Below, one piece after another: positions 1 to 64,000 of a DNA stretch of 64,000 nt. The stretch is from NCBI RefSeq assembly GCF_009914755.1, contig NC_060941.1; one strand, 5' to 3'. The DNA comes from the human T2T-CHM13v2.0 reference genome, Homo sapiens. Position 1 is the stretch's first letter, and each line of letters begins with the position of its first letter. Made by a program: the position numbers and the translations under genes. The notes beneath the pieces are model-generated. The model saw only the letters and a program-made list of their open reading frames with translations, had not been told where the DNA came from and did no database searches.

Positions 1-3000
1 CACTCCAGCCTGCGTGACAGAGTGAGATCTTGTCGAAAGAAAGGAATGGAATAGAATGGACTTAGAATGGAATGGAATGGAATGGAATGGAATAGAGTGT
101 AGTGGAGTGGAATGGAATGGAGTGGTATGGATTGTTATGGAATGGAATGGAATGGAGTGGAGTGGAGTGGGGTGGAATGGAGTTTAGTGGAATGAAGTGG
201 AATGGAATGGGATCGAATGGAACAGTGTGGAGTGGAGTGGAAAGGTGTAGAATGAAATGGAATGGAATGGAGTTGAATGGAGTGGAGTGGAGTTGATTGG
301 ATTGGAATGGAGTGGAGTAGAATGGAGTGGAGTGGAATGGAGTGGAGTGGGGTGGAGTGGAGTAGAATGGAATGGAATGGAATGAATGGAATGGAATTCA
401 AAGGAATGGAATGGAATGGATTGGAATGGAATGGAATGGAATGGAATGGAAAGGTGTAATGAAATGTGAGCTGAGATTATGCACTGCACTCCAGCCTTGG
501 TGACAGAGTGAGTTCCTGTTGGAAGAAAGGAATGGAATGGAATGGATTTTCAATGGAATGTAATGGAATGCAGTGGATTGTAGTGCGGTGGAGTGGAATG
601 GAGTAGAATGGAGTGGAATAGAGTGGAATGGAATGGGATGGAATGGATTGGAGTGTAGTGGCCTGGAGTGGAAAGTTGTAGAATGGAATGGAATGGAATA
701 TAGTGGAGTGGAGTGTAAGGGTGTTGATTGCAGTGGAAGGGAATGGAGTGGAATGGAGTTGAGTGGAGTGGAAAGGAGCAGAGTCGAGTGGAGTGGAGGG
801 GAGTGAAGTGGAATGGAATGGAACGGAGTGGAGTAGAATGACTGGAGTGCAGTGGAATTGACTGGAGTGGAATGGAATGGACTGGAGTGGAATGGAATGG
901 AGTGCAGTAGAGTGGAGTGGAATGGAGTGCAGTGGAGTGGATTGGAGTGGACTGGAGTGGTGTGGAATGGAGTAGAATGTAATGGGATGGAATGGAATTC
1001 AATGGAGTGGAGTGGAGGGGAATGGAGGGCAGTGGAATGGAATGTGAAGGAATGGAATTGAACAGAGTGGAGTGGAGTGGAATGGAATGCAATGGAATGC
1101 AATGGAGTGTAATGGAATGGAATGGAATGCAATGGAATGGAATGGTGAAATGAAATGTGAGCTGAGATTGTGCACTGCACTCCAGCCTGGGTGAGAGGGT
1201 GAGATCCTGTCAAAAGAAAGGAATGGAATGGAATGGAATGGAATGGATTTAGAATGGAATAAAATGGAATGGAATGGAATGGAGTGGAGTGGAGTGGAAT
1301 GGAATGGAATCGAATAGAATCAAATCGAATCCAATCTAATCTAATTAAATCGAATCGAATAGAATTAAATCAAATGGAATTGAATGGAATTGAACAGAAT
1401 CAAATGGAAAAAATGGAATGGAACGGAATCGAATTGAATCGAACTGAATGGAATAGAATGGCATTGAAGGGAATCGAATGGAATTCTATAAAGTAGAAAG
1501 CAGTGGACAGGAATGGAGTGGAATGGAATGGGGAGGAATTGAATTGAATGGAGGGGAGTGGAGTGGAATGGAGTGGAACGGAATGGAATGGGAAGGAATG
1601 GAATTGAACCAAGTGGAGTGGCATGGAGTGAAATGGAATGCAATGGAATGGAATGGAATGGAATGGTGAAATGAAATGTGAGCTGAGACTGTGCACTGCA
1701 CTCCAGCTTGGGTGACAGAGTGAAATCCTGTTGAAAGAAATGAATGGAATGGAATGGATTTAGAATGGAATGGAATGGAATGGAGTGGAGTGGATTGGAG
1801 TGGCGTGGAGTGGAGTGGAACGGAGTGGTTTGGATTGTTATGGAATGGAATGGAATGGAGTTGAGTGGAGTGCAGTGGGGTGGAGTGGAATTGAGTGGAG
1901 TGGAGTAGAAAGGTGCAGAATGGAATGGAGTGGAATGGAGCAGAGGGGAGGGGAGTGGAGTTGAGTGGAGTGGAATGGAATGGAGTGGAGTGGAATGGAG
2001 TGGAGGGCTGTAGAATGGAATGGAGTGGAGCAGAGTGGAGTGAAGTGGAGTGGAATGGACTGCAGTGGATTCGAATTGACTGGAGTGGAATGGAATGGAC
2101 GTGAGTGGAATGGAATGGATTGAAGTGGAATGCAGTGGAATGGAGTGAAGTGGAGTGGTATGGAGTGGAATGGAATGGAATGGATTGGAATGGAATGGAA
2201 TGGAATGGAATGTATTGGTATGGAATGGAGTGGAATGGAATGGAACGGAATGCAATGGAATGGATTGGAATGGAATGGCATGGAATGCAAGGGAAACGAA
2301 TGGATTGGAATCAAATGGAAACGAATGGAATTGAGTGGAATGAAATCGAATGGAATGGAATCAAATGACATCGAATGGAATTGAAACGAATGTGGTGAAC
2401 TGGAGAGGAGTGTCATGGAATGTGGTGGAATGGACTGGGGTGGAATGGAATTGAATGGAGTGGACTGGAGTGGAGTGGAATGTAATGCGATAGAATGGAA
2501 TGGAATGGAAAGGTGAAATAAAATGTGAGTTGAGATTGTGCACTAACTCCAGCCAGGGTGAAAGAGTGAGATCCTGTCGAAAGAAAGGAAGAGAATGGAA
2601 TAGATTTAGAATGGAATGGAATGGAGTGGCGTGAATTGGATTGGAGTGGAGTGGAGTGGAATTGTGTGGAATGGAATTGAGTGGAGTGGAATGGAATGGA
2701 ATGAAATGGAGTGGAATGGAGTGGAATCGTTTGGAGTGGAATGGAATGGAATGGGGTGGAGTGGAATGGAGTGGAATGCAGTGGAATGGAGTGGAATGGA
2801 ATGGAGTGGGGTGGAATGGAGTGGCGTGGAATGCAATGGAGTGGAATGGAATGGAATGGAATGAAATGGAAAGGAATGGAACGCACTGGAGTGGAATGGA
2901 ACTGACTGGAATGGAATGGAATCGAATCGAATCAAATCTACTCAAATCAAGTCAAATCGAATCAAATGGAATAGAATGGAATTGAATGGAATCAAATAGA

Positions 3001-4116
3001 ACAAATGGAATCAAAATGAATCGAATGGAACCGAATCGAATGGAATCGAATGGCATGGAATAGAATCAAAAGCAATGCGGTGAAAAGGAGTGGAGTGGAG
3101 TGGAAAGGATTGGAATGAAATGGGGTGCAATGGAATTGAATGGAGTGGAGTGCAGTGCAGTGGAATTGAGTGTAGTGGAATGGAATGGGAACGAATGGAA
3201 TTGAATGGAGTGGAGTAGAATTGAGTGGAGTGGAATGAAATGAAATGGAATGGAATCGAATAGAATGGAATGGAATGGAATGGAATGGAATGGAATGGAA
3301 TGGAATGGAATTGAATGGAATTGAAAGGAATCGAATGGAATCAAATGGTTTCGAATCAAATTGAAACAAATCAAATCAAATGGAATCGAGTGGAATTGAA
3401 TGGAATAGAATGAAATCAAATGGAAAAAATGAAACTGAATGGAATCGAATGGAGTCGAATTGAATGGAATCGAGTGGCATCGAACAGAATCAAATGAAAT
3501 GCGATGAAATGTACTGGAGTGGAATGGAATGGAGTGGAATGGAATAGGGTGGAATGGAATTGAATGGAGCGGACAGGAGTGGAATGCATTGGAATGGAAT
3601 GGAATGGGAAGGAATGGATTTGAACGGAGTGGAGTGGAGTTGAGTGGAGTGGAGTGGCATGGAATGGAATGGAATGGAATGGAATGGAATGGAATTTAAT
3701 GGAATGGAATGGTGAAATGAAAGGTGAGCTGAGATTGTGCACTGCACTCCAGCCTGGGTGACAGAGTGAGATCCTTTTGAAAGAAAGGAATGGAATGGAA
3801 TCGAATGAAATCAAATGGATGTAATAGAATTGAATGGAAAGCAATCGAATAGCATCGAATGGAATCGAATGGAATGCGGTGAAGTGGAGTGGAGTGGAAT
3901 GGAGTGGAATGGAATGGGGTGGAATGGAATTGAATGGAGCAGAGTGGAGTGGGGTGGAATGGAGTGGAGTGGAATGAAAAGGGAAGGAATGGAATTGAAC
4001 AGAGTGGAGTAGAGTGGAGTGGAATGGAATGAAACGGAATGGAATGGAATGGAATGGTAAAATGTGAGCTGAGACGGTGCACTGCACTCCAGCCTGAGTG
4101 ACAGAGTGAGATCCTT

Positions 4117-5908
4117 TTGAAACAAAGGAAAGGAATGGAATGGATTTAGAATGGAATGTAATGGAATGGATTCAGAATGGAATAGAATGGAAAGGAGTGG
4201 ATTGGAGTGGAGTGGAGTGGAGTGGAGTGGAGTGGAATGGAGTGGAATGGAATGGAGTGAAGTGGAATGGAATGGACTGGAATGGAGTGCAATGGAGTGG
4301 AGTGGAATGGAAGGGAATGAAATGGAGTGGAGTGCAGTGGAATGGGGTGGAGTGGAGTGGAATAGAATGGAATGGAATGGAGTGGAATGGAATTGAATGG
4401 AATGCAGTGGAATGTAGTGGAGTGGAGTGGAATGGAGTGGAGTGGAATGGAGTATAATGGAGTGAAGTGGAGTGGAGTGGAGTGGAGTAGAATGAAGTGA
4501 CGTGGAATGAAGTGGAATGGAATGGATTGGAATGGAATGGATTGGAATCAAATGGAATGGAATGGAACCGAATGGAATGGAATCGAATGAAATCAAATGG
4601 AATGGAATACAATCGAATGGAATGGAATCGAATGAAATCAAATGGAATGGAATACAATAGAATGGAATGGAATCAAATGGCATCGAATGGAATCGAATGG
4701 AATGCAGTGAAGTGGAGTGGAGTGGAGTGGAATGGAGAGGAATGGAATGGGGTGGAATGGAATTGAATGGAGCAGAGTGGAGTGGGGTGGAATGGAGTGG
4801 AGTGGAATGGAATGGGAAGGAATGGAATTGAACGGAGTGGAGTGCAGTGAAGGGGAGTGGAATGGAATACTATGGAATGGAATGGAATGGAATGGAATGG
4901 AATGGAATGGAATGGAATGGAATTCAATGGAATGGAATGGAATGGAATGGTGAAATCAAATGTGAGCTGAGATTGTGCACTGCACTCCAGCCTGAGTGAC
5001 AGAGTGAGATCCTTTTGAAACAAAGGAAAGGAATGGAATGGATTTAGAATGGAATGTAATGGAATGGATTCAGAATGGAATAGAATGGAAAGGAGTGGAT
5101 TGGAGTGGAGTGGAGTGGAGTTGAGTGGAGTGGAATGGAGTGGAATGGAATGGAGTGAAGTGGAATGGAATGGACTGGAATGGAGTGCAATGGAGTGGAG
5201 TGGAATGGAAGGGAATGAAGTGGAGTGGAGTGCAGTGGAATGGGGTGGAGTGGAGTGGAATAGAATGGAATGGAATGGAGTGGAATGGAATTGAATGGAA
5301 TGCAGTGGAATGTAGTGGAGTGGAGTGGAATGGAGTGGAGTGGAATGGAGTAGAATGGAGTGAAGTGGAGTGGAGTGGAGTGGAGTGGAGTGGAGTGGAG
5401 TAGAATGAAGTGACGTGGAATGAAGTGGAATGGAATGGATTGGAATGGAATGGATTGGAATCAAATGGAATGGAATGGAACCGAATGGAATGGAATCGAA
5501 TGAAATCAAATGGAATGGAATACAATCGAATGGAATGGAATCGAATGGCATCAAATGGAATGGAATACAGTCGAATGGAATGGAATCGAATGGCATCAAA
5601 TGGAATCGAATGGAATGCAGTGAAGTGGAGTGGAGTGGAGTGGAATGGAGAGGAATGGAATGGGGTGGAATGGAATTGAATGGAGCAGAGTGGAGTGGGG
5701 TGGAATGGAGTGGAGTGGAATGGAATGGGAAGGAATGGAATTGAACGGAGTGGAGTGCAGTGAAGGGGAGTGGAATGGAATACTATGGAATGGAATGGAA
5801 TGGAATGGAATGGAATGGAATGGAATGGAATGGAATGGAATGGTGAAATCAAATGTGAGCTGAGATTGTGCACTGCACTCCAGCCTGAGTGACAGAGTGA
5901 GATCCTTT
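4117..5908 (+). repeat. Recent ~895-bp tandem duplication of one composite monomer
   Basis: Near-identical unique landmarks repeat: aacaaaggaaagg...gattcagaatgg at ~4121 and ~5019, gaagtgacgtgg at ~4494 and ~5408, gaatactatgg at ~4865 and ~5778. Confidence 0.9.
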
Positions 5909-8900
5909 CAAAAGAAAGGAACATAATGGAATGGATTTAGAAAGGAATGTAATGGAATGGATTTAGAATGGAATGGAATGGAATAGTGTGGATTGGAGTG
6001 GAGTGGAATTCAGCGGAGTTGAATGGAGTGGAATGGAATGGAGTGGAGTGGAATGGAATGGAATGGAGTGCAATGGAGTGGAATGGAATGGAGTGGAGTG
6101 GAGTGGAATGAAATGGAGTGGAAAATAATGGAATGGAGTGGAATGGAATTGAATGGAATGGAGTGGAGTAGAGTGTAATGGAGTGGAGTGGAATGGAGTG
6201 GATTAGAGTGTAATGGAGTGGAGTGGAGTGGAGTGGAATGGAGTAGAGTGGAATGGAGTGGAATGTAATGGAAGGGAATGGAATGGAATGGAATCGAATG
6301 AAACAGAATTCAATGGAATGGAATGGAACAGAATGGAATGGAATGGAATGGCATCGAATGGATTCGAATGAAATGTGGTGAAGTGGAGTGGAGTGGAGTG
6401 GAATGGAGTCAAAAAAATGGGGTGGAATGGAATTGAATGAAGTAGAGTGCAGTGGAGTGGAATGGAGTGGAGTGGAATTGACTGGGAAGGAATGGAATTG
6501 AACAGAGTGGGGTTGAGTGGAGTGGAATGGAATGCAACGGAATGGGATGGAATGGTGAAATGAAATGTGAGCTCAGATTGTGCACTGCACTCCAACATGG
6601 GTGACACAGTGAGATCCTGTCAAAAGAAAGGAATGGAATAGAATGGATTTACAATGGAATGTAATGGAATGGAGTGGAGTGGAGTGGCATGGAGTGGAAT
6701 GGAGTGGTTTGGATAGTTATACAATGGAATGGAATGGAGTGGAGTGGAGTAGTGTGGAGTGTAGTGGAATCGAGTGGAATGGAATGGGATGGAATGGAAG
6801 AGAGTAGAGTGGAGTTGAGTGGAGTGGAAAGGTGTAGAAAGAAATGGAATGCAATGGAGAGGAGTGGAGTGGAGGGCAGTTGAGTGGAGTGGATTGGAGT
6901 GCAGTTAAATGAAGTGAAATGGAGTGGAGTGGAGTGGAGTCGAGTGGAAAGGTGTAGAATGGAATGCAATGGAAAAGAGAGGAATGGAGTGGAGTGGAAT
7001 GGAGTAGACTGTAGTGGAGTGGAATTGAGTGGAATGGAATAGAACGAAATGGAAGGGAATGTAATGTAATGGAATGGAATGGAATGGAATGCAATGGAAT
7101 TGAATCGAAGGGAATGGAATGGAATCGAATAGAATGGAATCGAACGGAATTGAGTGGATTCAAATGCATTGGAATGGAAATGAATGGAATGGAATCGAAT
7201 GGAATGCGGTGAAATGGAGTGGAGTGGAGTTGAATGGAGTGGAATGAAAAGGGATAGAATGGAAATGAATGGAGTGGAGTGGAGTAGAATGGAGTGGAGT
7301 GGAATGGAATGGGAAGGAATGGAATTGAATGGAGGGGAGTGGAGTGGAGTGGAATGAAATGCAATGGAACAGAATCGAATGGAATGGTGAAAGGAAATGT
7401 GAAATGAGACTGCACACTGCACTCCAGCCTGGGTGAGACAGTGAGATCCTGTCGAAAGAAAGGAAAGGAATAGAATGGATTTAGAATGGAATATAATGGA
7501 ATGGATTTAGAATGGAATATAATGGAATGGATTTAGAATGGAATGTAACGGAATGGAGTGCAGTGGAGTGGAGTGGAATGGACGACTGGAGTGGAGTGGA
7601 ACGGAATGGGATGAGTTGTTACGGAATGGAATGCAATGGAGTGGAATGGAGTGCTGTGGGGTGGAATGGAGTGGAGTGGAATGGAATGGGATGGAATGGA
7701 ATGGAGAGGAGTGGAGTGGAGTGGAAATATGTAGAATGGAATGGAATGGAGTGGAGTGGAATTGAGTGGAGTGGAATGGAGTGGAGTGGAATGGAGTGGA
7801 GTGGAGTGGAGTAGAGTGGAGTTTAGTGGAATGGAGTGGAATGAATTGGAATGAAAGGGAGTGGAGTGGAGTGGAGTGGAATGGAGTGGAGTGGATTGGA
7901 ATGAAAGGGAGTGGAGTGGAGTGGAGTGGAGTGGAATGGAATGGACTGCAATGGATTGGAATGGAAAGGAATTGAATGCAATGGAATGGAATGGCATGGA
8001 ATGGTGAAATGAAATGTGAGCTGAGATTGTGCACTGCACTCCAGCCTGGGTGAGAGAGTGAGATCCTGTCGAAAGAAAGGAATGAAATGGAATGCATTTA
8101 GAAAGAATGGAATGGAATGGAATGGAATGGAGTGAAATGGAGTGGAGTGGAATGGAGTGGAGTGGAGTGGAATGGAATGGAATTGAATGGAATCGAATCG
8201 AATTTACTGGACTCGAGTTGAATGGAATCGAATGGAATGGAATTGAATCGAATCGAATTGAGTGGAATCGAGTCGAATGGAATCGAATGGAATGAAATGG
8301 AATCGAATGGAAAAAATGGATTCAAATGAAATTGAATCAAATGGAATCGAATGGCATCAAATGGAATCGAACGGAATGTGGTTAAGTGAAATGGAGTGGA
8401 ATGGAATGGAGTGTAATGGAATGCAGTGGAATGGAATTCCATGGAGTGGAGTGGAGTGGAGTGGAATGGAATCGAATGGAATGGAATGGGAAGGAATGGA
8501 ATTGACCGGAGTGGAGTGGAGTAGAGTGGAATGCAATGCAATGCAATGGAATCGAATGGAATGGAATGGAATGGTGAAATGAAATGTGAGCTGAGATTGT
8601 GCACTTCAGTGCAGCCTGGGTGATAGAGTGAGATCCTGTCAAAAGAAAGGAATGGAATGGAATGGATTTAGAATGGAATGGAGTGGCGTGGAGTGGAGTG
8701 GAGTGCAGTGCTATGGAGTGGTATGGATTGTTATGGAATGGAATGGAGTGGAGTGGGGTGGAATGGAGAGGACTGGAATGGAGTGGAATGGAATGGGATG
8801 GAATGGAATGGAGTGGAGTGGATAGGAAATGTGTAGAATGGAATGGAATGGAATGGAGTTGAGTGGAGTGGAGTGGAGTTGAGTGGAATGGAATGGAATG

Positions 8901-9430
8901 GAGTGGAATGGAGTGTAGTGGAATGGAGTTGAGTGGAATGGAATGGAATGGAGTGGAATGGAGTGAAGTGGAATGCAGTGTAATGGAATGGAGTTGAGTG
9001 GAATGGAATGGAATGGAGTGGAATGGAGTGAAGTGGAATGCAGTGTAATGGAATAGAGTTGACTGGAATGGAATGGAATGGAATGAAGTGGAATGGAGTG
9101 AAGTGGAATGCAGTGTAATGGAATAGAGTTGAGTGGAATGGAATGGAATGGAGTGTAATGGAATGGAGTTGAGTGGAAGGGAATGGAATGGAGTGGAAAG
9201 CAGTGTAGTGGAATGGAGTGGAGTGGGTTGTAGTGGAGTGGAATGGAATGAAATGGAATGGAATGGAAAGGAATGGAATGGAATGGAATGGAATAAATGG
9301 TGAAATGAAATGTGAGCTGAGATTGTGCACTGCACTCCAGCCTTGGTGACAGAGTGAGATTCCGTCGAAAGACAGGAATGGAACGGAATGGATTTACAAT
9401 GGAATGTAATGTAATGGAGTGGAGTGGAGT

Positions 9431-9730
9431 GGCGTGGAGTGGAGTGGAGTGGAATTGAGTGGAATGGACGGTTATGGAATGGAATGGAATGGAGTGGAGT
9501 GGAGTGGAGTGTGGTGGAGTGGAGTGGAAATGAATGGAGTTGAATGGAAAGGGATGGAATGGAATGAAGGGGAGTGGAGTGGCGTGGAGTGGAGTGGAGT
9601 GGAATTGAGTGGAATGGACGGTTATGGAATGGAATGGAATAGAGTGGAGTGGAGTGGAGTGTGGTGGAGTGGAGTGGAGATGAATGGAGTTGAATGGAAA
9701 GGGATGGAATGGAATGAAGGGGAGTGGAGT
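9431..9730 (+). repeat. 150-bp near-perfect tandem duplication inside a monomer
   Basis: ggcgtggag...ggacggttatgg...ggaatgaaggggagtggagt occurs at 9431-9580 and 9581-9730; it appears single-copy in the paralogous monomer near 24785. Confidence 0.88.
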
Positions 9731-12399
9731 GGCATGGAGTGGAGTGGAGTGGAATTTAGTGGTATGGATGTTTATGGAATGGAATGGAATGGAATGGAGT
9801 TGAGTGGAGTGGAGTGGGGTGGAGTGGAGTGGAAGGGACTGGAGTGGAATGGAATGGGATGGAATGGAATGGAGAGGAGTGCAGTGGAGTGGAAAGGTGT
9901 AGAATGGAATGGAACGGAATATAGTGGAGTGGAGTGGAGGGGAGTTGAGTGCAGTGAAATGGAATGGAGTGGAATGAAATGGAGTGGAATGGAGAAGAGT
10001 GGAGTGGAGTGGAATCGAGCAGAGTGGAGTGAAGTGAAGTGGAGTGGAATGGAATGGAGTGGAGTGGAATGGAATGGAGTGGAATGGAATGGACTGGAGA
10101 TGAATGGTATGGAGTGGAATGGAATGGAATGGAGTGCAGTAGAGTGCAGTGGAGTAGAGTGGAGTGGAGTGGAATGAAGTGGAAAGGACTGCAGTGTAGT
10201 GGAATGGAGTGGAATGGAATGGAATGGATTGGAGTGGAGTGGCATGGAGTGCAGTGCAATGGAGTGGAGTGGAATGGAATGGAACGGAATGAAATGGAAT
10301 GGAATTGAAGGGAATCAAGTGGAATGGAATGGAATGCGATGAAATGGTGTGGAGAGGAGTGGAATGGAACGGGGTGGAATAGAATCCAATGGAGTGGAGT
10401 GCAGTTTAGTGGCATGGAGTGGAGTGGAATGGAATGGGAAGGAAAGTAATTGAACAGAGTGGAGTTTAGTGGAGTGAAGTGGAATGCAGTGGAATGGAAT
10501 GGTGAATTGAAATGTGAGCTGAGATTGTGCAGTGCACTCCAGCCTGGGTGACCTAGTGAGATCCTGTCAAAAGAAACGAATGGAATGGAACAGATGTAAA
10601 ATGGAATGTAATGGAATCGACTGGAGTGGAGTGGAGTTGCGTGGAGTGGAGTGGAGTGCAGTGGAATGGAGTGGTATGGATTCTTATGGAATGGAATGGA
10701 ATGGAATGGAATGGAGTGGAGTGGGGTGAAGTGGAGTGAAGTGTAATGGAGTGTAATGGAATGGGATGGAATGGAATGGAGTGGAGTGGGGTGGAGTGGA
10801 AAGGTGTAGAATGGAATGGAGTATAGTGGAGCGGAGTGGAGTCAAGGGTAGTTGGGTGCAGTGGAATGGAAGGGAGTGGAGTGGAGTGGAATGGAGTGGA
10901 GTGGAGTGCAGTGAAGTGCAGTGGAGTGGAATGGAATGGAGTGGAGTGGAATGGAAAGGAGTGGAGTGGAATGGGCTGCCATTTAGTGGAATGGACTGGA
11001 ATGGAATGGAATGCACTGGGTTGGAATGGTATGGAGTGGAGTGGAATGGAATGGAGTGCAGTGGAGTGGAGTGGAATGCAGTGGAGACGAATGGAGTAGA
11101 ATGGACCTGACTGGAGTGGAATGCAGTGGAGTGGAATGGAGTAGAATGGAACTGACTGGAGTGAAATGGAGTGGAATGGAATGGAGTGGAGTGGAGTGGA
11201 ATGGAGTGCAGTGCAATGGAGTGGAGTGAAGGGGAGTGGAATGGAATGGAATAGAATGGAATCGAAAGAAATCAAATGGAATGGAATGGAATAGAATGGA
11301 ATGGAATGCATTGAAATGTTGTGGAGTGGAGTGGAATGGACTGGAATAGAATGGGGTGGAATGGAATTCAATAGAGTGGAGTGGAGTGGAATGGCATGGA
11401 GTGGAATGGAATGGGAAGGAATGGAATTGAACGGAGTGGAGTGGAGGGGATTGAAGTGGAATGGAATGCAATGGAATGGAATGGAGAAATTAAATGTGAG
11501 CTGAGATTATGCACTGCACTCCAGCCTGGGTGACCTAGTGAGAACCTCTCAAAATAAAGGAATGGAATGGAATGGATTTGAAATGGAATGTAATGGAATG
11601 GAGTGGAGTGGAGTGGAATGGAGTGGAGTGGAATGGAGTGGAATGGAGTGGTATGGATTTTTATGGAATGGAATGGAATGCAGTGGACTGGAGTGGGGTG
11701 TAGTGCAGTGGAATGGAGTTGAACGGAATGTAATGGAGTGGAGTGGAGTGGAATGGTGTAGAATGGAGTGGAATGGAGTGGAGTAGAGTGGTTGGAGTTG
11801 AGTGGAGTGGATTGGAGTGCAGTGGAATCAGTGGAATGGAGTTGAATGGAGTGGAGTGGAATGGAGTGGAGTGGAGTGGAGTGGAATGGAATGGAGAGGA
11901 ATGGAATGTAATCAAATGGAATGGAACGGAATCAAATTGAATCAAATCAAATAGAATGGCATCGAATGGAAACGATTGAAATGCAGTGAAGTGGAGTGGA
12001 GTGGAAAGGTGTAGAATGGAATGGAGTGGAGAGAAGTGGAGTGGAATTTAGTGGAGTGGATTGGAGTGCAGTGGAATGGAGTGGAGTGTATTGCAGTAGA
12101 GTGGAGTGGAGTGGAATGGAATAGAATGAAACGGGATGGAGTGAAATGGAATGGAAGGCAATGGAATGGAATGGAATGGAATGGAATGGAATGGAATCGA
12201 ATGGAATGGAATCGAATGGAATGGAATCGAATGGAATTGAATGGAGTCGAATGCAATGGAATGGAAATGAATGGAATGGAATCGAATGGAATGTGGTGAA
12301 ATGGAGTGGAGTGGATTTGAATGGAGTGGAATGAAAAGGGGTGGAATAGAAATGAATGGAGTGGAGTAGAGTGGAATGGAGTGGAGTGGAATGGAATAG

Positions 12400-15300
12400 G
12401 AAGGAATGGAATTGAACGGAGTGGAGTGGCGTGGAGTGGAGTGGAATGAAATGCAATGGAATGGAATCAAATGGAATGCTGAAATGAAATGTGAGCTGAG
12501 ATTGCGCACTGAACTCCAGCCTGGGTGACAGAGTGAGATTCTGTCGAAAGAAAGGAAGGGAATGGAATGGATTTAGAATGGAATATAATGGATTGGATTT
12601 AAAATGGAAGGTAATGGAATGGAGAAGACTGGAGTGGAGTGGAGTGGAATGGAGTAGAGTGGAACGGATTGGAATGGAATGGAATGGAGTGAAAAGAAGT
12701 GAAATGGAGTGGGGTGGAATGGCATAGAATGCAGTTGAGCGGAGTGGAGTGAAATGGAGTGGAGTGGAGAGGAATGGAATTGAGTGGAATGGAATGGAAT
12801 GGAGTGGAATGCAATATAATGAAAGGGAATGGAATGGAGTGGAGTGGAGTGGAATGGAGTGGAGTGGAGTGGAATGGAGTGGAGTGGAATTGAGTGGAAT
12901 GGAATGGAATGGATTGGAATCAAATGGAATGGAATTGAATGGAATGGAATGGAATGGAATCGAATGGAATGGAATTGAATGACATCAAATGGAATTGAAT
13001 GGAATGTGGTGAAGTGGAGTGGAGTGGAATGGAGTGGAATGGAATGGGGTGGAACGAAATTTAATTGAGTGGAGTGAAGCGGAGTGGAATGGATTGGAGT
13101 GGAATGGACTGGGAAGGAATGGAATTGAACGGATTGGAGTGGAGTGGTGTGGAATGGAGTGCATTGGAATTGAATGGACTGGAATGGTGAAATGATATGT
13201 GAGCTGAGATTGTGCACTGCACTCCAATCTGGGTGACAGAGTGAGATCCTGTCATAAGAAAGGAAACGAATAGAATGGATTTACAATGGAATGTAATGGA
13301 ATGGAGTTCAGTGGCATGGAGTGGAGTGGAGTGGAGTGGAACGGAACGGTATGGATTGTTATGGAATGGAATTCAATGGAGTGGAGTGGAGTGCTGTGGG
13401 GTGGAGTGGAGTGGAGTTGAATGGAGTGGAAAGGAATGCGATGGAATGGAGTGGAGTGGAGTTGAGTGGAGTGGAGTGGAAAGGTGTAGAATGGAATGGA
13501 GTGGAGTGAGTGGAATTGAGTGGAGTGGAATGGAATGGAGTGGAATGGTGTGGAGTGGAATGGAGTGGAGTGGAGTTTACTGGAATGGAGTCGAATGGAG
13601 TGGAGTGGATTCCAGTGAAAAGGAGTGGAGTGGAGTGGAGTGGAATGGAATGGAGTGGACTGGAATGGAATGGAGTGGAGCGGAATGGAGTGGAGTAGAG
13701 TGGAATGGAATGGAATGCAATGGAGTGGAATGGAATGGATTCGAATGCAATGGAGTGGAATGGCATGGAATGGAGAAAAGAAATGTGAGCTGAGATTGTG
13801 CACTGCCCTCCAGCCTGAGTGAGAGAATGAGATCCTGTCGAAAGAAAAGAATGGAATGGAATGGATTTAGAATCGAATGGAATGAAATGAAATGGAATGG
13901 AATGCAGTGGAATGGAATGGGGTGGAATGGAGAGGAGTGGAATGGAGTGGAGTGGAGTGGAATGGAATGGAATGGAATCAAATGGAATAGAATCAAATCG
14001 AATGGAATAGAATGAAATGGAATCGAATGGAATTGAATGGAATCGAATGGAAAAAATGGAATCAAATGGAATCAAATCAAATGGAATTGAATGGCATCGA
14101 ATGGAATCGAACGGAATATGGAGAACTGGAATGGAGTGGAGTGGAATGAAGTGGAATGGAATGGGAAGGAATGGAATTGAACGGAGTGCAGTGGAGTGGA
14201 GTGGGATGGAATGCAATGTAATGGAGTGGGATGGAATGCAATTTAATGGAATGGAATGGAATGGTGAAATGAAATGTGAGCTGAGATTCTGCAGTGCAAT
14301 GCAGCCTGGGTGACCTAGTGCAATCCTGTCAAAAGAAAGGAATGGAAGTGAATGGATTTAAAATAGAATGTAATGGAATGGAGTGGAGTGGAGTGGATTA
14401 GCATGGCGTGGAGTGTAGTGGAGGGTAGTGGAATGGAATGGGAAGGAATGGAATTGAACGGAGTGGAGTGGAATGAAATGCAGTGGAATGGAATTGAATG
14501 GAATGGTGAAATGAAATGTGAGCTGAGATTGCGCACTGCACTCCAGCCTGGGAGAAAGAGTGAGATCCTGTCAAAAGGAAGGAAGGTAATGGAATGGATT
14601 TAGAATGCAATATAATGGAATGGATTTAGAATGGAATGTAATGGAATGGAGTAGACTGGAGTGGAGTGGATTGGAGTGGAATGGAATGGAGTGGAATGGA
14701 GTGGAGTGGAATGGAATGGAATGGAATGGAATTGAAAGGAATGGAGTGAAAAGAAGTGAAATGGAGTGGGGTGGAATGGCATGGAATGGAGTCAAGCGGA
14801 GTGGAGTGGAATGGAGTGGAGTGCAGTGGAATGGAATTGAGTGGAATGGAATGGAATGGAATGGAATGGAGTGGAATGGAATATAATGCAAGGAAATGGA
14901 ATGGAGTGGAGTGGAGTGGAATGGAGTGGAATGGAGTGGAGTGGAGTGGAGTGGAATGGAGTGGAATGGAATGGAATGGATTGGAATTGAATGGAATGGA
15001 ATAGAATGGAAAGGAATGGAATCGAATGGAATGGAATTGAATGGCATTGAATGGAATTGAAGGGAATGTAGTGAAGTGGAGTGGAGTGGAATGGAGTGGA
15101 ATGGAATGGGGTGGAATGAAATTTAATGGAGGGGAGTGAAGTGGAGTGGAATGGAGTGGAGTGGAATGGACTGGGAAGGAATGGAATTGAACGGAGTGGA
15201 GTGGAGTGGTGTGGTGTGGAATGGAATGCAATGGAATGGAATGGACTGGAATGGTGAAATGATATGTGAGCTGAGATTGTTCACTGCACTCCAACCTGGG

Positions 15301-17420
15301 TAAGAGAGTGAGATCCTGTCGTAAGAAAGGAAGGGAATTGAATGGATTTACAATGGAATGTAATGGAATGGAGTGGAGTGGCGTGGAGTGGAGCGGAGTG
15401 GAGTTGAATGGAATGCTATGGATTGTTATGGAATGGAATGCAATGGAGTAGAGTGGAGTGCTGTGGGGTGGAGTGGAGTGGAGTGGAATGGAGTGGAATG
15501 GAATGGGATGGAATGGAATGGAGTTGAGTTGAGTGAAGTGAGTGGAAAGGTGTAGAATGGAATGGAATGGAATGGAATGCAATGGAATGGAATGGAATGG
15601 AATGGAGTGGATTGGAATTGAGTGAAGTGGAATGGAATGGAGTGGAATGGAGTGGAGTGGAGTGGAATGGAGTGGAGTGGAGTTTCGTGGAATGGAGTGC
15701 AATGGAGTGGAGTGGATTGGAATGAAAGGGAGTGGAATGGAGTGGAAGAGAGTGGACTGGAATGGAATGGAATGGAGTGGAGTGGAATGGAGTGGAGTGG
15801 AGTGGAATGAAATGGAATGCAATGGAGTGGAATGGAATGAAATGGAATGGAATGAAATGGAATGGAATGACATGGAATGGTGAATTGAAATGTGAGCTGA
15901 GATTGTGTACTGCATTCCAGCCTGGGTGAGAGAGTGAGATCCTGTCAGAAGAAAGGAATGAAATGGAATGGATTTAGAATGGAATGGAATGAAATGGAAT
16001 GGAATGGTATGAGGTGGAATGGAGTGGAGCGCAATGGCGTGGAGTGGAATGGATTGGAGTGGAATGGAATCGAATGGAATCGAATGCAATCGAATGTAAT
16101 CGAATCGACTCGAGTTGAATCAAATCGAATCGAATGGAATCGAATCGAATGGAATCAAATGGAATCAAACAGAATCGAATGGAAAAAATGGAATCAAATG
16201 GAATTGAATGGAATCTAATCGAATGGAATCGAATTGCATTGAATTGAATTGAATGGAATATGCTGAAGTGGAATGGAGTGGAATGGAATTCAATGGATTG
16301 GAGTGGAGTGGAATGGAATGGAATGCAATGGAATGCAATGGAATGGAATGGTGAAATGAAATGTGAGCTGAGATTGTGCAGTGCAGTGCAGCCTGGGTGA
16401 CCTAGTGAGATCCTGTAAAAAGAAAGGAATGGAATTGAATGGATTTAAAACGGAATGTAATGGAATGGAGTGGAGTGGAGTGGATTACCGTGGAGTGGAG
16501 TGGAGTCGAGTGGAATGGAATGGGAAGGAATGGAATTGAACAGAATGGAGTGGAGTGGAATGAAATGCAATTGAATGGAATCGAATGGAATGGTGAAATG
16601 AAATGTGAGCTGAGATTGCACACTGCACTCAAGCCTGGGTGATAAAGTGAGATCCTGTCGAAAGAAAGGAACGGAATGGAATGGATTTATAATGGAATAT
16701 AATGGAATGGATTTAGAATGAAATGTAATGGAATGGAGTAGACTGGAGTGGAGTGGAGTGGAGTGGAGTGGAATGGAGTGGAGTGGAATAGAGTGCAGTG
16801 GAATAGAATGGAATGGAGTGAAAAGAAGGGAAATGGAGTGGGGTGGAATGGCATGGAATGGAGTTGAGTGGAGTGGAGTGGAATGGAGTGGAGTGGAATG
16901 GAATTGAGTGGAATGGAATGGAATAGAGTGGAATGGAATATAATGGAAGGGAATGGAAAGGAGTGGAGTGGAGGGGAATGGAGTGGAATAGAGTGGAATG
17001 GACTGGAGTGGAATGGAGTGGAGTGGAATGGAGTGGAATGGAATGGAATGGAATGGATTGGAATTGAATGGAACGGAATAGAATGGAATGGAATGGAATC
17101 AAATGGAATGGAATTGAATGGCATTGAAAGGAATTGAATGGAATGTGGTGAAATAGAGTGGTGAGGAGTGGAGTGGAATGGAGTGGAATGGAATGGGTTG
17201 GAATGAAATTTAATGGAGTGGAGTGAAGTGGAGTGGAATGGAGTGGAGTGGAATGGACTGGGAAGGAATGGAATTGAACGTAGTGGAGTGGAGTGGTGTG
17301 GAATGGAATGCAATTGGATGTAAAGGACTGTTATGGTGAAATGATATGTGAGCTGAGATTGTGCACTGCACTCCAACCTGGGTGACAGAGTGAGATCCTG
17401 TCGTAAGAAAGGAATGGAAT
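12400..17420 (+). repeat. 4-monomer ~2.07-kb higher-order repeat, ~2.5 copies
   Basis: Cassette variants recur at 12491/14518/16605, 13199/15266/17348 (aatgatatgtg, tccaa), 13785/15892 and 14276/16363 (gcagtgca-gcagcc, gacctag). gaaaagaag recurs at ~12691/14748/16820. Confidence 0.88.
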
Positions 17421-20400
17421 GGAATGGAATTACAATGTAATGTAATGTAATGCAGTGGAGAGGAGTGGAGTGGAATGGTGTGGAGTGGAGTGGAGTGCAG
17501 TGGAATGCAGTGGAAAGGAATGGGGTGTAGTGGACTTGAATGGAGTGGAGGGGAGTGTCGTGGAATGGAGTGGAATGGAATGGAATGGGAAGGAATGAAA
17601 TTGAACAGAGTGGAGTGGAGTGAAGTGGAATGGAATGCAATGGAATGGAATGGAATGGTGAAATGAAATGTGAGCTGAGAATGTGCACTGCACTCCATAC
17701 TGGGTGACAGAATGAGATCCTGAAGAAAGAAACGACGGGAATGGAATGGATTTAGAGTGGAATGTAAGGGAATTTAGTGGAGTGGAGTGGAGTCACATGG
17801 AGTGGAGTGAAGTGGAATGGAGTGGTGTGGATTGTTATGGAATGGAGTTGAGTGGAGTGGAGTGGGGTGGAGTGGAATGGAGTGGAGTGGAGTAGAAAGG
17901 TGCATAATGGAATGGAATGGAATGGAGCAGAGGGGAGGGGAATGGAATTGAGTGGAGTGGAATGGAATGGAGTGGAACGGAGTGGAGGGGAGTAGAATGG
18001 AATGGAGTGGAGTGGAGTGGAGTGAAGTGGAGTGGAATGGACTGGAGTGGAGTCGAATTGACTGGAGTGGAATGGAATGGACGTGAGTGGAATGGAATGG
18101 ATTGGAGTGGAATGGAGTGGAGTGGAGTGAAGTGGAGTGGAATGGACTGGAGTGGAGTCGAATTGACTGGAGTGGAATGGAATGGACGTGAGCGGAATGG
18201 AATGGATTGGAGTGGAATGGAGTGGAGTGGAGTGGAATGGAGTGGAGTGGAGTGGTATGGAGTTGGAGTGGAAAGGAGTGGAGTGGAGTGGAATGGAGTG
18301 GAGAGGAGTGGTATGGAGTGGAAGGGAATGGAATGGATTGGAATGGAATGGAATGGAATACATTGGAATGGAATGGAAAGGAATGGAATGGAATGGAATG
18401 CAAGGGAAACGAATCGATTGGAATCAAATGGAATCGAATGAAATTGAGTGGGATGGAATGGAATCGAATGGAATGGAATCAAATGACATAGAATGGAATC
18501 AAAAGGAATGTGGTGAACTGGAAAGGATTGTCATGGAATGTGGTGGAATGGACTGGGGTGGAATGGAATTGAATGGAGTGGAGTGGAGTGGAGTGGAGTG
18601 GAATGTAATGCGATAGAATGGAATGGTGAAATAAAATGTGAGTTGAGATTGTGCACTGCACTCCAGCCTAGGTGACAGAGTGAGAACCTGACGAAAGAAA
18701 GGAAGGGAATGGAATAGATTTAGAATGGAATGGAATGGAATGGAATGGAATGGAATGGAATGGAATGGAATGGAATGGATTTAGAATGGAATGGAATGCA
18801 ATGGAGTGGAATGGAGTGGAATCGAGTTTAGTGGAATTGAATGGAATGGGGTGGAGTGGAATGGAGTGGAATGCAGTGGAATGGAGTGGAATGCAGTGGA
18901 ATGGAGTGGAATGGAATGGAGTGGAGTGGAATGGAGTAGAGTGGAACGGAATGGAGTGGAATGGAATGGAATGGAATGGAATGGAGTGGAATGGAATGGA
19001 ATGGAATGGAATGGAGTGGAATGGAATGGAATGGAATGGAGTGGAATGGAATGGAATGGAATTGAATGGAATGGAATGCAATGGAATGGAATGGAACTGA
19101 ATGGAATAGAACGGAATCGAATCGAATCGAACTGACTCAAATCAAATCGAATTGAATCAAATGGAACAAAATAGAATTGAATGGAATTGAATAGAACAAA
19201 TGGAATCGAAATGAATCGAATGGAATTGAATCGAATGGAATCGAATGGCATGGAATTGAATCAAATGGAATGTGGTGAAAAGGAGTGGAGTGGAGTGGAA
19301 AGGATTGGAATGAAAGGGGGTGGAATGGAATTGAACGGAGTGGAGTGCAGTGGAGTGGATTTGAGTGGAGTGGAATGGAATGGGAAGGAATGGAATTGAA
19401 TGGAGTGGAGTGGAATGGAATGAGTGGAGTGGAATGGAATGGAATGGAATGGAAAGGAATCAAATGGAATGGAATTGAATGGAATCAAATGGAATCGAAT
19501 GGAATCAAATGGAAGCAAATGGTTTTGAATCGAATCGAATCAAATGGAATCGAGTGGAATCAAATGGGATAGAATGAAATCAAATGGAAAAAATGGAATT
19601 GAATGGAATCAAAAGGAATCGATTCGAATGGAATCGAGTGGCATCGAACAGAACCGAATGGAATGCGATGAAATGTACTGGAGTGGAGTGGAATGGAGTG
19701 GAAAGGAATGGGGTGGAATGGAATTGAATGGAGTTGAGAGGAGTAGAATATATTGGAATGAAATGGAATGGGAAGGAATGGATTTGAACGGAGTGGAGTG
19801 GAGTAGAATGGAATGGAATGGAATGGAATGGAATGGAATGGAATTTAATGGAATGGAATGGAATGGTGAAATGAAAGGTGAGCTGAGATTGTGCACTGCA
19901 CTCCAGCCAGGGTGACAGAGTGAGATCATTTCGAAAGAAAGGAATGGAATGGAATGGATTTAGAATGGAATGTAATGGAATGTAGTGGAGGGAATTGGAG
20001 TGGCGTGGAGTGGAGTGGAGTGGAGTGAAATGGAGTGGAATGTATTGTTATGGAATGGAATGGAATGGAGTGGAGTGGAGTGGGATGAAGTGAAGTGGAA
20101 TGGAGTGGAATGTATTGTTATGGAATGGAATGGTGTGGAGTGGAGTGAAGTGGAGTGGGATGAAGTGGAGTGGAATGGAGTGCAATGGAATGGGATGGAA
20201 CAGAAAGGAGTAGAGTGTAGTGGTGTGGAGTGCAAAGGTGTAGAATGGAATGGATTGGAAAGGAGTGGAGTGGAGTTGAGTGGAGTGGAATGGAATGGAA
20301 TGGTGTGGAGAGGAGTAGAATGGAGTGGAGTGGAGTGCAGTGGAGTGAAGTGACTTGGAATGGAATGGAGTGCAGTGGAATGGAATGGAGTGGAGTGGAA

Positions 20401-23400
20401 TGCACTGGAGGGGATGGAATTAACTGGAGTGGAATGGAATGGACTGTAATGGAATGAAAAGGAATGGAGTGGAGTGGAATGGAGTGGAGTGGAGTCTTAT
20501 GGTGTGGAATGGAATGCAATGTTGTGGAGTGGAGGAGAGTGGAGTGGAGTGGACTGGAGTGTAGGGGAAGAGAGTGGAATGGAATGGAGAGGAGTGGAGT
20601 GGAATGGAGGGGGTGGAATGGAGTGGAGTGGAGTGGTTTGGATTGCAATGGAATGGAATGGAATGGAATGAAGTGGAGTGGAATGGAGAGGAATGGAATG
20701 GAATGGAATGCAATGCAATGCAATGGAATGGAAGGGAATGGAGTGGAATGGAATGGAATGGATTGGAATCGAACGGAATGTAATGGAATCGAATGGAATG
20801 GAATCGAATGAAATCAAAAGAATGGAATAGAATTGAATGGAACGGAATCGAATAGCATCGAATGGAATCGAATGGAATGCGGTGAAGTGGAGTGGAGTGG
20901 AATGGAGTGGAATGGAATGGGGTGGAATGGAATTGAATGGAGCAGAGTGGATTGGGGTGGAATGGAGTGGAGTGGAATGAAATGGGAAGGAATGGAATTG
21001 AACGGAGTGGAGTGGAGTGGAATGGAATGCAATGGAATGGAATGGAATGGAATGTTGAATTGTGAGCTGAGATGGTGTACTGCACTACAGCCTGAGTGAC
21101 AGAGTGAGATCCTTTTGAAAGAAAGGAAGGGAATGGAATGGATTTAGAATGGAATGTAATGGAATGGATTTAGAATGGAATAGAATGGAATGGAGTGGAG
21201 TGGATTGGAGTTGAGTGGAGTGGAATGGAGTGGAATGGAATGGAGTGGAGTGGAATGGAATGGACTGGAATGGAGTGCAATGGAGTGGAGTGGAATGGAA
21301 TGGAATGAAGTGGATTGGAGTGGAGTGGAGTGGAGTGGAATGGAGTGGAGTGAAGTGGAATGAAGTGGAGTGGAATAGAATGGAATGGAGTGGAATGTAA
21401 TTGAATGGAATGCAGTGGAATAGAGTGGAGTGGAGTGGAATGGAGTGGAGTGGAATGGAGTGGAATGGAGTGAAGTAGAGTGGAGTGGAGTGGAGTGGAA
21501 TGAAGTGATGTGGAATGAAGTGGAAGGGAATGGAACGGAATGGAATGGAATGGATTGGAATCAAATGGAACGGAATGGAACCGAATGGAATGGAATCGAA
21601 TGAAATCAAATGGAATGGAATGGAATCGAATGGCATCGAATGGAATTGAATGGAATGAGGTGAAGTGGAGTGGAGTGGAATGGAGAGGAATGGAATGGGG
21701 TGGAATGGAATTGAATGGAGCAGAGTGGAGTGGGGTGGAATGGAGTGGAGTGAAATAAAGTGGGAAGGAGTGGAATTGAACAGAGTGGAGTGGAGTGGAG
21801 TGGAATGGAATACAATGGAATGTAATGCAATGGAATGGAATGGAATGGTGAAATCAAATGTGAGGTGAGATTTTGCTCTGCACTCCAGCCTGAGTGACAG
21901 AGTGAGATCCTTTCGAAAGAAAGGAAAGGAATGGCATGGATTTAGAATGGAATGGAATGGAATGGAATGGTGTGGATTGGAGTGGAGTGGAGTTCAGCGG
22001 AGTTGAATGGAGTGGAATGGAATGGAGTGGAGTGGAATGGAATGGGCTGCAACGGAGTGGAATGGAATGGAATGGAGTGGAGTGGAGTGGAATGGAATGG
22101 AGTGGAGTGGAATGAAATGAAGTGGAATATAATGGAATGGAGTGGAATGGAATTGAATGGAATCGAGTGAGATGGAGTGGAGTGGAGTGGAGTGGAATGG
22201 AGTGGAGTGGAATGGACTGGAATGGAGTGGAGTCGAGTGGAATGGAGTGGAGTGGAATGGAGTGGAATGTAATGGAAGGGAATGGAATGGAATCGAATCG
22301 AATGGAACAGAATTCAATGGAATGGAATGGAATGGAATGGAATCGAATGGAATGGAATGGAATCGAATGGAATGGAATCAAATGGCATCAAATGGATTCG
22401 AATGAAATGTGGTGAAGTGGAGTGGAGTGGAGTGGAATGGAGTCAAAAGGAATGGAGTGGAATGGAATTGAATGAAGTAGAGTGCAGTTGAGTGGAATGG
22501 AGTAGAGTGGAATGCACTGGGAAGGAATGGAATTGAACGGAGTGGAGTGGAGTAGAGTGGAGTGGAATGGAATGCAATGGAATGGAATGGAATTTAATGG
22601 AATGGAATAGAATGGTGAAATGAAATGTGAGCTCACATTGTGCACTGAACTCCAACCTGGGTGACACAGTGAGATGCTGTTGAAAGAAAGGAATAGAATA
22701 GAATGGATTTAGAATGGAATGTAATGGAATGGAGTGGAGTGGGGTGGAGTGGATTGGTGTGGAGTGGAATGGAGTGGTTTTGATAGTTATGCAATGGAAT
22801 GGAATGGAGTGCAGTGGAGTGGCGTGGAGTGGAGTGGAATCGAGTGGAATGGAATGGGATGGAATGGAACAGAGTAGAGTGGAGTGGAGTGGAGTGGAAA
22901 GGTGTAGAAAGAAATGGAATGGAATAGAGAGGAGTGGAGTGGAGGGTAGTTGAGTGGAGTGGATTGGAGTGCAGTGAAATGGAGTGAAATGGAGTGGTGT
23001 GGAATGCAGTGGACTGGAGTGGAGTGGAGTGGAGTCAAGTGGAAAGGTGTAGAATGGAATGGAATGGAAAGGAGAGGAGGGGAGTGGAGTGGATTTGAGT
23101 GGAATGGATGGTAGTGCAGTGGAATGGAGTGGAGTGGAATGGAGTAGAGTGTAGTGGAGTAGAGTTGAGTTGAGTGGAATGGAATAGAACGAAATGGAAT
23201 GGAGTGGAATGGAATGGAATGGAATGCCATGGAATGGAATCGAAAGGAATGGAATTGAACGGAATTGAATGGATTCAAATGCAATGGAAGGAAAATGAAT
23301 GGAATGGAATCGAATGGAATGCGGTGAAATGGAATGGAGTGGAGTTGAATGGAGTGGAATGAAAAGGGATGGAATGGAAATGAATGGAGTGGAGTGGAAC

Positions 23401-26400
23401 GGAGTAGAATGGAGTGGAGTGGAATGGAATGGGAAGGAATGGAATTGAACGGAGGGGAGTGGAGTGGGGTGGAATGAAATGCAATGGAACAGAATTGAAT
23501 AGAATGGTGAAATGAAATGTGAGCTGAGATTGCACACTGCACTCCAGCCTGGGTGAGACAGTGAGATCCTGTTGAAAGAAAGGAAGGGAATGGAATGGAT
23601 TCAGAATGGAATATAATGGAATGGATTTAGAATGGAATGTAACGGAATGGAGTGCAGTGGAGTGCAGTGGAATGGACTGGAGTGGAGTGGAACGGAATGG
23701 TATGGATTGTTATGGAATGGAATGCAATGGAGTGGAACGGAGTGCTGTGGGGTAGAGTGGAGTGGAATGGAATGGAGTGGAATGGAATGGAATGGGATGG
23801 AAAGGAATGGAGAGGAGTGGAGTGGAGTGGAAATGTGTAGAATGGAATGGAATGGAGTGGAGTGGAATGGAGTGGAGTGGAGTGGAGTAGAGTGGAGTTT
23901 AGTGAAATGGAGTGGAATGGAGTGGAGTGGATTGGAATGAAAGGGAATGGAGTGGAGTGGAGTGGTGTGGAATGGAGTGGACTGGAATGGAATTGAGTGG
24001 AGTGGAATGGAGTGGAGTGGAGTGGAATGGAATGAAATGCAATGGATTGGAATGGAAAGGAATTGAATGCAATGGAATGGAATGGCATGGAATGGTGAAA
24101 TGAAATGTGAGCTGAGATTGTGCACTGCACTCCAGCCTGGGTGAGAGAGTGAGATCCTGTCGAAAGAAAGGAATGCTATGGAATGGATTTAGAAAGAATG
24201 GAATGGAATGGAATGGAATGGAATGGAATGGAATGGAATTGAGTGGAATGGAGTGGAGTGGAATGGAATGGTGTGGAGTGGAATGGAATGGAATGGAATC
24301 GAATGGAATCGAATCAAATCGAATCGAATCAAATTGAATGGAATCGAGTCAAATGGAATCTAATGTAATTGAATGGAATCGAATGGAAAAATGGATTCGA
24401 ATGGAATCGAATCAAATGGAATCGAATGGCATCAAATGGAATCAAATGGCATCAAATGGAATCGAATGGAATGCTGTGAAGTGGAATGGAGTGGAGTGGA
24501 ATGGAGTGGAATGGAATGGGGTAGAATGGAATTCAATGGAGTGGAGTGGAGTGGAATGGAATCGAATGGAATGAAATGGGAAGGAATGGAATTGACCGGA
24601 GTGGAGTGGAGTGGAGTGGAATGGAATGCAATGGAATGGAATGGAATGGAATGGTGAAATGAAATGTGAGCTGAGATTGTGCACTGCACTCCAGCCTGGG
24701 TGACAGAGCGAGATTCCATCGAAAGAAAGGAATGGAATGGAATGGATTTACAATGGAATGTATTGTAATGGAGTGGAGTGGAGTGGCGTGGAGTGGAGTG
24801 GAGTGGAATTGAGTGGTATAGATTGTTATGGAATGGAATGGAATGGAATGGAGCAGAGTGGAGTGGGGTGGAGTGGAGTGGAGTGGAATGGAGTGGAATG
24901 GAATGGGATGGAATGGAATGAAGTGGAGTGGAGTGGCATAGAGTGGAGTGGAGTGGAATTTAGTGGTATGGATTCTTATGGAATGGAATGGAATGGAGTT
25001 GAGTGGAGTGTAGTTGGGTGGAGTGGAGAGGAGGGGAATGGAGTGGAATGGAATGGGATGGAATGGAATGGGGAGGAGTGGAGTGGAGTGGAAAGGTGTA
25101 GAATGGAATGGAATGGAATATAGTGGAGTGGAGGGGAGTTGAGTGCAGTGGAATGGAATGGAGTGGAATGAAGTGGAGTGGAGTGGAATGGAGAGGAGTG
25201 GAGTGGAGTGGAATGGAGCAGAGTGGAGAGGAGTGGAGTGAAGTGAAGTGGAGTGGAATGGAATGGAGTGGAGTGGAAAGCAATAGAGTGGAGTGGAATG
25301 GACTGGAGTGGAATGGAATGGACTTGAGTGGAATGATATGGGGTGGAGTGGAATGGAATGGAGTGCAGTAGAGTGGAGTGGAGTAGAATAGAGTGGAGTG
25401 GAATGGAGTGGAATGGACTGGAGTGGAGTGGAATGGAGTGGAATGGAATGGAATGGAATGGATTGGAGTGGAGTCTTATGGAGTGCAGTGCAATGGAGTG
25501 GAATGGAGTGGAATGGAATGGAACAGAATGAAATGGAGTGGAATCGAAAGGAATCAAATGGAATGGAATGGAATGGAATGGAATGGAATGCGATGAAGTG
25601 GTGTGGAGAAGGGTGGAATGGAGTGGAATGGAATGGGGTGGAATAGAATTCAATGGAGTGGAGTGCAGTGGAGTGGCATGGAGTAGAGTGGAACGGAATG
25701 GGAAGGAATTGAACAGAGTGGATTTTAGTGGAGTGAAGTGGAATGCAAAGGAATGGAATGGTGAAATGAAATGTGAGCAGAGATTGTGCGCTGCACTCCA
25801 GCCTGGGTGACCTAGTGAGATCCTGTCAAAAGAAATGAATGGAATGGAACAGATTTAAAATGGAATGTAATGGAATGGACTAGAGTGGAGTGGAGTAGCG
25901 TGGAGTGGAGTGAAATGGAGTGGTATGGATTCTTATGGAATGGAATGGAATGGAGTGGGGTGGAGTGGAGTGGAAAGGTGTGGAATGGAATGGAATGGAG
26001 TATAGTGGAGTGGAGTGGAGTGGAGGGGAGTTGAGTGCAGTGGAATGGAATGGAGTGGAATGGAGTGGAGTGGAATGGAGCAGTGTGGAGTGGAGTGGAG
26101 TGAAGTGAAGTGGAGTGGAATGGAATGGAATGGAGTAGAGTGGAATGGACTGCAGTGGAGTGGAATGGACTGGAGTGGAATGGAATGGACTGGGGTGGAA
26201 TGGTATGGAGTGGAGTGGAATGGAATGGAGTGCAGTGGAGTGGAGTGGAATGCAGTGGAGTGGAATTGAGTAGAATGGACGTGACTGAAGTGGAATGGAG
26301 TGGAATGGAATGGAATGGAGTGGAGTGGAGAGGAATGGAGTGCAGTGCAATGGAGTGGAGTGAAGTGGAGTGGAATGGAATGGAATGGAATCAAAAGAAA

Positions 26401-29319
26401 TCAAACGGAATGGAATGGAATGCGATGAAATGTTGTGGAGTGGAGTGGAATGGACTGGAATGGAATGGGGTGGAATGGAATTCAATGGAGTGGATTGGAG
26501 TGGAATGGCATGGAGTGGAATGGAATGGGAAGGAATGGAATTAAACGGAGTGGAGTGGAGTGGAGTGAAGTGGAATGAAATGCAATGGAATGGAATGGAG
26601 AAATCAAATGTGAGCTGAGATTATGCACTGCACTCCAGCCTGGGTGACCTAGTGAGATCCTGTCAAAAGAAAGGAATGGAATGGAATGGATTTGAAATGG
26701 AATGTAATGGAATGGAGTGGAGTGGAGTGGAATAGCGTGGAGTGGAGTGGAATGGAGTGGTATGGATTCTTATGGAATGGAATGGAATGCAGTGGACTGG
26801 AGTGGGGTGTAGTGCAGTGCAATGGAGTGGAATGGAATGAGATGGAAAGTAATGGAGTGGAGTGGAGTGGAGTGGAATGGTGTAGAATGGAGTGGAATGG
26901 AGTGGAGTGGAGTGGATTGCAGTTGAGTGGAGTGGATTGGAGTGCAGTGGAATGGAGTTGAATGGAGTGGAGTGGAATGAAGTGGAGTGGAGTGGAATGG
27001 AGTGGAATGGAATGGAGTGAAATGGAATGTAGTTTAATCAAATGGAATTGAATGGAATGGAATCGAATGGCATCGAATGGAATCGATTGGAATGCAGTGA
27101 AGTGGAGTGGAATGGAGTGGAATGAAGTGGAATGGAATGGGGTAGAATGGAATTGAATGGAGTGGACTGGATTGAAGTGGAAGGTAGTGGAGTGGAATGT
27201 AATGGGGAGGAATGGAATTGTACGGAGTGGAGTGGAGTGGAATGGAATGCAATGCAATAGCATGGAATGGAATGGTGAAAAGAAATGTGAGCTGAGATTG
27301 TGCACTGCACTCCAGCCTGGGTGACAGAGTGAAATCCTGTCGAAAGAAAGGAAGAGAATGGAAAGGATTTATAATGGAATGGAATGGAATGGATTTATAA
27401 TGGAATGTAATGCAATGTAGTGGAGTGGAGTGGAGTGGATTGGAGTGGAGTGGAATGGAGTGGAATGGAATTGAGTGGAGTGGAATGGAGTGGAGTGGAA
27501 TGGAGTGGAATGGAATTGAGAGGAGTGGAATGGAATGGAATGGAATGGAGTGCAATTGAATGGAATGGAATGGAATGGAATGGAATGGAGTGCAATTGAA
27601 TGGAATGGAATGGAATGGAATGGAGTGGAATGGAGTGGAATGGAGTGGAGTGTAATGGAGTGGAGTGCAGTGGAATGAAGTGGATTGGAGTGGAATGGAA
27701 TGGAGTGGAATGGAGTGGAGTGGAGTGGAATGGAATGGAGTGGAATGGAATGGAATGCGGTGAAGTGGAGTGCAGTGGAGTGGAATGAAGTGGAATGGAA
27801 TGGGGTGGAATGGAATTGAATAGCGTGGAGTGGAGTGGGTGGAATGGACTGTAGTGGAATGGAATTTCGCCGTAGATAAAAACTAGTATTTCCGCCTACC
27901 ATTGAGTTTACTTATAGCTAACCAAAACGGCACTCTGTCTCGGGAATACAGATTTGCCTAGAGGTATCCTATTGCAGTCAAAGAAAGAGCAATGAGGGGT
28001 AGAAAAGTTTAGTGATGGAGACACCAAAGCTGCATTTTACAAAACACAGTGTAAAAACTTTACGGATTGGTTCTGCTAACTTACTACAGTTTACATTCCT
28101 CTCAGGTGGCAGAATTGTTGAGTTTTTTCTTAAGATAGAAAAGCAATTCAGATAATCTGAAATCTCCACAAGAAGGTTAAGAAGCAGAACAGAAATTATT
28201 CTAGGCAGGAAGTCAATCCTTTAAACTGTCTGTGCTCCATAGAAACAATTGTCTGCACTGGGAGTCATATGCGGTACAGACAACAGCCAGACCTCTGATC
28301 CTCTCATTTGTGATTTCAGAAGAAATTACCAGTCAACTGAGTAATTCACTGACTAAAGTATACATTTGGCACTGAAAGAGGTTAGACGGATAACTATTTG
28401 TATCACTATATTCATGAAGCTGGAATATTTTCCATTACTCGTATCACATCCGAATGGAAGATTTTAAAAGCTCTCTCATCTTGTAAGATGGATATGAAAG
28501 AACATTGTCTGAGAAATGAAATTATTAACACACCTGCGAGGTGGATGGAAGAGAAAAAAAGAATAATCAGCTTGAGTTCTTCTCCTTGATAAGACAACTC
28601 ACTAAAAACATAGAGAGAAAAATACAAGTTTAAAATAATTAACCAGAAGAAGACAACTCCAGAGTTTTTAAATGGCTGATAAGATTTTAATTTGCTGCAA
28701 GTTGAAAATAACTATATTGCTTGTGTTTTAAGGCACATAATGAGCAATTATATCACACATGATAGGTTCAGCAGTAAAATATTATCCGTTAACAGCTGGT
28801 ACTCATAAAAGCATAGCACAATGTGAAGATGGAATTTTCTAAAATAAACCATCTTCTGAAAACTACTATTCTGTAAATTTAAAAACAAAGTTTATATGTT
28901 ATTTGTCTTATTTAATAGGTCTGTGAAAAAATGAGATATTTGAAAAGTAGGTGCTACCTTAATTAGTTCTTTATATTAGACAGCTGGTTACAGTAATGCA
29001 CAGTAAGGTACTACATACAAATGTGGCTAAATTTTCTGCATATACTATGTATTTAGCTTAAATTATTTGAAATTTTATAGTTAAAGTAACAAATGTATAT
29101 TTAAATGTTTTGACACAAATTGCAAATATACCTTTAAAAAGCATCTTACACTCTAAATATTATTTGTCACCTATATATTTGTCTTTTCTCTGTAGGAAAT
29201 TTTAAATATTTCCCTTGAAGCTTTAATTATTTCAGTCTATAAAACAAACTGATAATGTTCAAATTAACAGGAAAAAAAGGTTTACAGATATGTGCACAAG
29301 TATGCACTTGGAGTTTACA

Positions 29320-29390
29320 TAATATATATAAATATATATACAAATATTTTTATATTATACATAGATATACAAATATATACTATATATATA
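29320..29390. repeat. Degenerate (TA)n / AT-rich simple repeat
   Basis: aatatatataaatatatata...tatatatata. Confidence 0.7.
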
Positions 29391-29469
29391 AAAACTCCAG
29401 GAAAGGCAAGGTAGTCAACACGCCTATGCTGTCTTGAGGTTACAGAAAACACAGACCTGTACGTTGGTC

Positions 29470-30121
<652 letters not shown>

Positions 30122-30231
30122 TATGTACAATAAATATTATTGTGATTTTTAATCTTTACTCTTCTGTGGAGAAAACACAGGTGTGATTTCTAGTGTAGCT
30201 GAATATCACATTTATTTGACAATATTGCACT

Positions 30232-30252
30232 TGTGTGTGTGTGTGTGTGTGT
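30232..30252. repeat. (TG)n microsatellite
   Basis: tgtgtgtgtgtgtgtgtgtgt. Confidence 0.9.
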
Positions 30253-31095
30253 AGCTACTCTTTACCTTTGTTCTCACTTAATGATTAGATATTAACAATT
30301 AATTCAGTAACATGTATGTTTTGCAATATTTCTCCATGTTATGTTTTAAATTAGATTAATCATGCCCTTATAATGTGTACAGTTTAACCTTTGACTATAG
30401 GTCTCAATCTTACTTTGGCTCCTGTATTTGAATTTGTGCTAATAAAGTCCTACCGCTAAAAAGGATTATATAAACTTATCTACATTTTTACTAGTATTCT
30501 GGTGTCATTTTAAATTATGTAATTAAATCAAATTTTAATTTGGATTATTGTTATCTGAGTTAAGGATCTAAATTTTTAATTTTCTTATAGATGTTACATA
30601 ACTATTTCTGAACCATATATTGACTAATCTGCCCTTTATATGATGTGCATTATAAGAGCTTGGGATTGATTCATTTGCAAAGATGAATGCTTGAGAAGTA
30701 GATATTTAATCATAACATTTCAAAATCTACTGGATAACCTAGAATTGAAAAATAGCCTATAGGTTGAAAAACTCCTGTAGTGAAGAAAGAAAATAACTAA
30801 TATAAAGTGACAATATAAATATTATAAGTATTTATTTTATTATCGCCCTGAAATGTGATAATACAAACATGTAATATCTACATATCATCCATATAGCAGG
30901 TCATAAAAAATCAATACATTCTTCAAAAATTTAGCATAACAGAAAATGCACTCTCTCTCTCCTTGATGGAATTAAGTTACAAATAAAAGTAAAAATAAGT
31001 AGATAAGTAGATGGAAGTAGATGTTTAAAAACAAAGAAAAATATTTGTTTTGGATAACATAAAAACTCAATTGACAATTCCAATATTTCAAGAAC

Positions 31096-31288
31096 TTTGG
31101 CTGTCAACCGGTGAAGAGTTTTCCCCAGGAGACATTTGTCAATGTCTAGCGTTATTGTGGGGATGTCAAGACTGGTGGAGGTGTGAAATTTAGAGGTCAA
31201 ACGAATCACCTAGCATTGCTAGGGCAGCCTCCCACAACAAAGAATCCTCTGGTCCTAAAGGTAAGTACACCAAAGTTGAGAAACCATA
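31096..31288 (+). mobile_element. MER20-like hAT DNA transposon fossil
   Basis: ctgtcaaccgg..ccccaggagacatttgtcaatgtct ... cccacaacaaagaat ... gttgagaaacc matches the recalled MER20 consensus ends and core. Confidence 0.75.
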
Positions 31289-31399
31289 ATCTAGACAGGA
31301 AACACTATGTAGCTATTCCAAGTGCTCAGGAAAACACATCAGTGCCCTCGAGGGGAAAAGTGTAAACATTTTAATTGCTGTACATGGTGACACAAATGC

Positions 31400-31856
31400 A
31401 TGTTGTTAATCTAAGTGGAAGAGGCTGAAGCACAAAACGTAATTCAAAGAGTTTACTTGAGCCACAATGAGGACAGCTGCCTGGAAGAAACAGACCCAAG
31501 TATCCTTGGATATGAACTCCATCTGGAGCTTTGCAACAAGCAGTTTCTTAAAGGCAAAAATGGGATAAGAAGTGGGATGATGCAAAGAGCTTTGTCACAA
31601 ATTCTCATTGGCTTATGGAAATAACAATTATTAGTGACTGGCTGTACACTGTTACACTATTATTGGGTGTGGATTGTAGTGTCTGGTGTGGCATTATTGG
31701 TTAATTTATAGCTACTGGGGCAACAGCAAGCAGCCTAGATGAACACACAGCTCAACGAGGAGCAGGACAGAACTGCTGTCTCATTTGAATAACTCTCTGG
31801 GCCTGATTATTTCAAAGGACTTGCGTTTCTCACATGAAAGTTATTTTCTTTTCTCA
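31400..31856 (-). mobile_element. ERV1 solo LTR (MER4 group, MER65/MER93-like)
   Basis: Minus strand begins TGAGAAAAGAAAATAACTTTCATGTGAGAAACGCAAGTCCTTTGAAATAATCAGGCCCAGAGAG and ends ...AACA. Confidence 0.6.
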
Positions 31857-32029
31857 ATTTCAATAAATGAGAATAAATAGACGTAAAATAGATCTTTTCG
31901 AGGATGAAGTAAATGGAATAAAAAACAAAACCCAAGCTGACCAGAAATCATAGAGGGAAGAAAAGGTTATAAATATATGGATTTTTCAAAGTGATTTTAA
32001 GCTATTAGGAATCAGTTAAATGCTGGGAG

Positions 32030-32584
32030 ATTTTGTCTGAGTATAGGCTAAAGGAGAATGTCCCTTTTGCCTTCTGAAGTTTCCCTGAAAATCACTAATA
32101 GGAGGCAGATAAATAGTAGAAAAGGCATACAGGTTTCTGCAATGTGTGTACACTGGAGCCCTTAGAATGAAGACGCAGACACAAGATGGGTGCAGAAGCT
32201 TATCTACCACATGAAGTTTACAGAAAGAATGGGGTCTTGGATCACAGGGGAAAAAAAAAGGTTATGTGAGAAAAGGACCCTGACTAGCAACAGTGGACTT
32301 ATTACATAGATGAAACCTCACTGGGAGCAGGCCTCAGAGAGAATAGACAGAAAATGTTTGTTTCAGACCTTTGGAGACCTCAGACGCTAAGTTAACCTTT
32401 CCTAGATCCAGACAAGTTAGCAGACCTCAGAGAAAGTCTGGCTGCATCAAAGTAGATTCTCTACAAATGCAACTCTCCCCAAGACAGCTTTGCAGCTAAG
32501 TTTGCATTTCCAGCCCTTCTGAATAGCCATTTTGAAATATATCAAGGAAATATATTTTGGGGTAAAACATATTGGATTCCTTCA
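32030..32584 (-). mobile_element. ERV1 solo LTR (MER34/MER39-like)
   Basis: Minus strand begins TGAAGGAATCCAATATGTTTTACCCCAAAATATATTTCCTTGATATATTTCAAAATGGCTATTCAG. Confidence 0.65.
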
Positions 32585-32779
32585 TACAGCTATAAAACAT
32601 ACAGAAATAATTTTTGTCAATGTCTACTACAAATCCAATATAGCAGTAATTATAAAACCCACCAGATATTGAAGAAAAAATATGTAGAGTACATCACTTA
32701 CAAATATTGATACTAAAATGCCAAATAAAATAAAAATAGTATCCAACAATATTTGAAACACTAAGACAAGAAATTGGCA

Positions 32780-32810
<31 letters not shown>

Positions 32811-33162
32811 TATCCACCTTGGGGATGAAAGTGTGATTCCAAATTTGGTGATCCAATAATATTAATAATCATATTGATTACCCCAAATAAACAATAAATA
32901 GGGGATTCTCAGTACATGCGAAAATATATTTGTTAAAAGGTAATATTCATGTCTTTAAAGATTTTAAATGCTATAAAGAGTCTGATATTCTATATGCAAA
33001 CATGTATATGTCTATTAGAAGAAGAGAGGCTTGATTTTCATAAGTTACTACATAGAGATAGAGAAGTGGATAGATTAATTTGCATATTCATAGAGAAAGC
33101 ATAAAATAGAAATTTACTGTCATACTTAAAGGAATTTAAATTCAACAATAAAATAATTCAAA

Positions 33163-35840
33163 GGTAAAATTTGAAATATTTTTAAGTTACATTATTATTA
33201 GATAATATAATAATTGTGAAAATATTCAATGCTAAAATAAGATAGAATGTCTAAACCTCAGTATTAAAACTAGTATAAATATTTGCTTGTTTATACAAGG
33301 AAAATTCAAACTCAACCTAAAATTATATAGGAAATAAAAGAAAAATTTTAAGGGATCACTTTAATAACACAAACATATATATATATACACACACATATAA
33401 CATGCATATATGTTATATGGAATAGATATAGATTTAACATGTTATATCTATATTTGTATCTATCTATGACTACAGCTGTATGTATCTACATTTCTATATA
33501 TTTACTCAGTGATATAAATATAGACTGGAATAAATATAAATGCACATATCATTCTTGGATAAAAAGGATTTAGTATCATAAAGACAAATTCTTTCCAAAA
33601 TCACCTATGAATTCACAACAATATACAGTTTCATTAGTATAATTTAAAATTTTTAAATAAATTCCAAGATTCATTTAAGGGAATATACACGTATACCAGC
33701 AGCAAAGAAAGAAGTAAGAGTGCACTAAACTAACTTGCTATTAAAATACATTTTTAAACTTAGTAACTAAAACTGAGAAGTACTGATTTGGATTACTGGA
33801 ATTTAGGTATATGAGATCTCAAAAGCATAGAGCTCAAAGGAGACCCCTGTATGCACGAGAGCTTAGGACTTGCTTTAGAAGGCATTACCAAACCACGGGC
33901 AAAGTTACTTTAGTGTCTTAGTCTTACTATGTTTGAAAAGCCAGAGAAAAGACTCAAGGCCACCATATAAGAGCAAAACAAAAGGACAGGGAGAGAATGT
34001 GAAGATACTGAAACATTTTACATAAAGTTGTATAAAACATACTTTAAAGAAAACGTAAAGTTTAGGATATACATCAAAATCAGCAAAACCACTAAATAAA
34101 TAAATGGCATTGTAAAGTAGCAAGAGAAAATTTAAATGGATTTCTAAAAAATATTGACACCTATGATTTTTAAAATATGTTTAAGAAATCCCATATTTCA
34201 CAGGGCAGCCTTTCACAACATAGATATATTAGGACATAAAGGTCCTTCTGTTTTTAATTTACTAGTGTTTATAGGGTTAAAATTGTCTTCTACCCTTGTC
34301 TTTTGTCTGATGGTGCACAAAATTTTCATAAGCATGTACTTCTGAGTGCCTGATGGATTGACATATATAATATGCTGCTAGTATTAAAATATGTGACAGA
34401 AAACGCATCCAAACTTCTTACTGTTTGCATAAATTCTAGTTTTCTCCTATTTACCTCAAGCACGTATGGAGCGAATTCTTACCTTTTAATATTGCCATGG
34501 TAAAATTTTAAATATTTTAACAGGTACATTATTAATATTAGATAATATTTATAATTGTGAAAATATTCAATGCTAAAATAAGATACAATGTCTAAACATC
34601 AGTATTAAAACTAGTGTAAATATTTGCTTGTTTATACAAGGAAAATTCAAGCTCGACCTAAAATTATATGGGAAATAAAAGAAAAATTTTAAGGGAGCTC
34701 TTTAATAACATAAACATATATATATATACACACACACATATAACATGTATGTATGTTACATGGGATAGATATAGATTTAACATGTTATATCTATATTTGT
34801 ATCTATAACTACAGCTGTATGTATCTACATTTCTATATCTTTACTCAGTGATATAAATATAGACTGGAATAAATATAAGGACATATATGATTCTTGGATA
34901 AAAAGGATTTAGTATCATAAAGACAAATTCTTTCCAAATTCACTTATGAATTCACAACAATATACAGTTTCATTAGTATAATTTAATATTTCTAAATAAA
35001 TTCCAAGATTCATTTAAAGGAATATACATGTATACAAGCAGTCAAGAAAGAAGGAAGAGTGCACTAAACTAACTTGCTATTAAAATACATTTTTAAACTT
35101 AGTCACTAAAACTGAGCAGTACTGATTTGGAGTACTGGAATTTAGGTATATGGGATCTCAAAAGCACAGAGCTCAAAGGAGACCCCTGTATGCACGAGAG
35201 ATTAGGATGTGCTTTGGAAGGCATTACCAAACCACAGGCAAAGTTACTTTAGTGTCTTAGTCTTACTAGGTTTGAAAAGCCAGAGAAAAGACTCAAGAAC
35301 ACCATATAAGAGCAAAACAAAAGGACAGGGAGAGAATGTGAAGATACTAAAACATTTTACATAAAGTTGTATAAAACATCTTTTAAAGAAAATATAAAGT
35401 TTAGGATATACATCAAAATCAGCAGAGCCACTAAATAAATAAATAGGCATTGTAAAATAACAAGAGAAAATTTAAATGGATTTCTAAAAAATATTGACAC
35501 CTATGATTTTTAAAATATGTTTAAGAAATCCTGTATTTCACAGGGCAGCCTTTTACAACACAGATATGTTAGGACATAAAGGTCCTTCTGTTTTTAATTT
35601 ACTAGTGTTTATAGGGTTACAAATGTCTTCTACCTTTGTCTTTTGTCTGATGGTGCAAAAAATTTTCATAAGCATGTATTTCTGAATGCTTAATGGATTG
35701 ACATATATAATATGCTGCTAGTATTAAAATATGTGACGGAAAACGCATCCAATCTTCTCACTGTTTACATAAATTCTAGGTTTCTCCTATTTACCTCAAG
35801 CACGTATGGAGCGAATTCTTACCTTTTAATATTGCCATGG
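33163..35840 (+). repeat. Head-to-tail 1.34-kb tandem duplication (33163-34500 and 34499-35840) of AT-rich, partly old-L1-like DNA
   Basis: Both copies run from ggtaaaattt to accttttaatattgccatgg. Paired ORFs 33905/35244 and 34154/35494 are near-identical. Junction ccatGG|taaaa has GG microhomology. Confidence 0.95.
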
Positions 35841-35869
35841 CATTCACATTGAACATAAGTTGAACTCTC

Positions 35870-36994
35870 TCATATGGTAGCTGGGTTCAGATTCCCTTGA
35901 CAATTTCCAGTTCTAACCCTCACAGTTCCTCAGTGTGGCTGGCCCAGATATTGACCCTACACAGTTGCCTCCTCCTGGTGACTACCAGCTATGGAACCGT
36001 TGGATACAACCTACCTGACTCACCCCACAGACCTCACAGCGCACATGGACAGCCCCCACACGCCAGAGTGACCTGCTCGGTTGCAGCGGGAGTCAAGAAA
36101 TGTGCCTGCTGGCACTCACCCCACCGACTAGTGCCCCGTGGAAAACTTATTTGGATAATGTTCTGGGCCCAATAAAGGCTGGAGTCCCACAGACCCCTTT
36201 TCTCTCTCCTGCTCCCCACTCATCTTCCCCATTTTGTTCAGCCCTATGAGGTGTGCTACTGTATTAGTCCATTTTCACACCGCCGGTAAAGACATGCCCA
36301 AGACTGGGTAATTTCCAGAAGAAAGAGGTTTAATAGACACACAGTTCCACATGGATGGGTAGGCCACACAATCATGGTGGAAGGTGAAAGGCACGTCTCA
36401 CATGGCAGCAGACAAGAGAGCTTGTGCAGGGAAACTCCCCTTTATAAAACCATCAGATCTTGTGAGACTTATTTACTATCAGAAGAACAGCATGGGAAAG
36501 GCCTGCCCCCATGATTCAATTACCTCCAACCTGTTCCCTCCCACAACATGTGGGAATTCAAGATGAGATTTGGCTGGGGACACAGCTAAACCCTCTTCTC
36601 AGCTACCCTCTTCTCTCTGGATCTGTGAGTAATAAAACCACTTCTGTGATTTCCCATGTTTGGTCCTGTGGCCTCCATATGTCTGAGCTGACCTACACTG
36701 GAACCTAACTCTCCTCCTGGCCAGCGTCTCTGAGAGTGCCTCTTGTCAGAAATACACAGGACACAGGTCAGGCAACAGTCACCAGGCATCTCCTAGTCTC
36801 AATAGATGTTCTGTGAGAGGGAGGCCTGGTCGTGGGATGCACACCTGGCCACTGCTGGGGTAAGGAAGTGTCATGTGAAAGGCACATGTTAAGCATCCAC
36901 AACCCCCTGCCCAGAACCCCAGAAAGGCAGGGCTCCAATTGACAGCCACTCTCCAGAGACAAACCTCAAGCCCTAACTGGAGGAAAATAAAACA
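35870..36994 (+). mobile_element. ERVL LTR (MER73/MER74/MER54-like) interrupted by THE1
   Basis: ctgtgagtaataaacc, ggacacaggtcag, gtgaaaggcaca, agccactctccagagac..acctcaag and aggaaaataaaaca match the recalled 3' half of this family. Confidence 0.65.
36260..36592 (-). mobile_element. THE1 (MaLR) LTR nested in the older LTR
   Basis: tgtattagtccattttcac...aaaccatcagatcttgtgagactta...caagatgagatttggctggggacacag. Confidence 0.88.
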
Positions 36995-38169
36995 ATGTAA
37001 AAATTTGAATTTATCTTACTATTTCAATGATCCAGTAAAGACATTCTATGACTGTACACCACATATTTTCTTCGATTGTGGATGTATTTTAGATAAAATT
37101 TTATGTCTGGCTTTCACTTTAGCCTGGTCCCTATCTCAAGTATAAGGTAAAGATTTTCCATGAGTTCTTTTATGGTACTACTACCTGCCAGTGTGGGCTC
37201 ATGTCCTAGTATATCTTGAGGGAATCCCCCTATTCATTATTGTCAGAGTGAGACTGTTAAGTCTTGATTTCCCTGGACAACTTCATTGCATGACTTTTAA
37301 TATGATTTTTAAATATACCCTTTACTGGACAATAAATTATATAGGTATCTAAGTAAGAGACATGGTCAGGAAGAGGCATTGCCTCATTCAGCTTTTCTGT
37401 TTGGTGAACTTGCATATGTTCTCCTCACCCACCAGTCACCTCTAAACCGTATTGTTCCAAGACAAAAAACAGAACTCGAGTGTGTATCTTTCACCACTGG
37501 ATTTGTCTTTGCTCCATAAAGCTTAATGCTTAATAGGGTTTCTGTTAGCATTTTCTCTATTTATTTTCACATAAAATATCACAGGCCTTCTTCATATGGA
37601 ATTATGGGTGATTTCCTTCAATCTGCATCATATCAAGTTGAGGTTCATGTTGATGGAAAGTAAAACATACGTTTAAAATATCAGTAATGAAGTTTTCCCT
37701 TCCTTTTTAGCACATGTGCTTGTGAGAGTCATTGTAATACAATTCTAGTCTCATGCTTCGATCATTCCTAAGATGAAGATAACATTTTTAGATAAAATAT
37801 CTGAGTTTTATGAGGCCTTTTGTATATGATGTGATAGAATATCGGAAGACCATACTTTTTTCTAGTTTTCCATGCAATTCTATCATTGTTGCATCTTTAC
37901 TCCTACCAGAGTAATTTTCCAGAATAGATATCTTGTCATTCTTCCTGTTGTTATCAGTAAATAAGTGAAATGAAAAGCTAGATTATATAATTTATCTAGA
38001 ACAAGAAAGTAGAATTGAATCTATATTCATTAATGAGACTAAGCAGTCAATTACACAGATAGGCATATTACATTTTGAAGATCATATGGATCCATTGTCA
38101 GATATATTATTATTTATGTCTACATGGACATCACCTGTGCATATTTATGTAGAAATCAATGAGAGCTGA

Positions 38170-38481
<312 letters not shown>

Positions 38482-39449
38482 TGGAAGCTGATTTTTAAAA
38501 TACTGAGATCATATAGATGACAGCACCTGAAAAACAGACAACACCAAGCTTTATGTTAAAAGGTGTGAGGGTATCAATATTGTTGTGGCTATTGGGGAGG
38601 AAAACATTAGTAAAACCAGTGAGTTAAAACTGTTGCTTTAAACTTTGGCTTTAAGTCAACAAATGTTCTCTGTGGTGATAGTATGTATGTAACCATGCTA
38701 TGCCCATTCACAGATGCAGTAGAGGGAAGAATTTCTCAAAGACAACTGTTCTAAGATTGAAATTAAACCGTACTGGGTTTGAAAAGAGAAAGTCCAGGAA
38801 TTACCAAATATTTTAGATATCAGATACAAGAGAATGCAGGTATGCGATGATAATCAGTAATGGTTGTTCACACAATATATCAAATCAGTATTTGAATTAG
38901 CTTTTGAATTACAAGGACAAATGGATCAAGTCTTGACTCTTTAGTAGATAAATCTTATTAGGCTGAGATGTGTTTTCGCCTGTTTTTCCACAAGGAGATT
39001 GCAAATTTGCAAACCGCAGCTGCTCTCATTTTATGCTCTCACCGATCCAAAAGCTGAAGTTCATCAATCAGTGTGTCTAAGTGTTCACTAGTTATATACC
39101 ATTTTGTAGTTTAGGCTATCTTTCCAACTTCCTAAATCATCACCTTCATTTGACCTTGTTTTTTTCCACTATCACTTCTTTATTGACCATATAAAGAATA
39201 CAAGTAAGTTCTTATTTTGTTATTGTTCATTTTAGTCTAATCTCATCAAAATATCATAATTCTTTAATTTCATTTTAATTTCAAAGATTAAATGAAACCT
39301 ACATAGAAATGAGTGTAAGATTGCATTTGCGTTATTTTGGCATCAATTTGCTATCCTCCCTCATACACATAGAGATCATTTCCATGTACGTGATTTCAAA
39401 CATCCAAGTGCAGTATTAAAAGCAGTTGTAAATTATGGTTCTCATTTTC

Positions 39450-39760
39450 TTTTTTTTTTTTTTTTTTTTTTTGAGACGGAGTCTCGCTCTGTCGCCCAGG
39501 TCGGACTGCGGACTGCAGTGGCGCAATCTCGGCTCACTGCAAGCTCCGCTTCCCGGGTTCACGCCATTCTCCTGCCTCAGCCTCCTGAGTAGCTGGGACT
39601 ACAGGCGCCCGCCACCGCGCCCGGCTAATTTTTTGTATTTTTAGTAGAGACGGGGTTTCACCTTGTTAGCCAGGATGGTCTCGATCTCCTGACCTCATGA
39701 TCCACCCGCCTCGGCCTCCCAAAGTGCTGGGATTACAGGCGTGAGCCACCGCGCCCGGCC
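39450..39760 (-). mobile_element. AluYb8 (human lineage), full length with TSD tctcattttc
   Basis: Has the 7-bp duplication ggactgcggactgc plus gcgcaatctc, ccgcttcccggg, ccttgttagcc and cctcatgatccacccg. ~23-nt poly-T; 10-bp TSD at 39440-39449 and 39761-39770. Confidence 0.96.
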
Positions 39761-39784
39761 TCTCATTTTCATGATACAATTACT

Positions 39785-40590
<806 letters not shown>

Positions 40591-40679
40591 GCAGACATAA
40601 TCTATTTACCTGCAGATTAAAGTGTTATTTATTTTTCTTCCCCCCGTCCTAATTTTTTTAAAATAATATTAATTGTAGT

Positions 40680-41280
40680 AAAGAGAAAGAAAGAAAAGGA
40701 AAGAAAGTAAAAAGAAGGAAGGAAAGAAGGAAGGAGAGAAAGAAAGAAGAAAGAAAAGGAGGAAATGAGAGAAGGAAGGAAGGGAGGGAGGGAGGAAGGG
40801 AGAAAGGCAGGAAGGGAGAAAAAAGAAAGAACACAAGAAAGAAACAGAAAGAAAGAGACAGAGAGAGAAAGAAAGTGAGAAAGAAAGGAAGGAGGAAGGG
40901 AGGAAGGAAAGGAGGAAGAGAGAATGGTAAAAGGGAGGAAGGCAAAGAAAGAAAATAAAGAGGAAAAGGAAGGAAGGAAGGAAAAATGACGAAAGGAAGG
41001 GAGGGAGGAAGGAAGAAAAGGAGGGAGGGAGGACGGGAGAAAAAAGAAAGCAAGGAAGTGAAAAAGAAAGAATAAGAGAAAAGAAGGAAGAAAAGAAGGG
41101 AGGGAGAAAGGAAGGGAGGGAGGAGGGAAGGAAGAATCAGAGGAAAGAAAGAAGGAAGCAAAGAAGGAAGGAAGGAGAAAAAAGAAAGGAAAAGAAAAAA
41201 AAGAAAGAGAAAAAGAATAAAGGAAGGAAGAAGGGAAGGGAAGAGAAGAGAAAGGAAGATGGAAAGAAGGAAGGAAGACG
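40680..41280 (+). repeat. ~600-bp GA-rich polypurine low-complexity tract
   Basis: (GAAA)/(GGAA)/(GGGA) mosaics with very few pyrimidines on the + strand. Confidence 0.95.
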
Positions 41281-41339
41281 GCAAACATTAGAAATTCTGG
41301 GTTTGTTAGAGACTATGCCATACTGTTTTTTTTTTTTTT

Positions 41340-42000
41340 TTCACTTGAAAGGAAAGAGTATCTGCCATTGAAGATTGGATGTCTTGTTGGTGATATTGTT
41401 CTTATCTTCCATATGATTTCTGAGTTTGTGCCTAGTCTGTCCCTTACTGAGACAAAAGTTTTGAAGTCTGCAAATATAATTTTGGATTTTTCTAGTTCAC
41501 CTTTGATTTCTTTCATGTTTTACCTCATGTATTTGGAGGTTCTGTTGTTAGCTGCGTACCCTAATTAGTAGGATGTTTACATCTTCTTGAGAATTGATTA
41601 TTATATTATCTATTATCTCTCATCTCTGATACAATTTCTTGTTCTGAACTCTGTTGTGTCTAATATCAATGTAGTCCTTCCACAGCTTTATTTTAGTGTT
41701 TCCATGATATGGCTTTCTCCATATCTTGATGATAACCTATTTATATCTCTATATATTTGGAGCAAGATATAAAATTTAGACTTGATTTTTTAAAGATTTT
41801 CCAAGATGTAATTCTTATTTATTTTTGTTCTATTTGACATTCTCTGAGTTTCTTATATCTGAAGTTTGATTTTCTGTCACTTCTTTTAGAAAATTTTTGG
41901 CCGTTATTTTGAAAAATATTTCTTTTGCTCCATTATTTTTTCCTCTTTTCTTTTTGGGATTTCAATTATAACTAGGGTAGGTAATTTCATCTCAGTCTTA
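41340..42000 (-). mobile_element. Old L1 (L1M) fragment
   Basis: ttgaagtctgcaaatataattttggatttttctagtt..., ttttgaaaaatatttcttttgctccatt are typical antisense L1M text. Confidence 0.55.
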
Positions 42001-42202
42001 TGCAGGTACTTTTTCTCAGGATCTCAGGAATGTAGCCTTCTCACACTTCTGTTCTTTTCCTGGCTGTGTTGGTGAGCTCAGTGATATTCCTCCTTCACCT
42101 TCAAGAGCAGTTTTGTTTTGTTTTTCCTGTTTTCATACTCCCAGCATCAGGAGTATTCTAGGTGTGTCAGTTTTTGTTACCTTCCCCTACATATTAAGTG
42201 GA

Positions 42203-42490
42203 ATATCTTGGTCTATTTGGACTCTTATAACAAAATAACATGAACTGGGTGACTAAAAAACAACAGATATTTCTTTTTTCACACTTCTTGAGGCTGTAAG
42301 ATCTCAGGTCAAGATGCTCACAAATTCAGTGTTGATGAGAGCCCATTTCATGGTTCATAGATGGTGTCTTCTTTCTATGTCCTCACATAGTGGAAGGCAC
42401 ACAAGAACTCCATTGAGCTTCTTTTATAAAGGCACTAATCCCATTCATAAGGGCTCGGCCCCCAAGACCTGGTCACCTCCCAAGTGTTCT
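42203..42490 (-). mobile_element. MLT1A-like LTR fragment
   Basis: ataacaaaataacatgaactgggtgac, tcaagatgc, cttttataaaggcactaatcccattcataagggc. Confidence 0.75.
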
Positions 42491-43319
42491 GCTCTCCCTG
42501 ATCTGTATCATATACAGACTCTCTTGGATTCCTTACCAATTGCTTGAGAGATCACAGTGGGTTTGTGGGGAAAAAGTTTTCAAGATGATAGATCTTTCCC
42601 AACTTCTGCAGCTGTCAGCCGTCTCCCAATCTGACCAGCCCCACTTTGTCCTTAGGAATTTATTGATTATTCAAGCTTTACTTGTCATAGTGGTGTCTAT
42701 TTGCATCTGTCCTAAGTAAGTGCATCTGTCCTCTTTCTCCTTGCAGGTGCTTGCTTTCCCTCACGTTTTGACTCAGTTCTTGGCAACCTGGTTGTTATAA
42801 AAATAAAGTCATGACTTTGAAGTTAGTTTGGTTATTACATTGTTGTAAGGTTAGGAGCCCTATTCCATCCCAGCTCTGCAAAACCCGGAATTTTTGGGGG
42901 GTTGAAATTTTAGGCTTTCTCTTTGAATTGTAGTTTTATCTTATTTCAGTTACAATTTGCATTTTCATAATGGTTAATGAGACTAAGCTTTTTTGTGTAG
43001 TTGACTGTAACTTTGGATTTTTTTCCCAACTCCCTTTTTATTTCTTATTTTCTTTATGGTTTCAGAAAATGTAGTTTACATAATTGCAGATTGATTTTTT
43101 AATCAGTTAATGGCATGCTTAATGGAGAGAAAAAAATATTAACTCTATTTCCCTTTTTAATTACTGTGTTTTTTTCTTTTTTAAGGAAATATTTCATTAT
43201 GTTAAATTTTAGTGTTATTCTACTTAGCTATTCCTTATAGTATTTTGGATTTCACATATAAATTTGTAACACATCTTGAGTTTTTTGTATATAGAGTAAG
43301 GCTATTTTCTCTTTTTTGT

Positions 43320-43765
43320 TTTTTAAGGCAAAAATCACATAATATAAAATTAATAACTTAACCATTTTAAAACATACAATGCACTTGCTTTTAGTATATT
43401 CACAATGTTCCAGGACAATTTCATCATGTCCCTTCTAAAAACCCATTATGCATAAAGTTGTTACACCCTATTCTGCTTCCCTGAGCCCTAATGACCAGTA
43501 ATCTGATTTATATCCCAATTGATTTGCCGATTCCTGATGTTTCATGTGAATAAAATCAAGTAATGTTTGTCCTTCTGTGAACTTAACATAATGCTTTCAA
43601 ATTTCACCCATATTATACCATCTATAAGTACTTCATTCTTTGTTATAGCTGGAAATTGGGTGTCCATTTATGAGTCAACAAGCATATAGATTGTTTCCAC
43701 TTTTTGACTGTATGAATATTACTGCTGTAAATATTCATGCACATGTTTATTTTTTGAGCACCTAT
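43320..43765 (-). mobile_element. Old L1 3' end fragment
   Basis: accattttaaaacatacaat, acttcattctttgttatagctg, ttgtttccactttttgactgtatgaat..gctgtaaatattcatgcacatg. Confidence 0.6.
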
Positions 43766-43769
43766 GTTT

Positions 43770-45250
43770 TGTAAGATTAACAGCTGACTTAACAGAAACA
43801 ATGGAAGGCAAGAGGCAGTAGAATCATATAGTCAAAAGATGCAAAGGAAAAAAAACTGTCAGCCACCAATTCCTTATCCAGCAATTATTTTTCAAAAATG
43901 AAGATAACACAAAGACTTACCCAGATAAACAGAAATATTAACTGAAGTTGTTGCTGGCAGACCTACCATATTAAAAAAAAAAAAAAAAACTAAAATAAAT
44001 TCCTAAGGCTAAAAGCAAGTTACACAAGACAGTCATTTGAATCCACGTTGTTAAAAAAGCACTGGTATAGGTAATATTAACATTATAAAAGACAGTATAA
44101 ATGCATGTTTTCTCTTTATCATAAATTGTTTATAAAATAATATGTGTATAACGGCCAGGCACGATGGCTCATGCCTGTAATCTCAGCACTTTGGGAGGCC
44201 GAGGCGGGCGTATTATGAGGCCAGAAGATCGAGACCATCCTGGCGAACACAGTGAAACCCCGTCTCTACTAAAAATACAAAAAATTAGCCGGGCGTGATG
44301 GCGGGCACCTGTAATCCCAGCTACTCGGGAGGCTGAAGTAGAAGAATTCATGAAGCAGGAAGATGGAGCTTGCAGTGAGTGGAGATTGTGCCACTGCACT
44401 CCAGCCTGGGCAACAGAGGGAGACTCCGTCTCAATGATAATAATAATAATAATATGTGCATAATGTATTGCTGAGTATTTGACATGTAGAAATGTAACAT
44501 GTCTATAACATATTTTCCAGCAGCATCAAAAAGGAGGTAGTTGGAAGAAAAATGTATTGTGATAAGGTAATCCCTCTAGATGGTAAAGTAATAATTACTA
44601 AAATGTGTTGTTGGCTTTGTAACTTTAAGAGATGTAATGTGTAAAGTGATAATACTTTAAAATGGAGGAAATAAAAGAGATTTGTAAAAGAATGATGTTT
44701 CTATGTATTACTAAAAGTTTACTAGTATAAATTGGAAGATGATTTGAATAATTAATTTTCCATATACTTATATGGTAAACGTACAACAACAACAAAAATT
44801 CTCAAAAATATATAGTAAAATAATTCATTAGTAATCTAAAGTTCCCTGTTTTAGAAAATATTCATTCATTGCAAAATAAAGCAATAAAGAAAAATATTTG
44901 GGAAATATACAAAACAAACGGTAAAATGGCAGACATAAATAGAATTATACCAATTATAATATTAAATGTGAGCAGATTAAAGTCCAATCAAGAGGCAGAG
45001 ATTGTCAGACTGGATTAAAACAAGTGATCCCAATATACGCTGAGATGCAAGGACACTAATGGATTGAAAGTAAGAAGATGACAAAAAATATCATGCAAAG
45101 AGCAATCATAAGAACACTGAACTCCTTATACTCATAACACACGATATAGACTATTAAAAATGTGAATAGTATTTTAAAAATTTATATTATAGTAATAAGG
45201 GGGTCAACACTTTCGGAAGACATAGCTATTACAATCATGTATGCACAGAT
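43770..45250 (+). mobile_element. Old L1 (ORF1 end / ORF2 start) fragment, interrupted by an Alu
   Basis: agattaacagctgactt..agaaacaatggaaggcaagaggcagtagaat, gcagagattgtcagactggattaaaac. Confidence 0.65.
44152..44447 (+). mobile_element. Diverged AluY-like element with (AAT)n tail and TSD aataatatgtg(t/c)ataa
   Basis: gatcgagaccatcctggc and ggagcttgcagtgag are AluY-type; direct repeats flank the element. Confidence 0.88.
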
Positions 45251-45251
45251 A

Positions 45252-45673
45252 GGAACTAAATTGTTTCCTCTATATAGATGCTGAAATCCTAACCACTGAA
45301 TATGACCTCATTAGGAAATAGGTTCTTTGCAGGTGATCAAGTTAAGATAAAATCAGATGAGCCTGAATTCAATATGACTGATGTCCTTATAAAAAGAAGA
45401 AATTTGAGTAGAGGGAGACATACACACAGGGAGAGTACCATGTGATTATGAGGGCAGAGATTAGCCAAGGAATGCCAAAGACTGCCCCTAAACCACCAGA
45501 ATCTAGAAACAAGGCATAGAACAGACTTTCTCTCATAGCCCTTGAAGGGACCATCCCTGCTGACACCTCAATCTCAGACTTTGAGCTTCCAGGACTATAA
45601 GACTATAAATATATGTTGTTCAAGGCACCCAGTTTGTGTTACTTGGTTATGGCAGCCCTAGAAAACTAATACA
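45252..45673 (+). mobile_element. MLT1B/C-like LTR
   Basis: ggaaataggttctttgcaggtgat, gactgatgtccttataaaaagaagaaatttg, ttatggcagccctagaaaactaataca. Confidence 0.8.
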
Positions 45674-45719
45674 TGAACTAATAACAAAGCATAATAACAT
45701 GAAGCAAAAATTGACAAAA

Positions 45720-47240
45720 GAGGAGCATCAGCAAAATGGCAGTGGAGACAGCTGCAATCTTTCATTTCCCCACAGAAACATCACACAACTAAGAGAAACT
45801 GTCTGAATAAACTTTGCCAAAACTCTGGAAAATGGTCAAAAGATTACAACAACCAAGTGAAAGCAGACTCAAGAAAAAGACAACTTGAAAACTTTATGAC
45901 ATTTTTAACTTGCCTTTGCCCCAGCAAATTAGCAGTTTTGAAGTGTCAGAAGCCCACGTTTCCAGTGAGGAAACCTGGTCCATGGTCCAAAGGAACAAGA
46001 GAAGATCTTACCCACAAATTATTATGTGTCTGTTCTGACTGGTCGGGGGATACCTAAAGGACTAATGAAAGGCTTTTTTTTTTCTGTGTTGCTAGAATAC
46101 AGAAGAGATAAGGAATGGACATTATTAAGAAACTCTGCAAGGAGACCTAACAAACCACAGATGCTTAGGTCAAAAATTAGAGTTTACACATATAGTACAT
46201 CACCTTCAGCACAGGAAGAAAAGTTGGAGAAGAGTATTTGGAAAACTAAGACATTCAAAATCATTCACGGACATGGGAGAGTCTAGAAAGTCACATGTAT
46301 GCATAGGTTAAGCCACATGCTGACAAATGTCATAAGAAGACCCTACACTTTTACCTTGGCTGATCCCTCCCCTCAGTGCAAGCTCTGTACAAGAGTGAAC
46401 TTGAACTTCACTCAGTGCAAGAGTGAACACACACTTTGTGCCGGCATTAAAGAACCCAGCACAAAGCCAGTCTGCATGGCCTAGAGACATATTTTGCTGG
46501 ATAATGATTCCTTGTTTTTCTTTTTTTGTTGTATTTGCCTGTTTGCTTAGTTCCTGACATACAATAAAATCACTGTCAAAACATTAGCTTAACATTTGTT
46601 AAGGAAACAAAAAGACTTCAGTGACCACACCTTATAAAGCAAACAGTTTTGTAAATCACTTTGGAAAATTTCACTAAAAATTAAAACCTTAACAATAATA
46701 AGCAAATAAAACTTAAAACCACAAAACATTAGTGTGTTTGTAAGGGGGGGGGGTCTGATTTACAGGGTAGCCACATAGTAATTATAATTATTATAATGTC
46801 CAGTTTTCAAAAAGTTACAAGGCATACGAAGAATGGGAAAGTATGGCTCATTCAAAGGAACAAAATAAATTGACAGAAAATATCTCTAAGGAAACCCAGA
46901 CATCAAACTTACTAGACAAAGACTTTAAAACAACTCTCTTAATTATACTCAAATGTCAAAAGGAAAACAGAAACAAAGAAATAAAGGAATAAGAAAAAAT
47001 ATTAAAAAGTAGGACTATCAACAAAGAGATAACAGAAATTCTGGAGTGGAAAACTACAATGATAAAAATTAAAAAATCACCAGAGGGATTTAAGAGTATA
47101 TTTGCACACACAGAAGAAGTCATGAGCTTGAAGATAAGAAAATGGAAAATATTGACTCTGAGAAACAGATAAAAAATGAGCAGAGACTAAGGAATCTGTG
47201 GGACATCATCAAATAGACCAACATTCATATTCTAGAAAGT
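45720..47240 (+). mobile_element. Old L1M 5'/ORF1 fragment
   Basis: cttactagacaaagactttaaaacaact, gaaattctggagtggaaaactacaat, gcagagactaaggaatctgtgggacatcatcaa. Confidence 0.65.
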
Positions 47241-47269
47241 TAAATTATGTTGTTAAAAACTTTACCATT

Positions 47270-47412
47270 CTTTCTTTTCACCTTTCTTTCTTCCTCCCTC
47301 CCCCTCCTCCTCTTTACTTTTCATCCTCTTCCTTTCTCTTATTTCTCTCCTTCATTATCCCTTTCGCTCTGTTTCTCTTTCTCCCTTTCTCTTTTCTTTT
47401 CTTTCAATTTTC
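47270..47412 (+). repeat. CT-rich low-complexity tract
   Basis: ctttctttcttcctccctccccctcctcctc... Confidence 0.85.
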
Positions 47413-47739
47413 TCAATTACCAAGAGATGTTTAAATACCCTTACCATGTTAGTACATATGGTTATTTATCCCTTTAGTTCTCTTTTGAGATTTATAGTCA
47501 CTCTAAGTAAAGAGATAACCCAAACATAAGCCCCACAAACAGGCTTCCATACCATTCTTAATTTGGTCCTGTAATTCTTCGTTGCTGTATTAACTTTCTG
47601 ATGCTTTTAAGGATGTTTTATAACAAATTGTTCAGTTTTTTCCAATGGAATGTTTATTCTGAATTATCTAATTCATATTGTAAATATATAGGGAGTTTAA
47701 TATAAAATTATTAAACTAATATTTGTGAAAGAATGTATT

Positions 47740-48560
47740 TGTGCATTTAACAAATATGTTAATACTCAAACAGTTATTGGGCAGCTGAGCACACAGCAAT
47801 GAAAATAACATAATTTTTATGTGTACAATATTTATGGAATACGTTACTGGAACAAATAAATAATTTAGTTAATAACATGACAAAGAACAGAAATGGTATA
47901 CACTATAGAGCACAGTAATGGAATAATGAATGATTAAAGTTATTAATATTAGGTAGAAAATGAAGGGTATCTTTGAGAGCAGATCTCAAGGAAGCAAGCA
48001 ATTCGCCTTATGAGGAAAGAGTTACCTGTGGATAAAGGAGAATCTGAAAAATTTACAAGTCAAGACTTTTTGAGCAAAAACAAAAATATGACTATTAGTC
48101 ACCAATTCAGTACAGTGAAAAAAAAGCTGAAGAGACATCTTGGAAGTACACCATGTTGTGGAAGAGCATGTAGGGTTTTGATAATCATGGGATGATTCTG
48201 AATTAATTTTAAATGCGATAGGAATATATGAGATACTTTCACCAGAGAATAACATGATTGTGTTTGCATTTCAAAGGGGTGTATCTGGTGCACTGTGTAG
48301 AATAAGTAGGTTATGTGAGCAAATAAATTGGGAGGCTATTGTAATCCAGAGAAAAAATGTAGTGACTTAGGTGTGAATGCTGTTAGTATGAGTGGTATTA
48401 GTGGTGAGAAGTCGTTAGGCCATGGATGTATTTCATAGGACTGGCCAAGAGAACTGCAGCTAAATTGGAGTGTAGGGAGTGAAATGGAGAACTCAAAGAT
48501 GACTCTCAGCACTGGAAGGTGACAGCTGTCACTGAAGCATGCTGATGCCTCTTATTAAGA
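47740..48560 (-). mobile_element. L2 fragment (highly diverged)
   Basis: catttaacaaatatg, gggaggctattgtaatccag, gaactcaaagatgactc resemble antisense L2 3' region. Confidence 0.5.
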
Positions 48561-50920
48561 GAGTTACTTGGGAATGGCAAGATCAAAACTTCTCACTTTC
48601 AAATTTATGGAAAATATTGTTTTCAGAACGAATGACTTTGGGATCAGAAAGCCATCATTCTAATTGATGGCTCCACGACTACACAGGCTCACACTCCCAA
48701 GAACAAAAGTAAATCATCACAAAGGTGCTTCCTGATAATTCTAGAGAATGGAGAATTACTGTAACATCTTTCTGATTTTAGGAGAGGTAGCAGTTCTCTT
48801 TTTAGCCTAAATGCTATTTTTTTAAAGCTCAGCCAAGAGACTCCATTATAATTTTCAAATGTGTATAACTTAACTTCTCATATTAAATACCACTATGCTT
48901 AAGTTAGTCAAAACATTTTCCCCATCTACAACTCTATCTTGTCATTGCAATCATTTTCACAAAAGTGACTTCAGCTAACAGACCCTAAAAGGGGAAAATC
49001 TAGGGTAGGTTATCTGATCTAGTTAGTTTTGAAGACAGGATCTAGAGATTATTTAATATGAAATAGGTCACCTGAAATGAAGTGTTTACTGAAAACAGCT
49101 TGGATCAGCCCAGTTTTCTACCACTGAACCATGCATTTGGTTTAAAAAACACAACAACTCTGGGGAATATTGGCTGCTTCCAACTGTGTTGAAGGTGTTA
49201 AAGAAAAGAGCATAAAATTATAAATGATCATCTGAGGCCTTTATAGTCTCTGCTCAAGAGACTAGAGTCTTCCATTCTTAACGAAACACCCAAATATCTT
49301 CATAATTGGGCAAAATCTAAATATCAGAGAGATAATTTTATCTTGAAGATTGTTAAATTATAATGGTGATTGACTACCTTGCCACGTCTCTGAGTCAAAA
49401 ATTAGATCTTTGTTTAAGAATCGATGGTACTCTGCAACTTGGAAATAGGAAGATTTTAGAAGACTCAAACATTGACTTTCTTGTGTGCAAAAAAAAAGAC
49501 GTATTGACATAAGACAAGTCTTTCCTTGCAAGGATACCTCTAATGCTCATACACCACCTCCCCTAACGTTAATATAGCTTCCAGATCACTAACCAGTGTC
49601 AGAGAGCAGCCTATGAAACTACAAATTCAAAAGATGTCTAACACAGGGTCAAGCCTAGAATAAGGAGTCTTAGCTAATTTAGTATGCTTTTCCCCCCAAA
49701 TTCATATTAACAAAAACTTGGATATGTCAGAGATTGCATTCTAAGTTCACTCAACCTAGGAGGGAGAAACATAATTTTAAATTAAGAGCTGAAGCATTCT
49801 TGTCCTAACAAAAAGCAAGGAAAATGAAATATCACACCACAGGAGGGATTTCACAAATTAGTGTCAACATCAAAACCTTAAAATAGGCAAGGAAAATGGA
49901 GATTCACAATTAACTCTTCTACTTGTTTTGTTCAGAGAAGAGATGGTTCTGAGAGAATGACAGTGAATTAACCCCAGCTGGTTTAGTTGGTGCTTTCAAT
50001 TGCTGCTTCTGATAAACTCCTTTAGCTAGAATAAATTGATGAGGATTTTGGCATGTGGTATTAGAGATGGTTATTAATTTTGTCCTCTTATTTGCATTGT
50101 TCAATGTAGTAAATACTAGCTGTATATGGCTACTTAATTTCAAATTAATTACAATGAAATATACTTAAATATTGAATTTTTTAGTCACTGTTGGTTCATT
50201 ATTGAATACCTTCAGCTAAGATTTCCCATCTAAATACACTAAGAGGTGGCTTAGTTAACTGGTCGTCCACAAATATTGATGCTGTTGTTAACTCCTGATA
50301 TATTCTCTGCAAATAGATTCATGAGCCTCCTCCTGAAACCAGCAGCCTAGAGATAATTTCATAAATTGGACACAAGTTGGAAATCTATACTCTTTAAGTG
50401 TTTGAAATATTAGCTTCCCAGGGAAGAAAATCAAATTCATAAGATATGTTAGGACAATTTAACTCAAGATGTTCAAAACTGAAATGACATATTCTACAAT
50501 TTGTGATAAAACCACCCCCTAACAAATTAAAGCAAAACAGGGATTGACCTTAAAGACCTGCCTTTTCCTCATCCCCCAGCCAATCAGTTTTCAAATCTTG
50601 CATTTTATTTTGAAAAGTCCTTATCCCGCTTGTCTCGGGTTTCTAGACTTGGCACATATTTAAGTTTGTTACCTCTATCTACTGACTTTCCTCTCTTCAA
50701 ACAGTATCTATGCCTGCCAAATGTGAACATACAAAAAACAAATCAGAATGTGCCATTCTGATTTAAACTGCTTATTAGTTAATACCCTCAAGATAACATC
50801 TGGGTTCTTAGCTGCACTGAGTTAAGCCTACTTACATCTTTTTTGTCTTCCACTGCACTTTTCCTATCACATTACACTCCAGCAATACCAAGCTGTGCCG
50901 CCTTCTACCCCATTTCCACT

Positions 50921-52030
50921 ATTTTGCCCCCGCCGCCGAGGCTTTTTGCCCCCGCTGCCGCGGCTTTCTCCCACAGCGGCTTTTTGCCCCCGCAGATGCA
51001 GCTTTCTCCTACCTCGCCTTTTTGCCCCCGCCGCCGCGGCTTTCTGCCGCCGCGGCTTTTTCCCCCACCGCCGTGGCTATTTACGGCTTTTTTCCCCCTG
51101 CTGCCGCGGCTTTTTGCCCCCTGCCGCCGCGACCTTTTGCCCCCGCCACCGCAGCTTTTTGCCCGCGCCTCCACGGCTTTTTGTCCCCGCCGCCACGGCT
51201 TTCGCCGACGCGGCTTTTTACCCCCGCCGCCACGGGTTTTGGCCGCCGCGGCTTTTTGCCCCCTCCCCCACGGCTTTTGCCTATGCGGCTTCTTGCCCCC
51301 GCCGCCGCGGGCTTTTTCCCCCGGCCGCGGCTTTTTGCTGCCGCTGCCGTGGTTTTTTGTCCCCGCTGCCGAAGCTTTTTGCCACCGCCGCCACTGCTTT
51401 TTGCGACTTTTTGCTCCCCCCACCGGGGCTTTTTACCTCCGTCGCCGCGGCTTTTTCCCCCACCACCGCGGCTTTTTGCCCCCGCCGCCGCTGCTTTTTG
51501 CAGCTTTTTGCCCCTGCCACCGCGGCTTTATGTGGTTTTTTGCCCGCGCCGCCGCGGCTTTTTGCCCACGCCGCCGCGGCTTTTAGCGGCTTTTTGCTCC
51601 TGCCGCCGCGGCTTTTTGCTCCTGCCGCCGCGGCTTTTTGCCCCCCGCCTCAGCGGCTTTCGGCCACCGCGTCTTTTTGCCCCCGCGGCCGCGGCTTTCT
51701 CCCACCGCGGCTTTTTGCCCTCGCCGCCGCAACTTTTTGCCTCCGCCGCCGAGTCTTTTTGCCCCCGCCACCATGGCTTTTTGCCCTCGCCGCTGCGCCT
51801 TTTTCCCTCCACGGCTTTTTGCCCCCGCCGCCTAGGCTTTTTGTCCTCGCCGCCACAGCTTTCTGCCCCCGACACCGCCGCTTTTTGCCGCCATGGCTTT
51901 TTGCCCCCGCCGCCGTGGTTTTTGCCCCCGCCGCTGCGGCTTTTTGCCCCTTCCGCTGTGACTTTTTCCCCGGCCGCCGCGTCTTTTTGCCCCGGCCGCT
52001 GAGGCTTTTTGCGCCCGCCGCCGCGGCTAT
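50921..52030 (+). repeat. GC-rich GCTTTTTGC / (GGGCAAAAAGCCGCGGC)-type pericentromeric duplicon-border tandem repeat
   Basis: Tens of degenerate units of gccgccgcggctttttgccccc with 22-, 16- and 10-bp variants; very CpG-rich against AT-rich upstream DNA. Confidence 0.92.
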
Positions 52031-52245
52031 GAGGGCAGGAGTGGCAGAATCGTCTGCCAGCTCTACTGGCGTCCTGGTGGGGTCAGCGCCGAGGGGCGCT
52101 CCTGGTCCAGCTCTCCAGGCTTGGGGGTTCCTTGCCTAGGCGCCTGAGCCCCCTGCCTGGGCCGCTGCGGCTTGCATAGAGCGGCCCTGCGCGCGGCGGC
52201 GATGGGAGAAAAGGAGGGCGGTGGTGGGGGTGATGCCGCCGGGTC
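50921..52245. promoter_or_regulatory. CpG-island-like segment (GC repeat plus KSR1-derived 5' region)
   Basis: Dense CCGCGG/GCCGCC CpGs over ~1.3 kb in otherwise CpG-poor DNA. Regulatory function is not shown. Confidence 0.5.
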
Positions 52246-52264
52246 CAGCCCTCTCATCTTGTAG
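52031..52264 (+). pseudogene. Duplicated, truncated KSR1 exon-1 fragment (KSR1P-like)
   Basis: 52172-52240 translates [23 protein letters not shown]; the recalled KSR1 N-terminus is [29 protein letters not shown]. The reading frame then leaves KSR1 and stops at TAG 52262-52264. Confidence 0.8.
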
Positions 52265-52303
52265 GTGAGGAAACCGAAGGCCTGAGGGAGAACTGACTTG
52301 CCA
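52250..52303 (+). mobile_element. MIR fragment
   Basis: ctcatcttgtaggtgaggaaaccgaaggcctgagggag..tgacttgcc matches the MIR core. Confidence 0.6.
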
Positions 52304-52776
52304 GGAACCCCTGTTAAGGAGAATTAACAAAGTGTGATTATTAAAGGAGCACTGACTTGGGAGTGAGACCTGGAGGCCCACACCCTTGGTTAAGACATTA
52401 TACCACCTTGAGTCTGGCCTGTTGACTGAGGGTGAGACACTCCATCCTCGTCTGATTGTGGGGTCTTGACCTCAAGGGGTTTCCTGCAGGAAGAAGCAAA
52501 TGGGTTTGCTTTCCTAGCTCTGTCCAGTACCTTAGGGACCCTGAGGACTGGAGAGATTCTTGGAGAGCCATCTGGTGTATGTCATGGGTGGGCCTTTCTT
52601 GAAGGTCAGTCTGCCCAGTGGGCTGGCTCAGCCCCAATGAACTGTCTTGAATCTTTGGAGTTGTCTGTGTACTTTTAAGGGCTTCTTATCCTTGCACCAA
52701 AAGATCCTCTGGAAATTAGGTGGGAAAACCTTAACTTTTGTGGGGCCTTGTGTTTGTCTTAAAAGTTCATGCACAT

Positions 52777-53046
52777 GGCCAGGTGTGGTGGTTCATACCT
52801 GTTATCCTGTCCTGGATCCTTTGAGTCAAGGTGTTTGAGACCAACCTGGATGATATAGTGAGACCCTGGTCTCTACAAAAAATAAAATATTAGCCAGGGG
52901 TGGTTGTGCGCATCTGTAATCCCAGCTACTACTGTGGCTGAGGCGGGAGGAGCACTTGAGACTGCACTGAGCTGTGATCTCACCAGTGTACTCCAGCCTG
53001 GGCCACAGAGCAAGACCATGACTCAAAAAAAAAAAAAAAAAAAAAA
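52777..53046 (+). mobile_element. AluJ with internal deletions
   Basis: ggccaggtgtggtgg, atagtgagaccctggtctctacaaaaaa, gagctgtgatc, poly-A. Confidence 0.85.
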
Positions 53047-53195
53047 CCAACAAGAAAAATTCTTGAAGATTTTGCATTCTGTCCCACTATCCATTGGTTT
53101 TCATGTCAAGATAATGTCAGAAATTCTTTACAATTGCTTGCAGAAGGAGTAGACTTTTGATCTAGTGCACAGGTGTCCAGTCTTCCAACCAATAG

Positions 53196-53535
<340 letters not shown>

Positions 53536-53896
53536 AGCTTTCTTTATTGTATTGATATTTACCTTCATTGCTGTTTGTTTAGGAAATATATTGTGTCACG
53601 TTATTTCCGTGAAAATTGTTTGAATTTGTGGTAAGGTCTAGAAAATGTTAATTTTTGTAAGTATTCGGTATGAACATGAAAATGACATGAATTATAATAC
53701 TCATGTTCCTTATATCACATTTGCCCTTTTTAAAATCTAGTAGCTTCTTTTAAAACTTACTCTTTTAATTTCTTCTTTTATCTATTACTGAAGGATGTGT
53801 GTTTGAAATGTCTATAATAATTTGGGGGCTTATCCATTTCTACTGACTTGCTGATATTTTTGCTTTATATAATTTGACTGTCTCTCTAAATACGTG

Positions 53897-53952
53897 TTTG
53901 TGTGTGTGTGTGAGAGAGAGTGTGTGGTGTGTGTGTATATATGTATATATGT
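53897..53952. repeat. Compound (TG)n(GA)n(TA)n microsatellite
   Basis: tgtgtgtgtgtgagagagagtgtgtggtgtgtgtgtatatatgtatatat. Confidence 0.8.
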
Positions 53953-54455
53953 ATCAGGCTAATGCACATTTAAGTCATCACATCTTAATAACTTAAAACT
54001 TTTATTACACTGGTTAGACTAACTTATTTTAATAAATGTTTCTAACTTACATTCTATTTTGTCTACATAGCAACTTTTTAAAAAATTATATTCATGTAGT
54101 ATGTTTGCATGTATATCATATATACACACACTATCTGTATTGTTTGAACTTCAAAGTTTCTGAAAATTTATATATTAGTTGCCTCTCGTAACTATGATAG
54201 AGACGGAATTTTTTAATTTTGCCAATCTTTGTATTTTAACAAAAACATTGTCTACTTAGGTTTAAGTTAATCTTTGATCATTTATACTTAATTTGTTTTA
54301 TTAATTTGTTATATATATATATATATATAATGCCTCATTTTTTCCTATCAGGGTCTGTCTTCTTGTTTTTAAATTATGACTTTTATTTTTATTGTTTTCA
54401 TAGATACAACAGAGAAATGCATAATGTCCAGTGAATTTATTACAGTTCCAAAGTC

Positions 54456-54803
<348 letters not shown>

Positions 54804-57800
54804 TTAAGGGGTCTTTGAATACTTCAGCCCTAATAAGTTGCTTCCTAACATACATATTTCCGTGCTTATCTAATTTTAAATATCTTTTTGTTTCAACACC
54901 TAATTTTTTATTTAGGTCTATCTGTATGTTTACAATGTATTTTGCTCTGTGTTCATTCTTTGATTTCAGAACTTCAACCTTTCTGAAGCATGTTTTCAGA
55001 GTTTCTCTGTAGTTTCTTTAGTGGAATTCTGCTGGTGGCGTTTTGTTTCTTGTCTCTAAATAAGTTATTTAGCCATAGGTTGATAAATATTTTTCTTGGT
55101 TGAGAATTTCAGAATGGCATTATTATTCTTAACAAATAATATTGTTTATTTTACCTTTCATTCTTTCAGATTTCAATATGATTAAAGGTAATTTGATTTT
55201 TCTAGTGCTAATTGAAATATTTTTCCCTTCCTGATTGTTTACTATTTCTCTAGGAGATGCGTAGGTGTAGGTTTATCTCCATTGTAGCTTGCTTAGCGTG
55301 CATGGAATTTTTGAACATGCGGATTAATGTCTTACAAAAGTCTAGAGAACTTTCAGCCAAAATACCATCACATATTGTCGCTTCCCAGTTCCCTTCTATG
55401 AGAACACTCACTAAACACATGCTACACTTTCTCACTGTATCTTCCATGTCTCTTCATGATTCTGTCCACATTTTGCATTTTTTTAAATTTTCTGTAATGC
55501 ATTCTGAAATATTTATGAACTCTCACCATGGCCATCTCTAATCTGATGAGTTCATTTTTGAGTTTTTAATTTAAAATACTATATTTTTATACAAACTGCT
55601 TTTCAAATTTGCTACATCAATTTTTTAGTCTCCTAAAAATATATTCATTTTATTTTAAATTTTTTTTACAGCAAATGTGCTTTATAATCTAACAGTGATA
55701 TTTCTGCTAATGAACCGTTGTGGATCTGTTTGTACTCTTTTTCTACTTTACTTTCAAATGGTGGAATATCATTTCCTTGCGTACTTAGATGCCTTTGAAT
55801 GACAAATATTTATTTTTCTCTGAAAATTATTTTTGTGCACTTTTGAGGATTAGTAAGAAGAAAATTTGCCAAAGAGAATTTGAATTTTTTTGTGAGTCTA
55901 CTAAAGGCACCACCATTCTGGGACCACATTATGTTAATTCTTGGCCTAAAGGTGTTTGGACGTATGTTTGGACTGCACAATTAAACAATTTTTAAATTAA
56001 TTGCTGTAAATCATTAATGATTAGAGTTTCTTTAAATCTGTCCAATCTCAAGTTATTTTTATTTGCCGTTTCCAGGGAATGTGAAATGGGACTAATTTAC
56101 CTCTGATTCTTCTTTACACTGAGGATAGAAATTTTGGTCCTAGCTTTAGGGAGGAGCTCCTGTGTGATGCCCTATCTTGGGAAAAACTATATATTTCTTT
56201 ACTGTCTTATGTGATGTATGACAGTAGGAATCTGCACTCATTCATTTTGGTACATGTCCATAGGGCAAAATCAGTTTCGGTGTTTAGGTATATTTTGTCT
56301 GCTTCCTGCATTCCCATGGTTTTGACCTTATATTTTACATTTTTTTTCTGAACATACCAATGCTTCAATTTTTTTCCAGTAATATAATCAACTATATTAT
56401 GAGAAAGAGAAAAATTTTGATAAAACACAAATTTCATGTTTTCCTACTCTAATTGCCTTTTACGTAAAAATACAGGTAAAATTTAGTTGTGCTTTTTTGC
56501 TATTGCTGTTTGGCTATTCTCTGTTTGTCTATGTCTTTGCCACATAGGCACAATTAGGGAATTTTGTACACTCTTATTCCAACTGCTTTGATAGTCACAA
56601 GATGTATTTCTCGAACTCCTAGGTATAAAACTCAAGTATCCACAATTTAAATTCTTTTTCCCTCACTTCTATTATGTTTCCAGTCTCAATAGAAATCGAT
56701 GCCAATCCAGAAATACAAGCATTATTCTAATACTTCTCACACATTACAGATATAGATTAAATTTTCTAGATCTCCTTAAATACTGTCATTTTTCACTACT
56801 TGTATCTTAACTGTTATGTTCAACATTTTCTATAATATTAATATGTTGTGAAAATTTCCTTAGTTTCTTATTTGTCCCAGGTTCAATGTTTTGCAGTCTC
56901 TACCTCACCCTGTGAAGCATAAACATTGTACATGCTGTACAAATAATACATAGTTCATGTACTTAGAGATTGCACAGTTTTTATTTGGTTGACAATAGTT
57001 AATGTTTTCTTCTTCATTTTCTACTTCCTGATTTTTCTTTATTTAGTATACACTACATTATCATAAAAATAAGAACGTTTTACAAACTAAAGCAAAAGCA
57101 ACCCTAGAAATAAAATGCACAATTAAGATATGTAAACATACAGTTAGATATACCACGTACTCTTCTAATTTATTTAGACATGTAATTTTAGTACAATTTT
57201 AATTAAAGTCTGTGTATTATCTGTCATCGTCTTAGTATTTTTTATATAACAAATTTTGTAAATCAAAAAGTCTCAGTGTTGTTATAAACTATCTTGGCAG
57301 AGGTTGATCTCCAAGGAATAATTTCTCTCCCAAATTGTGTCAATCAGAATTTCACTCTACCATAATTCTTTTAATCAGTTTCAGAGGAATAATACATTTC
57401 AAAATTGTTCAAGGTACTTGTTGTAGTTCAAGTACATTTTGACAGGTGTAAAACTGTAGACAGACTGATACAAACATATTCTAATTGACTCAAAAGTATA
57501 TAGGACCTCTTTTAAAATCTAGATTTTAAAATGTCGTGTCAACATACACATGTTCTCCTTGTGAAATAAGTGCTTTTTATTCTCTGGATAGAATAATTTA
57601 ATCTTTAAACCTTCAATTCACTCTTAAAAACAAAATATTACATAAGGATATGCTGATAAAAGTAATTCACAACTAGCTTTTCAATTCAGAAATATATGTG
57701 AAAAATCATCAAGCATCTAATGGATTTCAAGGAGAAATGGGTTAGTAATTTATTCCATATGTCTCAATTTTTCCTAGACTCAAGGCTTCCTTTAAAATAA

Positions 57801-58022
57801 TTGTAGGCATTTAAGAAACCATGTAAACTAAAAAGAAGAAATTGTGACACTGCCGCTTAGGTTTTTTAAATCTTTAGACATGAATCAATATATTTTTATA
57901 TTTTATCTTAATTAGACATGGTGAGTTCACCATCTTTTTGTCAGTATAGCATCCAAGCTGATTATCATAGATTACAAGTTCAACTATCAACTGTGTTCTG
58001 AGAGTCTAAAAAAATAAATGAA

Positions 58023-58418
58023 TGTATTAGTTTGGGTATTCTTAAAGCAGAAGTGAGGACACAGCAAAAGTGAGACAAGGAAGAGAAAACAAAATAAAAC
58101 AGGAAAGATAGAAAAGCCAATACCACACGTGTTAAGAGGCAAGTTCCTGTGTTAGATATCTGGGCTTAATTCTATGGGAAGCTATGTGGAGCATGCCTCA
58201 GAATTACATCACTGAATCCAGGGAGATTCTTCTTAGTTACCCTCACGTTTCGTTCCCACTTCATGCCCAGTATCAAGCTCCCATGCTGCTAGAGAAAGTC
58301 CTCAGCTAGAAACAGGTGCAAATTCTGGAGATGAGATCTTGTAGAGTGTTAAGAATGGTTTTCTTCCCAGCAGCTACAGGTAAGGAATAGTGGCTGGGCT
58401 ATTAATACATCTGCTACA
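58023..58418 (-). mobile_element. LTR33/ERVL-like LTR remnant
   Basis: tgtattagtttgggt...catctgctaca termini; gcatgcctcagaatt core. Confidence 0.5.
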
Positions 58419-61179
58419 AATCAATATACCCCTTATGCTCCTTTTGGTGATCGACAATGTATTCAAAAATATTAGATGATCAAGAAGGGCTGCAGAAAGG
58501 AGGAAACAGAAACAAACCGCACACCTCTTGGTTTATTTTTATTCATTCCATCAGTTTCAAGGAAAATGTGTTGGGAGTTCCTGGCATAGAGAATGTCACA
58601 AAGACATGTTTTCAATACTGGTGCTATCCCTAGGGCACAGAAGACCCAGAGAAAGCCCAAGTGGCTGCTGGAACAAAGTCAGACACCGTGCCACCTGTCC
58701 ACACTCCTTGGCTCTGCCATCATGCTGAAGATCGCTTTAAAAGACTGGCTTCCCTCCCCCCAAAATTAAAAGAGCACAAACTGAGAAACTGAATGTAGGA
58801 GACAGCAGTGGATTATGCTGTTCTCAGGGGTCACCTCAGGTTTGGAAGCATTCTTTCAAATTAACCCATCTGAGGCCATCTGCAGAGCAGAAAGGTGGTA
58901 CCTAACTTTTTTTCTTGTCAGCATTTGGTAGGGGTGTTTTATTGACCAAATATGTTCCCACAACCTAGTTTTTTGTAACTAACTAAATATAGTAGATTTT
59001 TAAATTTATCATCAAAATCTATAGACAATTTTTGATTAAAATAGACTCCACATCTATGTCCTGCTTTTCTTCTTCTTATTAATTACATTGCTGTATCAAA
59101 GAACAGGACTTCAGAATCAAGAATATCTTGTCTCTTTGCACTGAATTTATACAAGGTGCTGTTTCTTTAACGCTGTCTCAAAGGATATATTTTTACTCAT
59201 TAAAAAGGAAGATCGGAATCTAGTTGTATGTACAGCTCCAACATATTAATAATTAAAATTAGGAGATAAATGTGGTCAAAGCTATAGAAAGACTTGAGAT
59301 GTCATTTATATTGATTACTGTGTAGCACTCTACAAACAGAAATTTTTTAATATTAGTTTATATAAATATTTTGTAGCATTTCAAATATTTGAGTGCCTGA
59401 AGTTTCTACTCTTATATAGTTCAGATTATCAATTTGAAGACTTACTCCGCTAGTTAAAATGTTTTTAGTCTCGTTTGAGTATTATATAAAAGCAATTTTC
59501 AGTTAAATGTTTTCTGCTTACATAAAACATTACAAATTATTGAGTATTTAATTACATTTTCATGTTCCTGTAATGTCTTTAGAAGATTTTCATATTATTA
59601 CCTATCAATATATGTATGCTTTGTCAAAGAAAAATCAAACATATATATCATTGAAATTGAAACCTTTTAAAAGTACTTATTAATTCTTGAAAAACCACAT
59701 GCATAGGAACAATTACAATATAATATTGTGAACATGTAAATATATATCCTATGTGTATTTTATATATAAGCATATATGATTAAAAATATAGTTAAGAATT
59801 TTTAAACCTAGTATTATAAAGTAAAAATTAGTTAAACTTCTGATGATTATTTGTTAATTAAGATAATATTATTTTGATTAGGGTGATTTTAAATAAACAA
59901 AAATATTAAATTACATGAAAAAATTCTTTATAAAATGTTTATGATTTTTACATTGGTTTTATCACTTTATTCCACTATTTTATTTTAAGATGACCAGCCT
60001 TCTTTAAAATACTGTATTCATCTTAATTAAATTCCATTTGTAAAAAAATTAACAAATGATTTGCTCTATTATACAGTGCAGTTATAAACTGAGTATCTCA
60101 AGATTTATCCCCATTATCGTCATCTGTGGCCCTATTTGTTTTATAAATGTGTTGTCTTTTTCCATGCCTGTCACATCTCTATTTCTCATTCATTTTTCTC
60201 TTTGTCCCTTACAGGGAGGATTGCCTATCTCTAGATTAAGCAAAAGTTGCATATTAACAAAGCACAATAACCTGCTCAATCTTTCTCACACAGAGAAACG
60301 TTTGTTAAGTAATTAACGTGTAGATGATGATACAAAGAGCTTGATTAAATTAGATGTTAAAATACCCTTGTGATTCATAATATGAATGGTATTTAATTTC
60401 TTTGAAATCAATAATTGCTGAATGACATTAATTAATGCCAATATTTCAGAAGTTGTTCTAGTTAGTGAAATGTATACAACATGCAAAATTTTCAGAACTC
60501 TGAAGGGCAACATTATTCTATAGTTAAGAATTAAGAATCAATTCACATTAATTATTGGAGAGAAATAATTATTAAGAATTAATGACCGAGAAAATGTTTT
60601 CATTTTTTATTTAGAAAATTATTTCGTGCATGAGCGTTAATGCAAGTTTTGCAAGAAACATAAATTTAAAGAAACAATTATGTGCACAACATGAATTTAA
60701 TAACATCTTGATATTTTCCACGATTAGAGTTTTATTTGGTAAATCTTTAAATGCACATCATCTAAAGATAATAACTGAATCTTGGAAATCTTGTAGGTAA
60801 GGATAAATATTAGGATGCATCCAATTACATTTACACACACATACAATTACATTCACACCCATACATGCACACACACTCACTGATACACATGTGTCTATAT
60901 ATATACGTGAATTTACTAATTGATTTTAACTAATATTTATAAGAGCCAGTAGGATTGATATATATTGTTGAACCTGAAAAATATTTATTATATACATGTT
61001 TAATATACACACTGAAATAAATGGTAATTGCACTAGGCATTTGCAACTGCACTAAAATATAAGCTGTGAATATTTTGTGATCACTAAAAATTCTTACACT
61101 GAATATTTTTATTTTTATAAAATTAATATGTTTGGTACATGTGTACTTTTTTACAATGTGTTATTTTATTTTTGTCATA

Positions 61180-61520
61180 GAGTCATGTAATGCATAATAA
61201 CATTTCTGTCAAAGATGGATTACATATACAAAAGTGGTCCATGAGATTATAATACATATTTTTACATACTTTTCTATGTTTAAGTATGTTTAGATACATA
61301 AACTCTTATCACTGTGTTCTTATTGCCTGCAGTATTCAGTACAGTAATGTATTACACAGGTTTGTAGCCTAAGAGAGAGAGGCTCTACCATATAACCTAG
61401 ACGTGGTAGGCAGTACGATCTAAGTGTTTGTAATATTCTCTGTGATGTTTACAAAATGATGAAATTGCCTATGGATGCATCTATTAGAACGTATCCCTAA
61501 CATTCAGTGATGTGTGACTG
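61180..61520 (+). mobile_element. Tigger3a (TcMar) MITE-like element with TA target duplication
   Basis: ta|gagtcatg...gtgactg|ta; cagtattcagtacagtaa, caggtttgtagcctaag, agaacgtatccc match the recalled consensus. Confidence 0.85.
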
Positions 61521-62099
61521 TACTAAAATGCTCAATCTAAGTTTCAATGCCCTACATAAAACTGTTGTACTGTGAAATACAAATCTCTCACCTATGGCCT
61601 GAACATGTTTGCAAACTAAGCAGATCATGGGAAGGAGAATGTGCTGGCATCGCTGGGATGATTTTCTCACACTACATGAATAATATCTCCAGACTTTGCG
61701 AAAATGACCCACTTGCATAGAGTTAAAGTAGGCATCTCTTTGCTGGGAAATTTATTAAATGGGAGTGTGAAGTGTTTTTTAAAAGACACTTGTTTGTTTG
61801 TAGCCGGTAGGCCTACAGTGGCTCATGGTAATGGTTGAGGTTGCTAAGATTTGGTGGAAGGAGACAAAATGAAATGGCCACTTATATGGTATATGGATCA
61901 CTTGTTTCTGTTGAGTTACAGATTCAGCTGGCTATTTCTCCCAATGTTAGTTATTTGGAGAAAAAAACATGATGGTAATTTTGGGGTAACAAATACAATA
62001 TTTGATGAAAGCAAATTTATTGACGGTTAGACACACTACAAGATAATTTAGGCTGCAAAGTCAACATGAGACTTCTGGCCCAAATTGTGCAGAGTTTGG

Positions 62100-62425
62100 G
62101 TCCAGCTGCAAAGTTCAAAGGAAGAGGCCATATAAGACGATTGTCACTTTTGACACCAACTGCAAGTTCAGGGGTTTCCCCAGAACACCCTCAGTTTCAA
62201 GAATTTACTTGAAAGACTCACAGAACTCATTGAATGCCATTGTACTCACGGTTTATAATAGAGAAAGGGTAGAAATGAGGACCAATCAAAGGAAGAGACA
62301 TATCACATAAGGTGGAATCTAGGAGGATTTTGAATGTTAAGTTTCCATTGTCTTCAGGATATATTACCTGCCATTGTTGTACAGCAATAAACATGGAGTA
62401 CTACCAACCTGGGGAGCTCACCTGA
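62100..62425 (-). mobile_element. MER21/MER77-like ERVL LTR fragment
   Basis: cacttttgacaccaactgcaagttcagggg, gaaagactcacagaactca, caacctggggagctcacctga. Confidence 0.6.
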
Positions 62426-62429
62426 TGCT

Positions 62430-64000
62430 AAAATGACACTATTTTGAAAATGAAAAGACAAAGGAAAGGATGAGATAAGATGACCTTCCACATTAAGGCA
62501 CTGGAAAAAATAGCAAACTAAACCTAAAGCAAACCGAAGGAAGAAAATAAAAATTAGAGAAATTGATAACTTATAATATTAATCATATTTGTTAGTATTG
62601 ACTAATTGATATTAATTCTTGACTAACTTTTTTTAAAAAGAGAAATATTCACTTCCCAATTTATTCTGTGGGGCCAGTGTTACCTTGATATGAAATTTAG
62701 TCCAAATAGCATAGAAAAATAAAACTACTATAAGTATAAATGCAACATTCCTTAAAAAATACTAACAAATCAAATGTAGCAACATATAAAAGAATTATAC
62801 ACTATGACAAAGTGAAATTTATACTAATCATCCCAGGTTGGTTTAACAGCCCAAAACCCATTAAGGTAATACATCTTATCCATAGAAAAAGAAACAAGAA
62901 TTGCGTGATCATCTCGATAGATTCAGAAAAGACATTTAAGAAAATCCAAATGCTTTAATGATTACAAATAAAAATAAAAACTCAATGAACCAGGAATAGA
63001 GAACTTTCTACACCAGATACATGGCACCTGTGAAAAGCCAACAGCAAACATTCAACTTGCTGGTGAAAGAAAGGATACTTTCCCACAATGGTCAGAGATA
63101 AGAATAAGATATATACTTTGACCTCTTCTAGTCAACACTGTACTAAAGATTTTATGCAGGGCAAAGCGGCAAGTAAAGAAATAAGAGTCACCCATATTGA
63201 ACAGGAAGAAATAACACTTGATTTGCAAATAACATTCTTGTATATAGAAAATTTTAAGGAATCCACTGAACGATAGAACTAGTAAATTATTTCAGCAATA
63301 TTACAGCATACAAGATAAATATACAAAAATCAATTGCACACATCTACAATGAAACCCCCAAAATGAAATTAAGAAAACATTTCAATTTACAATAGCATCA
63401 AAAAAAGAAATAATAATTAATTTGGAAAATGTGATACAAGATTTTACTCTGAAAATTAAAAATTATTGTTTAAAGAAGATGTGAATAATTAACAAACATC
63501 TTACACCCATGAATTGGAAGATTTAACATTGTAGTACTTTACAGTTTGAACTACAGATTTAATGAAATCCCTACAAGTATCCCAACAGACTTCTGTCTAG
63601 AAGCTGACAAGGTGATTCTAAAATACACATGGAGTTGTAAGGGACTCAAATTAGCCAAAATAGTCTTGAAAAAAGAAAACATATTAGGATAATTCACACC
63701 TCCGTGCTCCAAACCTTACGGCAAAGCATCAGTAATCAAGACAACATAATACTGATGAAGGAAAAATATATAGATTGATGGAAGAGAACTGAGAGTCCAT
63801 ATATAAAACTATGTATCTATAGTCAATGGATTCTTACAGTGGTGCCATGTGCAATTCAATGAGGAAGAGACAGTCTTTGAACACACTGGGTCAACAACGT
63901 ACACGTGGATCACCACTTGCAAAATAATAAATTGGAACCCTTACCCCAAAGCATACAAAAATATTAACTCAAATGAATTAAAGACATACATGCAAGAGCT
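62430..64000 (+). mobile_element. Old L1 ORF2 (reverse transcriptase region), frameshifted
   Basis: ORF 62740-62958 HYDKVKFILIIPGWFN..K.I.VIHLI.R...KN.VIISIDSEKTFKKIQ matches the L1 ORF2 motif HHDQVGFIPGMQGWFN...MIISIDAEKAFDKIQ; multiple stops follow. Confidence 0.85.

What the first reader, a model, noticed from the sequence alone, without database searches (positions are those of the whole stretch)
1..27865. Composite satellite: an Alu 3' fragment co-amplified as the anchor of every HSat3-like monomer
Seen: 38 copies of the same ~55-bp Alu right-arm tail, all on the G-rich strand, about 240-1240 bp apart (mean ~740). They share the same 5' truncation point (after tggtgaaatgaaat), the same 1-bp deletion relative to Alu (GCGCCACTG to GTGCACTG) and a similar gaaagaaagg exit. 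Inference: one Alu remnant was captured once and amplified with the satellite; these are not independent insertions. Annotation that splits the region into (GAATG)n and Alu bits would hide that this is a distinct TE-satellite composite with conserved anchors and hypervariable linkers.
Basis: partly seen in the sequence, partly recalled or inferred. Interest (0 to 1): 0.8.

Follow-up and report, generated by a model that had tools for sequence, protein, structure and literature searches.

The report
Alu-tail relic punctuating an HSat3 array
A 65-base leftover of one ancient Alu element is repeated 38 times inside a human satellite 3 array beside the chromosome 17 centromere; it is a real, single-origin passenger, but it belongs to a widespread satellite type whose link with Alu fragments is already in print.

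Summary
There are 38 same-strand copies of an Alu right-arm tail in window 1-27865, spaced 242-1240 bp (mean 738). All share one 5' boundary, one 1-bp deletion and one A-rich exit.

It is not a locus-specific novelty.
- The same junction occurs 211 times genome-wide in the deleted form and 1252 times in the undeleted form (each at 3 mismatches or fewer), on at least 14 chromosomes.
- The array carries the published HSat3A4 marker 24-mer, not the chr17 HSat3B1 marker.
- The 28-kb array is the shorter paralogue of a 65-kb, 84-cassette array on the other side of the chr17 centromere. Both lie in a segmental duplication whose non-satellite flank is 93.6-95.7% identical.

The linkers are not hypervariable. 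Cassette variants follow a conserved order, with a roughly 2.1-kb four-cassette unit shared with chr10/13/14/21. Linker lengths of syntenic units correlate at r=0.96.

The cassette has diverged as fast (5.7%) as the flank (4.3-6.4%), so it looks like a neutral passenger.

Two T2T papers already say that HSat3 arrays carry Alu/TE fragments. Verdict: real, single capture, already known in kind. The cladistic and higher-order detail may be new. Low interest.

The parts
1..27865 (+). Whole p-arm-side cassette-bearing HSat3 array (HSat3A4-type). It is GGAGT-rich with GC skew about 0.78. Its first cassette starts 46 nt before the window.
   Evidence: TRF; composition; 38 cassettes; 12 exact HSat3A4 marker 24-mers; no cassette in the 100 kb upstream
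1..44 (+). Cassette 1 (3' part only, cut by the window start)
466..530 (+). Cassette 2: Alu-tail core plus A-rich tail
1157..1221 (+). Cassette 3 (class R)
1678..1742 (+). Cassette 4 (class E)
2525..2588 (+). Cassette 5 (64 nt, the only copy with an extra 1-nt loss)
3724..3788 (+). Cassette 6 (class S)
4064..4128 (+). Cassette 7 (class G)
4962..5026 (+). Cassette 8 (class H)
5855..5919 (+). Cassette 9 (class H; 893-bp tandem copy of the previous unit, 90% identical)
6567..6631 (+). Cassette 10 (class T)
7399..7463 (+). Cassette 11 (class M)
8016..8080 (+). Cassette 12 (class A)
8586..8650 (+). Cassette 13 (class A)
9312..9376 (+). Cassette 14 (class E)
10514..10578 (+). Cassette 15 (class N)
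11496..11560 (+). Cassette 16 (class O)
12491..12555 (+). Cassette 17 (class C)
13199..13263 (+). Cassette 18 (class B)
13785..13849 (+). Cassette 19 (class I, A-like)
14276..14340 (+). Cassette 20 (class D)
14518..14582 (+). Cassette 21 (class F, C-like)
15266..15330 (+). Cassette 22 (class B)
15892..15956 (+). Cassette 23 (class A)
16363..16427 (+). Cassette 24 (class D)
16605..16669 (+). Cassette 25 (class C)
17348..17412 (+). Cassette 26 (B-like, unclustered)
17670..17734 (+). Cassette 27 (class P)
18638..18702 (+). Cassette 28
19878..19942 (+). Cassette 29 (class J)
21062..21126 (+). Cassette 30 (class G)
21860..21924 (+). Cassette 31 (class H)
22627..22691 (+). Cassette 32
23519..23583 (+). 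Cassette 33 (class M)
24107..24171 (+). Cassette 34 (class A)
24666..24730 (+). Cassette 35 (class E)
25773..25837 (+). Cassette 36 (class N)
26610..26674 (+). Cassette 37 (class O)
27287..27351 (+). Cassette 38 (class U, the last before the flank; the q-arm array also ends in a class U copy)
12455..14481 (+). Four-cassette higher-order unit, copy 1 (classes C-B-I-D, 2027 bp)
   Evidence: Self-blast offset 2027 at 85.8%; class order; 91.1% at aligned bases to copy 2
14482..16568 (+). Four-cassette higher-order unit, copy 2 (classes F-B-A-D, 2087 bp)
   Evidence: the same order and spacings occur on chr17 q, chr10 and chr13/14/21
2489..12454 (+). Long-range block 1 of the roughly 16.1-kb internal duplication (classes ..S G H H T M A A E N O)
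   Evidence: Self-blast offsets 16.0-16.2 kb at 82-86%; class order
18602..27250 (+). Long-range block 2 of the roughly 16.1-kb internal duplication (classes ..J G H . M A E N O)
25859..51566 (+). Part of the window that aligns colinearly with chr17:27,879,655-27,903,696 on the far side of the centromere. It covers the last 2 kb of the array plus about 24 kb of non-satellite flank, a segmental duplication.
   Evidence: Megablast: 93.6% over 8703 columns, 95.7% over 4970, 95.3% over 11930

Best explanation
Window 1-27865 is an old, diverged HSat3 array of the HSat3A4 type. Each sub-unit of 242-1240 bp ends in a 65-nt relic of one Alu right-arm 3' end (about 55 nt plus an A-rich tail).

Proposed history:
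1. One Alu, or Alu fragment, came to lie in a (GGAAT)n tract once.
2. The relic plus adjacent pentamers was amplified by unequal exchange. It is now a common feature of many HSat3 arrays on at least 14 chromosomes.
3. A copy that lost one C (GCCACTG to GCACTG) and acquired a downstream GGATTTAGAATGG motif founded the sub-clade found here and on chr10, 13, 14, 16, 21 and 22.
4. Sub-units of this clade diverged and became fixed in a higher-order pattern: a roughly 2.1-kb unit of four cassette types, plus larger blocks.
5. Whole blocks then spread by segmental duplication, including to both sides of the chr17 centromere.

The relic itself does nothing detectable. It diverges at the same rate as neighbouring non-satellite DNA. 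It looks 'conserved' only because, unlike the pentamer tracts, it cannot slip.

Shown here: the shared junctions, the deletion clade, the order and length conservation, the segmental duplication, and the equal divergence. Inferred: the retrotransposition origin, amplification by unequal exchange, and the order of events.
For: Single origin:
- All 38 window copies and all 84 chr17 q-arm copies lie on the G-rich strand.
- The 5' junction 20-mer is within 2 mismatches in 160 of 178 sampled copies.
- Alignments to four in-window Alus all start at the same base.

Genome-wide spread:
- The 100-nt cassette matches chr4, 10, 13, 14, 16, 17 (two sites), 20, 21 and 22 at 95-97%, with 1178 first-look candidates of which 40 were scored.
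- The 40-mer junction (deleted form) has 211 matches at up to 3 mismatches; the reversed control has 0.
- The 41-mer undeleted form has 1252 matches; control 0.

Deletion clade: the deletion column is a gap in 37/37 p, 84/84 q and 36/36 chr10/13/14/16/21/22 copies. A base is present in 12/13 chr4 and 8/8 chr20 copies.

Subfamily:
- The HSat3A4 marker 24-mer is exact 12 times in the window array and 22 times in the q array.
- None of the other 13 markers has an exact hit in the window array.
- It is also the only marker found in the chr10/13/14/16/21/22 samples.

Higher order:
- The class strings of p and q share the runs G-H-T-M-A, C-B-I-D-F-B-A-D-C and E-N-O, and both end in U.
- Syntenic spacings correlate at r=0.96, n=16, with 0 of 10000 permutations as high.

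Duplication: the flank is 93.6-95.7% identical to chr17:27.88-27.90 Mb.

Neutrality:
- Syntenic p-q cassette cores differ at 57/1008 = 5.7%.
- The adjacent satellite differs at 72/1333 = 5.4%.
- The flank differs by 4.3-6.4%.
- Non-syntenic cores differ by 12.4%.
Against: - The genome-wide counts are lower bounds at a fixed mismatch threshold. Only the first 100 places of each search were listed, so the chromosome list is incomplete. Copies with another junction would not have been found by these junction patterns.
- Only 17 kb plus six 3.1-kb samples (18.6 kb) were read outside chr17.
- The quick ML tree of 178 copies needed 7 changes of the deletion state. However, the tree constrained to one clade had a log-likelihood 31.7 higher, with AU p=0.82, so the tree neither proves nor rejects a single deletion event.
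- One deletion-type unit sits among undeleted cassettes on chr4. This could be the progenitor, or a conversion product.
- HSat3A4 was published as acrocentric/Y in the 2014 table. chr17 is not listed there, and I could not see the current cenSat labels.
- Equal divergence shows no strong purifying selection since the p-q duplication. It does not exclude a function that tolerates change.
Confidence: 0.85

Rival explanations
1. The cassettes are independent Alu insertions into a hot spot of the satellite, each truncated separately.
For: Alu elements are frequent around the array: four lie in window 40-55 kb.
Against: All copies share the same start base, the same 1-bp deletion, the same exit motif and the same strand: 37 of 37 and 84 of 84 on chr17. 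Length is 65 nt in 36 of 37 copies. No copy carries any more of the Alu.
Confidence: 0.01
2. The cassette is kept by selection. It might act as a protein-binding, nucleosome-phasing or transcript-processing element that gives each HSat3 sub-unit a functional anchor.
For: The cassette is far more uniform in length than the linkers. It is retained in well over a thousand copies on many chromosomes. HSat3 is reported as a platform for transcription-factor motifs (passages read), and from recall it is transcribed under heat stress.
Against: Syntenic p-q copies differ by 5.7% in the Alu core. That equals the adjacent satellite (5.4%) and the non-satellite flank (4.3-6.4%). Non-syntenic copies differ by 12.4%. 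Length stability is expected for any non-repetitive insert in a slippage-prone tract. The 75 kb of HSat3 directly upstream holds no cassette.
Confidence: 0.07
3. The cassette spread through pre-existing HSat3 arrays by gene conversion or repeated patch insertion, rather than being amplified together with its linker.
For: One deletion-type unit of about 440 bp lies among undeleted cassettes on chr4. Rhie et al. report no clustering of HSat3-Alu fragments by chromosome (passages read).
Against: Cassette class, neighbouring class and linker length are inherited together in p and q and on chr10/13/14/21. This fits block duplication. The lack of clustering by chromosome is also what block duplication of already-diverged units would produce.
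Confidence: 0.05
4. The relic comes not from a dimeric Alu but from a related 7SL-derived element (a free right monomer or similar). Alternatively, it comes from an AluY of PAR1, as proposed in print.
For: Only about 55 nt survive, too few to name a subfamily with the tools here. Rhie et al. call the HSat3-associated fragments AluY and derive them from PAR1 (passages read).
Against: The relic aligns to the right-arm ends of all four in-window Alus from the same base. Mean divergence among non-syntenic cassettes (12.4%) is 2.2 times that of a duplication whose flanks are already about 5% diverged. By inference, that suggests an old capture, not obviously compatible with a young subfamily.
Confidence: 0.05

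Closest known systems
HSat3 subfamily A4 (Altemose et al. 2014; includes clone pTRS-47, 1366 bp, chr14/22)
   Same: Pentamer-based HSat3. The published A4-specific 24-mer is the only one of the 14 subfamily markers with exact hits in the window array: 12 in the window and 22 in the q-arm paralogue. The cassette's other sites are mostly acrocentric, as published for A4.
   Different: The 2014 table lists chr13, 14, 15, 21, 22 and Y, not chr17 or chr10/16. That paper's main text has no occurrence of the word Alu. I could not fetch pTRS-47 or the cenSat track to confirm the label.
[quoted passage not shown] (preprint passages read)
   Same: The same phenomenon: Alu pieces embedded in HSat3 on the Y and the acrocentrics, with no clustering by chromosome.
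   Different: The passages I read do not describe the single shared junction, the 1-bp deletion clade, the four-cassette higher-order unit or the chr17 arrays. They name the fragments AluY seeded from PAR1, which I could not test. Figures and supplements were not visible to me.
HSat1B / DYZ2 (about 2.5-kb unit with one ancient AluY subunit)
   Same: A satellite whose repeat unit contains a co-amplified Alu piece.
   Different: HSat1B has an unrelated AT-rich unit, a larger Alu part and highly homogenised copies (over 98% identical). Here the relic is 65 nt and copies differ by about 12%.
HSat3B1 array of chr17 (the '280 kb' array of Altemose et al.)
   Same: Same chromosome arm, about 280 kb distal; also HSat3.
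   Different: A different array. The B1 marker 24-mer has 0 matches in the window even at 3 mismatches. Of its 98 exact genome matches, 86 lie at chr17:21.99-22.23 Mb on the opposite strand.
T2T 'composite satellites' (arrays built entirely of TE pieces) and beta-satellite/LSau composites
   Same: TE-derived sequence amplified in tandem.
   Different: Here the TE part is under 10% of each unit, and the bulk is a simple pentamer satellite.

Membership tests
Human satellite 3 (HSat3) | Long tandem array derived from the pentamer GGAAT/CATTC | tested here: met
   TRF finds period 5, about 5500 copies, consensus GAATG, at 39-27865. My count for the paralogous q-arm array is 289-339 GGAAT per 5 kb.
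HSat3 subfamily A4 | Presence of the published subfamily-specific 24-mer and absence of the other subfamilies' markers | tested here: met
   12 exact and 23 within 1 mismatch in the window array. The other 13 markers have 0 exact hits there. The same holds for the samples from chr10, 13, 14, 16, 21 and 22.
HSat3 subfamily A4 | Assignment by the authors' k-mer classifier / cenSat track label | not testable with these tools
   Neither the classifier nor the track is on hand. chr17 is not among the 2014 localisations.
HSat3 subfamily A4 | Sequence identity to the reference clone pTRS-47 | not testable with these tools
   The clone sequence cannot be fetched, and the Choo 1990 paper is not held.
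HSat3 subfamily B1 (chr17-specific) | Presence of the B1-specific 24-mer | tested here: not met
   0 matches in the window at up to 3 mismatches. The B1 marker clusters at chr17:21.99-22.23 Mb.
Alu-derived sequence | Colinear similarity to the 3' end of the Alu right arm | tested here: met
   Local alignments of 48-66 columns to four Alus of the same window, all starting at the same cassette base. blastn-short E 1e-5 to 1e-6 to three of them.
Alu subfamily (AluY as published for HSat3-associated fragments) | Diagnostic positions of the subfamily | not testable with these tools
   No Alu subfamily library is available, and only about 55 nt survive.
Composite satellite in the T2T sense (unit made entirely of TE pieces) | Repeat unit composed of TE fragments only | tested here: not met
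   The relic is 65 nt out of units of 242-1240 nt. The rest is pentamer satellite.
Single-capture co-amplified insert | Identical junctions, strand and private mutations in all copies | tested here: met
   over 178 copies from nine chromosomes.

The most novel reading that the evidence does not exclude
All Alu-bearing HSat3 descends from one capture with one fixed junction. At least 1463 junction-matching copies on at least 14 chromosomes support this.

The relic's private changes and its ordered variants would then form a positional barcode that no paper I could search describes. The barcode would consist of the 1-bp deletion clade and the C-B-A-D four-cassette unit of about 2.1 kb.

The barcode would order the spread of HSat3 arrays between acrocentrics, chr10, chr16 and both flanks of the chr17 centromere.

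The depth of cassette divergence (12.4%, 2.2 times a duplication that is already about 5% diverged) would place the capture earlier than the published 'AluY from PAR1' seeding.
Probability: 0.35. Interest if true: 0.4.

Novelty: already known. Interest (0 to 1): 0.2.

Why it matters
As a phenomenon it adds little. HSat3 arrays with embedded Alu fragments are in print, and this array is part of an annotated reference.

Its practical value is as a marker:
- A non-slippable 65-nt relic once per sub-unit makes otherwise unalignable pentamer satellite alignable.
- It revealed here that the chr17 p-arm array is a shortened paralogue of a q-arm array across the centromere.
- It showed that linker lengths are inherited.
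- It showed that a roughly 2.1-kb four-cassette unit is shared between chromosomes.

The same barcode could be used to trace HSat3 exchange among acrocentric short arms, which is relevant to Robertsonian breakpoints. It could also be used to date HSat3 in apes.

Tried and rejected
- I first took the array for the published chr17 HSat3B1 array, from the text. This was rejected: the B1 marker is absent from the window, and the B1 array lies at 21.99-22.23 Mb.
- A fuzzy-regex scan timed out and was replaced by blastn-short.
- Regex-based feature counts were unreliable and were replaced by alignment-column counts.
- Rfam at gathering threshold gave 0 matches in the window, so there is no independent RNA-family label.
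- The ML tree of 178 cassettes is too short to resolve the deletion clade. The free tree needed 7 state changes, the constrained tree was better, and AU p=0.82.
Only small samples were read (plus the loci). Array extents and cassette counts outside chr17 are therefore unknown.
- The p-side distal boundary is not syntenic with the q-side boundary: no alignment spans it.
- Papers not held: Choo 1990, Choo 1992, the published version of Altemose et al. (the id was recalled and may be wrong) and Jarmuz 2007. Bandyopadhyay 2001 was never looked up. It is cited by Altemose et al. for TE fragments in HSat3 and may describe this very relic. bioRxiv supplements and all figures were not visible.
- Searches for prior description.

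Full report
**1. The observation**

TRF finds one pentamer array (GAATG, about 5500 copies) at 39-27865. GC skew is about +0.78 until 28 kb and about 0 after it.

With window 1131-1230 as query, blastn-short finds 38 cassette copies in the array, all on the + strand. 37 are complete; one is cut by the window start. Spacings are 242-1240 bp, mean 738, median 726.

The 17-mer core gives 99 matches at up to 3 mismatches, against 0.08 expected. The - strand matches in that list are GGAGT-type pentamer variants, not cassettes.

**2. The cassette is Alu-derived, with one junction**
- Four ordinary Alus lie in window 40-55 kb.
- Local alignments of the cassette to each of them start at the same cassette base (the G of GTGAGC). 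They run 48-66 columns to the end of the Alu body and into the A-rich tail.
- All four Alus read GCCAC where the cassette reads GCAC.
- The core plus tail is 65 nt in 36 of 37 complete copies.
It includes about 35 nt of upstream satellite and a GGATTTAGAATGG motif downstream.

**3. It is not specific to this locus**

The whole assembly could be searched.
- The 100-nt cassette matches chr4, 10, 13, 14, 16, 17 (22.5 and 27.8 Mb), 20, 21 and 22 at 95-97%. There were 1178 first-look candidates, of which 40 were scored.
- A 40-nt word across the 5' junction (deleted form) has 211 matches at up to 3 mismatches, and 0 for the reversed control.
- That word detects 30 of 37 window copies and 62 of 84 q-arm copies, so true numbers are roughly a third higher.
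- The same word with the C retained, taken from a chr20 copy, has 1252 matches with control 0. The listed places are on contigs 1, 3, 4, 7, 9, 13, 14, 15, 20, 21, 22 and 24; contig 24 is presumably the Y.
- Only the first 100 places of each search were listed.

**4. A derived clade**

I aligned 178 copies: 37 from the window, 84 from chr17 q and 57 from small samples of chr4, 10, 13, 14, 16, 20, 21 and 22.
- The deletion column is a gap in 37/37, 84/84 and 36/36 copies of chr17p, chr17q and chr10/13/14/16/21/22 respectively.
- A base is present in 12/13 chr4 and 8/8 chr20 copies.
- The consensus of the two groups is otherwise the same up to the exit. The downstream GGATTTAGAATGG motif goes with the deletion form.
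- The 5' junction 20-mer is within 2 mismatches in 160/178 copies and within 4 in 175/178.
- A quick ML tree cannot resolve 130 columns. The free tree needed 7 changes of the deletion state. The tree with the undeleted copies held together was better by 31.7 log-likelihood units, with AU p=0.82.
- One deletion-type unit of about 440 bp sits among undeleted cassettes on chr4. It could be a progenitor-like relic or a conversion product.

**5. Which satellite**

I first assumed this was the chr17 HSat3B1 array of Altemose et al.. It is not.
- The B1 marker 24-mer from their 2014 table has no match in the window.
- Of its 98 exact genome matches, 86 lie at chr17:21.99-22.23 Mb on the other strand.
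- Of the 14 published subfamily markers, only the HSat3A4 marker has exact hits in the window array: 12 there and 22 in the q-arm array.
- It is also the only marker seen in the chr10/13/14/16/21/22 samples.
- HSat3A4 is the acrocentric subfamily that includes clone pTRS-47.

**6. Context on chr17**
- The 100 kb upstream holds no cassette. From about 22.431 to 22.506 Mb there is a different, GGAGT-poor HSat3 with skew 0.60.
- The cassette domain therefore begins 46 nt before the window and ends at 27865.
- On the other side of the centromere the same order recurs in the same orientation: GGAGT-poor HSat3, then a 65-kb cassette array with 84 cassettes (27,816,516-27,881,053), then non-satellite DNA.
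- The last 2 kb of the window array and the following 24 kb align colinearly to chr17:27,879,655-27,903,696 at 93.6%, 95.7% and 95.3%. This is a segmental duplication bracketing the centromere.
- The distal boundary is not syntenic. The window's first 1.7 kb matches the middle of the q array at 90%, and no alignment spans the p boundary. The p array is therefore a shortened version.

**7. Higher-order structure, not hypervariable linkers**

Clustering the cassettes gives this class string for p.RE.SGHHTMAAENOCBIDFBADC.P.JGH.MAENOU
- The q array contains GHTMACBIDFBADC and ENOCB..., and also ends in U.
- Within the window, classes C-B-(A/I)-D form a four-cassette unit of 2027 and 2087 bp (12455-16568), 86% identical by blast.
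- The same order and spacings occur on chr10 and chr13/14/21.
- A roughly 16.1-kb internal duplication links 2489-12454 to 18602-27250 at 82-86%.
- Linker lengths of 16 syntenic units in p and q correlate at r=0.96, with mean difference 55 bp and 0 of 10000 permutations as high.
- Variants I versus A and F versus C are shared by p and q. The unit copies therefore diverged before the p-q duplication.

**8. Is the relic constrained?**
- For 18 syntenic p-q cassette pairs, the Alu core differs at 57/1008 = 5.7%.
- The adjoining satellite differs at 72/1333 = 5.4%.
- The non-satellite flank differs by 4.3-6.4%.
- Non-syntenic cores differ by 12.4% on average.
- There is no sign of purifying selection. 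The apparent conservation of the 'anchor' is what a non-repetitive insert in a slippage-prone tract would show.

**9. Mechanism (inference)**
1. One Alu entered a GGAAT tract. Its A-rich tail now merges into the pentamers.
2. Its 5' part was lost, either at insertion or soon after.
3. The relic plus neighbouring pentamers was amplified by unequal exchange.
4. Later steps were the 1-bp deletion founder, diversification into ordered variants, and block duplication between chromosomes.

By a recalled neutral rate of about 1e-9 per site per year, 5.5% divergence would be of the order of 25 million years. The 12.4% divergence among cassettes would be more than twice that. This is rough and untested.

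**10. Literature**
- Altemose et al. [quoted passage not shown] They cite Bandyopadhyay 2001, which I did not look up.
- Rhie et al. [quoted passage not shown] They report that such fragments on the Y and the acrocentrics cluster together without clustering by chromosome, and that they were seeded from PAR1 AluY.
- Altemose 2014 (passages read) has no occurrence of 'Alu' in its main text.
- My searches found no paper that describes the shared junction, the deletion clade, the four-cassette unit or the chr17 pair. Figures, bioRxiv supplements and the older clone papers were not visible to me.

**11. Verdict**

The single-capture reading is supported. The claims of novelty and hypervariable linkers are not. 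The phenomenon is already known, and the detail offered here is a modest refinement.

Noticed in passing
window 25859-51566 and L026-L028 (chr17:27,879,655-27,903,696): A direct-orientation segmental duplication brackets the chr17 centromere, about 5.35 Mb apart. On both sides the order is GGAGT-poor HSat3, then cassette HSat3, then at least 24 kb of non-satellite flank. The flank is 93.6-95.7% identical. Its far end was not reached.
   Followed up: partly
L011-L018 (chr17:22,431,001-22,506,000) and L019-L020: A 75-kb HSat3 block lies directly upstream of the window. It is a different type: GGAGT-poor, GC skew 0.60, no cassette. It has only 2 exact hits to the HSat3A2 marker and none to A4 or B1. 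The same type precedes the q-arm cassette array.
   Followed up: partly
chr17:21,989,096-22,227,987 (places listed, not fetched): The HSat3B1 marker 24-mer recurs every 2.2 kb or so between about 22.06 and 22.16 Mb. Between 22.17 and 22.23 Mb it recurs as a four-hit pattern every 9.62 kb or so. This suggests two nested periodicities in the B1 array.
   Followed up: no
window cassettes, e.g. 8016-8080 compared with the Alu at about 53200-53560 (- strand): At four CpG sites of the youngest-looking in-window Alu, the cassette consensus reads TG on the same strand. At one of these sites, classes C/F keep CG and classes M/C show CA, as if that CpG decayed several times in parallel.
   Followed up: partly
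L031 (chr4:49,546,001-49,550,000): Cassettes here are only 160-620 bp apart and keep the undeleted form. One deletion-type unit of about 440 bp lies among them. Variant sharing suggests paralogous copies of this locus on chr3, 13, 14, 15 and 22.
   Followed up: partly
L004 (chr21:8,099,712-8,102,811) vs L008 (chr13:11,074,513-11,077,612): These two 3.1-kb samples of cassette array differ at only 2 of 3100 bases, indicating very recent exchange between acrocentric short arms.
   Followed up: partly
window 50933-52028: A GC-rich minisatellite with a 22/38/44-bp period (unit like GCGGCTTTTTGCCCCCGCCGCC). It lies in a region of 52% GC, inside the part duplicated on the q side.
   Followed up: no
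window 40685-41276: A purine-rich (AAGG)n-like simple repeat of about 600 bp, adjacent to an Alu.
   Followed up: no
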